NCBI GenBank assembly: GCA_051362555.1
Contig: CM120646.1
Span: 14,570,001 to 14,634,000, forward strand
Reading direction: 5' to 3'
DNA from: Lingula anatina
Taxonomy: Eukaryota > Animalia > Brachiopoda
DNA length: 64,000 nucleotides
Shown here: positions 1 to 64,000 of the stretch, one piece after another
Numbering within the stretch: position 1 is the stretch's first letter
Layout of the letters: each line of letters opens with the position of its first letter
Position numbers and translations under genes: made by a program
Notes under the pieces: model-generated
What the model saw: only the letters and a program-made list of their open reading frames with translations
Database searches by the model: none
Told to the model about the DNA's origin: nothing

Positions 1-144
1 CTGTTTCCAATGCCAACGCAACCTATGACAACCGCACGTGGACATATACCTGCCTCACAGGACACTTCCTACCATCAGGAGGCACGGAGCAAACTCTGTT
101 CTGTAACTTACTGGCACAGTGGGAAGGGAGCGTCGAAAATTGCG
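1..144 (+). CDS. Partial exon encoding a Sushi/CCP (SCR) domain; the gene begins upstream of the window
   Basis: Frame from nt 3 reads VSNANATYDNRTWTYTCLTGHFLPSGGTEQTLFCNLLAQWEGSVENC, matching the Sushi pattern Y-x-C..G....C....W......C. It ends at a phase-1 donor G|gtatga (144/145), typical of CCP exons. Confidence 0.7.
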
Positions 145-2811
145 GTATGAAATTCAAGAGCCCAATCATTGTCGACCACTAACCTTCACTGGCTTACTCT
201 GCATTTTAAAACGAAAGATAATTTGGTCATTTTTATGATATCGACAAAAACTTCAGAAGATTAACTGTGATGCTGGCTGTGAATATTTTGTTTAATTAGA
301 TTCAGTTGCTCTACATCTACAAGTCATAGGACCTATTCTGCAGTTTCGTCATTTTTGTTTGATATAATGAGTCGTATATACGAAACAGTACTACAAACAT
401 TGCCAATGTTAACGATTTTTATCTTGATTTCAGAATATTTAAAACAATTATTGACTATTAAAATCCCTGTGTTTGGAAGATAAACCATAGATAAAATTAA
501 TAAACAGGTTTAAAGAAACGTTTAACACAACGCCGTATGTATAAGGTAGGTATACACTTAATAACCATCGGATTCTTTGCCTCTCGTATTAAAATCTGGA
601 ATCTGTCAAATACCCTGAAACGCTTGCGTCTATGCTGCAATGTACAAAGGTAAGTAAGAAAATGCAACATTTTTTTTTGCTTCTTTAATCGTTTGAATAC
701 TGTGGTACGACTTAGCTGTTGAATGGTGTCTCTTGAGGTACCAAATAAGCGTGAGATAATTAATTGGTTATGATGTGTGTATGCATGATATATGTTTGTA
801 ACAGGTTACTACAGCACGTACTGGCATATCTCAGTGTTCTATTTGCCATGCTACATGTACTACATGTATTTCCTTATTTATGATATGGTCATCAATTGAT
901 TTGAGAGAGTGCAGGGTGTGTTGTATGAAAGCTTTGGCATTATTCCGAAGTTACAATTCATGGCCCACCGTTGTTGACGTGTCTGGGAGTTTTGAGGGGT
1001 CGGTCTTCAAGGGGTTGACGTAAAGTGTAATAGCGAAGCTTCAGTTGCTGTACATTAACGAGTGTAAGCATGATCCATAGTGTGTTTGTAATGGATTGCT
1101 GCCACACATAAAACATATTTCACAATATTTCTTTCTTCATTCATTTGTTTTGAGGCGTATTATGTAAAAAGAAAATATTTGGTAATCAAAATTTTTGCGC
1201 CTGTATACTAGTGATTCAGCACTGTTTCTGTTGTTACGTGTATGTCACGGTTGAGCTGCAAAGGTTCTGTTGTATGAGTTCTGTAAAAGCAAGGAGTTGT
1301 AAAGAGACCTCTTTACAACTTCTTGGTAAAAGTCATCCCAGTTGTGTCGGATACCATGCTTGCGTTGAGGTTAGCTAAATGAATGCGTTTTGATACTGTG
1401 AACGTGACCTCTGTGCAAGAGACATTTGAAATTACGGGGTTTCTAATTGGAGCCAAACAGGTATTAAAACCCTGCAACTGGTCAATCATGAACAATGACA
1501 CGTGGTTACATTGTATAAGACAAGGTGGTATAATTTTCGTTTTTAAAGACATTAATTGCTACTCATCTTAAAAGAATCCACTGGCAGGTTTGAAGGAAAA
1601 AGATGTTACTGCTGACTGCAACAACTGCATTGTATATACATGGTCTTTTTATGTGTCGAGGACACTTCATGTTTCATGCAACGATCTAACCATTTGACCT
1701 GTAGGACATTTTCAACAGCAGTGAGTGGCCTTTCCCATGGTATTTCACAAAACGAAATATTTGCATATATCAATTTATCAGTGTGACACACCATCTGTTT
1801 CGACTGTGAGGAATGGTCACTACAGGAGAACATGAAGAAATGTGAGATGGGGAAAACTTTGCTGACCGTGACGATGTACATGTATTCCATTCTCTGCATT
1901 TGTATGGCCCGTGCTTAATGAATTTAAGTATGTGGAGTCTCTATATTTTGCGAAATTTAAGACATCGTCATTTCTCAGCCTCAGTAAATCAATCACCTTT
2001 CAAACAGCAACGGGCCGGGACAACTGTCGTAACACCTGCACCGACCATGTTCTGGCGGAGAAAAGTGCCAACAAACTTCGCTTTTGCCCAAACCAAACGG
2101 GAGATGTACATGTAATAATTGCCTCTGGTGACGTGAAAGATTTTAAACTCTTCTCAGTAACCTCTCACATGTCTACGATTGATAAATCCGTTTTGATTCA
2201 TACAGTAAGTTTCAAGTTGTTAAGTGTTCACCTACATGTAACACTAGGCCTACTCTGTCTCCCAGAGGCCAGTTGAGTGATTACGTCAATCCTGTGGAAG
2301 CATTCTCGTTGGACTTATTTTTCTTTCATCCTTGGATTACTGCAGTGACTGAACTGGCTTGTATTGTGTGATATCTGCCAACACTTTAATTTGCTGAAAA
2401 GACGGAATGAAACTTACTTGATATGTAATGTTGTATTTTATTTATTTATTTATTTATTTATTTATTTTTGGTCTCGATTAGTACTAGTAATCTGGAAAGT
2501 TTAGAGATACCGATCGATGTACTATTGAGCATCTATTATCCCATGTATAATGATACTTGTATTTTGTCAGATAATAAAGTCTTACTTTGACGTTTACCTT
2601 GCAGTGTTCCGTTTGGTTTCTGTGCATGCCATGATACAAAGTCACACTTTAAACATCTAGAATGCCAATAAGCTAACATGGTAATAAAATGAAAAATTGC
2701 AAGAAAATATTCTGATGCAAGTTGATCTGTATAGTATTGTCTGTCATGTTGAGGAAATTTGTAACTTTTCACTTCCCAGCCCGACTCCCTGCACTAACTG
2801 AAAGCGTACCT

Positions 2812-2854
2812 GTAAAAGCTTTCGTCCCAACATTTGGGACTCCCATCAGTCACA
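2812..2854 (-). ncRNA. Degenerate minimal type I hammerhead-ribozyme-like motif
   Basis: Minus strand reads tgtga-CTGATG(gg)A-GTCCCA-aatgt-TGGGAC-GAAA-gc-tt-ttaca. Stem II is perfect, the tiny stem III region is palindromic (aagctt), and stem I tgtga/ttaca has one G-U pair. The core has two extra G, so it is probably inactive. Confidence 0.35.
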
Positions 2855-4124
2855 CTGATGCCAGGAGACCGTGATAGTGGCCTGTCTTGTGAGACGTGTT
2901 ATAGTGAGCAGTTTCAAGTTTTAAAAATTTCAAATTCCCTCAACATGCTAGTGAGTTTTAATATTTTACACATCCGAACATTTGCCAATTTAATTTGCCG
3001 GTGCTGTAGCTCGTTATTTTCACTCTTTCGCGTACAATTTGTCTGCCATGTCTATAGCTTCAATGAATAGTAGAGTATTTTAATTAATTGTTGAACACTT
3101 TTGATTACACAGCTAGGGTATAAAACAAAATAAACCAAAATCCTCCAATAACTAACTTTTCACTGCTGACAATCTTACAGACTTTTTTCCATTTAATTAA
3201 TGGATGGCAACTAGGGGGTTAAGAGGTTCAGCAGCTAGTCGTGGTCGTTCTTACTGTTGAACCGACCCTTCCTTGCACCTCAGCGGAATCTCTACCCTGC
3301 CAAGCAGACGTATTAATTGTTTTTTTTGTTTTTTTTTTTTTTTTTTTTTTTTTGGCGTGAAACGCATTCTTAGGATTTCTAGTTTACTTTAAACTGTTCA
3401 TCAACATTAAGGGATATTTATGTGGTAAAACTCCCTAACAAGAGATCAATGACACCCTGCTACTGGTCTGTTGTTACATATAGCAGCCATTTTATAGCCC
3501 CACATAACAAGTCTTCAGACTGCAGCTTGCTGTCTATCCAAAAATCAATACAGCTACTTGATTGGTTGAAATGTTTCATTCCGTGCGGAGCTTCTATACA
3601 AATTCTTTTTAGAACAGCGACCATATAAACAAAAAGACTAGGTCTTGTGCTAATGCATGGATCGTTGTGATTTAAAGCGGAAGGATAGGATACTGTAGCC
3701 AGAAGAAAAGGTAGGGTCGAGAAGATGTTTCTGAGTTCCTAAGTCATGAATCTCAACTGTGATATATGGGTTTACAATAAAATTTTGTCACTGATAGCTG
3801 ATACAGTTAAAACTGACATGATTGTACGACCGCCATTCCTGTGGTACTTTTGTAGACAAAGTCACTTGCTAGTAGTGTTTCGCTGTTCAACCTTGAAATA
3901 AACTCAGCTCTCATTATGTTTGAATGGGCATGGAGGTCCTAGAAATAAAATAAGAGAGCGGAACTAGTGGATTGCAAAACTGAATTTTATATCCGGAAGC
4001 AGAGATATCGATCAGTCTGAAAATAAAACTGTATTAAACGATAATAAGCATTAAACCAAGCCTCTAGACATAAAGTTATTTATTACACAATAATCCTTTA
4101 CAATTTCACATATTTCAGGAAATT

Positions 4125-7100
4125 ATGAATGCATCAGATGAGACGTTAAAACAGCAGTTTCAGCTGCTGCAGGAGCAGCAACAGAAGAAGCTGTTACTGA
4201 GGAAACAGAGAAAGGAGGAAAAGGAAAAATCAGAGAAAGACCAACTTAAGGAGTCCAAATCTTTTGGAGCATTTGGTGTCGAAGATGATTTAGCATTAAC
4301 TGTATGTACTGTGTATTTAAATACACTTGAAATTTAAAAAATGCCATTATTAATTGCAGCATAGAGGGCTATATATTTTTTAAGATTTAATGTGACCACT
4401 CAAAGGGGCCCTGGTCTGAGACCCTTTTTGATGATGTTTCTTGAAAAAAGGGGGAGATGGGAGGTATTAAGGTAGATTATCTTATCTTCACATGCCCAAA
4501 ATTTTCAATAGTTTGAACATTCATTAATCCAGTGGGTTCGCTTAGTGTGTATTAGTATGAACAAAGAAGTCAAACAAAATATTTGAAAAATGTAGTGTAA
4601 TTTGATAAATTTTCTGTCAAAATTTGCTAATGATATTCCAAACCAAATAACTTCTGAACAAAAATGTTTATTAAGTTAAGGACCTATTAACCAGAGGGCG
4701 AAAGAGCAACTGAGTTTTTTGGCTGACAAAATTTATTTAACCTGATGATGACTTGTTTCCAGTTAGCAGATCCTCCAGCGCCTTCCTCATCCATTTATTC
4801 TGAGGAGCTAGTCAACCACCTTAATGATCAGCTGAGGGTAAGACAACACATTTCTAGTGGGTAAAGAAATTAATTTCCAAGACACATTTTATATATGGCG
4901 CATGACTGATATGTTAGTAGAAAACAAGCTTAATCTCATAAGAAATTATTTATTTTTTTTCTTTCATTACACTAGACACAGTAAAATATGTTTCACCTAC
5001 AAATTTCTTGTTTTGACAATAGATCAGTTGGAAATATTAACTTAGTACAACTACATGTAGTTGCAGCAGTCACTGCCATGGGATGATATGGTAAAGTTTT
5101 TAATTTGATGTTGTTATCAATTGCAATGCTGAAATTCATAAAAATCTTTTTGATTCATTTCAGGAAATGAAAGATGAAAATGGCAGGCTGTACAAGCTGT
5201 TGAGTGAGAGGGACTTTGAAATAAGACAGCTTAAGAAGAAGAGAGAAGAAGACAGGGCTGCTATAGCTGGTACATTGAAAGAATAACACTTTAGTTGAAT
5301 ATTTTATCGAACAGTTTTATTTTCCCTTTCACTCAGTCATTTGTGGTGTGAATTTTAATTTAGCTGTTAATTGTCTGGGTAAGACTTACTTTATAAACAT
5401 TGTAATAAAATGAGATAAGTGCATGAAAAATGGTAATGAGCAATTATTTATTTATTTATTTAGGTATTTAACTGATTTATTTGCAATCTTAGCTTTGAAA
5501 GATGTACGAGGTATTTAACTGATTTATGTTATGTGATCATCACATATTGTATTGCACTATAGGTGGAGCTGGTGTTGCCAGTGATGCTGCGGCCACCAAG
5601 ATTGTAGAATTGTCCAAAAAAGTGCGTGAACTGAGGGCAGAAGTGGAAGCAGAGAAAACGAAAGCAAGGCAGACTCAGAAGAAATGTAGAGATCTAGAAA
5701 ATAAGGTGAACATTTTTTTTTCTGTTTAGTAATATGCAGTCTTTTCTGTGTTTGAACCAGGCATAACCTCAGATGATAACTTTATGATTTTATCACTATA
5801 TATTTGAGATCAGGATACTGGAAGATGCACATTGCAAGTATTAAGAATATTAGAATGCACTGTGACTTGAAAACCTATTTTTTCACCTCTGAGTGATCAA
5901 AGTTATAGGAATGGTGGGAAGCTCTCTGAAAAGGCTTTCAAATTTTATAGAGCATAACTTGGAATAATCTTTGAATTATATATTTATTTCAGCTTCGCTC
6001 AGCTGACTCTGAAGACATGGCAGGTAAAGGAGACATCCCCAAATACAGTAACCCCTACGGGTCTCCCAGAGATGACAAGGTAATCAGCTAATGTTTCTAT
6101 GGTATTAAGATTTTATCTTATTAAAGGATGTTTGGTTGATTTTATGAAATGTGGAATGGAGATAAACATAGAGGATATGAAAATGCTTTCGTATGTATAA
6201 GTATTCATGACAACTGAAATTGTGATGAGTACAAGCTTTTTATCAGTAGATTTTGCTTTTGTTATAATGCTATCAGTTGTCTCACTTGTATAACTATGAT
6301 TCTTGTATGCTATTGATATGTTTACGTAATGGTTTGTGGGTTTGTCTATTTGTAAGTTTTTTTTTATTTTACAAAATGATATTTTGAAATACAACAGCTT
6401 AAAAAGTATAAGAAATAACTAATACCATGTTGTCAGACACAAACAAAATGATTATCAAACTAGTTGAATGATCCTTATGGAGAAAAAACCCAGGGTCATA
6501 CCTGTACTTTATTTTGGGATGCAAGTGATTAGCTTATAATGAAAGACAGAAACATTCATGGTTTTATGATGATCAGTAAATTTCATTTGATAACAGAGTT
6601 TGGAACAAGAACTGAAGGCCACTCAGGAAAAACTACGACAAACAGAGCTCAAGTTATCAGAACAAAGAAACCAAGTGCTTAGTGTAAAAAATGAATTAAA
6701 AAGCACACAGAAGGTAAAGATTAAATATATATGTTAATTTCTAATTTGAAAACGCTGCTCTTTATATAATGAACTAATTAATGTGTTCATTTACAATCAT
6801 TATAAAAGGAAACTAAATAAAAGACAAATGTTAATACTTTAGCCCACCATCTTTGAAGGTCTTAGTTTAAAATGAATGTGCTAATGCACACTTCAGATGA
6901 TTGAACATCATTTTGCAGGTTTTAGCCAATGAGGTTGGTGAAGGAGTCACAGTGCAGTCCTTGCTGAATGCCACAAGTGGATGGAGAGGCAGAGCACAGC
7001 AGATTTTGGCTCTGCAGAAAAAGGTAGCCTATTGAAAAAAATAGGGAAATATTTAGAACAAACCTAGCAAGTAGCAATGATGAATTATTTTATTCCAACA

Positions 7101-9093
7101 TGAGACTAGAAAGTATTTATTTTTTTACAAGGGAAAACCAAAAAAGTTTTAAAAATCTATACAGTGCTTACATCGGAATTAGTCAACACTCTCCTTACAG
7201 CCCTAATATTACTTCATTTGATTGTTATCCAAAATTTAAAGTACAGTTAAAAGGAACTCTGTTCCTGTCCACAGAGAAGAGTAAGAAGCAGGATGTGGTA
7301 TAAAAAATATTCCCCAGAATTCTAGAATGGAAAATGTACAAACAGATAGCTTTGTCATTTTCATAAATAATAAAAATAAATATTTTGATTTGTCATGGAA
7401 TGTTTTGACTTAGTATCTTACTTCATAGTAACATATCTCTACAGGTAACAGAGCTGAAGAGCCAGCTTCAAGACAGACAGTCTTCTCTAGCGATGGAGGA
7501 TGATCTAGAAGCACAGTTCATGGGGACGTCATCCTCCAAAAGGAGCACACTAGATGACAGACACCAAACACAGATCAAAAGACTGGAGAAGGAGAGGAGA
7601 GAAGCTCAAGATGTAAGAAGATAATTTTTCACATTTTGTCAACCTATGCCAAAAAATTCTTTGCCGACAGGTCCTCCGGGTCAAAAAGATATAAGAATCT
7701 ACTAGCCCAAAGATTGCCTTTCACATTCAGTGAGATTAGCTCTTTGATGTAGATTCATTCAGACTTTATAAAGTCAATTTATTTTGAAACAGAACAGGTA
7801 GAATGTTAAAGAAAGATCACTAGATGTGATAAAGACCCTTACTCCTATTATCCAAGTTTTGTTTCGGTCTTTTAGAAAGCAGCCAATGAACTTAAAGCTC
7901 TAGAAGAGGAACATGCAGCACTGAAACGCAAGTTTGATGCCTCAAAAGCAAGGTGATAGTCGAAAAGACTGCCAACAGAACATCTCTATATTTTCATTGC
8001 TTTGAATTAATAATATATAAGTTGTGTCTAATATTCTTAAACCTGAAAAATAACTATTATTATTATTTTTTTTTTTTCGTTTATTAAATTATTTCTTTTT
8101 TTAATAAAAATTTGATTAAAAAAAATCGGAACAATCTTCTTGAAAACACAGAACTGTTTATAAATTTGATAATAATAAATAAATCTTACAAAAATTTACC
8201 TGTAAAAAATACAACCATAATATTTAAAGTTAACAAAATTTCAGTGATATTGTGAAATTGCATGTACTATCTGAACTGAATGGTCATATCCTGGTGTTCC
8301 AGAAACAAAGTACTGTCAGAGGATGTGAAGCTCCAGAAGCAGCAAGTACAGAAGCTGTTAGACAAGGGCAAACATGATGATGAACTGATTGAGGCACTCA
8401 TGGTGGGTGTGAGGACTATAAGATACAAGGAGAAGAATATAAAGTTTTTTATTATTATTTTAGTAAAAATTTCATGCAGTCTTGATTTATTATAGAACCC
8501 TGTTAGCCTAAGGTTTCACTAAAAAGCTCTGCCTCAAAGATTCAGAGTTATTTTCATGTATTATGTATGTTGTATGTTATTCTGAGGTTAATTGACGTAA
8601 AAATCTGACCGACATCATTTTTTCCAGTTTTCACATAGAACAGAATATTGCATTCACTTATGAGATTAAAATTATTTTTGATAATTGATGACGATTAAAG
8701 ATAATAATTAGTAGTAATAAAAGAACTATTTACAGAAACAGCAAGAAAGACTCAAGTCTATGGTTGAGCAGAATAACAAGTCCCAGCAGGAAAAAGAACA
8801 GTCACAGTCTGCCAAGCTTCGAGAACTCTCCCAGAAACAGCAACACGACGTCAATGTTGTAGAACAGTTGAAAAAAATAGTAGCAGAGAAGGAGCAAAAA
8901 TTGCACTCTATGGAGGATGAAATCCAAGAGTTGAGGCAGAGGGCCCAAGTCTCTGCAGTGAATGCTCAGATGAACGCGGCTAATGCGTTGTTTGAAAGGA
9001 CTGTATCTCGGCCTGGAACTGCAACTATTGTGAATCCTGTAGTCAATGATGGGACCGCTCTTCACACTCCTTCTCCACCACAATCTAGGTAAG

Positions 9094-9128
<35 letters not shown>

Positions 9129-11550
9129 ACAGGGGAGGGAGAGAGTTTAGATGGAGATGAAAGAAGAAAAAGGGAGAGAGAAAAAGGAAGAGAGGGAGAG
9201 AGGGAAAAGGATAGACAAAGGGCAAGTGGTAGTGCTTGTGTGTGTGTTTGAGAGAGAGAGAGAGAGAGAGAGAGCAAGGATATTGACCATTGATTTTAAA
9301 AGAAAACATTCAATAAAAAAAGTTTGAAATTGAAACTAGACTAGCAGTCCAGACACTACCATTAATTTTTTTAATTCTATCATTGTACTTTTATGGTTGT
9401 GCTGTCACTTGTTTTGAGGTAAGCCTTGGTCCTCTGGCACAATTCAATTTCATTTTAACTAATTTATTCCAATTTCTCAGAGCCAGTAACAGATCCACAT
9501 CACGACAGAGCCAAGTGAACGGTGATGCCACTGACAGGGAGAGAGCATCATCACGGAAGTCGGTACGCCCTGCATCCTCACAACCGGGGTACGTCCATGA
9601 TTTTATACTAGTAGAATATACAGATTGGGTATTTTACTTTGATTGTAATTTGGGTTTAAACTGAAATGGAATAATATAATTTTTTTCATCTTTTTAAGTT
9701 CATTGTTTGTTTCTCTAAGGGAGGCTGCTTGCATTGGGTATTTTTGCTGCATTTTCTAAATTTATGTTTAAACTGAAAAATAAAGATGATCCATACTAGT
9801 AAGTTTTTTTTCCAAAAGCTTTATGGGCAGAGTGTGAGTATTGATGTTGACAAATTTGTGATTCTAGAATCTCACCCATAATTACTAAGTTTGTTAGGAT
9901 TATGTGCTGCAAAAATGGATGTTAATTTCCTTGTTTACCTGGAGTAAAAGACAAAATATACTAAATCTCAAGGGTAATGTGTGCTATTTGTCCTAATTTT
10001 CTGCCATGAAGATAATCAGCACTGATTAATATCTTTCACCACTGAGATAATTCTGTTCAGAGTGCCTAGAAAATATATTTACCATTTTCTTCATCATTTA
10101 GGTTACTGAGCAAAGAAGAGCTGTCTGAACTGCAGGCCCAGTGCCAGGAATACAAGTCCATGTACCATGTTGCAGAAGTAGAGAGGGATAAATTATTGGA
10201 GCTAGTTAAACTGTTGCAACAAAGGTAGAGATTTTCGTTACCAGTAATTATTTGTTTAAAATAGGCCCCAGAGTGTGTGTGTGGAAAAATATATGAAATG
10301 GTAAAACTGTTGCAAAAAAGTAGACATTTTATTTGATTTATTTGTTCTAGGGCATTAGGGACTTATCTACTGTCATTGGGCAGAAAACTTGAAATTACAA
10401 AAAAGAAAAAAATGAGGGGCAGCATGAAATGTTTGGCATGCTTTGGGTTATTTTTTCTGATACGGTAGATATAAAATTTAATCTGTGCATAACCAAGTAA
10501 AAATAATAATTGAATTTTTCACGCAGGAGAGAATAGCATTAACTTTTTTTCACTTAATATCTCTTGCCACTTCAGAGAGGAAGCTGGTCAGAAGCAATCC
10601 CAGGACCTCCAGCAAGAACTGGCTCATCATAAAAAGAAGAATGTACAACTGGAAAAACAGCTGGGCAAAACAAAGCTGGAGCAGTCCCAATCAGCTAAAG
10701 GTGTATATCATTTCATCGAAATGTTAAGTCCTTTTAAAGATAAATTTAACAAATTGTTGTCCTCTCCCCCTTTTCCCAAGATTTTGGAACAGCCATTGGT
10801 TTACATAATTTTGGGCATTTCAGGCAGTCTTAAAATACTGAATTACATGACAGATCGAAGCAGTTTTGGTCTTTAACTTTCTTGTTCTCACTGTCTGTCA
10901 GCTCTTTTTTGTTCCAAGTTCAAAAATTTGCTTATATAATTCCAGAGAAATACTGTCCTATGTTTAAGTTGTATGAAATTTTTATCTTTTTTATGAAGAT
11001 TTTTTAATAGTTTCTGTTATTACCAGGTTTGAAGAAGAGCAAGTCCAAGCAGGGGACATTTCTTGTTGGAGATGACACCAGTAAGACAGAGGATATCACA
11101 CCAGAAGAAGTGGAAGAACTTCAAACCAAGTAATTTATCTATGTTTCTGTTAACTTTATGTGTTGAAGTATTTACCAATCACCATATTTATATATTACTT
11201 TTATCTAACCCAATTTGTTGGATTATTGACTTTTTTTGCATTTTTAATATTATAATAGCAATATCAAAAAGGTAATTATCCATTCTCATAAGTACAGTTG
11301 AATATAATCATTTATGGATATATTAGACTGTACAAAGTAAATTGTGGTGGTCATTTCACTTATTTCTGTTGTCTTCTTTTTTTCTTTCAGTCTTGCAATC
11401 CAGAAGGATGAGAACGAGGCACTAAAGGCCACCCTTCAAAGTACGCTCCAGGCAAAGGAGGAAGATTTAAATCTCTACTCACAAATGATGGAGGAAACCA
11501 AGAAAATATTTCTACAAGGACTAAGACAGTACAGGCAACAGCAGTCTTAG
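4125..11550 (+). CDS. CCDC13: Coiled-coil domain-containing protein 13 (centriolar satellite/ciliary protein), 16 coding exons
   Basis: GT-AG exons read by hand: 4125-4301, 4763-4837, 5164-5269, 5563-5705, 5993-6079, 6597-6713, 6919-7023, 7445-7612, 7876-7952, 8303-8402, 8736-9088, 9481-9588, 10102-10224, 10576-10700, 11027-11129, 11391-11550. Recognisable CCDC13 blocks: [99 protein letters not shown]. Confidence 0.93.
9096..9273. repeat. (GA)n / purine-rich low-complexity tract in a CCDC13 intron
   Basis: Directly visible GA dinucleotide runs, poly-G and (TG)n. Confidence 0.9.
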
Positions 11551-12583
11551 CATACCTAGGAAGTTATATGCTGTGTCAGTCCAAAGAGGAACTTATTCTA
11601 ATTTAGACCAATCAAAGCAGGTTTTATAAACCACAGGAAAGGGTGATAGTACATGTTGTGTACTTTTTTAGGGCTGGTGTCATTGTTAACCTAAGGAAAT
11701 ATTTGCAGTTTTATCCTACCTGGATGACTCCACTTGATGGCATTTTAGCATCACACGTATATGACATTAGTGTTACTGTTACCTTTTCATTTCTTAAATT
11801 TTTAACTTAATTTACTATTTTTGATATCTGGAGTTTAGTTGTTGTAATACATATATACAAATTCAATATTAGTGGGATTTCTATAGAAATTCTGATCTAC
11901 AACTTCCGTCCAAATAGTTATCGTCCTTCATATTATCACATTACATTATCATCAGTGTAAAAGCAGTTAAATGTTTACCAAAGATTTGACATTTTGCATA
12001 ATTTATTCCAAGGCTTTGAAACTTTACCCCAAGTTTCAGAGATAACTAGAAACACGCCAAGTCTTGTACTATGGCAGATAGTTTCTTGTTATCTGAAAAC
12101 TCTGGGTTCGAAACTTGGAAGGTGTTACATTCCAAAGTGACCAAAACTTTCCAGACTGCATGTTTCTGTATAACTGTGTTGAACTTGATTTTTCCTAAGT
12201 TCAGGAGTGTTTTTTAAAAAATTAAAAATTATACATATTTGTTGACACTAGTTGTTGCTTTCTTTGTTTACTGTCCAATGATGACAAACTGTAGTTGCTA
12301 AAAATATAACTTAACACAAAAAGTGATCATTTCCAACCACATAATATTATTTATTTAAATGATAATTCAGTGTAAAATTGAGTGTAAAAAAAAAAAAATA
12401 CAAATCTTTCTGATGCAATCAGTTGCACTTTTATATGAAACAGCATCAGCTGTACACAGAGTACATATGTGTGTGCCTTGTCTGAGCATTTTTATGTACA
12501 GACACAGATGTGTCTGTACATATAGCCATCATCTGCGTCTGTCGTCGCCGTTGCCGTCGTCGCCGTCGTCGCCGTGCACTTTT

Positions 12584-13370
12584 ACCGATAACACGATAAG
12601 TGGAAAACTGTTTTTTATTTCAGCTTGAAACTTACAGAATTGATGAATATTTATAATATGCAGGTCAAGTTTGAAAATCAGCATGATCGGGTCACTTGTA
12701 GGGAAGTTATGCTGTTTTTTCACTTTTTTCAGCATATATGCAGCACCGATAACACGATAAGTGGAAAACCATTTTACCTTTTGGTTTGAAACTTACAATA
12801 CTGATGAATATTCATAATACGCAGGTCAAGTTCGAAAATCAGCATGATCGGGCCATTTTTTGGGAAGTTATGCTGTTTTTTCACTTTTTTCATCATATAT
12901 GCAGCACCGATAACACGATAAGTGGAAAACCATTTCACCTTTTGGCTTGAAACTTACAGAACTGATGAATATTCATAATACGCAGGTCAAGTTCGAAAAT
13001 CAGCATGATCGGGTCACTTGTAGGGAAGTTATGCTGTTTTTTTCACTTTTTTCAGCATATATACAGCACCGATAACACGATAAGTGGAAAACCCTTTTAC
13101 CTTTTGGCTTGAAACTTACAGAACTGATGAATATTCATAATACGCAGGTCAAGTTCGAAAATCAGCATGATTGGGCCATTTTTAGGGAATTTATGCTGTT
13201 TTTTTCACTTTTTTCAATATAAATGCAACACTGATAACACAATATAAGAAAAACGGATTGGCCAATTGTCATTATACTCACAGAAGTTGTCAATCTTACT
13301 AAAACGCAGGTTGAGTTAAAAAATCAGCATAAGCGGGCCATTATTTTAGAAGTTATACTGTTTTTTCACA
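12584..13370 (+). repeat. Tandem array of five 161-162 bp units (satellite-like) inside the HINE
   Basis: Units start accgataacacgataagtggaaaa at 12584, 12745, 12906, 13068 and about 13230; the last unit is diverged. Confidence 0.92.
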
Positions 13371-13772
13371 TTTCCTCAGATTCAATTATTAGGCATGTTA
13401 ACAGTCTCATTATTGAACTAATAAGATGCGTAAAAGTGTTTGTTTGATATTTCCTGCATCTTTACAACATTGTTAGTTGATTATGTAAAAAACATGGTAA
13501 ACTTGTTATCATGTAATGTGTAATAAAGTGTCAAAAATGGAAATAAACTCATATCATTGCAGTTTGTCAGATTCAATCATCCACTATGTTCAGAATCTCA
13601 GAATGGAGGAAATTGGACATTTAACACTGTTCTATTGATACTTTTCCCATCTCATCAATTTTTTTAGTTGGCCATATAAAAATGGCAGTAAAATGTTTAT
13701 TTTGTTTTATGTTAAAAAAGTGTTAAAAATGGAACTAAACCCATTTCAGAACAGTGCTGTCTTGTTTCCATT

Positions 13773-15330
13773 TTGGCATTTTCAAGATGTGACTTTGAAG
13801 TTCCATGGGCCTGAAGACCTTTGCTAGTCACATTTTCTGAATATCCGTGATACTAATATCTTATAATTAAAAATTGATGGTCATTATGCTGTTAAACATT
13901 ATGTAATATTGCATCAAAATTTGAAGAAACCCCTATTTTGGGCACTGCTCCCATGATGACCATTTAAGGAAAGTCATGTCACTTACTGTTCTCAAACTTA
14001 CAGGAAAGAAACATGGGACTAAAATATAGCTTCAGTAGGCAATGCAGTCTGTTTGGTAATTTTTTCTGGCAATTAAACAGTTTTTTTGTGAAAATTTAAT
14101 TTTTCACATGTTGGCATTTTCAAGGTGTGACTTTGAAGTTCCATGATCCTGAAGGCCTTTGCTTGTCACGTTTTCTGAATGTCCATGTTACTAATATTTT
14201 ATTAATAACATTTGATGGTTATTATGCTGTTAAACATTATGTAAGGTTGCATCAAAATTTGAAGAAACCTCTATTTAGGGCACTGCTCCTATGATGACCA
14301 TTTAAGGGAAATCATGTCACTTGCTGTTCTCAAACTTACAGGAAAGAAACATGGGTCTAACATACAGCTTCAGTAGGCAATGCAGTCTGTTTGGTAAAAT
14401 TTTCTGGCAATTTAACAGTTTTTTTGTGAAAATTTAATTTTTCACTTATTGGCAATTTCAAGGTGCAACTTAGAACCTCCACGGGCTTGAAGACCCATAC
14501 TAGTCACATTTTCTGAAAATCCATGATGTATATTTTATTATTAAAAATTGATGGTCATTATGCTGTTAAGCATTATGTAATGTTGCATCAAAATAGAAGA
14601 AAACACAATTTTTGGTGCTGCTGCCATGATGACCATTATGGGAAAACCATGTTACTTATGATTGTCAAACTTTCAAAAAAGAAACACATGGCTAAAATGC
14701 AGCCCGAGTTGGAAAAGCAGTCTAATTGGCTTCTTTTTCTGGAAGTTATACATTTAAGTGAAATATTCATTATCTTTTTGGCATATTCATTGTGGGACTC
14801 AGAGCTCCCATGGGCATGAAGCCGTATGGTAATCAAATTTTCTACATGTCCATGCTATTTATAGTCAATAATCAAAAATTGGTGATAATTATTCTATAAT
14901 TTATTATGTAATGTTACATCAAAATTGACAATAATCTTTTTGCACTGCTACTGCAAACATTATGAAAAGAAAACTGTGTTTATCATTATATTTAACTTAT
15001 AAGTATGATTTTTAGGATTGGCATGTAGTTGAAATTACAAAGCCAGGTCAATTGGGTTATCATTTATTATTGAATTTTATGCAATTTTGTGTGAAATTTT
15101 CATTTTTCTCATTCTGGCACTTTCTAAGCATAAACTTGAACTCTGATGGGCCTGAAGCCTTATGCTTTTATTTTCGTCGGTGTTACCTGTTGTGCAAAAT
15201 TAAAATTTAATGTTGACTGTGCAGTTAAACATAATGTATTATTGCATCAGAATTGGTAGTCTCCTATTTTGTGCATTATTGTTTTGTGCTTTTCTTAAGT
15301 TGTGACTTATGGGCCTGAAAGACCTTTGAG
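13773..15330 (+). repeat. Tandem array of about five 330-340 bp units, progressively degenerate
   Basis: The motif ttggcattttcaag.tgtgactttgaagttccatg..cctgaag recurs at 13773, 14111, 14449, about 14778 and about 15114. Confidence 0.8.
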
Positions 15331-15544
15331 AGGGTTAGTCTGTCAATTTCCCTTGGGTATCACTTAGCTAATTTCAGTGTTATAATTTGCCTAATTGATA
15401 GGCCATTAAATGAGATTACATAAAGCACACTTGTTGATATTTCCCTGTAAACTCCCAAAGGTAAAGCTCTCTGCTAGATTAATAATAAGGAAGCAATGAT
15501 AATTATGCAGGTAAATTTTGTTTAATATTGCAAATAAGTTTTTG

Positions 15545-15575
<31 letters not shown>

Positions 15576-15609
15576 TAAAAGTTTGAATAGCAGCTTCATT
15601 GGAATTATA

Positions 15610-16205
15610 TTTACCTCTGCCAAGGAGGTTATATTTTCACCTCTGTTTGTCTGTCATCAACATAACTCAAAAAGTTATGGACCAATTTTGCTGAAAATTT
15701 CAGGAACTGTCAGAAGTGGGCCAAAGAGGACAATAATCAATAATAATCAACAATTGCTGCCTTGTTAATTTTTTTCTCAAACACTGGCATTTGTGACTTA
15801 TAACTTCCATCCACCTGAGGCTCTGCTCATTTTCTGTATTTCCACATAAGCAGTTGTATTGTTTTTTATGTCTTTAAACATTATGTTATATTATTTTATG
15901 AACTGTCATCATTTTTCAAATATTGAGACTTTCATCATGTGACTTTGGTCTCTTATGGTCCTGAAACTGTAATCTTATTGAAGGGGTGGATTGAGACCAT
16001 CTTCTGGGTCTTCCGGAAGACAGTCAGGTTATTAAGTTTATATTGACTGGTATCTGTTTTTTTTCTGTTGGAAGACCTTCAAAATGGAGGATGGATCAAA
16101 ATAGATACTTTGGATTACTGTCAGAAAATATCTCTGGATCTGCTCCTGTTATGGATCTGCTCCTGCCTGGGCAGAGGTCTGCACTCTCAGAGTGCTTTTC
16201 TAGTT
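15610..16205 (+). mobile_element. Second, nested HINE-like element
   Basis: Starts ttacctctgccaaggaggttat..gtttgtctgtc..cataactcaaaaagttatg. Ends ggcagaggt (IR of acctctgcc, 16170-16178), hairpin gcactc-tca-gagtgc, then ttttctagtt. These termini are typical of Helentron-associated elements. Confidence 0.7.
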
Positions 16206-16997
16206 TTGTTTATTTTCCTTAATAACTTTTTTCTCAAACGCTTGCATTTGTGATATTTAACCGCCTGAAGCTCTGCACATTTTCTGTATTTCCACATAAG
16301 CAGTTGTATGTTATTTATGTTTTCAAACATTATGTAATATTATTTTATGCACTGTCATCATTTTTCAAATATTGAGACTTTCATCATGTGACTTTGGTCT
16401 CTCATGGTCCTGATACTGTAATCTTATTGAAGGGATGGATTGAGACCATCTTCTGGGTCAGCTTCCGGAAGACGTTCGGATTTTTAAGTTTATATTGACT
16501 GATATTTATTTTTTTTTCTGTTGGAAGATCATCAAAATAGAGGATGGATCAACAAAGATACTTTGGAATACTGTCAGAAAATATCTCTGGGTCAGCTCCT
16601 GTTATTGACCATGTTACCTGTTGTGCATGATTAAAATTCAGTGTTGACTAACAGTGCTATTATAAGCATTATTTATTATTGCATCAAAATTGGCAAAATG
16701 ACCTATTTTGCATCATTATTTTCTGTTTTTTGTCTGTACATTTGACAGCTTTGCTGCCTTGTTTATTTTACAACCTCCATAATCCAACAATCCAGTGCAC
16801 ATGACAAAGTAGTCCATTGAATATCCATGCTACCACAAATATCTCCATCCTTGTCTTCCTTTGCTCTTCCTTTCTTCTAATGCTTTATCACATTTCAAAA
16901 CTCATGACTAATGTTATATATGTCACGTAAATGATTGCAGGCAGTTTTTGGTCTTGATGAAAACTACACAAAGTTTACTGACATCCTTTTAGTGGTT

Positions 16998-18454
16998 CTA
17001 TGTCTTCATGGGCTCTTCCTTGTGTCCTTGTTTCTCCAACTCTGCCCTGAAACCACAAATAAAATATTGAAAAGTATACTATCTGCATTTCTAAACTTAT
17101 AACAGGGATGAGACAGCCATTTAGTCAAAAAGATGGAAAATATGGTGCGAGGTCCTGGGGGCTGCCTAGGCCAATGATATTTTTGGCTCCCAAAAAGTCA
17201 AAAATATGCCTGATGTCCATATTTTTTTCTGAAAAGTACAGGAAGATACGGGGCTGTCAGTGACTGGCCAGTCAATTAGAACTAAATTATTTAACTAAAA
17301 ATCGTATAAAAAATTGAATCCAAGTGCAAGCCTAGGGCAGGTTGGCACCATTTATCCAGAACATCCTATGAGTATGAGCAACAATAACATTCCTGAAAGG
17401 GGGGGGGGGTTACTTACCTGAGCTGTTGTGAGAAATCATCCTCCACATTATCATCATCCCAGTTATCTTCCCACACATTTTCTTCTTGCGTTTCTTCTGC
17501 TTCTGTCCAATCTGGTTAAAAATATACATGTTATTATAGCATTTCACAAAATGGCTGGCCCAAACTTAATTTTACTGATGTGAAAGTTTCATTTAACTAG
17601 GCAATTTTCACATCCATATAAAAACCAGTGTCAGGGAAGTACGATTCAAAGTTGTGCCCAAAAAATTTGCAGGGAGGGTTCATACAGCAACATAAAGAAC
17701 AAATTCATCAACTTTTGAGTCTCTAGTTCAAGAATTTTCCTATGACACTTTGAATGCATATTGAACTACTGTCATTTATAAAGGTACACCTAAGAAAAAA
17801 AAGACTCCTTATTTCATTTAAACTTAAAATTTTAACATACTGATAATGACACATAAAAAGAATAAAATTAAATGACATCCAAGAAGGGTATTCTACCTGT
17901 GTAAAATTGTCTTTATTTCTCGAAAAACTACAAGACTTAAAACATTTTTGCATACGGAACAAATTCAGCTACTTTTCAAAGACACATATGGGGCAATAGA
18001 AGCCAGTTTCCAGGCTAACAGCAATCCTAAGTACTTTTCATAGCCAAAAACTGAATTCAGGATGCAGGGCTAGATAAATGCATTTTTCAAGACTGTGAAT
18101 ACTGGCTATATTGGTAATCCAATTGGCCAAAGAGCTTGAAGGTTTAATGATTAAAAAAGAATGAAATTTGTTGATATCACAAACTAATTTACTAGAATAT
18201 CAGAGACATTAATCATAGTCACCATTGTGACAAGTGTTTTTGAAGGGAATAACTTTTAATGGTTTTGATTTTTAATTGTTTTTTTTTTTTTAACTGAATC
18301 CTGGTCTAAGTTTACAAGTCATTTTCTTAACAAAAGTACATATAACATTTCTGCAACTTACTTTTATGGTGTCATAAATCACATTATGCAACTAACATCA
18401 AATGACTAATCAAGAAAACAACGCACTTTCGCACCTCGCCTTTCCCTCTCTCTT

Positions 18455-18506
<52 letters not shown>

Positions 18507-18827
18507 TATATCTTAATAATTTTAAAGTTAACCAAATTATGTGGTGACTTTGATCAATGTCTCTGCTATTCAAATAAATCAGTTTGCTCGAAAACGCATT
18601 GTCACCGTTCGCTGTCAAGAAGCCGGTCGGTTCCTCGTGTTAACAGCACACGATTTACTCCTATAAAAAAGCCAAAACGTGTGTAAAATAATTAGTCATT
18701 AAAAAAACACAGACTTTCTCACTTCCTTATTTGATTAAATCGTCTCACCATCTGTTGGAAACTCTTCAAATTCGTCATCTTCTTCAAGAAGTCCCAAATC
18801 AACTTTCTTTTGGGGTTGGTCGGCCAT
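16998..18827 (-). CDS. SEM1: 26S proteasome complex subunit SEM1/DSS1 (SHFM1), 73 aa, 3 exons
   Basis: Minus-strand exons 18749-18827, 17418-17511 and 16998-17046 (GT-AG, 222 nt) give [73 protein letters not shown]. The DSS1 motifs [14 protein letters not shown] and [18 protein letters not shown] are present. Confidence 0.97.
18444..18505. repeat. (CT)n(CA)n microsatellite in SEM1 intron 1
   Basis: Directly visible. Confidence 0.9.
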
Positions 18828-19227
18828 TTTGTTTGAATGCCTTCTCAAACCTTCTTAACCAGAAGAGTTAAATTTCAAGGTGAGCCAAAATCAAGGTTTG
18901 GGGAACGACAAACGTTATAAAGCATTAATATTAAAAGATTAATATTGCTTATTTATTTATTTATCTATTTATTTTGTTAGATTTTTGTTATTCCCACAGA
19001 CACAAAAACACACACAAATTAAAACAATAATAAGAAGGGGGCTACAGCCGTGTACTAAAACGGCCACAGGACAAAAAGGCCTACTGTAAATCACACTGAT
19101 CACGATCAAGCTGATATCAACTACTGCAATACCGACTAATTGTATTCAAGATCCGCTGATCCCGAGTTAAATCAAGTTGTGTAAATCAAAACTACATGCA
19201 CGATGGCCACATAACCCTGCGGTGCGA

Positions 19228-19413
19228 TTGGTTCTACACCAGACATCACATATCCGCATGGCGTATTACCTGCATTTGTAGCTATCACATTTAAACAAAG
19301 ACACCACCTTAACGTAGTAATTAGAGACCTCTTGAAATTATTAATGGACCTACGGTAGGCTTGGTTCTACAATAGACGTCACATTTCCTCAGGTCGCATT
19401 ACCTGCATTTGTA
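19228..19413 (+). repeat. Imperfect direct repeat of about 53 bp (two copies, 133 bp apart) upstream of SEM1
   Basis: ttggttctaca..agac.tcacat.tcc.ca...c..attacctgcatttgta at 19228 and 19361. Confidence 0.7.
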
Positions 19414-20345
19414 TCAGATTTAAACGTAAATCAAGGTGCTAGATAGCCTACCCAGAAATTTCAGGGTAGAAGGCCTGGTAATAAGGACCCAACTGCGTTT
19501 TATTATAAAATTCATTATATGTTTATTATTATTATTATTTTCTTGTTGTTGTTGTTGTTGTTGCGACACTTAAATAAAAACAAAACAAGATATAGGCCAC
19601 TGAAAATAAACAACTTTTTACCATAGGCTAATCAGAAAATGATCTAAATCTCATTGTCACTACCAGCAAGGTAGGCCCATGTCACAAGCACAGTGGTATT
19701 TCTTGACCAAGTTACCGTCTAGGACATAGATTATTTAACGACTTAATGAGGGAAAAGAGAATGAAATTTTATAAAAGAAAATATTCAAATGCAGGCCTTG
19801 TGTCTTGTCCCTATAGCAAGTACCCGGTACCTGCCGTAGATTTTCGGTTGAGTCATTTCTCCTTTGATCAAATCTTATTCTATTAACCTTTTTAATAGCT
19901 GAAGAGTTCGGTTACGTCCTAGCCCTTCTAAACTGAAAAAAAAAAGTGAATAAACAGTTGTTGACGGCGAAGGTGACGTCGTCTGTGTCGCAATTGGTGT
20001 CGCGAACAGTTATTGTGTCCACCAAAAATTATCAGCATTATCTACGTACATAAGGAAGCAAGTGTCCGCAAACCGAAGGAATGAGATCAGATTAATATGA
20101 TAACGATAAGCCACATCCGAAGATGGTTTTGCCATAGAGTATACATGCACTTGAAAGAAAATTACACGTAAGCATTATCCAGGAGACTAGCGGGTCCGGG
20201 ATTTTGCTAAGGTGGGGGTGGTCGTGGGGGTGGAGGAAATGGGAACACCTTTACAAAAGTAAGCCTCTGCAGGGTATTGGGGTGGAAAAACTAGTTTGCT
20301 TATGAAAAAAACCGATTCTAATACCTGTGACGACTGAAAATAAGT

Positions 20346-20388
20346 TCACCTGAAGAAGGCCTTGTGATATAAAGTCGAAACGAAGTGA
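20346..20388 (+). ncRNA. Degenerate Penelope-type minimal type I hammerhead ribozyme motif
   Basis: tcac-CTGAAGA-a-ggcctt-gtgatat-aaagtc-GAAAC-gaa-gtga. Stem I tcac/gtga and core CUGAAGA..GAAA are intact. Stem II has one mismatch and the cleavage triplet is GAA rather than GUH. Confidence 0.45.
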
Positions 20389-21549
20389 TCCCCGTTTCAT
20401 TGTAAGATCCAGCTTTAGAAATGAATTATCTTAGTCTAATATAAATAAAAAAAATTCACTTAAAATTGCTTGGTTTTGTCTCATTTCGTTTGCCTCATTG
20501 TTATTATTGTTTTTTATTCCGATTGTTTTTTTTTTTTTTCGATTTTTGGTGTGGGCGGGCGGCAGAGGTACCTCAGAAGCTAAGGGAAGAGCAAGTCCCA
20601 GTCGCCATTGCCAGAATACTGCTAACAACAGTATCTACTTGGACGCGTTGGTCGTCCTCCAGATCTTGGACATAATAACGTAATTTTGTCCATGTCCAGA
20701 TCACCAAAGCCATGTTTGCAGTTTCATCATTGTTTCAACTCCATCACTGCGTCACCTGGCGTGGGCGGTTTCAGGGATTGAGATGGAGAATATAGAAGCT
20801 TATGTATGAAGAAAAAGAAGAAAGGAAGAAATTAAGTCAACAATAAAATTGAACAAGGTAAATTATGGAATGAAGAACCTTATGCACATTAAATGGGTCC
20901 AAGGAAGGACCAAAGAAATAGAATAAAGAATGAAAATAAAAATGATTGAATGAAAATTAAAGAAACAAATAATGAATTAAACTCGAAAAAAGTTCTCTCG
21001 TTGACAGCAATGCTCAACGTCTTTATTAATTTTTTTTTACTTGTATGAGAGTAAAGACCCAAATGAAATGATTTTTTGGAAAAAAAAATCACATCCACCA
21101 GTACTCATGTATAAAGTTGTGAGACTAACCCAAGAGTGACATTTTAAATGTGTTACTCATCACTCAATAACTTCTCTTCTATGTATACTTATAATTTTAA
21201 TTTTGACAACAGACCCTGAAGCAAGAGTTTGTTGAGTGCACTGCACATGCTTTTCAATGAGGTCCTAAAAGAAGTACAGAGTCGTGAGTTGAAATATTAG
21301 CACACAGGAATATTTCTGGCTGTCAACGCCCACCGTCTAGAACGGGATAAGAATTTTCGTGACTTATCACAAAGTGAACCTCTGCATTGATTAAAAAGAG
21401 TTTTTGTCGCTGTAGGTTTCTATTCTCCGCATGGAAGTACGTATAAATTTGCTAGCTGAAATTACGTCTTGCATCATTAGTGAAGTTGATGATGTAACTT
21501 CCAAAAATTCACATTTCAAAAAACTTTTTATTCGTTTAAGTTTGTGCTG

Positions 21550-21551
21550 AA

Positions 21552-21598
<47 letters not shown>

Positions 21599-21600
21599 AT
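21550..21600. repeat. (TAAA)n microsatellite
   Basis: Directly visible. Confidence 0.9.
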
Positions 21601-21849
21601 GAAATTGCTCAGAGAGCAAAGCAACTTGCGAAATTGCAAAGTTAGTTTTTAAACCCTAACACATTAACAAAATTATAAAGTACATAAATGGGAGCCATTT
21701 GGTATATAATATATCATGCTTGAATCAACATATGGCTGCATTATTATTAACAGTTTTCTACTTGTATGCAATATCGAACAAAATTAATAAACAACACAAA
21801 TGATAAACTAATAATTACATGTAGCTATTAATTAATTAATAGATTAAAT

Positions 21850-22620
21850 AATCATCAACAAAATTTAATCATTTCTTTCTTGGCCCATTTGTTACCTAGC
21901 CCGAACATTTTATTAATAGTTATTTATTTATTTATTTATTTATTTATATGATTGACCATCGTCAAAATATTATTATTTCGTCCTAACCTATCCTGAAAAT
22001 TTAATTAATTAATTGATGGATCATCACTAAAATCTTTCTTGGTCCATTGGTGACTTATCCTGAAAATTTCATCCAAATACGTCCATTACTTGCTGATGAA
22101 TGCTGTCCACAGGCAATATGTAAAATAATAAGAATCATCCACCCTCAGGGACAGTCCAATCCCAAGGGACCCACGTACATCCGTGATGAGGGTCTGCCAA
22201 TACCCAAAGACAGACTGAACTTCCTCATTATAATAGTCTAGGAGGAGTGGACAGAAATTACAATTTAAAAAGAATTAAGAATCAACCACCCAGCGGACAG
22301 GCTTATCCCCAGGTGCACGGAATGCCGCTTTATAATTCCATTTATACCGAAATTTTATCACTCAAATTGTATAGGAGGAGATAGCAAAAATTGCAATGTA
22401 AAAAGAATTAAGAATCACGTCCTTCCCAAGAGAACACCTAACCCCCTGTTGCACTTAAATCAAATCAGTTCACTCCGGTTGTATTATCTATCTACAAAAA
22501 TTTTTGAAACAAAAATCTCTCAAATTGTGGCCGCTATCGCCGGACAGAAACTAACCGCAAACAAACTCACAAAACGCAAACGAGCAATAAACCTGCAAAA
22601 TTTTCTTCCTCGAGTAATTA
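21850..22620 (-). mobile_element. Degraded HINE/MITE-like repeat with internal units of about 135 bp
   Basis: Repeated taggaggag..a.a.aaatt.caat.taaaaagaattaagaatca at about 22239 and 22373, plus aaatttcatccaaat-type motifs common in such elements. Termini not resolved. Confidence 0.35.
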
Positions 22621-24054
22621 ATAAAGCAGATGTGTGGTCCAGTTGAGGAGTTGAGTGTACTTGAGTTCCAGTTGTATGAGACACATTAGCCAATTTGGAA
22701 CTTACTTAGTGGCTTTAGTAAAATTCTCCACATTCAGTCAATGCTTAACACGTGAAGAATTATCAGAAAGTTTGATGGTAAACAGGTGAAGTGCACCACT
22801 GGTGTACGACATCCAGACCGTTTATGGCTCCTCTCGTGTTGCTGTCATCAACTGAGAATATTTAAACTTTTCAGCTCTCAGTGCAAAAGCATCCGAAAAA
22901 AAAACTGCCATTTTGGAAAGCTGTAAGATTTTAAAACGTATTTATTAAAATCGTCACATCAATGCTTGCGTTTGTTTAGAAAAAAAGTTTCTTGATAAAT
23001 TAAATCAGTCTGAGACCAAAAAGGCTGCACCGAAGTACTGTAGCGACATTGATAAACACAAATGGATTGATGACTTTCTTAATCATTTAGTGTCCATGCT
23101 AAGACAAGAGCATCTAAATTTCTGCTTTCAAAAGCTCTTCAAGAGCAAATTTACCTGGGAAGTATGAAGTACGCGTGTACCAACTGATTTGCTGTATTGA
23201 TGATTCAAATAAGGGCGTATTAAATCTCTTTGATTGCTTTTGTTCATTTTTTTCATCTGATTTTTTTTCATATGCTTTTGTTGAGCATTTTTGCATTATT
23301 TGACTCTAAAATTACAGCTTTGAGGTTAAGCGCAAACAATCAACTACAGATATGCTTCGTGGAAAGTGCTTTAAGAACAGGATGAATAAAAAAAAGCGCC
23401 AACTGGTAAACTTTCTGTCAAAAATATATTCCTTTTTCGTTAAATACATTTCAAAGGCCAACACCTTTTTAAGATCTGTTAGCGGGTTTTGTTCCCTTCT
23501 ATTTTTCCGACTATACTACGATAATTTAAGGGGATAAAAAGCCAGTCTGTATTATGTATATGTCATGATCTGTGCATCGCGTGATTACAAAAGCAACACG
23601 CTACCTAGAACATATACCAATCAAAAGTTATAAATAACTTATTCTAACACACTCTGTGTATTAATGGGCCGTCAAACGCGGTAGTATTCTAACCGCAACT
23701 CTAACCTCAGCCAATAGGGAAGATTTCTGAAAATATTTGTATGCCAACACCCGCTGATAATATAATGTCATTTCCTCACTTTCCTGGAATTGCGTGACGA
23801 TGTTTTCAAATCAAAAAGTAAGCACCAGTCAGCTTTCGCTCTTTGTTTACCGCTCATTTCGACACGTAGGCATTTTATGGCAGCGTCATCCGAACCTGGA
23901 TTGCTGCCATGCCCTACGCTCTTTATATTGGTAGCAGATACGCCGTAGATCTAAAAGGTTTTCATTCTAATGCCTCTAAATTTGTTCCGTACATTCCCCG
24001 TGTGTTTTATATGGCCATGACTTCATTAAGAGGCATGTTGGCTGCTGCTTCTGC

Positions 24055-24106
<52 letters not shown>
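24055..24106. repeat. (ATT)n microsatellite
   Basis: Directly visible; it explains the poly-Ile ORF at 23909. Confidence 0.95.
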
Positions 24107-24107
<1 letters not shown>

Positions 24108-26889
24108 GATGTTGGATGACGGTGAAAAAAAATTTAATCGGAAAAAATACCTCAAACTTAACACTTTTTAGTAGGTGTAAGGTCATTTGCCTCTACCGCA
24201 ATCAAATCATTAAATGCGTGGGTTTCAGGATACTGCTCAAGTTACCCGGCCTCATAAGCACTGCTGTATTTTACAATGGTGATGTGTTGTTTAGGAGAAG
24301 AAAGGTAAAAATAAGATATTGAGAGCAAAATCAGCAATGAATTAAGCGCTTGACGCACCTGAATCTAGAAATAAGTTCAATAAAGTATGACGCCACCTCC
24401 GTTATGACCCTTGCCTATTGTAATGTATTCATAGTGCTCGAGTGCCTTATATGTTATCTGAACTTACGGATCCGGGATCTTGTTTCTAAAGGAGTGGGTG
24501 GGGCGAAGGCAGGATGTGAACTGTGCCTCGCGTTGCAGTACGTTGTCGAGGACAAGCGTACTGTAATATGTAGGGCAAGTAAAAGGGATGAAAAAATTGC
24601 TAGGAATTTTCGTTTTTCGCTGGCTTTACTCCATTTGGAAAGGAAGAACGGGACGAAGAGTATACCACCGATGTAACTGGTGGGGTGGTCCATTGCGCAA
24701 CACCCTCCCCCACTGCGGATCTGCCCTTGCCCCCCCCCTCCCCCAACAAATAGCTAGAAAAGAGAAGGGTCCTCCCCCCAGCAGTTGCACCTACACCCCC
24801 CTTAGTAAGATAAAAGAGGGGTCCTCCCCCCCCCCTTTACAAATAAACCAGCGTGAAGTTTTTCACTGCAACAGGTACAAAAAATAGCAAATAATGGTCT
24901 AATGTTCGTTCGCCTGAGCCGTCAACTCATCACCAATATAATTAGGTCTACCATGTTATAGCACAATCCCTTCGACCGCCTCCCCCCAATAATTCGGGAA
25001 ACAGCCGTGAAATCAACGTCAACGTGACAGGCGCGGCGAGGAAAGTCCACAAGTTGTGGTCTTGTGTTGTTTAATTCCGGGTAGTGACCTTTAAGACAAT
25101 ATGGCCTATAGTAACTCCTTGAAATTAGTTATATTATACTATACTCGTTTGTAATAATTCCTGCGTCATATTTCTATGTCTACATGAATTGCGAAACTTA
25201 TATTCGTTCCCAATTGAGACATTATATTTCAAAGCAACAAAACCATTAAAGTAAAAGTAGGTAACTAGGTTTTTAACTAGAAATTGCACAAAAATTAAAA
25301 TCCAATCACAGGGACGAGTCCAGCAATGATACGAATGCAGGAACAACTACCTTTTCCCTCGGCAAAAATTAGATATGCCGCAAAAATGCAAAAGATTCTA
25401 GATAGCTCACATTGTAGGTGTTACTTATCAGTACAAAGTTGCGCCACGCGTCACGGCCTTCATACAAACATTGGTAAATAAACGATACACAAAGTTACCC
25501 CCTCACGGCCCCTTATCCCTCCCCGATGTTTGCTTGAATTATTTCACCGATTAAATGATCTCAACAAGGAAGTACGAAGCAAACTATTTGCGCAAATTCA
25601 ATTGTTTGGACACTCCGGCACGCACCTCGGGGTGGCACGGTGGAAGGTTGTGTAGGGCCTATATGGCGGCGTATGACGGGGTTTGTGGCTGCCTTCACGG
25701 TCTGAAAGCGTGCCCGTCCACACTGCGGTTGTATCATGGGTTCTGACGAGGACAAAAAGCCGACATTTTATTTGGTCCGTTTTATTTCCTTGTGATAATC
25801 AGTTTTTTTTAATTTGCTGAGGTTAATTGTTTTATTAGTTTCAGGCTGTGTCCTTCCTCCCTTTCAGGAAGGTATGAAAAGTTGTGTAGTTTATATCTTT
25901 CACCAAGGGTCTTATACAAATGTCCTTGCCTTAAGAGAGGCTTGTTTTTTTTGTTCTTTTTTTCAAATGAGACGTACTCAAGCTAGTTTGTAAATGATAA
26001 ATACTGGAATTTTTATTCGTGAAAACTACGTAACACTCCACAAAAGAGAGATGAAGCAAATTATTGAATTTTTAAAATTACATTTGCATATTAAATTCTC
26101 TCTCTCCCTCTCTCTCTCCCTCTCTCTCTCTCTCACCAGATGTATACGTCATACAGAACCGGCTGTATTAATCACAACTCCATAATTAGAAAGCAGAAAC
26201 AATCAACCCGGAACAGCATGGTAATTTTAAACTAACTCTCAATAACGCGCACCATTACATCCTATTTGAAAAATTAAAATTGGTTTGAGTCAATTTTCTC
26301 GGCAATGCAAGCCAAAAAAAAAATTGCTATGTAGTTTTTTTGGTCTAACAATTTTACTGAAAAAACCATAAGTTTGTGTGGGATTATTTGGACATTTAAT
26401 CATCTTAACTTTTCTTTTAAAAATGGTAACCTGTGCTTTTACCTCTGAAAAATGTTACATCGCTTTAGAACATTTTTCTCCTGTTCACATATTGGAAAAA
26501 TTTTTCCTAGAAGTAACGAGTATTGATGTTTTCACTCGGCAATACTCATGTGGAGAACAAAGAGATATAGAAACTATAAAAATTCTTTCAGATGCCAGGT
26601 TATGGCGTTTATTGCATTCTTCGCTCCAAGACTACCTCTTACACGTATGTTATTATGATAAACGCACTCACATGAATCAAGCTGAGGGCCAGTGAATGCA
26701 TATGTCACAGCAAAATTACTCCTGTATTATTTTTTAGTTTGTTTTTCCACTCTATCTAAGTTACAATTGTCGCCTCTGTTCAGTTTTCATTGTGTTAAGA
26801 TGCCCAATCACCTTTAAATGAACTAAATTTATCAATGGAGGCACTAAAAAATAAAAAATAATAATAACTAAAAAAAGTTTAAGATAAAA

Positions 26890-27300
26890 ATCATATCGCG
26901 ATTATCCAAATCATGAGCAAAATCACGTTTTATAATTGTCACGATCCGTCAATCTCTTGCGCCGCGCGTCATTCGGGTAACAGTCAGACGCACATGATAT
27001 ATTTGTAATCGTTATGTCTACACGTACACGTTGTCACTAACTACGGGCCACCTACTTCCAGCCATTCATTACTGACCCCTGGATGTCACTGACTCGCGCA
27101 CTCGAGAGATGACAACCCCGATAAGACTGTTCGCACGTCAGTTGCTCCATAATTTTAAGTTACTAATTTCGCCGGTGATGTGAATAGTTAATGTTTCAGA
27201 TGTCTATGGTCTAGTTCCTACCTAGAGGTCGACTGAGAATTGCAAGGAACTTACAATAATGTTATTTGTGAAAAGTTAAATAAATAATTACATTAAGTCA
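26890..27300 (+). repeat. Upstream block of the GT2 duplication unit (copy A; paralogues at about 36215-36600 and 44600-45000)
   Basis: Shared sequence tgagcaaaatcacgtt..gtcac.atccgtcaat.tcttg...cgcgcgtcattc.ggt.ac..gagatgacaacc..gataag recurs three times, once upstream of each GT2 copy. Confidence 0.75.
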
Positions 27301-27673
27301 CAGTTCAGTTTAAATCATTTATAGCGTAGGTTATAGCGGATCATTCATAAGCGTACACTTAGTGTTTTATATCTTTATCAAAAAATCTATCAACTGCAAA
27401 AACTACTTCAATTCTTCTGTTCCCCCGTCACAGCTCAACATTTGATTGAAAAGAACATAAACTAATTTATAATTTCTGAATTAGTGACTAATAGTATAAA
27501 CATTATAACAAAAAACACTGCGTGACCTGCAAACAGCTTGGTAAATGAACAATCATCAGCAGCTAATTTCAACAAATGCGTAATACTGAATAAAACAAAT
27601 CTGATCTGACGAAAGTTTTCATTCCACTCGACTGATCACGGACTTGGAATACAGTCATCAGCTGTGAGATGGT

Positions 27674-28060
27674 TTATATAAATACACGTTCAGGGTCCGT
27701 AATTTTTATCGTGAGGCGAATAGCATGGACGCTGACTCACCGCCTGCCCAATCCATATTCCCGGACATTTCGCGGCCCCGAAAGTGAACACTGAACGCCT
27801 CGTCTAGAAACCAGGTTCCGGCACGAGCACGCAGCTGCTTGATGATCGGAACTTGGAAATACAGTGAAAACCAGGAAAATCTGGCTTGGTGCTGACGTCA
27901 CAGGATTAACTGGACCCAGGGATAAAAACGACGCTGAAGCCGCTGTAGGATCACACTCTGAAGAAACGGCAGGGAAGAGTGAAAACTTGTCAAGAAAGAA
28001 CGATAGCTGCATCAGAGAAACGGTTTAGAGGCGTAACTTCTTATTTCACTACGAACCAAG
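27674..28060 (+). promoter_or_regulatory. Putative TATA box and non-coding first exon of GT2 copy 1
   Basis: TATAAATA at about 27677. The exon ends cactacgaaccaag|gtgagc (28060). The same exon end and following intron start are conserved before copy 3 (cactacgaaccaag|gtaaga, 56109). Confidence 0.55.
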
Positions 28061-29817
28061 GTGAGCATTTTGTTTTGTTAAAAAATAAATATGATTAAAG
28101 AATTAGGAGCACATTTATTTTTCTTTTCTTTTCAGAATGTTGTTGTTGTTTCTTAGTTAGGTTTATTTTTCATTTCATTATTTAATCACATTTATCATTA
28201 GCTGCATGATGAGTTTTTTCTCGGTATTTTTATTTATTAATTAACGTGGTTTGCCATCCGCTCAACATTTCGCGTAGGTTTTGAATAGCGGTGTATAAGT
28301 TTACTGTTCCTTTATTTCAAGAGTTTAAATTAATAAGAAAAATTATGACAACCTGATCTAAGATTAACAAACATTAGGGCAGTGTCGGCATATGTGATAT
28401 TGCCTTGCGGGGCACAGGCGACAATATTGAAGTGAGCGATTGACAGTGCCCTAGCTATGCCTGTTTTGTTTAATTGAACGCTGCAGGTACATCGTGCCAG
28501 AATTAAAGGGGGAATTTTCAGTAGAATTAAAAAAAAATTCTTTAGTTATTTCCGAATTGTAAATTTAGGATGAAATGTAAGATTACAGGGTTTGGCACTA
28601 TTGGATGACTACCCCAACACTTCCCTTCCACTACTATGGCAGATAAAAATAGACCATTGTAAAAAAACTAGTCTCTGAAGAATAATTCAATTGAGTTTAT
28701 CGTAGTTTATGGCCTCTGACCTAAAATACATAATAATCTGTACTTCTACAAAAGTAGGTTTACTGAGGTAATTCACTACAGTGGAGAAGTAGTATAAGGT
28801 TGAAGTTAAAATGTTGAGCAACTCTTTTTTTCTTATTATTTTTAAAAGCCAAAGTCCAGCATCGCTACAACAGTGATGATCTTTTTGAAAAAAGAGTCAG
28901 TTGTATTGAAATTATTGAAGAAACCTCGTGCAGCTACATCGGGTAAATACATATGGAAAGGTGATACATATACCAGTAATGCACCATCGTAAAGGAGGGA
29001 AAAGGTTGCGATAACTCGATCATAGCACTATAAACAAGTGCTATTGCTTGGAGGGGGGGGGGGGGGGGGGGGGGTAGAGGGGGGTTAGATCAGGTAAATA
29101 ACAGCTCGTTCATTGACTCACTGCCGGTTCGGAAGTAACTGACGTTAAATTCCAGGTACAACAGCTGATGAGTTTACACGTGCGATTGCATAGCACATTA
29201 TTCTTAACCGCAGAAGTATAGCAACGTAATTGACGGATGCGGAACTGCGGTTGATGCAGTGTTTAATACAGCAGTAACGGATTTTAATTTGTCAGCAGGA
29301 AGAGGATATTACAACATGTGCATTATCATTTCTCATGAACAAGTCTGGGTTGATTTTAGCGTTAGATGATTTAAGTCGGTACGATATGCTTGTAAGAGGC
29401 TCCCTAGAACCACTCGAAATATATATATATAGAAGTTCATACAACGCTTGGTAATGCTATTTAAAAGCTGTCTAATAATATTTTAAAAGATAAGTAAATA
29501 AAGCTAAAAGATTTAAGCAAGTTTACAAGATGACTGAAAGAACTGAAGATGTTACAAACACTACAAAGCTTTCACATTGAATATCATGTGTTTTCGGTGA
29601 ATGAACAAGGAACATGGGCACTAGGAATCAAGAAAAATATCAAAAACAAAATTTTTAGAACCTGCGTCATGTAGTACTCTTCTTCGCATTTAACAAATCC
29701 AGCAACGAATTATTTTATTTATCTATTTATTAAACAAGCAAATTACTAAAAATAAATGAGTTAAATGACTTTGCTTAATTAATATATATATATATATATA
29801 TTTTTTACAGATTAACA

Positions 29818-32507
29818 ATGGCTGATGTTGTCCCGATTTCCTTTACGCGACGATTGAGCGTGAGCGCGGACGATGTTTCATCTAAAGGGAAAGTTGGTCC
29901 CTCTCTCCCAAATGTTGACAGTGGAATAAATCTACATTCACAAAATGGCAGTTACACCTCGCTGGACACTATGTCACGTGTTTCAAGCTCCGTAAGTCTC
30001 GACCAACAGGTCCCAGATTGTGACGGGATGTTTCACTGCTCCCCTGCTGATGATGGGTACTCCACCGTTGATGACGACGCCGCCAGTATGACGTCAGGGA
30101 GTGACAGCGAAAGCGGCATTGACAGCACTCCACAAAGTGCGGTAAACACACTCCAAAAACACTCCAAAAATAAACAGCCAGCCTCAAAGAAAAATGTGGA
30201 TTTCTCTAATCCCAAAGATGGTAAGACTTGTACCAGCTACTGGTATATTAATGAAGATGATTAAAAAACCCAGTAAAGAAATAATTCCAATATAATATCA
30301 ATACTGTGGTTATATCAAATTCATACAGCTTTATCTTTAAGATTTTAGAGGAGGCATCTTACATGTATGTCAACAATGGTTTTTCTAAATACGACCACAG
30401 CAGAATAGGAAAATATGTATTTTCCGAAATATCCCATACTTTAAAAGTGAATCATTTGTCATTTACGTAAGAGGTATTAACAAACCTATCGCTGCAAACA
30501 TTCTACGCATCTTACAAGATATTTTTTTCTGCATTCAGAACTGATGAGGAAGTTGAAAGAGCAATACAAAGCCGACTCCCCTAATGCCACCAGGGCCGAG
30601 CTTCAAGTGGAGCAGAACCAGATGCATGCTGGCGTCCATCTATCCACAAAAACTCTATCCTTAAAAGGAGAAGGTCTATCAGAAGAAAGCAAAGATAGCA
30701 TCACCTCCGTATTTTCAGAAGAAAATGAGAAAAACGCAAGAACCTACATCACGACAGGCGGTAATGAACTACCTCCACAAGGAGACCTCCCTGAAGGAAA
30801 ATCACCACTTCAAGGGGCAATTGACACAGGGATTACTCATAAACCAATGAAGACAGGGAAACAGAGGTTCAGGTGGAACCTTATATTTAACCTTCTCTTC
30901 TGGATCATCGTCCCAATGCCTGTGTGGGTGCCGTTTGTGTCACAGACCGTCGCCTGGTACTTAATTCCTGCTGTCCAGGCTGTATTTGTCTTCATGTGGG
31001 TAGTAGTGGTTACCTTGGCCTGCAAGAACATGATTGTCCTTTACTGGTAAGTATTGGCTCCTGAATGAACTCTGTATCATAAAAGATATTAAAAAAACAA
31101 TGACGAAATATTATTATTATTATTATTATTTATTTTATTTTTTTTTTTTTTGTAATTCTTGTGGACTCAAATGCATGAACTAATATATGTTAATAATGTT
31201 ATTGCCATAATAATCTAGGATTCATTTTCTCATCTTTCAATTTTAGGAACAAAAATAAAGATTTCCGAGAAGACTACCCCGACTACACTGACATCCGCCA
31301 CCTGGTGGCCATCAGCTGTTACAAGGAACCAGTAGAACTGATTGCAAGAAGCGTTCAAACTTTAGCAGACCAGACCGAAGTCGGGCGCATCTCCATGGTG
31401 ATTTCTTTTGAAGAAAAGACACCGGAAGTGCAAACAAAATGCGATAAACTCCGTGAGATTTTTAAGGATGCTGGTTTCGAGCGTCTAATCTTCACCATAC
31501 ACCCCTTTGGTCTTCCAAATGAGATCCCTGGAAAGTGCTCTAATGCCAATCACGGCCTCCGCCAGGCGACGCAGGTAATGCAAGAGGAGCTTGGGGCATA
31601 CTTCGATGCTGAAAAGATTATCGTGACCACTTGTGATGCCGACTCATACTTCCACCCTAGCTACATTGCAGCTCTGACTTCCAAGTTCATGAAAGAAAAG
31701 ACCCCCCATGGAGTCGTATTCCAGGCACCCTTGTTCTACAACTGGGGATTGGATGGAAGTAGCTTTGTCACCCGTGTCACCGGTCTTCTCCGTACCACTC
31801 TCATGATGGGGGCTCTCATCCCATTCAACATCAATTCCATGAGCATTTTCTCCTTTTCCCTGCGGCTGTGTATTGATGGAAACTTTGTTCACCCCGCCTA
31901 CCAGATGGACGACATCATTTGCCTGATCCGATGGATGGGCGTTACTCGTCGCCGCATCCGTACTCCGATGATCCCGGTCCCCGTCATCAGCGGACCCACA
32001 TCCGGTGAGACCGTGGAGTTGGAAGTGGCTGAATGGGCGCGTCAAGCCAGAAGATGGACCATTGGTGCCGCTGAAGTCTTCCACTACTACGTTATTAAAG
32101 CCGGTCGCATGCCTTTCTGGCCTGCCTTCTCCTGGGGTCTTTGTTTCCTTTCATATTACGGCATCCTACTCTGCTCGGGAGGTTTGTACGGTATATCTGC
32201 CGGTTTGTCTATGGCTTTCCTGGTGAAAGACGCACCGTTCTACATTAACTACGCGATGTACGGTTTAGCAGGGCTCCAGCAACTCGCCTTTTTGGGGGTT
32301 TTCATGATGGACGTTTTCGGACCAAGATTGATGAAGGTCAAAGAGCATATTAGTTTCGTTCGTAACTTTCTTCATTTTCTCCTCACCCCGCTGGTGCTAC
32401 TAGGGTACTCCTTAGTGGAGTTCTACGCCCTGCACGAAGTTGCTATCAGAGGAAAAGAAGTCTGCAAACATGGCGCCTCGAAGAAGAGTGCGCTGGGAAA
32501 TGTTTAA
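29818..32507 (+). CDS. Membrane GT2 processive glycosyltransferase (cellulose-synthase-like, D,D,D,QxxRW), copy 1, about 723 aa
   Basis: Exons 29818-30220, 30539-31046 and 31247-32507 (GT-AG, 2172 nt, in frame). Ser/Asp-rich N-terminus, two TM helices, then CYKEP, FEEK, GKCSNAN, CDADS, QAPLFYN, MDD and QARRW motifs, followed by several C-terminal TM segments. Confidence 0.88.
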
Positions 32508-34009
32508 GTGATATTTTTGTGCAGACCTCAAAAGGTTCTCGTAAAAAATAAAAAAAACAGCTAGGTATTCTTACTTCGGGGGAACCACGCTTGCAAGGTT
32601 CACGCTTAGGGGATTTGCACACCAGATGTTGGTACTCACTTGCTGTTCTCAACTGTCACAGTTCCGGTACGTCAAAACTGTTTCGTTAATACAACGTACT
32701 GAATTCTATCTAACAAAGGCCAGCTCGTTGATAACTGCATGTTTAGCAAATATTCTCCTTACAGTTGAGAAATGTAAGCATAATAACCAAAGACATATCT
32801 TTGAATACCAAATAAGAATAAGAATTCATGTGACCCTGCTAGTGGGCAATCATCTTATCAGTTTAAGCTTTTAGAGTGATATTTTATCAATAATGATGCT
32901 GTCTCGTATCTATTTGAAAAATCCTCGTATTGCATATAACAGGACTTCAATAATGTTTCTTTGATGCCAAGAGTGGTTTCAGTGGAATGGACCCTGGTTA
33001 TCGTCAATTTGTGAGGTCAGAGTGAAAGCTTTATACTGAATAGACGTAAAATCGTGGCGCTATATATAGGTAATGGTAGATGATGTATTTATTCAGCTTA
33101 ATGTTGTTGAAGCAGTATTTTAGTGTCGCATGTTTTATTTAAAACTTTGGACTTCTTGTCTCTTGTGTTTTGTAAGACATTGTTCTGAACAGTTCAACTA
33201 AGACTTACTGTCTCTTTTGATGTATATTTTAATGTATTCAAATACAAATGTACATGTTTATTTTTTCATAAAAGTACTTTAAGCTTTTAAAATAGACATC
33301 TCTTTAACTGTAAATTGGAATGTCATTGTTAATTATCTCCAGTTCATTGTCTCGTATTTAATTATTTATTAGAAACTCATTCCGTGCAATATATTCAAGA
33401 AGTATGTTGTAGTAGTTTTCATATAAAATGCATTCCATCTCATTATGTGAGGGATATTACGGTGTACTAAAATGAATTAAGGTTTACTCCAAGTGAAAAA
33501 TATCTCTATAAAAAGAATTGTTTTCTGTTATCGTATTGTTAAAGCTTTATGTTATAATATCGTTTTTACATTTAGGCTTCTGGTAAGCGACTGGTTGTTT
33601 GGTGCCTGGCTCGCTTGTCATAGTTGTTTTAACGATAGATTTGTTGTATCATAATTGTATATATGCATATGTTAATTTATTAATAAAAAATATACAAATT
33701 TAAACAAACTGAATCTATTTCAAACTTTATCTATTTTTACGTAATAACGACGAAGAATTAACACATTAATAAGAGCTCAGACAAATTATTATTTAGTTGA
33801 GCTCACACAAAAGAACCATTTTCGGACAAACTTTTCCCTTTCTTGAACACGCTAATGTTCGCAACAGAAACGTTCTTATTATTTTCGTTGTCGTTGTTGT
33901 CTTCTGACAGTTCAGTAGACTTCAGCGGTTTAATGATGATCCATTTTTAGTTTACAATTACGTTATTTGACCAGAAATGGTACAAAAACATTGAATCCAA
34001 GTGCAAAGA
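32508..34009 (+). repeat. 3' UTR/downstream segment duplicated at 62475-64000
   Basis: Colinear sequence, nearly identical from about 33540 (vs 63533) to the window end. AATAAA at about 33682 and 63677. Confidence 0.9.
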
Positions 34010-36759
34010 TGAGTCGAGACATAATTCATGAGATGGAAAATTGTTCTTTTTTCCTTGGGGTGAATAAGATATAGGATTTATACAGTATAAATTTGTGTTA
34101 CATTTAAATTTGCTTCGCGATAATATTCAACGACGCAAACAACATTAACACAATCACTGATGAAAAAATGATGCACTCATTTTCCAAGATGACATCGACG
34201 TCCCTCTTGCCCTTTAAGAACACACAATGTTTGTTTAAATTATTTCAATGCAGAATGGAATCAACAAAGAAACTTTCAGAAAACTGTTCGATTTCCATTG
34301 TTCTGACACTCTTCCACAAAACTGATGTTTGTTCATGTTCGAAGGGAGACTGTGTGTAAGACGTCGCTTATTTTATATCGTTAATTGCATTCATTAGCGC
34401 AAAGATTACATCGTTTGTTATTTTGATAAACGAACGTACACAAATCAAGGTGTGTCAACCCCTTTGTATTTATTGGTTATTTAGCACTTAAATGTCCAAT
34501 TTTTTCTCTCAGGGTAGCTGCGATAATCTTACTACATGTTTGGTATGCTATGTGGCATTTTATATATGCAGAAAAACAATTGTTTTTGAATATCCTATAT
34601 CTAGCAATTTTTTAACATTCACAAAAATACATTTAACAGATTATCTCAATTTTAAATTATTTATCCTTAATCTGTTTACAATTTTAGAGTTTTCATGATG
34701 CACTCAGTTAACAAGATGACGCCCCCATTCTCTTTAAAACACGTTTGTTTTAATTATGTCAATGTAGAATGAACTTCACAAAGAAGCTTGGAGCAAGCTG
34801 TGTGCTCGATTTCCATTGTTTGGACACTCCCGTACGAAACTGGTGTTGGTACGAAGGGAAATTGTTTGTAAGACGACGCACAAAGTGGTTTGTGGCTAAC
34901 TTATCAGCCTGTAAGCGTGTCCGTTCACACTTCGGTTGTTGTGGTCACTGGAGACGTCAAAAAGCATGTTAATTTCCTTGTGCTAATCAGATTTTTATCT
35001 GCTCCGGGTACACGTGTCCGAAAGTGAGAGTTTAACCCGAATGGCTTGTATTGAAACAAGTGCCCTCTCCTCATATGGTGTAATATATTTCAAAGTTGAT
35101 AATCTTTTAGTATGCTATTTATACTTAATGGCCGACTGCAGATATTCAAATGTAAATTCTCTTCACATGCTTCAACATTCAAACATATGGCAACAGACTT
35201 CCATAAAGAGAGACAATAATTCATAAATACATCATCTAATTTGGAAGAACTCTGCGATTTGTAAATATGTGAACACGTTTCTTTATACCTGTCAATGGCT
35301 GACTGTCAGAGATGAAGATCTCGATATCAAGTCAATAATTATTATGGCGTTTTTTTTTTGTTTTTTTTTTGTTTTACACGAGGTTAATAATGCAATATGC
35401 ATGATTATTGGATTGAAGGAAAGATCACATATTAGTATATCAGTACCCTAAATAAAAAGGAAATGATAATCTCTTTTGTTTCGTCCACATTGCAATTGAC
35501 TTTAAATATTCTCTATCAACATCAGTTTTTACGTTTAAAATCCTCTATCAACATCAGTTTTTACATTTAAAAATTGCCAAGGATATATTAAACAAAGTGC
35601 CTCAATTTGAAATTATATATTCTACATCTCTTCACACTTTAGACCCTATAGACGACTGTTATGAAGTCAACCGTACAAGTTTGATTGAAAGGAAGCAAAG
35701 ATGCGTCTTTACCTATCTTTCTTAAAATATAGATAATGGTATTTAGAATGACAAACAAAATGTGAAGTAAAATGCAAATTTTTTAAAAGTTGCCATAAAA
35801 TATTTCACATCATGATTGAATATAGCGTCTGCAATTATACATACACATAAACTCAGAAGGGTAATTTTTTTAAAAATTCATACAGTCGTGTAAGGTTCCG
35901 TCGATTGTATGAGTAAGTTGTATGAGTATGCATTATCAGCAGCCCGTGACAGGTAAGGACATGTTCGTTCAAGTGATAACCTCACCTCCCATGGTGTCAT
36001 TACCTGAGGGCAGATGAATGTATACGCCCGTTACAAAACCCTTTTATTATTGAACTCGTTTTGTCTATCTCTTACAATTCACGTCTCATTTTACCTCGTT
36101 TTAGACACGATGTCAATGAGTAGCGCGCATAAGTAAGGGCGAGAGCTGTGGGCGTGTGTATGTGTGTGTGTGTTTTTATATATGTATTTAAGATAATTAA
36201 GGCGAATAGTTTTCAAGATTACCCATATCATATGAACAAAATTACGTTTTAAACTGGTCCTGATCCGTCAATTTGTTGAGGCACGCGTCTTTCAGGTCAC
36301 TAATAGACTCAGAGACTCACGAGGACTGTTATCATCATGTTTACTCGTACATGTAGTTACCACCTACGAGACACCTTCTTCCAGCATTACTGACCCTTGG
36401 ATGTCGCTGCCGCGAGTACTCGAGAGATGACGACCGTAATAAGCCTCTATAAGCACGTCAATTTTCTCACATACACCGTGGAATTTTTTAAAAGTCAGTT
36501 TTTAATTGTTGACGGGAGGAGTCTGTCTTTATTATGTCTATATCTTAGCCAGCGGTCGATTTGTGAAAAATTGCGGAAAGGGGAGGGGGGGTTACAAAAA
36601 TGACATTTTTCGATAGATAAATCAATAAAATAAATAGATGGAAAATAAATACCTAAATTGTGCTACTGTCTGCCATTTCTTTCATAATTTAATGCATAGG
36701 TTTGTTAATTTTTATTACCACAAGGCATTTGGATGAAACTTCAGTTTTCCATATCCTTA

Positions 36760-37450
36760 TAAAAGATCAGAGGGCCACTAGGAGGATATTTAGAAAGAGC
36801 GTTTTGGGAATATACATTTAGTTGCTAACTCTTTGGTTGGCAATCGTAGACATGGGAAAGCAACGCAAGACAATTGATATGAATTGCAGAAGAGTTACCA
36901 ATTGCGAGTCTGACATTGGAAAATATATCTGAAGGGTGAAATATAGGCCTAAAATCAGAAAGTCATCCTTGATAAAGTACATAAAAATAGTAATTAATCT
37001 GTGAAGGGTTGAAAAAAGAAGACACTCGAAATAAGAAATGGCGACGGAATTTGTCATTTGTCCAATTCGCAGACTATATGACTTTGTCAGCCAAGGTCGG
37101 TAACCATCCGGTGTACGGAGACCAATGTTGGCCCAAACGGATCGGTTTTTCTTCCACGTTTGCATGCGCTAATCAAAATGAAACTCCGTCGAACACGATT
37201 AACCGGAATTGTGTTCCTGTTTTGTCAATAAAATCACAAGTCGTTTGTTTCTGTGTGATAATTTCAAGAAAATGGAGGTATCAGCGCAAATCGCGTTAAT
37301 TAAGAGACGCAAGCTGTGTCTCAATTGCTTAGACGCAGGACATTTCCTCGATAGCTGTACTAAGCTGTCCATGTGCAGAGTGACCGGTTGTGTAGATAAG
37401 CACTCTAGATTATTTCACATCACCGATCTGGGCCCCGTAACTCGAAAGAA
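36760..37450 (+). mobile_element. BEL/Pao LTR retrotransposon gag remnant
   Basis: Frameshifted peptides FVQFADYMTLSAKVGNHPVYG and LFLCDNFKKM..IKRRKLCLNCLDAGHFLDSCTKLSMCRVTGCVDKHSRLFH. The latter is the Pao/BEL triple zinc-knuckle pattern. Confidence 0.75.
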
Positions 37451-37860
37451 TCGCGCATTGCGACCGAGCGCAAGCGTCTGGATTCCATAACTCGCCCATA
37501 GTCGTCCCATAAAATACATTGTTGCCTCTATGTGATATCGCCATCCGCAATGCGCGGGCCCAGGTCGTGAGATCCTCGACCGCGAAAATGCTGTTTGGCC
37601 TGATAAGGCCGCGAGTTTTTCAGCTGCGTCAAATAGCGGTGTTCTGTTTGCGCATTGTTACAGTTAGTAAATAACAAGACAAAGGACTTGCGATTTTGGA
37701 TAGCGGGTCAGTGTCTTCTTCCATATCACTGCACTTGACTTCTTTTCTTTGCTTTGATACAAAAAATAAATGTCAACTTCAAGTTTATTAGGTCGACTGT
37801 TGTTTGACTTGACGCGTCTTTTTGCAACGACACTTCGAAGACGTACAGCCTGTTTTTCTG

Positions 37861-38436
37861 ATGTCAGGGAGTGACAGCGAAAGCGGCTTTGACAGCACTC
37901 CACCAAATGCGGTAAACACACTCCAAAAACACTCCAAAAATAAACAGCCAGTCCCAAAGAAAAATATGGATTTCTCTAATCCCAAAGAAGGTAAGGTATA
38001 GCAGTCACTGGTATCTGAATGACAATTATTAAAATAAGTTTTGCTAACAGTATTGAACACTCCAGTAGCGAAGGTGATACAACTCTTCCGTAAGATGTTA
38101 TTTTGTTGGTCGTGTGACCATTCCCATATATGGAATTCATTGGTAATTCGGGACGCATGGAGGCGGTCGTGTAGAGCACGTGACATTTTGATTGCAACTG
38201 ATGAATACAAATGTTTTGTCGTTTTGATAATTTTTTACACAAATCCACATACTTTTATTCAACTGGAAAATAAGATTTTGGATGGTAATTCGGCGAGAAT
38301 TTATAAGTTATGTGGATATAATTCCCTTGTTTACCCTTATGATGTCGTGGCGGTGGCCGCCGTTTTGGAATTTTAAGCTGTGCATATCGTTATTTGAATG
38401 AAAATGAAATTACGGTGAAAAGTAGTGTTTTATCCA

Positions 38437-38524
<88 letters not shown>

Positions 38525-41202
38525 AGAGTAATTCTTGTCGGTGTTAATTATCCAAATCATTTCTTATTATCGGCCAGTGGTGGTTCACCAGAAAAATATA
38601 TACAGTACATGAAGAATACCTTTAAGGTAGTGAGTATCACCTTTTTAGCATGGAATTTGTACTGCAGTACAATTGTTTGATGAATTTTACATGGCTTGAC
38701 TTTATGCATTGGAGCTGCGTTCGTTTTTAAAACAACGGTTAAACTGTAAGTGTCCAACATGGGTACTGCGCAAGAGCCGCCAAGTGCCCCAAAGTTATCA
38801 TTTTATATCGCACGTGAGATGCTATTTCCAAATAAAAAAATGGCTGCCTCTGTGCGATCATGTAGGGTCTACATTATGTCTTCTTGATGTATGCAAAATT
38901 GAACATTTTAGGCTCACTGATACAGCAATCCACCACTGAGCCAGAATAACAAAAAGTGTCCTTTTTTGTCCTAAGAGGGCCCTGCGACATTATTCATATA
39001 CAATTCTTTTTCCTGTGACATTATTCATATATCATTTATATACCATTCTTTTCCTAAAAACCACAGCACTTGGACATAATGTCCAAGCACAGCAGAAAAG
39101 AGAAAAATGTAATGGTTTTGTTTCAGAATAGTCCATACTTTAAGTTTGGGTGTATGGTTTGGCGTATACTGTGTAAGGGATATTTACAAACCTACCGATG
39201 CAAACATTGTTGGTATGTAACAGGATATTTCTTCTCCTTTCAGAGCTGCAAAATGAAATGAAAGAGCAATACAAAGCAGGCTCATCCGATTCCACTAAGG
39301 TCGAGCTTCAAGTGGAACAAAACCAGATGCAAGCCGGCGTCCACCTAATCCCAAAGGCTCTTACCCTAAAAGGAGAAGGTTCACCAATAGAGGACAAAGA
39401 TCGCATTACCGTACTATCAGCAGAAAATTACAAACCCCAAAGAGTTTATACAACAACTAATAAACTACCTCTACAGGGAGACCTCCGAGAAAGAAAATCA
39501 TTTCATGGGGCCATTGACACAGCGGTTACTCATAAACCATTAAAGGCAGGGAAGCAGAGGTTAAGGTGGAACCTTATATTTAACCTTCTCTTCTGGATCA
39601 TCGTCCCAATGCCTGTGTGGGTGCCGTTTGTGTCACAGACCGTCGCCTGGTACTTAATTCCCGCTGTCCAGGCTGTATTTGTCTTCATGTGGGTGGTCGT
39701 GGTTACCTTGGCCTGCAAGAACATGATTGTCCTTTACATGTAAGTATTGGCTTCTGAATGACCTCTGTATCACAAAAGATATTGAAGCCGCGAAGAAACA
39801 ATGACGAAAGATGTTTTAGGTTTTGAAATTCATGTAGATTTGTTGTGTTGAAGTACAGCATGTATGATTTTTTAAAAATAATACTGCCACAAAATCCATG
39901 GATTCATATTCTCTACTTCTTTATTTCAGGAACAAAAATAAAGATTTCCGAGAAGACTATCCCGACTACACTGACATCCGCCACCTGGTGGCTATCAGCT
40001 GTTACAAGGAGCCAGTAGAACTGATTGCAAGAAGCGTTCAGACTTTAGCAGACCAGACCGAAGTCGGGCGCATCTCCATGGTGATTTCTTTTGAAGAGAA
40101 GACACCGGAAGTGCAAACAAAATGCGATAAACTTCGTGAGATTTTTAAAGATGCTGGTTTCGAGAAGCTGGTCTTCACAATTCACCCCTTTGGTCTTCCA
40201 AATGAAATCCCAGGAAAGTGCTCAAATGTTAATCACGGCCTCCGCCAGGCGACAAAGATAATGCAAGAGGAGCTTGCTGAAGGAGATGCTGAAAAGATTA
40301 TCGTGACCAATACTGACGCCGACACATACTTCCACCCTAGCTACATCGCAGCTCTGACTTCCACATTCATGAAGGAGAAGTCCCCTCATGGAGTCATATT
40401 CCAGGCACCCTTGTTCTACAACTGGGGTTTGGATGGAAGTAGCTTTGTCACCCGTGTCACCGGTCTTCTCCGTACCACTCTAATGATGGGGGCTCTGATC
40501 CCATTCAACATCAATTCCACGAGCATTTTCTCCTTTTCCCTGCGGCTGTGTATTGATGGAAACTTTTCCCACCCCGCCTACCAGATGGAGGATATCATCT
40601 GTCTGATCCGGTGGATGGGTGTAACTCGTCGCCGCCTCCGTATTCCGATGATCCCGGTCCCCGTCATCAGCGGACCCACATCCGGTGAGACCGTGGAGCT
40701 AGAAGTGGCTGAGTGGGCGCGTCAAGCCAGAAGATGGACCATAGGTGTCGCTGAAGTCTTCCACTACTACATGATTAAAGCTGGTCGCATGCCTGCCTGG
40801 CCTGCCTTCTCTTGGGGTCTTTGTTTCCTTTCTTACTACGGCATCCTGCTCTGCTCGGGAGGGTTGTACAGTATCTCTGCCGGTTTGTCCATGGCGTTCC
40901 TGGTGAAAGACGCACCGTTCTACATTAACTACGTGATGTACGGTTTGGCCGGGCTCCAGCAACTCGCTTTTCTTGGGGTCTTCATGATGGACGTATTCGG
41001 ACCAAGACTGATGAAGGTTAAAGAGCATATTAGTTTCGTTCGTAACTTTCTTCATTTTCTCCTCACCCCGCTGGTGCTACTAGGGTACTGCTTGGTGGAG
41101 TTCTACGCCCTGCACGAAGTTGCTATCAGAGGAAAAGAAGTCTGCAAACATGGCGCCTTGAAGAAGAGTGCGCTGGGAGTTGTTTCATCAACAGATTTGT
41201 GA
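37861..41202 (+). CDS. GT2 processive glycosyltransferase, copy 2, N-terminally truncated (about 632 aa if started at 37861)
   Basis: Exons 37861-37990, 39244-39739 and 39930-41202 (1899 nt, in frame, GT-AG). Catalytic exon open, with GKCSNVN, TDADT, MED and QARRW. Only the 3' third of coding exon 1 remains, so the start is uncertain. Confidence 0.78.
38441..38523. repeat. (TA)n(TG)n microsatellite
   Basis: Directly visible. Confidence 0.95.
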
Positions 41203-41476
41203 CCTGGATTGTACATCTAGTAGCTCACAAACAGAAAGTGTCCCTTATTTGGCGATCTTCATGGGTCTCCCTAAATATTGGGGAGCAAGCCTATTTTATA
41301 AGAAACCGTACTGGTTTCTGCTTAGTACATATCTGTGTAATTCTTATAAACCTGATTGTTTGAACTCTGTAAATATGTGCGCATGATTCTTGGAACAGAA
41401 ATAGCGCATGGCACCTACTACTGTATTTATCTTCTGTAGTCTTCGACAAAGATAAATTGGTATATATATATATACA

Positions 41477-42854
41477 CACACTGGACAAAAGAAGTGTCAC
41501 CCCTACTGAGCCAATACTATGGGGGAGATAAATGACTGTGGAATGATATGCTCCTGGTATCATTTTATTAACATCAAATTTCACAAAAAATCACAAAATG
41601 AGAACAAAATATACATTCTACCAAAATATGTAGTTTCAAGTCCAAAATTAGTACCTAGTGGCATAGCCACGTGACCTAATAATAGGTGCCAGTCTACGAA
41701 GCAAGGATTCATTTAATTGTCTGATGCGTTCAGGGCTTATGCTGGCCCAAGCATGAAACACTGAATATAACAGAGTTTCTCTGCTGGTTAGACGGGCATT
41801 TGTAAAAAGTTTTGACATATCATTCCACACATTTTCTATTATGTTTGTATCCGGACTCTGGGCAGGCCACATCACCCTGCGAATGTCCTGTTGGTCAAAC
41901 CAATCATCAACTGCTCTGGGCCTGTGACAAGGAGCATTGTCATCCTGGTGAACAGATGGATAATTCCTTTCACCAAACATGTTAGTAATAGATGGTAGCA
42001 AGCCTGACTCCAAAACATCGATATATTTCTAGTGATTCACGTTTCCATTTACCACTATCAATTCGCCCAAGCCATGGATGCTGATGCAGCCCCACACCAT
42101 GATGAATATGCTGCTCCAGGTTCGAAAATTCAGTGCATGTGGTTCAAATGCTTTACCAGCAGTTTGCCAGCATAGTACCCGTCTGTCATCAGAGGTCAGA
42201 CCAAAGAGACTCTCATCAGAAAAAATATATAGGACCAATTGTCATGGACTGTCCAGTCCCAGATCCTGTTGACCCTAGTTTACTCTTCGTTGCCTGTTTT
42301 GTAACGATATAAGAGGGTTTAGTCTTGCTACCCTGCTGTACACTCTCTGAGCATGTAACCGACGCCTAGCAATTTTCACAGACACATTCTTATGTGTGAA
42401 ATTGTTCTACTGTGTTGTCAATTACTGACAAGCAGTGTCGAACTTTGACAACCTGGACATCAAAATCAGTCGTCGGTCTTCACGGCCAGTATTTTTTCTT
42501 GGACGACCCATCAGAGGCAATTTGTCTCTTGATCCAGTGTTTCTATACCGAGACCAGACCCTCTGCACGGTTCTGACTGAACAATTCAATTGTATCGATA
42601 TTCTGACATTGCTTATATTCCGCCTCTTCAGGTTAATAACTTGCACCTAACCGTTAGATAATTACATGTATCTTGCCATATTGGAGGAAGACAGGAATAA
42701 CATTTGCTGTACATGTACAAGACCAACAATACAATTCCATGGTATAGCGGTTTTATAATCATTAGTCACATTATAAGTAGACCAGGCAATATAAGTACCC
42801 AAGATCTGCCTACTTTCATTACTCTGAGTTAGGGTGTGACACTTCTTTTGTCCG

Positions 42855-42859
<5 letters not shown>
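41477..42859 (-). mobile_element. Tc1-family (DD34E) DNA transposon, full length but with a broken transposase
   Basis: TIRs cacac(t/c)ggacaaaagaagtgtcac at both ends, flanked by TA runs. Minus-strand peptides include an HTH segment (VRTVQRVWSRYRNTG..GRPRKNT), IFSDES, MVWGCIS, QDDNAPCH and WPAQSPDTNIIENVW, interrupted by stops and frameshifts. Confidence 0.92.
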
Positions 42860-42904
<45 letters not shown>

Positions 42905-43635
42905 TCTCTGAACATGGATTAAGTCTACGGGAAGGAATGTTCCTTAACCTGGGACTGGCATTTACTGTAATTTGTGTAATTGCTACTCCAAAGTAGTGAG
43001 GGAACACTTGGAAAATCAGATATTAAAAAAAGTTAACTGTCCAGTAGCGGTTTATATCTGCTCTGTACAATGTCAGAGGGCGAGGGCTGCATCCAAATGA
43101 CACCAAATTGTAATCAAGTACCCTCACGTTGTATGAGGAATTTCCTCAATCTTTATCTTTGACAGCCCAATTATTTCTATTGCTAATATATCATACAGCT
43201 GTGCCATTTTTATTGCCGATTAATTAACTATATCTTTGAAAACTTAAACGCCTGATTTTCATAGAAAAGCAATAAAATTGTCTGCATTAATATTCTAACA
43301 CTAAAAATCGTCACGAATAAAAAAGTATTTTACGAAATCCATCGATCTGAAAATGATAGATCCCTACACCTGAGCACATTTTCGGTGCTTTGAACGCTGG
43401 TGTACCTAAAAATATTCAGGTAGATAACAGTAAAAGGCCTGGGGTGAAGATGCCAACTTCATCTTGAAATAGTGCTTATAATGTGTGATGTCTTTTAGAA
43501 TGACAAAGAAAAATATGAAATAAAATGCAAACGTTGGAAAAAGATGTTTACAAAGATGCATAAACTTAGAACGATCTGAACGAAACACGCTGTTAAATGA
43601 TTACAATTTAAAAAAGAAATCAGACAGTAGAGTAA

Positions 43636-43850
43636 GACTCTATTCCCATAGATTTTAGATCGATCTATCCCCGCGGGGAGTCTCACTAGATTACTTTCAG
43701 ATAATCCGACTTAAATGTCCGTCACGCCTACTACAAGCTGTAAGGGGATAATTAACTTTCGTGTCCGCCCGGCTGACAGCTATTTAGCGTGAACCCCCAG
43801 GGAGTTAGGTCGATCTAAAGTAGATCGATCTAATCTATGGAAATGGGGTG
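43636..43850. mobile_element. Tourist/PIF-Harbinger-like MITE (about 215 bp) with TAA target duplication
   Basis: Imperfect TIRs (ttcccatagattttagatcgatcta / tagatcgatctaatctatggaaatggggtg), with TAA at 43633-35 and 43851-53. The paralogous empty site acagtcgtgTAAggttccg is at 35882-35900. Confidence 0.8.
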
Positions 43851-44029
43851 TAAGGTTCTGTTGATTGGATGAGTAAGCTTTTTGCCCTATCAGCAGCCCG
43901 TGACAGGTACGGACATGTACGTTCCAGTGATAACCTCACCTCCCCTGGTGCCATTACCTGAGGACAGGTGAATGCGTACGTTACAAAACCCTTTTATTAT
44001 TGAACTTTTTTTGGCTTTCTCTTTGCTCA

Positions 44030-44259
44030 CTAGGGGTGCTTTCCCAGAGATTTAGATCGATCTAAAGATTAAGATTTAGATCGACCTAACTCCCTGGGGG
44101 TTCACGCTAAATTGCAGTCAGCCGAGCGGGCACCATAGTTAATTACCCCCTTACAGCTTTTAGTAGGCGGGACAGACGCTTAAGCCGGCCAAGCTGACAG
44201 TAATTTAGTGAGACACCCCACAGGGATAGATCGATCTAAAAATCTATGGAAATGGGGTG
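44030..44259. mobile_element. Second copy of the same MITE, in inverted orientation
   Basis: Internal sequence is the reverse complement of 43636-43850. Ends ctatggaaatggggtg|tta. Absent from the paralogous region at about 36070. Confidence 0.75.
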
Positions 44260-45299
44260 TTAGTTACAATTGACGGCTTGTTTTCACCTCGTTGTAGACA
44301 CAATGGCAATGAGTAGGGGCTAGAGCTGTGGGAGCGGGCGCGCGTGTGTCTGTCAGAGAGGAGGGGGCGAGAGAAGTACATGTACCTACAGTGGAGTGAT
44401 ACAAATAGAATTATGTTATTCACAAATAAGAATTATGTTCAGTACATTTGCAACTGATATCTTTAAAAGAAAAATGTACTGTATCTGTCATGCACAGTAA
44501 TTAATGTGTTAAATGCTATATCACCTTAAAGTGAACCAATTTATTAATGGGGAAGGTAAAGACAAAACAATAAGAATTTTTAAAAAGTTTAATATAAAAT
44601 CAATATCGAGATTATCTATATTATAATAATATTATGAGCAAAATCACGTTAGGATATGGTCACAATCCGTCAATTTCTTGCTACGCGCGTCATTCAGGTC
44701 ACAAAAGAAACGCGCAGGAGTTTGAAACCACCATGTCTTCGAACATATGTAGTCACAAGCTACGAAACATCTCTCAGCCATAATTTACGGACTCTTGGCT
44801 GTCATTGACAAGCGTACTCAAAAGATGACAACCCTGATAAGCCTTTATAAGCACGTCAGCTTCCTGCAAAATGTCGTTACTTCTAAGTCAATCATTTAGG
44901 CGGTGACATGAAGAGTTCATGTTTACGGTCAAATCCTACCTGCAGGCCAACTGAGCATTGTAAAGGAATTACAATAATGTCGTTCATGGAAGTTAAATAG
45001 ATGACATAAACAATTGAATAAATCTAGTCAAATGCATGTTAAGCTAATAAACTGAGCTCTCATTATCTACCTGTACATGTGGACGAGTTTCCAAACTGCA
45101 GAAAACAGCCCATACACATTTAGCCATATTGTTGCATATTGATAGTCGTAATTAAATGCTACATTCTACTAGTGGAGATAAACGTAATTTAACGTTGGTT
45201 AAAGAATTGATTAGACAGGAAGTTGCTTCACATGGATTCACGAGGTTTCCCTAAGCTTCCCTAAGGTAAGATAAATGAATGGGTTTGGCCTCTTATCGG

Positions 45300-45560
45300 T
45301 ATTTTGGAAACTCATGAATATGGCCACTGCTGAAACCTCCTGAGCCTTGACACCATAAAAAGGCACGTGTCGTCTCTGGCACTAGTCTTCCTTGGGCGGC
45401 CACTTCGGTGTATCTTATGGACATCACCAGTGCCCTCCATCCTGCAAACATTACACACAGTCTGACAGCTATCTGGGTAACATTGATACCCTCCTCCCTC
45501 AGCGAGCAATACACCGGAAAAGACTTGAAACTGACGGGTCCCCCCATGTCACATAGTGCA
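45300..45560 (-). mobile_element. Tc1 transposase N-terminal fragment
   Basis: Peptide GTGDVHKIHRSGRPRKTSARDDTCLFMVSRLRRF contains the Tc1 GRPR(K) AT-hook and following helix. Confidence 0.6.
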
Positions 45561-48500
45561 CTATACAGGCGTTGCAGTAATTATGTCACCCCTCTATATA
45601 TGTGCAAGATTGTTGTTAGATCATGAAATTTCAAATGTGTTAGTTTAGCGAACGCAATTGTGTTGTATTGTATTGTCTCAAATACCGTATTCACACTATA
45701 TACAGAGTATTATAATGAGACTTGATATAATGAGATTATAATGGATGATGGGAGCAGATTAGCAGATTAAAGAGCTTCCTCTTGTGTCCAACGTAATTTA
45801 ATAATCACAAGCGTACTACAATGATCACAATCTTTACTGTATTCTACTCAAGGCTAGAAGGTGTGTTAATTTTATAATACGCGGATTTGAGTCGGTCTAC
45901 ATGAAATATCTACATGTAAAGCGACATGTAAAGCGATAGTTTCTTTAGGAACAAGCCCATATAATTCAGATAGATAAATATTGTATGTTCTGGATGCCAT
46001 TTTTGATTTCTTTTATTTGTTCTTATTTATTATGTTTTTCATTTTGACCGGGCGCGGTCAGTGGTTAGTTAAATCGGCCAGTTTTCATGTTCTGGAAAAA
46101 TAATTATTTCTGAGATAAAAAAAAAAACATGCTTTTTCCACACACCAAGTGTCAGTACCATGTTCTTGGGACACAAATCGAAATGCTTCAAAATCATTTA
46201 ACGCCGACATGACGAAAGAATAAAAGTTGTCAGTCAGAAGTTAAAATATGCATTCTCAGTTGTTTCGCCGATTTTGTTTGGATGGTTTTTTTAAAATTAA
46301 CACATTTTTTAAATGTTGCAAAATAAAAGCATGTGCAAGATTATCTGCCCTCTGAGACATTGTAGCGTGCTATGGTTTTGGCAAGCCTGTTTTCATTGTA
46401 AGTACGTGGTGACACTTTAGCTCGTTTGCGGTAAAGGGAGCGAGCAGGGTTTCTGATCCTTTCAAATCATTATGAATGGTAACTTGAGGAAGCGAATTAT
46501 GTCACTGAATGAGGCACACTGTCACGACACTCAGCATGGTAATGTCGATGTTCTGCAAGCAGCTTCAAACTGTTGGTTAGACCCTTCAAAAACATCCATC
46601 CGCATTTCGTTATGTAATTAGAGTCTGCCCTTTCAAATATCCTTATCTTAACTACATCCAGTAACAGCACATGCATTACATGTATAACAGTATGCCGGCA
46701 AGGGGAAAACGCATTTTAACAATCATAACACTTCTGCCTAACGTATGTTTTCTACCCATTGTTGTTCCAACACACAGATGTTATAAAAATATTTTTAAAA
46801 AATCAAATTCCTTACTGTCTATGCGGGGTAGATAATCATTCCCTGGCTGTTCAAATAGGCGTGTGAGAATTCAGTTAATATGATGGCATTCAGTGAGATT
46901 CCAAGTTCAGTTGGATCGATCTATCAAGAAGAAATGTTTTATTTGTAACATATAAGACACACAATGCATGTTATCCCTTCTTGGTGGAGATCACAGATGT
47001 GTTTGTTGAGATACTTGGTCACAACAAAACACATTCTGTCTTATAAATATCACAAACCAAACTGAGTAGCAACATCCCTCAACTTTAATCTTCTGCATCC
47101 CCAAAACAGATAATAATGAATGAGAAAGAAAATCAGAATAAAATGTAAATCTTGCTGCCATCACCTAATCACCGAAAAGGGATTTAAAAAAATTAAAAAC
47201 GCCCTTTCGGCTGGAAAAAGGATCACTCTGAATCAAAGTTTTGATCCAGAATTATTGCCATTTGTCAAATGCAGTGAACTACGGGTTTTGAAAAGCTCCA
47301 TTAACCCCCCCCCCCCCAGCCCATGTTTGACAGTGCCGGCCATAGGTCTGAAACAGTGAACATGCACATGCATACCCTACTGATCATCTACCTGTATCCA
47401 GCGACAGCTTCCTAACTGCCTTCCTCAGTACGTTCATGTCACAAGTGTTTCCCCAATTTATGATTAACGAAAATATAGCAAAGTTATCTAGATATTATGC
47501 AGTTCTTTCTCTCTCATCTCAGAATTCAATTTTTTGTAAATCCACAGAAAAACAACTTGTCTAGCCTGTCCACAGAAGTGTTGAAAGTAAAATGCCACAG
47601 TTAAGTACGTCCTTGGCACTTAAAAATCGCAAACGTAGAAAAACTGACCATAAGACAGCTTCCATAGCAACGTATATTAAACTTATTGCATTTCTCAACA
47701 ACTGAGAACTGATCCTGTCAATATGTTCACAGGGCAGTGTATAGTTACTCAGGCTACACGGCAGCAAGTTTGGTGTATCACTCTGAATTTTGTTTGCATT
47801 TTAAAGCCACTGATAAGTACACCTTTGAATAGAGGGGAAAACTGTGCCAAACAGAGGATCGCCAGGGGTTAATTTGATTCTTGACTCACATTTTTATATC
47901 TATTCAATTAAAAAAACTTAACTTATGATTTTGAAAAATGCTTGTTTTTGTTTACACTGAAAGTGTGCTCCTATTATAACTGTGTGAAAGTAACAAAATC
48001 AGTGTTTTGATTGAAATAAGGTAGTAAACATCATGTAAATGGACATATATGAAATATTCAGACCAAAAGTCTATATGTGAAAAGAAAACCAATTCTTTGG
48101 TTTCATTTTAAAATATATTCATATGTCACAAACATAGTTTTGGAAAGGAAACATTTGACCCAATATTTGAAAACTCTCCCTGAGAATGCACTGGGCTTTT
48201 GAGTAAAAATGATAAATGATTGGTATGTACAAAAAACATTGGTTTGAATTCAGTCTCTCTATTATAGTCTAACCAAGAGTCAATATGTCAACTTTGTTAT
48301 AATAAATGTTTTGTGGCACATCTGCATACAACACTTGTCAAGTGTATTGTCTACGAACTCTGAATTCAATCCATTGGACTTTTGTGTATTTTGTTACAGT
48401 AAAATTTACAAATAAATTACGATTAATATTACGTGGAATGCCCTTTATTCACACTACCAGTAAAATCCCCGGTGTATTCTGCAAGTGAAAGTTTTGCAAG

Positions 48501-49082
48501 AAATAAAGAAAGTGATAGCTATGTCAATACAATATTTACGAAAATCATCTCCTTACTATTCCATTTACGTTTACATCGAAAAATCTACGCACATGTCCTA
48601 ACACCAATATTCCCGAAATTGTCAGAGACGTTGCTTCTATGCTCTTCTCAATTTGCTCGCTATTTATTAAGCTTCATTATCACAAACATATTAAACCACC
48701 ATCTTGCCATTATTTCATTGTTTAAAATTATAATATATTTTCATGCAGACATTGCACCTGCGACATACTGATCTCAACTACTGATTGTCTTTATTGCAAG
48801 AGGTCAGCATGGGAAAACGCATCATGACAAGCTTTCATGTATTTTTATGTGTTTGACCCAGTAATATTCTGTAAGTGCTTTAGAAATCAAATTCTTTTTC
48901 ATGCAACTTTTAAGCCACTGTCTACTATCTACGTTAAGAGGAACACAGTTCAAGGGGGATGAAAGGTCTTCCAAATTCCTATTACCCCTTGATGCTAAAA
49001 CCTATAGATCTTAATTCAGTATCTCATTTTAGCCCTCAAATACTTCCATGGAAATGAATTTTTGATAAGACAATCTTACATT

Positions 49083-50145
49083 TTAAATGTAAGTAATGAT
49101 AATTGCTATCAAAGCCTGCAATAACATTTGATTGTATTGGGCTCCAGAAAGAGAAGATAAGGGGCGATCGGGATTCCGTCTTCCAGATGGGGTATCTGCA
49201 GAGGAACTTCCGTTTCTCACGACACTGACGTCAAAATCTATTCCTTTGTAAGAAATCTGACGGTGAGAATTCTTTATAAAAGCTTCAACTTGATCCAGGA
49301 AGTCCTCAAACAATTGTTTAGCATCACGCACACGACGGACGCTCTGCTTGAGCGTAATTGGTACTGTAACCATCATGTTCTCTCTCTCATTAAAGGGTAG
49401 GGAGCACCACCCATCACGAAATCCTCCCTCTGTTTTGGTCTTCCACGCGCCACGTGGTGAAAAGTGAGATAAATCTACCTCTCCAAAAATCGTGAAGTCA
49501 ATGAGACAGAGTGGCATTAGTTCACATGGACTTTTAACGGGTTGTTTCGGACTGAGTTTAAAAGTCAAGTTGAATTTCAAGTTCATGATGAAATCAAGGG
49601 GCAGAGAGCACCACTTTTCATCCACTTGACATTCTTCAGTCCGCTTACAGGTGTCCTGAAAATAAAATCCAAATGATTTAGGAGCAAGATGGTTATGTGT
49701 GATCATTTGGCCAACCACGAACAGGTGTTATGTGACAGAAAGTCCCCCATGAAAATGTGGTTCCCATTAGTTTTGCAAAGGTAAGTCTCGCCCCATTTTG
49801 ACCCCATTACGCCAGGCTAACCCTAACCTGTGTAATTAAATGGAGGGTGGACTCTATGTAACACAGACCCCTATTTCGTCACAACGGATCACATGCTTTA
49901 AAAAATTTTGTCAAATGTCACATTCAGTAATTTAGTGTCTACGTACTTAAAAATTGCAAACAGCAGTGATAGGTCAATTAGAAAGCAAATACGTATTTAA
50001 ATAAATAACAAGTTTTTCTGGATATGAAATACATTATGAAAACAAAGATAACACATTTATAATAAATACTTATTTCACATATTTGGATGGAATTAAATTC
50101 TTCAGAAGATTCATTTGAAGAATCTCTCTCTCTCTCTCTCTCTCT

Positions 50146-50186
<41 letters not shown>

Positions 50187-53177
50187 TTTACACTACAGTT
50201 GAAAGTAACATCATTGCGGAAAAAACGCCCGAGGAGTTTAAGCTGAGGAATAGCACGTGCTTACCTGATTCCAATTTTCTTTGCATTGTGCTTCTCTTTG
50301 ATAATCTATCAAAGCGGAAAGGCCTTGAGGTTCAAATCCCTTGCTCGCTATGTCACCTGCTGTTTAAAGATCAATCAATAATTTGATACAACAAAAAACA
50401 ATGAAGAATGTATAAAACACAAATTGAAAATTAAAACATAAAATGTAATAGTAATGAGTAGGGAAGAAATTATCTAATTTGTATTATCTTTTTCAAGACC
50501 TGACCAAGCATCAATGTTCCAAGAACAAGTAATCGTTTTTTCGATAAATAGCAACCGTGAACATTAATATAGGGTTCTTCAAAGGAGGTCGAAAAACTAG
50601 AATTACCTAGAAATCCCTTTACCAATTTCTTGAATTTAAAATACTTATATATGTACTATTGCAGTAAAAATTTAAAAACAGTATTAGAGCAAAAGACACC
50701 CCCCCCCCCTTTGTGCTATCAACCACTCCCACGCGTTTCTGTTTTAAACATTGGTGTGAATTGCTGCTGGGCTCGCGCCATAACTCTGTAAGTAAGTCAG
50801 AGTTAATTATGGCAAGGGTGTGAAATACAATCTTTTCCCGAAGTTTGCCTTACTTGTTTTACGTTTATTTTAGATATTCACTTCTTATTACGATGTAACA
50901 TCAAACAGAGGCATCATTCTGCATGTTTACTGATAAAACCAGAAGTAAGATTTTCAAGACGATTCTCAGGCACCAGGCTGGTGATGATTGATGCAGATAA
51001 ATAGGTGTATAAACGGCGGTGTTGAACGGTCTATAACTGGATATGTTAAGGCGAGGAAGATTTGTTTGAAATAGAAAACACAAATTTCAACAACAAAAAA
51101 CGCTGCAGTTACGTTTAACATCTTGAAATAGTTTATTCATCCAGATGCAGGGATTTTCTATGTGACAGCATCATTTCACAACAGGACAATGTTAATTTTT
51201 TTCATTATCTAAGCGGGTAAGAAAATACATCCCGTCGTATCCATCTCCCTCAATACCCAATCAAAAGAAGACCTTGTTAACCCTTTTCTTAAATCATCAT
51301 ATAGATAATTTTCAATGCATCTTTATGAATAAGATGCTAACATGCCAAATATTTTGACATTCATAAAACTACTTCTAATGGTTATTGAACCATTAATATA
51401 TACAACAATTTTTATCTAGTAATTTTATGTGCAAATATATATTTAGTTGTGTATTTATTTATTTATTTTAAAGTATTATAAAAGCAAGTTATTTCAAGAT
51501 ATTCAATGTATTTTAATTATTGTTTCTGCACTATTTGAACTAAATATACTTTTTGCATAACGTGCAAACAATCAATTGCATTGTTATACAAATTATAAGG
51601 ATGAATAATGTATACACCAGTCCAGGAATGAATTTATATTGGATTGACAAATAATGGGATACACAAAATTTAGTGGAGCAGTGACTTACAACTTATACCT
51701 CAGGGCTAAAATTAAGATTTTGCAACTAAGAAGACTCACCGTTTTCATTACAGCGCTGGATGCTTGGGAAAGTATCTGGATACAAATGGCAAAACCAACA
51801 GAATACATTCCGACCATAAGAGTGGCCATGAGGCCCTTCAAAATACGTCACTGACACGGGTCCAGAATTACAAAGACGTACAGATTCGGCGTCATATGTG
51901 AATTGGCACCCTCCATCGTTGGTTCCGCTCAAGGGTTCGTGTCCCCCATCAGGACCTATGCAAGGGCGTCCTGGGAGATGGTCCGGTGCGCCAAAAAACA
52001 ACATGCAATCTGGTGTCAAATGGATCTTCTCCAAAACTCCGGTAACGGTCGTAGCATCTTTGAAAACTTTGATTTGTGACTTGTGACACACAATCCTGGG
52101 CTTCCATGCTTTGTGAGCTGTCACGTTGTGACAGGTGGCGCAAAAAGAGTTTTTAAATGTGACGTTTGACTCTGCTGACGAGACGGGCAACACAACAGCT
52201 ATGTCATTGGACCAGCCTTTTAACTCGCATTTATTTCGAACTTCTTCATCGTGCCAATGGCTGGGACAGGAAGACACTACCCAGTAGTATCTGCTGTAAA
52301 CGTCTTCAATTTCTTGAGACCCCTGTAACCAACACTCTGTGTTATTTCGGTGGAGGTCAATCCCGGTAATTTTGGTATCGTTGCAAAAACGGTCATATGG
52401 CCAACAGCAATCACCAAACACGTCACACAAGTCGTCGCAGTAGCAGGTTACGAGGACGACGTCATTAGTTGACCCATCACCACGACTAGCACAGAACGGG
52501 ATGTTGACTGTTACGTTAAGCAGCATTAGTTCCCTCTGAGAATACACCATGGGAGAAGTTGGAGCAAATTGTTCTAATTTCGGTGAAGGGTTAGATAAAT
52601 GTCCTTGAGATACGTGACCGGTGCTTGCTTGACGTGTACTTGTTAAGCTTACGTTTGAGTTGAGGTTCGGGACCTCTGGAATGAAAGCAGGGTAGTTAAC
52701 CTGTACATTTGGAACTTCCTTCTGTGTTGTATGAACCTCATTGTTTGCGACCTTGTTTGTGGACGCGGCAGTAGCGACAAGCATACCATTTACAGCTGCT
52801 GTGTTCGCCCTAGTGACCATAGAAGATCCACTTTGGTTGACAGTAGGTGAATTACTTCTGTCGAACACAGGTGAGCTGCTTTTGTCGACAACGGGTGAGC
52901 CACTTTCGTTGACCATAGGTAAGTCACTTCCGGTGACCATAGGGGAGTCACTCTCAGTGATCCTGGGAACTCTTGTGCTTTTATGCCTAGGCCGTGTCGT
53001 TGTCAGCCGCTCTTCTCGACTACTGACAGACCTGGGGACAGTTGGAGTTGTAGACGTGATCATTGCAGAGTTGGACGGCGCCCTAGGAATCTTTGGCATT
53101 GACGCTTCCACTGGAATTTCCTTTTGTGAGTCAATCAAGTAATACACTACCATAACCAAAAGCATTAAGACCTTCAT
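49083..53177 (-). CDS. Secreted, probably GPI-anchored mucin-like protein with a somatomedin-B domain and Cys-rich domains, about 700 aa, 3 exons
   Basis: Minus-strand exons 51740-53177, 50265-50356 and 49083-49655 (GT-AG, 2103 nt, in frame). Signal peptide MKVLMLLVMVVYYLIDS, S/T/P-rich stalk, SMB CYCDDLCDVFGDCCWPYDRFC, WVVSSCP..LPVSS..TFKNSFCATCH domain, and hydrophobic C-terminus QMLLQALIAIIITYI. Confidence 0.8.
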
Positions 53178-54101
53178 TGCTGATGTGTCTCTTTCCTCTC
53201 AGTGCTCTTCTGTGTTATTTTGCGTAGTTCATTATATATATAACCGTTAGAGCCGACTTGCTGATTCGCTCTTACTTCAGGTCGGTAGGAACGTCGTTTT
53301 GGTTAGCTTTCGTGTTGACGTGACAGTGAATTAAGGCTCTAGCTAATCAGTATCATAGTACTACAAAAACAACATCACACCGTAAACAATTGCAAGGTAT
53401 CTTTTGCGTGATCCCCCTTTTCATATAAAGTCACGGTAAATTGTTATATTCATACTAACAGGAGATGCGGTAGGTGACAGACAATTTAATACATTTGGGA
53501 AACTGTGAAAACAAAAGAATATCACGTTTAAAATCACGTTCTGAAAATGCCCCTTTCAAATTAACGAGTTCATAATGTCGTGTTACGAGTAGGTTTTTCT
53601 TTCAGACAAAATGAATTTCTGGAACCTTCGCCACATTGTTCTCCCATTTCTAAAGAACAATTGTTTCAGATTTTAAGCAAAAACACACTCCATTGTTCAA
53701 ACCATGAACGTGTCATCAATCTGACGTGATTTCTTTTGTCGCAAATTAATAACGCACAGCTGAGCCCTAGTTTGTTTGTTTTTTTCACATTTTTCCTCAA
53801 AGTTTTTATCTGTTTACGTGAAATCACATTGCATAAAACGATCGCTCCATGCTTCCAACCCATGTAGAGTGTATGTAAGAGTTCACGCGGCCGGCTTCTT
53901 CATTTTCAAATGTCATTAGTATCGACTTTTCGTAACTGCTTGACGCGTTTAAACTTTACAAGCTCAGAAGTCGAGCACTAAAACCTTTCATAAAGATCTT
54001 TTTCTCAAAAATTCGTCAGTAAGTCAACATTTAGCATTTTAGGCCACTTTGAGCATTTGGTGAATAATCATGCAAATAATCACTTGTAATGATCACTTTT
54101 C

Positions 54102-54106
54102 GTTTT

Positions 54107-54152
<46 letters not shown>
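54102..54152. repeat. Poly-T tract
   Basis: Directly visible. Confidence 0.9.
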
Positions 54153-54155
<3 letters not shown>

Positions 54156-55965
54156 AATAAACAACCAGAGAGACAATGCTGCTGCACGTGTGTATACGTT
54201 TAGCGACTGTTTTCTTTCACTCATTATATTTCACTTTGAGCCAACATAACAAAAATGTTCAGTTATATATATATAAACATTTGCAGGTTTGTTGATGATG
54301 GATTAACTGTAAACGAAGTTAATTTGAAGTTAAAATGTACATCTCTTTTTCAATGGCTTTAAATCAAATAAAAAAGAAACTAATGTAAATTAATTGAACA
54401 GATTGAAATTTGAAGACAACGACATCTAAGAAACAGATTTAATTTACAGGAAGTATCTTTCATGGCCCGTGATTAGTCATTTTCTAAGTCACTGTGAATC
54501 CTGTCAGATAGAAGTCTTGGATCCGGTGTAACAGGAATGGCAATTTACTAGGAAACGGAGTCTGTTTCCCATTACTTTGTCCAGATGACATGCGTCCTAT
54601 ATACTGACCCCGATACTCCGACTCACCCTAACCTGTATTAATCACATGGGGCACACACACACACACATAAACACACACACACATATAAACTGCAGCACTT
54701 GGCTGCAACACATGCATTGGTAGTGATGCTTAGTTAAGTTCTTCTATGTATGTATTGCTTATTTGACAGGATTGTACAAAGCCAAAACGTGTCAATAATT
54801 GTTATATCCTCTTAAGACCAAACACGACAGCAACAATAACATCCACTTTCACATAAAATCCAACATCAACTGCACTGGGCAAGAAATTCGATCTTTTTCT
54901 AGAATTTCCAAACATAAGTATTTACCAGTAGATCTTCAAAGAAGTATAAATTAATAGCAATTTTTGCCACACACCCAGATAGAACTTGCTTGATAATAGG
55001 CCCTGACAGTATTCCATTTGTCATGTGGTATTGGTGATATGTTCCCTTCACTCCGATTGACCACAGATAATAAAATAAGTGTTTGTTTTTTTTTTTGGAT
55101 ATGTCAGCCAAAAGATAATTACTGAAAGACATAATTTTATGAAGTAACAAACTAGGTATCAATAGACACACTGTGATGAGGTTTATTATAAGAATCTGGT
55201 GAGGTTGAACGAAGTAAGAAAAATGTTCAATATAGACATAACGATCTTCAATCCCTTTTAAAAATCTATCTACGTTGTGAAAGGGGAAAGAAGGAATAGA
55301 TAAAAAGAGACAATAGATCAACCAATGAATAAACAGTTTTACGGATTTCATCTTAAAAAGCTACAGGGGTGACAAAATTATCTTTCTTTAAGGGAAACAA
55401 CAGTTTGGTTTGTTAGTTTTTTCAATTATTTTATTGAAAACACATTGTGTCAAGTGAGTGTCTTTATTCTAAGTTTACAGAACAGTGTATTGCCCTTACA
55501 CAACACATGCTATTATGTCAGAATTAATATTTTGTAGGATAGACACGTGATCTGATCTACAAGTAGATAATGACAGCTGAGTTTGAAAGCTAAACATACG
55601 TGCTCTCTCCCCTCTGTCTTGTGTGATGTTACCCGACCACCGACCTGGCACGGTAACTTCATTGTTGCATATTGAGGTGGGTGTTTTAAAACTCACTTTT
55701 TTTTACTAATCGATTGTTTTTATAGTCTTTATAGTGTGGTTATCGATTTTAACACATCTCTGATGTACATATTAAGGAGTCCCATATTTACAAACATTTC
55801 TGCACACATTTCGTTTGTGGGGTTTCAAGGAGACCCACATTATGCCAAATATTCTGTAAGACCCATCATCCTTAATATTATAATGTAATGTGTCAGCATA
55901 AGCTATTGACAACATTGCATCTGTTAAGCTTGTCCGATTGCAAAGGTGAGGCTAAAGCAAGCTAT

Positions 55966-56109
55966 GCTATAAATAAGCTCTGGAGATTGTTATCGAATCG
56001 TTATAATTGGTATCATTTGACCTCGCCAAACTCCTCGTTGTCAACAAAGAGCGATCGCTGTATCTGAGACATTATAGAGGCATAGCTTCTAACATCACTA
56101 CGAACCAAG
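55966..56109 (+). promoter_or_regulatory. Putative TATA box and non-coding first exon of GT2 copy 3
   Basis: TATAAATA at about 55968. Exon end cactacgaaccaag|gtaaga is homologous to 28060, and the downstream intron is homologous to 28061-28240. Confidence 0.55.
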
Positions 56110-56958
56110 GTAAGAATTTTTTAACAATAAATATGATTAAATTTAAAGAAAACGCAGCACATTTATTTTTTCTTTCAAGTATGTTGTTGCTTTCATTCGT
56201 TTAAGTTTATTTCCATGTTATTTCATAGTCACATTGATTATTAGCTGCATGGTGCCTCTTTTTCAGTTACTTTTTATTTATCTATTTTTATTTCTTGACA
56301 CGAGCGTAATCTCATTTAACAGGCTTAAGGTATCCACGTATTTACCTTTTAATACAGTTAATCGCTATAACATTATTTAGGGTGGGGTCATTACAAACCA
56401 TCCACACGCAACGAAAATGTCAGTAAAAATTGAGGTTTTAAATCCTCATGAAAATACAACATGAAGCCAAACTTTACTTGCAAGTGTTTCAAGGCTGTAA
56501 AGACATGCAGGTTTACAATTCTGTCAATATTTTGCGTAGTCTTCGGACGAGCCGCAGCAAAAGACTTTTACTTTCCCTTTATTCCTAGAGTTAAACTTAA
56601 TTAGAATACGTATGAGAGGAGACGGGGGCGCCACTTATGAGAAGGCCACACTACTTATGAGTAGGCTGGAGGAAAATTTGCTTATTTGGGTGTTCTGAAA
56701 AGTTGTTCAGTAATTTCTTTATGCTCATTTGTTTAAAGTCGTCAGGACTTTGTACATGGTTGTTTCATGACATTTCTCAGATATCTGAGGGTAAACTTGC
56801 ATTTTACTGCACATTTGGACTAAGATATCGGGACTTTCAACGCACTGGAAGCCAATACTGAAGAGACAAGTTACACTTGTTATATATGTTGAATTTAGAT
56901 TTCTGCTCACCCAAGGACAAATTGTTCTAAGAGCAGATTCAGAACAAGTTGACCCGCG

Positions 56959-57153
56959 GACTAAATATTGCCGTCCCTACTTAAAAGCAAACCACCTAAT
57001 CTCTTGTTGGTATCCCCGTCCCCACACGCGCCGTCCCAGCATGAATAAAACCTCGGAGCCGAGATGTGATCCGCTTAATGGCGCGTGTGGAGACCGAGGG
57101 GCCATCATGGGATTAGGCGTCTTGCTTTTAAGTGGGATCGGTTATATTTAGTC
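56959..57153. mobile_element. Foldback MITE-like element (about 195 bp)
   Basis: gactaaatattgccgtccctacttaaaagcaa...ttgcttttaagtgggatcggttatatttagtc are imperfect inverted arms. The inner part also pairs (ccacacgcgcc / ggcgcgtgtgg). Confidence 0.7.
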
Positions 57154-57559
57154 TGCAGATTATCTGCTCTGAATGCGCTCTAATAGAACCATGAAAAGGT
57201 ATGTATATGCATATGCGACAGATATGCTGATAGACATTGATGCCAAAAGTAAGTGAGGGGTATCATCAAAAACCTGGGCAACGATGAAAGACCTAAACAT
57301 AATTATACCTGCGGGGGTCATGGTGTATGGTGACCCGAAGCAAGCCAATTGTGACTATCATCTATTATGACCTAATGAGGTTTTCCTCTGAGCTAAAGCA
57401 GATGGGTCCCAACTTTGATAATTTGAGGAGACCGATAACAATAGATTGGTTAAATATGGAGGTGGTAACAAACGTGTTCACTAGACATTGGAAAACTATT
57501 ATCCCAGCCTATGAGTCCGCAGAGGAAAAAGAAAAGCCCATTCCTGGATGATATAAAAC

Positions 57560-59330
57560 TAATTGGAAAACCATACTCAATGACCGGCCTTTCATTTACA
57601 ATAGCTACAATGAACAGTAGATCAGTGAGGAAAAAAGCAGTGATGATACGTGATTCTGTTTTGGGAAAAAACCTCGATTTGATAACTATAGTTGAAACCT
57701 GGCTTACTCCCAGTGTGCACCTGTCGGTATTGGCTGATATGGTCCCCACTGGTTATAGATGCATTCAAATACCGCGACTAAAAAGACCCGGCCGTGAAGT
57801 AGCATTTCTTGCCAAGAAAGTTTCCGGATGAGGCAAGTGGAACCTGTCGTTTCTCCAACCTCCTTAGCGCTTGTTGAACCACGGGCAGAATTATCGGTGG
57901 GGCTTGAATGTTGAGAAGAGATCAAAGGTTCATCAGCTGAGAGCAATTCCTTCTCAAAGCCAACTGCGTGCGGACATCTCCCGATTATCGGTGACCTTTT
58001 GTGTCATTTAAACAGGTAGGTACAGACCAGGTGACACTTCGGGTGGATGAGATAACAAACTCTAAGAGATTAGGTGAACGCATATTTATTGTATTATTTC
58101 GGAAGCTACATGATCGAGAATATGATACTAGTATGTTTGTTCTTGAAGGAATTCAAAATGCTCAATACGGTGAAGTAAATTGTGTCCGGAAAATGTTTTT
58201 TTTTAACTCACAATATCGGCCCTCATTGCATTATGTAGTCACACGAGCATTTGTGATACCCAGAAACGCACCTGTAGGTTTTTAAATATTTTTTAATCAT
58301 CATTAACATCAACAATGTTGTGTACTTCATATAAAGATGGATGTTACCGGCTAAGGGCTGCTTGAATTTGGGAATGGTAATTAATAATTAATAATTATTA
58401 ACTCTCAATATCGGCTCTAATTGCAAAATGGCGTCACACAAGCATTAATGAGACCCAGAAACGCACCTGCGTATCTTTAAATATATTTTAATGTTGACAT
58501 CACCACTACTAAGTACAGAATCCTTCCATCGAAGAAAAACAACATCAAAAATTCTACCTTCTTTGAAGACCACCTAAAATAACTTCATGTAGAGCCCTAT
58601 CAGAACGGCCGACTGTGCTAGAAGATTTCAATATAGATTGGAAAGAACTGACAACAGTGAAACAAATAAATTCATGTCAAGTCTAGATAGTTTCAATTTA
58701 GAAAAACATTTTATTAGGTAAAACCATGTGCATAGCCACACACTAGATCTGATTATAACCAAGAAAAGGGATGAACTTGTAAATTTCTGTTCTGTCGGTC
58801 ACCTCCTCTGTGATCGCCCTCTCTGTGACCATGACGTGTGGAAAGCCACTGCCAGTGAAAGAATCGGTTTTCATTGAAGAATGAAGATTTGAATCCTCTC
58901 GAGTTGTAACAGATCTTGGAAGAGAAATTATTTTAATAATTTAAAAATGTCAGTATCAGCGACCTAGACCCAAACTGGTCTATTGAGTTACATGGCAAGC
59001 TGCTGTCTAATAGTTTCGACATCATAGGTCCAATGAAATCAACTTTATTGTCAAGAGGGACTTGCAGCCAAGGATGAATTGTGATATCCTGAATGCGTAA
59101 AGGAGAAGACGGAAGGCAGAAAGTTTATGGCGTAAAACCAAACTCACTCACCAAATCTACAGAAATGAATGCAACAAAGTGAATGGCCTAATCAAATATA
59201 TAAACTCGGTTGTATACTCGCTGTATCATCAAGAAACCATGAAATTTCCTTAAAACGAAATTGAAAAACCGTTTTTCCAATCTAAGGGCCTGGATGGTAA
59301 AGAACAAACCTATGATAAATAACAGCACTA
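57560..59330 (+). mobile_element. Degraded CR1/L2-clade LINE ORF2 fragments in intron 1 of GT2 copy 3
   Basis: APE endonuclease N-terminus ATMNSRSVRKK..DLITIVETWL..PTGY; later DFNIDW and HTLDLIIT remnants (about 58620-58760), KRRRRKAE (about 59100) and the RT C-terminal RAWMVKNKPMIN (about 59285). Interrupted by indels. Confidence 0.75.
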
Positions 59331-59415
59331 TATATTTTTATTCACGGTTATTTTCATGCATTTTAGTGGCCAAACTATGCTTTATTCATTATCTCTCTGT
59401 TTTTACAGATAAACA

Positions 59416-62400
59416 ATGGCTGACGTTGTTCCGATTTCCTTCACACGACGATTGAGCGTGAGCGTGGACGATTTTTCATTTCAAGGGAAAGTTGGTCCCA
59501 CTCTCCCTAGTGTTGACAGTGGAATAAATATACAAGTAGATATACAAAACAGCAGCTTCACCTCGATGGACACTGTGTCACGTGTCTCAAAATCCGTCAA
59601 TCTCGACAAACAGGTCCCGGATTGTGACGGGAGGTTTCACTGCTCCCCTGCTGATGATGGGCACTCCATCGTGGATGACGACACCGCCAGTGTGACGTCA
59701 GGAAGTGACAGCGAAAGTGGCATTGACAGCACCCCAGAAAGTGCGGTTCACACACTCCAAAAACCTTTCAAAAATAAACAGCCAGCCTCAAAGAAAAATG
59801 TGGATTTCTCTAATCCCAAAGATGGTAAGGCTACCAGTAGTACCTGCTACGCGTATGTTAATGACGATGATTAAAAACCTAGCAAAGAAATGATTCCAAT
59901 ATATAAAAGCCATAATGCTCATCTTTTAGATTTCAGATGGGGCATTATCACCCTTCAAGTTTACATGACAGAGAAAGACTTCAACTATGCATCTCAGCGA
60001 CAATACATTAACCTTCTATTCTCACTTTTGTCACACAGAAGATGAACCTGCAATCAACTTTGTGCACTTCTCTACAAATTTGTTCTTACTTAAAAACATT
60101 CACTAGTTACTGGTTACATGTAGGTCAAGTTTATCAATGGTTTTCTAAATACGACAACAACAGAATAGAGAGAAATGCTTAGGCCTAGTTTCCGAAATAT
60201 TCCGTATTGTAAGTAAGAGTATTTTCTTTGTCCTACACGAAATACGTATTTACAAACCTATCACTTTCAAACGTACGCATCTAACAAGATACTTAAACTG
60301 CATTCAGAACTGTCACGGAAACTGAAGGAGCAATACAAACCCGAATACCTTGATTCCACCATGGCTGAGTTTCAAGTGGAACAGAACATAACGCACGCTG
60401 GCGTCCACCTTTCATTTAGTGGCGAAGGTCTCGCAGAAGAGAGCAAAGACAGTATCACCTCAACATTTTCAGAAGAAGATGAGAAAAACACAAGAAAGTA
60501 TATCACGGCAGGCAGTTATGAACTACCTCCAGAGGGAGCCGTCCCAGGAAGAAAATCACCAATTCATGGTGCAAATGACACAGGAATTTCCCATAAACCA
60601 ATGAAGACAGGAAAACAGAGGTTCAGGTGGAACCCTATGTTTAACCTTCTCTTCTGGATCATCGTCCCAATGCCTGTGTGGGTGCCGTTTGTGTCACAGA
60701 CCGTCGCCTGGTACTTAATTCCGGTTGTCCAGGCTCTTTTTGTCTTCATGTGGGTAGTCGTGGTTACCTTGGCCTGCAAGAATATGATTGTCCTTTACAT
60801 GTAAGTATTGACTTCTGAATGACCTCTTATTTTAAAAGATATTTAAGCCACGAAGAAACAATGACGAAAGATGTTTTAATTCTTGAAATTCGTGTTGATC
60901 GAAGTATAGTATATATATATATATTGTTGGAGTGCATGCGTGTGTCTCTTTCACGAAGAGGGCTCAAACTGGTGATACTGGGAGGATGTACCAAGTCGAA
61001 CGCATTATGTTGATGTAACCGGTGGTTTCACGGATGCTTTTATTAACATAAAAACACCGATCTTCAGACATCCGCCTTCACCTTGAAATACGTATTGTGG
61101 TGAGTTCTTTTGAAGAGAAGACACCGGAAGTGCAAACAAGATGTATATATTTATAGGCATACTATTATTGCCACAAAATTCTAAGATTAATATGCTATAA
61201 TTTCGTATTTCAGGAAAAAAAATAAAGATTTCCGAAAAGACTATCCGGATTACACTGACATCAGCCACCTGGTGGCCATCAGCTGTTACAAGGAACCAGT
61301 AGAACTGATTGCAAGAAGCGTTCAGACTTTAGCAGACCAGACCGAAGTCGGGCGCATCTCCATGGTGATTTCCTTTGAAGAGAAGACACCGGAAGTGCAA
61401 ACAAAATGCGATAAACTTCGTGAGATTATTAAGGATGCTGGTTTCGAGCGTCTAATTTTCACCATTCACCCGTTTGGTCTTCCAAATGAGATCCCAGGAA
61501 AGTGCTCCAATGCCAATCACGGCCTCCGCCAGGCGACGCAGGTAATGCAAGAGGAGCTTGGGGCGTACTTCGATGCTGAAAAGATTATCGTGACCACTTG
61601 TGACGCCGACTCATACTTCCACCCTAGCTACATCGCAGCTCTGACTTCCAAGTTCATGAAAGAAAAGACCCCCCATGGAGTCGTATTCCAGGCACCCTTG
61701 TTCTACAACTGGGGATTGGATGGAAGTAGCTTTGTCACCCGTGTCACCGGCCTTCTCCGTACCACTCTGATGATGGGGGCTCTCATTCCATTCAACATCA
61801 ATTCCATGAGCATTTTCTCCTTTTCTCTGCGGCTGTGTATTGATGGAAACTTTGTTCACCCCGCCTACCAGATGGACGACATCATTTGCCTGATCCGATG
61901 GATGGGCGTTACTCGTCGCCGCATCCGTACTCCGATGATCCCGGTCCCCGTCATCAGCGGACCGACATCCGGTGAGACCGTGGAGCTAGAAGTGGCTGAG
62001 TGGGCGCGTCAAGCCAGAAGATGGACCATTGGTGCCGCTGAAGTCTTCCACTACTACGTTATTAAAGCTGGTCGCATGCCTTTCTGGCCTGCCTTCTCCT
62101 GGGGTCTTTGTTTCCTTTCATACTACGGCATCCTACTCTGTTCGGGAGGTTTGTACGGTATCTCTGCCGGTTTGTCTATGGCTTTCCTGGTAAAAGACTC
62201 ACCGTTCTACATTTACTACGTGATGTACGGTTTGGCCGGGCTCCAGCAACTCGCGTTCCTTGGGGTTTTCATGATGGATGTATTCGGACCAAGATTGATG
62301 AAGGTCAAAGAGCATATAAGTTTCGTTCGTAACTTTCTTCATTTTCTCCTCACTCCGCTGGTGCTACTAGGGTATTCCTTGGTGGAGTTCTACGCCCTGC

Positions 62401-62474
62401 ACGAAGTTGCTATCAGAGGAAAGGAAGTCTGTAAACATGGCGCCTCAAAGAAGAGTGCACTGGGAAGTGTTTAA
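59416..62474 (+). CDS. GT2 processive glycosyltransferase, copy 3, about 720 aa
   Basis: Exons 59416-59824, 60308-60800 and 61214-62474 (2163 nt, in frame, GT-AG). The catalytic exon is almost identical in protein to copy 1, with all motifs intact. Confidence 0.88.
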
Positions 62475-64000
62475 GTGATATTTTTGTACAGACCTAAAAA
62501 ATTTTTCGGAAAGAAATCAAAAACCGACGGGTTATTCCTACTCGTGGGGACCACGCTTGCAAGCCACACGCTTTGGGAATTCGTACACCAGATATCAGTA
62601 CTCACGTGCTGTTCTCAACTGTCACAGTACGTCAAAACTGTCTCGTTAATACCACTGAATTATATCTAACAAAGACCAGCTCGTTGATAACTACATTTTT
62701 AGCAAATATTCTCCTTACAGTTGAGAAATGTAAACGTAATAACCAAAGAAATATCTTTAAATACCAAACGAGAATAAGAATTCATGTGACCCTGCTAGTG
62801 GGCAATCATCTTATCAGTTAAAGCTTTTAAAGTGGTATTTTATCAATAATGATGCAGTCTCGTATCCATTTGAAAAACCCTCGTATTGCATATAACACGA
62901 CTTGCATTATCTTTCTTTAATGCTATGAGTGGCTTCGATGAATGCTCGCTCGTTATCGTCAATTTTAAATTGATTGTTTATTCACCGTTAATTGGTAAAC
63001 ATTGTGCGCCCTCTTTAGGGGTTAAACCTTCTCCCAAACAGGTCAAAGTGGAAACTTTATGCTGAATACATGTACAATCGTGGCACTTGTTAGCGTTAGA
63101 TGCTGAAACTGCATCTCGGTGCCACGCGTTTTATTTAAAACTTTAGACTTCTTGTCTCTTGTGTTTTGTAAGACTTGTTCTGAACAGTTCAACTAAGACT
63201 TACTGTCTCTTTTGAGCAAATTTTAATTTATTCAAATTTAAACGTACACGTTTATTAATTTTTTTTCATAAAAGTACTTTAAGCTTTTAAAATAAATATC
63301 TTTTACTGTATATAAGGATGTTATTCTTAGTTAACTCCAGATTATTGTCTCGTGTTTATTTATTAGAAAATCACTCTATGCAATATAATCAAGCATGTTG
63401 CAGTAGTTTTCATATAAAATGCATTCCATTTCATTATGTGCAGATTATTACGGATTAGTAAAATGAATTAAGGTTTACTCTAAGTGAACATATCTCTATA
63501 AAAGAAATGTTGTTTTTTGTTATCGTATTGTTAAAGCTTTATGTTATAATATCGTTTTTACATTTAGGCTTCTGGTAAGCGACTGGTTGTTTGGTGCCTC
63601 GCTTGCTTGTCATAGTTGTTTTAACGATAGATTTGTTGTATCATAATTGTATATATATGCATATGTTAATTTATTAATAAAAAATATACATATTTAAACA
63701 AACTTAATCTATTTCAAACTTTATCTATTTTTACGTAATAACGACGAAGAATTAACACATTAATAAGAGCTCAGACAATTTATTATTTAGTTGAGCTCAC
63801 ACGAAAGAACCATTTTCGGACAAACTTTTCCCTTTCTTTAACACGCTAATGTTCGAAACAGAAACGTTCTTATTATTTTCGTTGTCGTTGTCTTCTGACA
63901 ATTCAGTAGACTTCGGCGGTTTAATGATGATCCATTTTTAGTTTACAATTACATTATTTGACAAGAAATGGTACAAAAACATTGAATCCAAGTGCAAAGA

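Follow-up and report, generated by a model that had tools for sequence, protein, structure and literature searches.

Three tandem Lingula anatina genes encode uncharacterised membrane GT2 proteins that may synthesize a beta-glycan

We found three intact, open-frame GT2 genes arranged in tandem in a 64,000-nucleotide stretch of DNA from the brachiopod Lingula anatina (hereafter, the window). They belong to a real, uncharacterised GT2 subfamily of membrane proteins, and we rate the chances as about even that their products are synthases that likely work alone and make a beta-glycan in a (semi-)processive manner.

The gene models, built on GT..AG splice sites and open frames, lie on the plus strand and encode proteins of 723 (g1), 632 (g2) and 720 (g3) aa. 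In g1, exon 1 (29818..30220) contains the start codon and a predicted disordered, Ser/Asp-rich N-terminal tail; it is supported by an N-terminus that matches the Lingula RefSeq protein XP_013382888, by RNA depth and by low pLDDT at the N-terminus of a paralogue. Exon 2 (30539..31046) encodes the remainder of the tail and membrane helices 1-2 (RWNL..P.W.P motif), and its 3′ border is a phase-2 intron at codon 304. Exon 3 (31247..32507) encodes the GT-A domain, interface helices 1-3, two membrane helices, a gating-loop equivalent and the stop codon.

The g2 gene begins with a 5′-truncated exon 1 (37861..37990): the first ~91 codons known from g1 are missing, and an internal Met serves as the start, as in the RefSeq paralogue LOC106153447. 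What remains of this exon is its 3′ part only (37859-38034, 88.8% identical to g1 30089-30266), and it has zero RNA depth in four runs. Exon 2 (39244..39739) is a splice and frame model whose junction with the catalytic exon 3 (39930..41202) is spanned by six spliced reads from one run (39739>39930). The catalytic exon is of a variant type (TNTDAD, MED and a VVSSTDL tail) that LOC106153447 and LOC106153445 share. The g3 exons (59416..59824, 60308..60800 and the catalytic 61214..62474) were placed by splice sites and open frames, and over 566 aa the g3 protein shares 99.1% identity with XP_013382839.

The original prediction that these are real, spliced animal genes is well founded. Contamination is ruled out by the 99.7% identity of the g1 protein to XP_013382888, the spliceosomal introns, a SEM1-like flank and polyA RNA reads. 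The flank consists of SEM1/DSS1-like motifs at ~17.4-18.8 kb of the window on the minus strand. A coiled-coil gene is present upstream of the GT2 cluster, and no CCDC13-specific Pfam match was found for it. The g1-like copies are transcribed, as the prediction demanded: reads cover g1 exons in all four RNA runs, and their orientation fits plus-strand RNA in the three runs that look stranded. RNA depth is low, at 34-220 reads per run out of 9.5-12.4 million records over 13.5 kb, a count in which some reads fall on a repeat. The three genes are under purifying selection, with a core dN/dS of 0.08-0.18 between Lingula paralogues.

Every GT2 motif quoted in the prediction is present in the Lingula proteins (CYKEP, GKCSN, DAD, QAP, MDD/MED and QARRW), and g1-g3 all carry D, DxD, D and QxxRW. 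Among 104 ingroup rows, these last four motifs are 95-100% conserved and E359 is conserved in 100%. The aspartates of the g1 DxD motif (D434-A-D436, 31635..31643) are 96% and 97% conserved in these rows and, by analogy with GT-A enzymes, probably bind metal and nucleotide. The MDD motif (31905..31913; MED in g2) is 100% conserved, and its last Asp is the predicted general base, equivalent to that of TED. QARRW (32043..32057) lies on interface helix 2, with Q, R and W conserved at 95%, 97% and 96%. The predicted gating-loop equivalent, CKHGASKK in g1 (32463..32486), ends six residues from the C-terminus and has the family pattern CxHxxSKK (H 95%, K 97% in the 104 rows). Interface helix 1 carries two near-invariant arginines (96% and 98%). 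The subfamily falls below Pfam gathering thresholds, with a best PF00535 score of 22.3 bits against 23.3 and a PF13632 score of 21 against 27; the latter is the Pfam family matched most often. None of 30 proteins reached the cut-off of an NCBIfam model of the PgaC/IcaA/NodC type (best: NodC, 21.7 bits against 550).

An AlphaFold model of a 94% identical paralogue has pLDDT of at least 90 over 463 residues. This model confirms a predicted fold of the cellulose/hyaluronan-synthase type, with a GT-A domain, three interface helices and four membrane helices. Hydropathy and the model together place two of the membrane helices at the N-terminus and two at the C-terminus. The chain ends just after the predicted gating loop, and zero membrane helices lie beyond it. 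The last two membrane helices of vertebrate hyaluronan synthase (HAS) and BcsA are therefore missing.

Foldseek, a comparison that the prediction had called for, gave viral and Xenopus HAS in its top 13 rows (E 4e-11 to 7e-9), followed by BcsA. Structural alignment to XlHAS1 stops at residue 486, the end of IFH3. In VIA, Z values of 18-23 were obtained to PcManGT, BcsA and HAS: PcManGT scored best (Z 22.4-22.9, rmsd 4.2, 328/345 aligned), followed by E. coli BcsA (Z 21.4, rmsd 4.2, 370 aligned) and CvHAS (Z 20.9, rmsd 3.9, 378 aligned), scores that differ by at most 2. All solved structures are distant in sequence, at 9-15% identity. The catalytic exon had no PDB sequence match, and profiles A1 and A2 gave chance rows only; A1 includes the rows of A2, and the partly circular comparison between them was set aside as evidence.

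As the prediction had stated, the diagnostic motifs of cellulose synthase, HAS and chitin synthase are lacking; MDD/MED, QARRW and CxHxxSKK occur instead. Class I HAS (Chlorella virus, Xenopus HAS1, streptococcal HasA) shares the predicted GT-A domain, three interface helices, QxxRW, two N-terminal membrane helices and a loop after IFH3. However, identity is 10-13%, and GDDR and WGTSGR/K (WGTSGRK/R) in HAS correspond to MDD/MED and CxHxxSKK in Lingula. TMH5-6 of vertebrate HAS are also absent from the Lingula protein; in Xenopus HAS1, they come after the gating loop and contribute to channel opening (PMC11750622). The streptococcal enzyme is closer in layout, as its chain likewise ends with a loop at the substrate tunnel. 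For the processive S. equisimilis HAS, a preprint places this terminal loop, T404-L417, at the tunnel entrance (bioRxiv 10.1101/2024.10.24.620076).

BcsA and CesA have the D,D,D,QxxRW set and the fold in common with the Lingula proteins, but identity is 11-14%. The TED finger motif, a cellulose synthase hallmark, and FxVTxK are both missing from the Lingula family, as are the membrane helices and PilZ region that BcsA has beyond the loop (in E. coli BcsA, FNVTAK lies at 617, with two further helices). Chitin synthases are marked by EDR and QRRRW, where the Lingula proteins have MDD/MED and QARRW, and no chitin-synthase Pfam domain matched at E up to 0.1 or 0.01.

PgaC/IcaA has an identical order of elements, and its chain also ends shortly past the last loop. 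The distance from QxxRW to this loop is 139 aa in E. coli PgaC, if WVSPDRG is read as the PgaC gating loop, and 140 in the Lingula family. The differences are that the Lingula family has no NCBIfam match and that the two cyanobacterial loci with family members lack a PgaD-like neighbour. PgaC activity requires PgaD, which is annotated as a synthase subunit in E. coli.

Polymer synthesis by the Lingula proteins is likely, though only at about even odds, because the short layout occurs both in PgaC and streptococcal HAS and in the minimal fold of PcManGT. In the proposed mechanism, a cytosolic NDP-sugar would be held by the DxD motif and K400, and the Asp of MDD/MED would activate an acceptor held by stacking against the Trp of QxxRW. 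The CxHxxSKK loop at the C-terminus would close over the nucleotide, and the product might exit through or along the short four-helix path, as in streptococcal HAS or PgaC. A stand-alone enzyme fits the cyanobacterial copies, since ORF translations and three Pfam scans place the gene outside any exopolysaccharide operon in both loci. The synthase reading is weakened by the best VIA match to PcManGT, the missing TMH5-6, the low identity to solved structures and the low RNA depth, as well as by the lack of a hydrolase or export gene next to the family member in the cyanobacterial and eukaryotic loci inspected. These loci have no common neighbours that would give a functional clue.

Somewhat less probable, but a serious contender, is an inverting, non-processive glycosyltransferase: a single sugar would be attached to a membrane lipid or a lipid-linked glycan, as with egghead/BRE-3, PcManGT or cyanobacterial MgdA. 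The membrane helices of such an enzyme would serve to bind the lipid acceptor instead of lining a channel. PcManGT is a single-step lipid-phosphate mannosyltransferase, and as the top VIA match it is covered over nearly its full length; a gating loop without subsequent membrane helices fits this reading too. Likewise, PF13632 and the short membrane topology include egghead. The two arginines of interface helix 1 could bind a lipid phosphate, but equally a uronic acid, and a common lipid acceptor would suit one gene that functions in very different hosts. By contrast, the closeness of the PcManGT, BcsA and HAS scores in VIA, the first place of HAS in Foldseek, the retention of the full D,D,D,QxxRW set with a conserved gating-loop equivalent, and the short topology of known polymerases argue against such a lipid enzyme.

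The likeness to PcManGT (the Pyrobaculum mannosyltransferase, PDB 6YV7) is also limited by 12-14% identity, and the Lingula family carries an extra membrane helix at the N-terminus, together with a loop and helix at the C-terminus that are conserved. PcManGT has three membrane helices (PMC10569066), and a title cited in PMC12595478 refers to a “minimal cellulose-synthase-like fold” and N-glycan synthesis.

Among animal GT2s, the glycosphingolipid mannosyltransferase egghead/BRE-3 has a similar topology and a QxxRW-type motif. Record names suggest that it is distinct from the new subfamily: the Lingula models are called “uncharacterized”, and in C. elegans the member is C09F12.2 (NP_509848.2, UniProt Q93199), which we take to be a different gene from bre-3. 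C09F12.2 is the single C. elegans relative among the matches listed, and with its nematode, ascomycete and Tetrahymena relatives it has the same motifs and topology and belongs to the same subfamily. A nematode representative is ~43% identical to the Lingula catalytic exon, but the nematode proteins form a separate branch that groups with ascomycetes. In a 2015 study, C09F12.2 is listed as class A HGT with fungal best matches and annotated only as “integral to membrane” (PMC4358723). The open-access literature yielded no function for this gene and no paper on the subfamily; supplements of two HGT compendia (PMC13342648, PMC12637581) may list members.

The subfamily is patchily distributed, with members in ciliates, a diplonemid, a diatom, a prasinophyte, a foraminiferan, fungi and animals, the last including limpets, rotifers, copepods and nematodes. 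Among the matches listed, the closest named relatives of the Lingula genes are from limpets and bdelloids (~60-70%). No vertebrate, insect, bivalve, annelid, cnidarian or echinoderm name occurs among the best 120 of 304 matches or 7 long matches. Copies have multiplied in Lingula (at least seven RefSeq models), Patella (two adjacent locus tags) and bdelloids.

In trees made with LG+CAT and LG+G4, animal members fall into three groups: Lingula with limpets, bdelloids and a copepod; nematodes with ascomycetes (support 100/100); and a tardigrade with a diplonemid (98/90). A single clade of all animal rows, a hypothesis named after the first FastTree was inspected, is rejected (p-AU 6e-35; 50 rows, LG+G4), and a clade of all opisthokont rows plus the tardigrade is rejected as well (p-AU 0.0017). 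The tree check proposed in the prediction therefore gave no vertical, pan-metazoan placement, and the rejection of one animal clade indicates old, repeated transfers.

An ancient eukaryotic GT2 that was inherited vertically, split early into paralogues, was lost very many times and required no transfer into animals seems rather unlikely. The breadth of eukaryotic members agrees with it, as do the poorly resolved backbone, a Lingula-group, nematode and fungal clade that is not rejected (p-AU 0.18) and, within the Lingula group, a copepod-side versus spiralian split that matches the species tree. Hidden paralogy could also lie behind the discordant animal groupings. However, both AU rejections, the well-supported nematode and tardigrade pairings, the animal lineages missing among the matches and the earlier HGT call for C09F12.2 speak for transfer.

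The transferred family would have relatives in a GT2 group that is widespread in CPR bacteria and Chloroflexota, and would have passed between eukaryotes on several occasions. The nearest large ESM Atlas clusters (0.96-0.98) are PF13632 GT2s of CPR (Minisyncoccota, Saccharimonadota) and Chloroflexota. These clusters probably correspond to a distant GT2 group with 27-33% identity (E ~1e-27) that has HPxxxxGExxGK, DAD and the topology in common with the Lingula proteins, but QxxRH, SED and YxxTPK instead of QxxRW, MDD and CxHxxSKK. The Lingula-type copy and its intron would have been in an animal genome before the Lingula and bdelloid copies diverged, with amplification in Lingula later. The phase-2 intron at codon 304 is common to Lingula, bdelloid-type and other animal-type loci. 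Of the metagenome loci tested, 12 of 18 carry it; at 90% DNA identity there are 8 groups, 3 of which are bdelloid-type (81-87% to named bdelloid proteins).

The prediction of an uncharacterised membrane GT2 subfamily with a transfer-like, non-vertical distribution thus holds, but not its recent or Lingula-specific bacterial import. A recent bacterial transfer into the Lingula lineage, followed by intron gain and amplification, is highly improbable: two cyanobacterial MAG proteins, at 47-48% identity, rank above the nematode copies among the matches listed, a Lingula plus cyanobacterial clade is not rejected (p-AU 0.23), the nearest large clusters are bacterial and the catalytic exon is intron-free, but the shared intron, the animal nearest relatives, an ordinary exon GC and the rarity of bacterial holders (no full-length match in 400 sampled cyanobacterial genomes) all oppose it. 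One cyanobacterial gene has a GC of 0.39 in a locus of 0.48, which suggests that the bacterium was the recipient. A “recent” and “Lingula-specific” bacterial origin is largely refuted; the family as a whole may still descend from an old bacterial gene.

A GC signature of transfer was ruled out, as the catalytic exon is ordinary among exons. Described in the prediction as visibly GC-richer, it is so against introns only: its GC is 0.50 versus 0.45-0.48 in four other exons (Fisher p 0.10-0.61), and its GC3 is 0.58 versus 0.46-0.51, significant against two of the four.

Very few processive polysaccharide synthases are, to our knowledge, found in animals; those already known make chitin, hyaluronan and tunicate cellulose. 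We tentatively suggest that the subfamily is a further, stand-alone class that entered animals at least three times (the Lingula/limpet/bdelloid/copepod group, nematodes and the tardigrade) and makes an undescribed extracellular beta-glycan. Of the roles first envisaged, shell, mucus and egg coat are candidates; a radula is inapplicable to a brachiopod. Since the subfamily is conserved and catalytically intact but falls below standard Pfam thresholds, nematodes, rotifers, limpets, sea lice and brachiopods could all have a glycan that has gone unrecognised. If the proteins are lipid glycosyltransferases instead, they mark an unassigned glycolipid pathway common to invertebrates, fungi and ciliates. 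C09F12.2 is a ready genetic handle, and C. elegans and Tetrahymena offer a direct way to decide between polymer and glycolipid. In addition, the family gives a clear example of one gene that has passed between eukaryotes time and again.

Searches of IMG/VR, phages and plasmids found no viral, phage or plasmid carriers, and the best BFVD fold matches are only 10-14% identical. The metagenome scan contained no locus recognised as fungal. A possible clustering of the gene with a hexose transporter in fungi is a lead only.

The three tandem membrane GT2 genes belong to an uncharacterised subfamily (here, the family) whose predicted action is of the cellulose/hyaluronan type. Six-frame translation and a splice-site search of the window placed all three on the + strand: g1 (29818-32507, 723 aa), g2 (37861-41202, 632 aa, its first ~91 codons lost) and g3 (59416-62474, 720 aa). 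The window is Lingula DNA, as shown by the 99.7% identity of g1 with Lingula anatina XP_013382888. The 90% cluster of Lingula copies in RefSeq comprises seven models, six on a 513-kb contig and the seventh on one of 355 kb; every model carries the name "uncharacterized". Comparisons between paralogues give a dN/dS of 0.08-0.18 for the core, against 0.38-0.53 for the N-terminal tail.

We compared four of nine listed RNA runs with positions 28500-42000 (6-25% of each was read). Transcripts, which the original prediction expected, were found: the exons of g1 are covered in all four runs, with 34-220 placed reads per run, some of which represent a repeat at 41-42 kb. Reads from three runs fall on a single strand, which fits + strand RNA. 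In one run, six reads span the g2 intron and eight connect an exon 2 of g2 type with an exon 3 of g1 type; the latter likely stem from another paralogue or allele. Exon 1 of g2 had zero depth in the four runs over this interval. Open frames, splice sites, the RefSeq match, dN/dS and RNA reads bear out the prediction of three real GT2 genes, which are intact and expressed at least in part.

Two Lingula sub-types are apparent. One has TTCDAD/MDD (g1, g3), and the other has TN[ST]DAD/MED with a C-terminal VVSST tail (g2, 39930-41202; LOC106153447; LOC106153445), with an internal Met start in two of the three MED-type copies. Judging by sequence, these changes, adjacent to catalytic residues, may reflect a different donor or acceptor. 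MED is also present in ascomycete copies.

Automatic database labels read "Glycosyltransferase 2-like domain-containing protein" or [quoted passage not shown]. Crisp et al. 2015 (PMC4358723) list the nematode member C09F12.2 as class A HGT with fungal best matches, annotated solely as "integral to membrane". "Glycosyltransferase" and "cellulose" are absent from the main text of the Lingula genome paper (PMC4595640), and the places examined in its supplement hold nothing on the family. Searches of open-access literature yielded no description of the family, although the supplements of two HGT compendia may list members.

Pfam GT2 matches were all below threshold, and NCBIfam gave zero matches above cut-off for 30 family proteins. 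Among the 104 ingroup rows of our protein alignment (113 rows, the last 9 excluded as distant), conservation is 95-100% at the first acidic residue, the DxD motif, the general-base Asp and QxxRW. The AlphaFold model of P0001, a Lingula paralogue, has 463 residues with pLDDT of at least 90. By VIA it matches PcManGT (Z 22.9, rmsd 4.2, 328 aligned), E. coli BcsA (Z 21.4, rmsd 4.2, 370 aligned) and Chlorella virus HAS (Z 20.9, rmsd 3.9, 378 aligned), with 10-14% identity throughout. Tested for membership, the family falls outside CesA, HAS and chitin synthase, as predicted, and also outside PgaC.

The expected fold, of cellulose/hyaluronan-synthase type, was recovered in the model, without the last two membrane helices of vertebrate HAS and BcsA. 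The structural alignment with XlHAS1 reaches up to residue 486; therefore, helix 576-611 of the model is IFH3, and equivalents of TMH5-6 are missing after the gating loop, for which the model makes the conserved CxHxxSKK the likely candidate. E. coli BcsA has two further helices beyond FNVTAK, which the family lacks, whereas the PgaC chain ends ten residues past the last motif, as in the family. PgaC depends on PgaD, and PcManGT uses a lipid acceptor. A processive streptococcal HAS, like PgaC, has its chain end at a loop of this kind (bioRxiv 10.1101/2024.10.24.620076). For PcManGT, three membrane helices are described (PMC10569066), as well as a "minimal cellulose-synthase-like fold", the latter in a title cited in PMC12595478.

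Because PgaC, streptococcal HAS and PcManGT share this short anatomy, a polymerase and a lipid glycosyltransferase are both allowed. On the modelled structure, the most likely mechanism, at about an even chance, is that the enzyme alone, without a partner, would synthesise a beta-glycan. Single-sugar transfer to lipid is a close rival, quite possible though short of even: PcManGT is the best VIA match, but Foldseek ranks hyaluronan synthases first.

Searching with the catalytic exon gave 304 protein matches. Among the 120 listed, identities of the named ones are 94% for Lingula, 66-70% for Patella and Lottia, 59-70% for bdelloid rotifers, 52-57% for the copepod Lepeophtheirus and 47-48% for two cyanobacterial MAGs. 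A representative search returned 1124 proteins at E <=0.001, 119 of them at <=1e-30; the named ones among 20 examined are a tardigrade, Tetrahymena, Trichostrongylus, Rhynchopus, a verrucomicrobial MAG, Nonionella and Pterosperma. A nematode query added C. elegans C09F12.2, many rhabditid and tylenchid nematodes, Plectus and many ascomycetes, and a search of longer proteins contributed the diatom Seminavis and another Patella copy next to the first. The matches listed in these protein searches include no vertebrates, insects, bivalves, annelids, cnidarians or echinoderms. Copies on the animal-type contigs L013-L017 and L020 share 71-78% identity with Lingula, more than any named copy from outside the brachiopods, and have the same intron. 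In Fusarium (P0359, P0402, P0405, P0391), the gene appears to adjoin a hexose/MFS transporter (FOPG_13400 and FOPG_13401 are neighbouring tags, and one model is fused with PF00083), so the two may form a functional cluster. Among proteins P0088, P0096, P0051 and P0256, bdelloid models carry a fused ThuA-like (PF06283) or sulfotransferase (PF13469) domain, and one further protein carries SerH repeats; annotation artefacts may account for these fusions.

The family gene is rare in bacteria. A one-genome-per-species scan, with patterns from one cyanobacterial copy and so detecting only its close relatives, found two loci, and 400 sampled cyanobacterial genomes gave no full-length match and eight weak N-terminal ones. 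In the ESM Atlas, the large clusters nearest to the family consist of CPR and Chloroflexota GT2s. Both cyanobacterial copies (L001:180-1334, L002:846-2402) are solitary. The first has an IS200/IS605-type transposase ORF nearby (by eye); the second is GC-poorer than its locus (0.39 vs 0.48), as if recently received by the bacterium.

In an IQ-TREE phylogeny (LG+G4, 50 rows, 486 columns; backbone left open), one group (99/97) unites Lingula, limpets, bdelloids, the copepod and further relatives, a second (100/100) holds nematodes, ascomycetes and one further row, and the tardigrade pairs with Rhynchopus (98/90). A single clade of all animal rows, as a vertically inherited pan-metazoan family would give, is rejected (p-AU 6e-35). 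A clade of all opisthokonts including the tardigrade was likewise rejected (p-AU 0.0017). The AU test leaves standing the Lingula group with nematodes and fungi (0.18) or with the cyanobacterial group (0.23).

By exon lengths, the second Lingula intron lies at codon 304, phase 2, just upstream of the catalytic exon. Of 57 metagenome loci, we took 18 with a break near this codon: 12 have a GT..AG intron at the exact position, four have one at codon 290, phase 1, and two are ambiguous. The 12 form eight groups at 90% DNA identity, three of them 81-87% identical to named bdelloid proteins. Those of four copepod-like loci that span the position have no break there; some have introns within the catalytic domain. 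Since Lingula and bdelloid-type loci share the codon-304 intron, either an animal genome already contained the gene when those copies separated, or the gene passed from animal to animal together with this intron. A recent bacterial import into Lingula is not supported. Repeated, ancient transfer between eukaryotes is probable for the family.

The catalytic exon had been described as GC-richer. Overall this does not hold (0.50 vs 0.45-0.48 in four other exons, p 0.10-0.61), but third-position GC is higher, significantly so against two of the four. The predicted flanking SEM1 is matched by SEM1-like motifs at 17.4-18.8 kb. Between it and the upstream coiled-coil gene, a candidate CCDC13, lie three direct-repeat arrays (12584-13373, 13765-14928, 15760-16608) with local units of ~160-460 bp and 75-88% identity. 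Directly upstream of the truncated g2 exon 1, a CCHC zinc-knuckle-like ORF fragment (37203-37487, + strand), retroelement gag-like by eye and lacking a Pfam match, may mark the event that deleted the g2 5′ end. Directly downstream of g2 is a Tc1/mariner-like transposase remnant (41651-42646, - strand; DDE_3, E 1e-9), and RNA reads on it come from other copies. Between g2 and g3, an exon of ~490 codons (51729-53198, - strand) encodes a Ser/Thr-rich mucin-like stretch, a Somatomedin B domain (PF01033, E 1e-4) and a Cys-rich region. An imperfect 270-bp palindrome (56921-57192, 71% self-match on the opposite strand) adjoins an endonuclease-like retroelement fragment (57469-57828, by eye).
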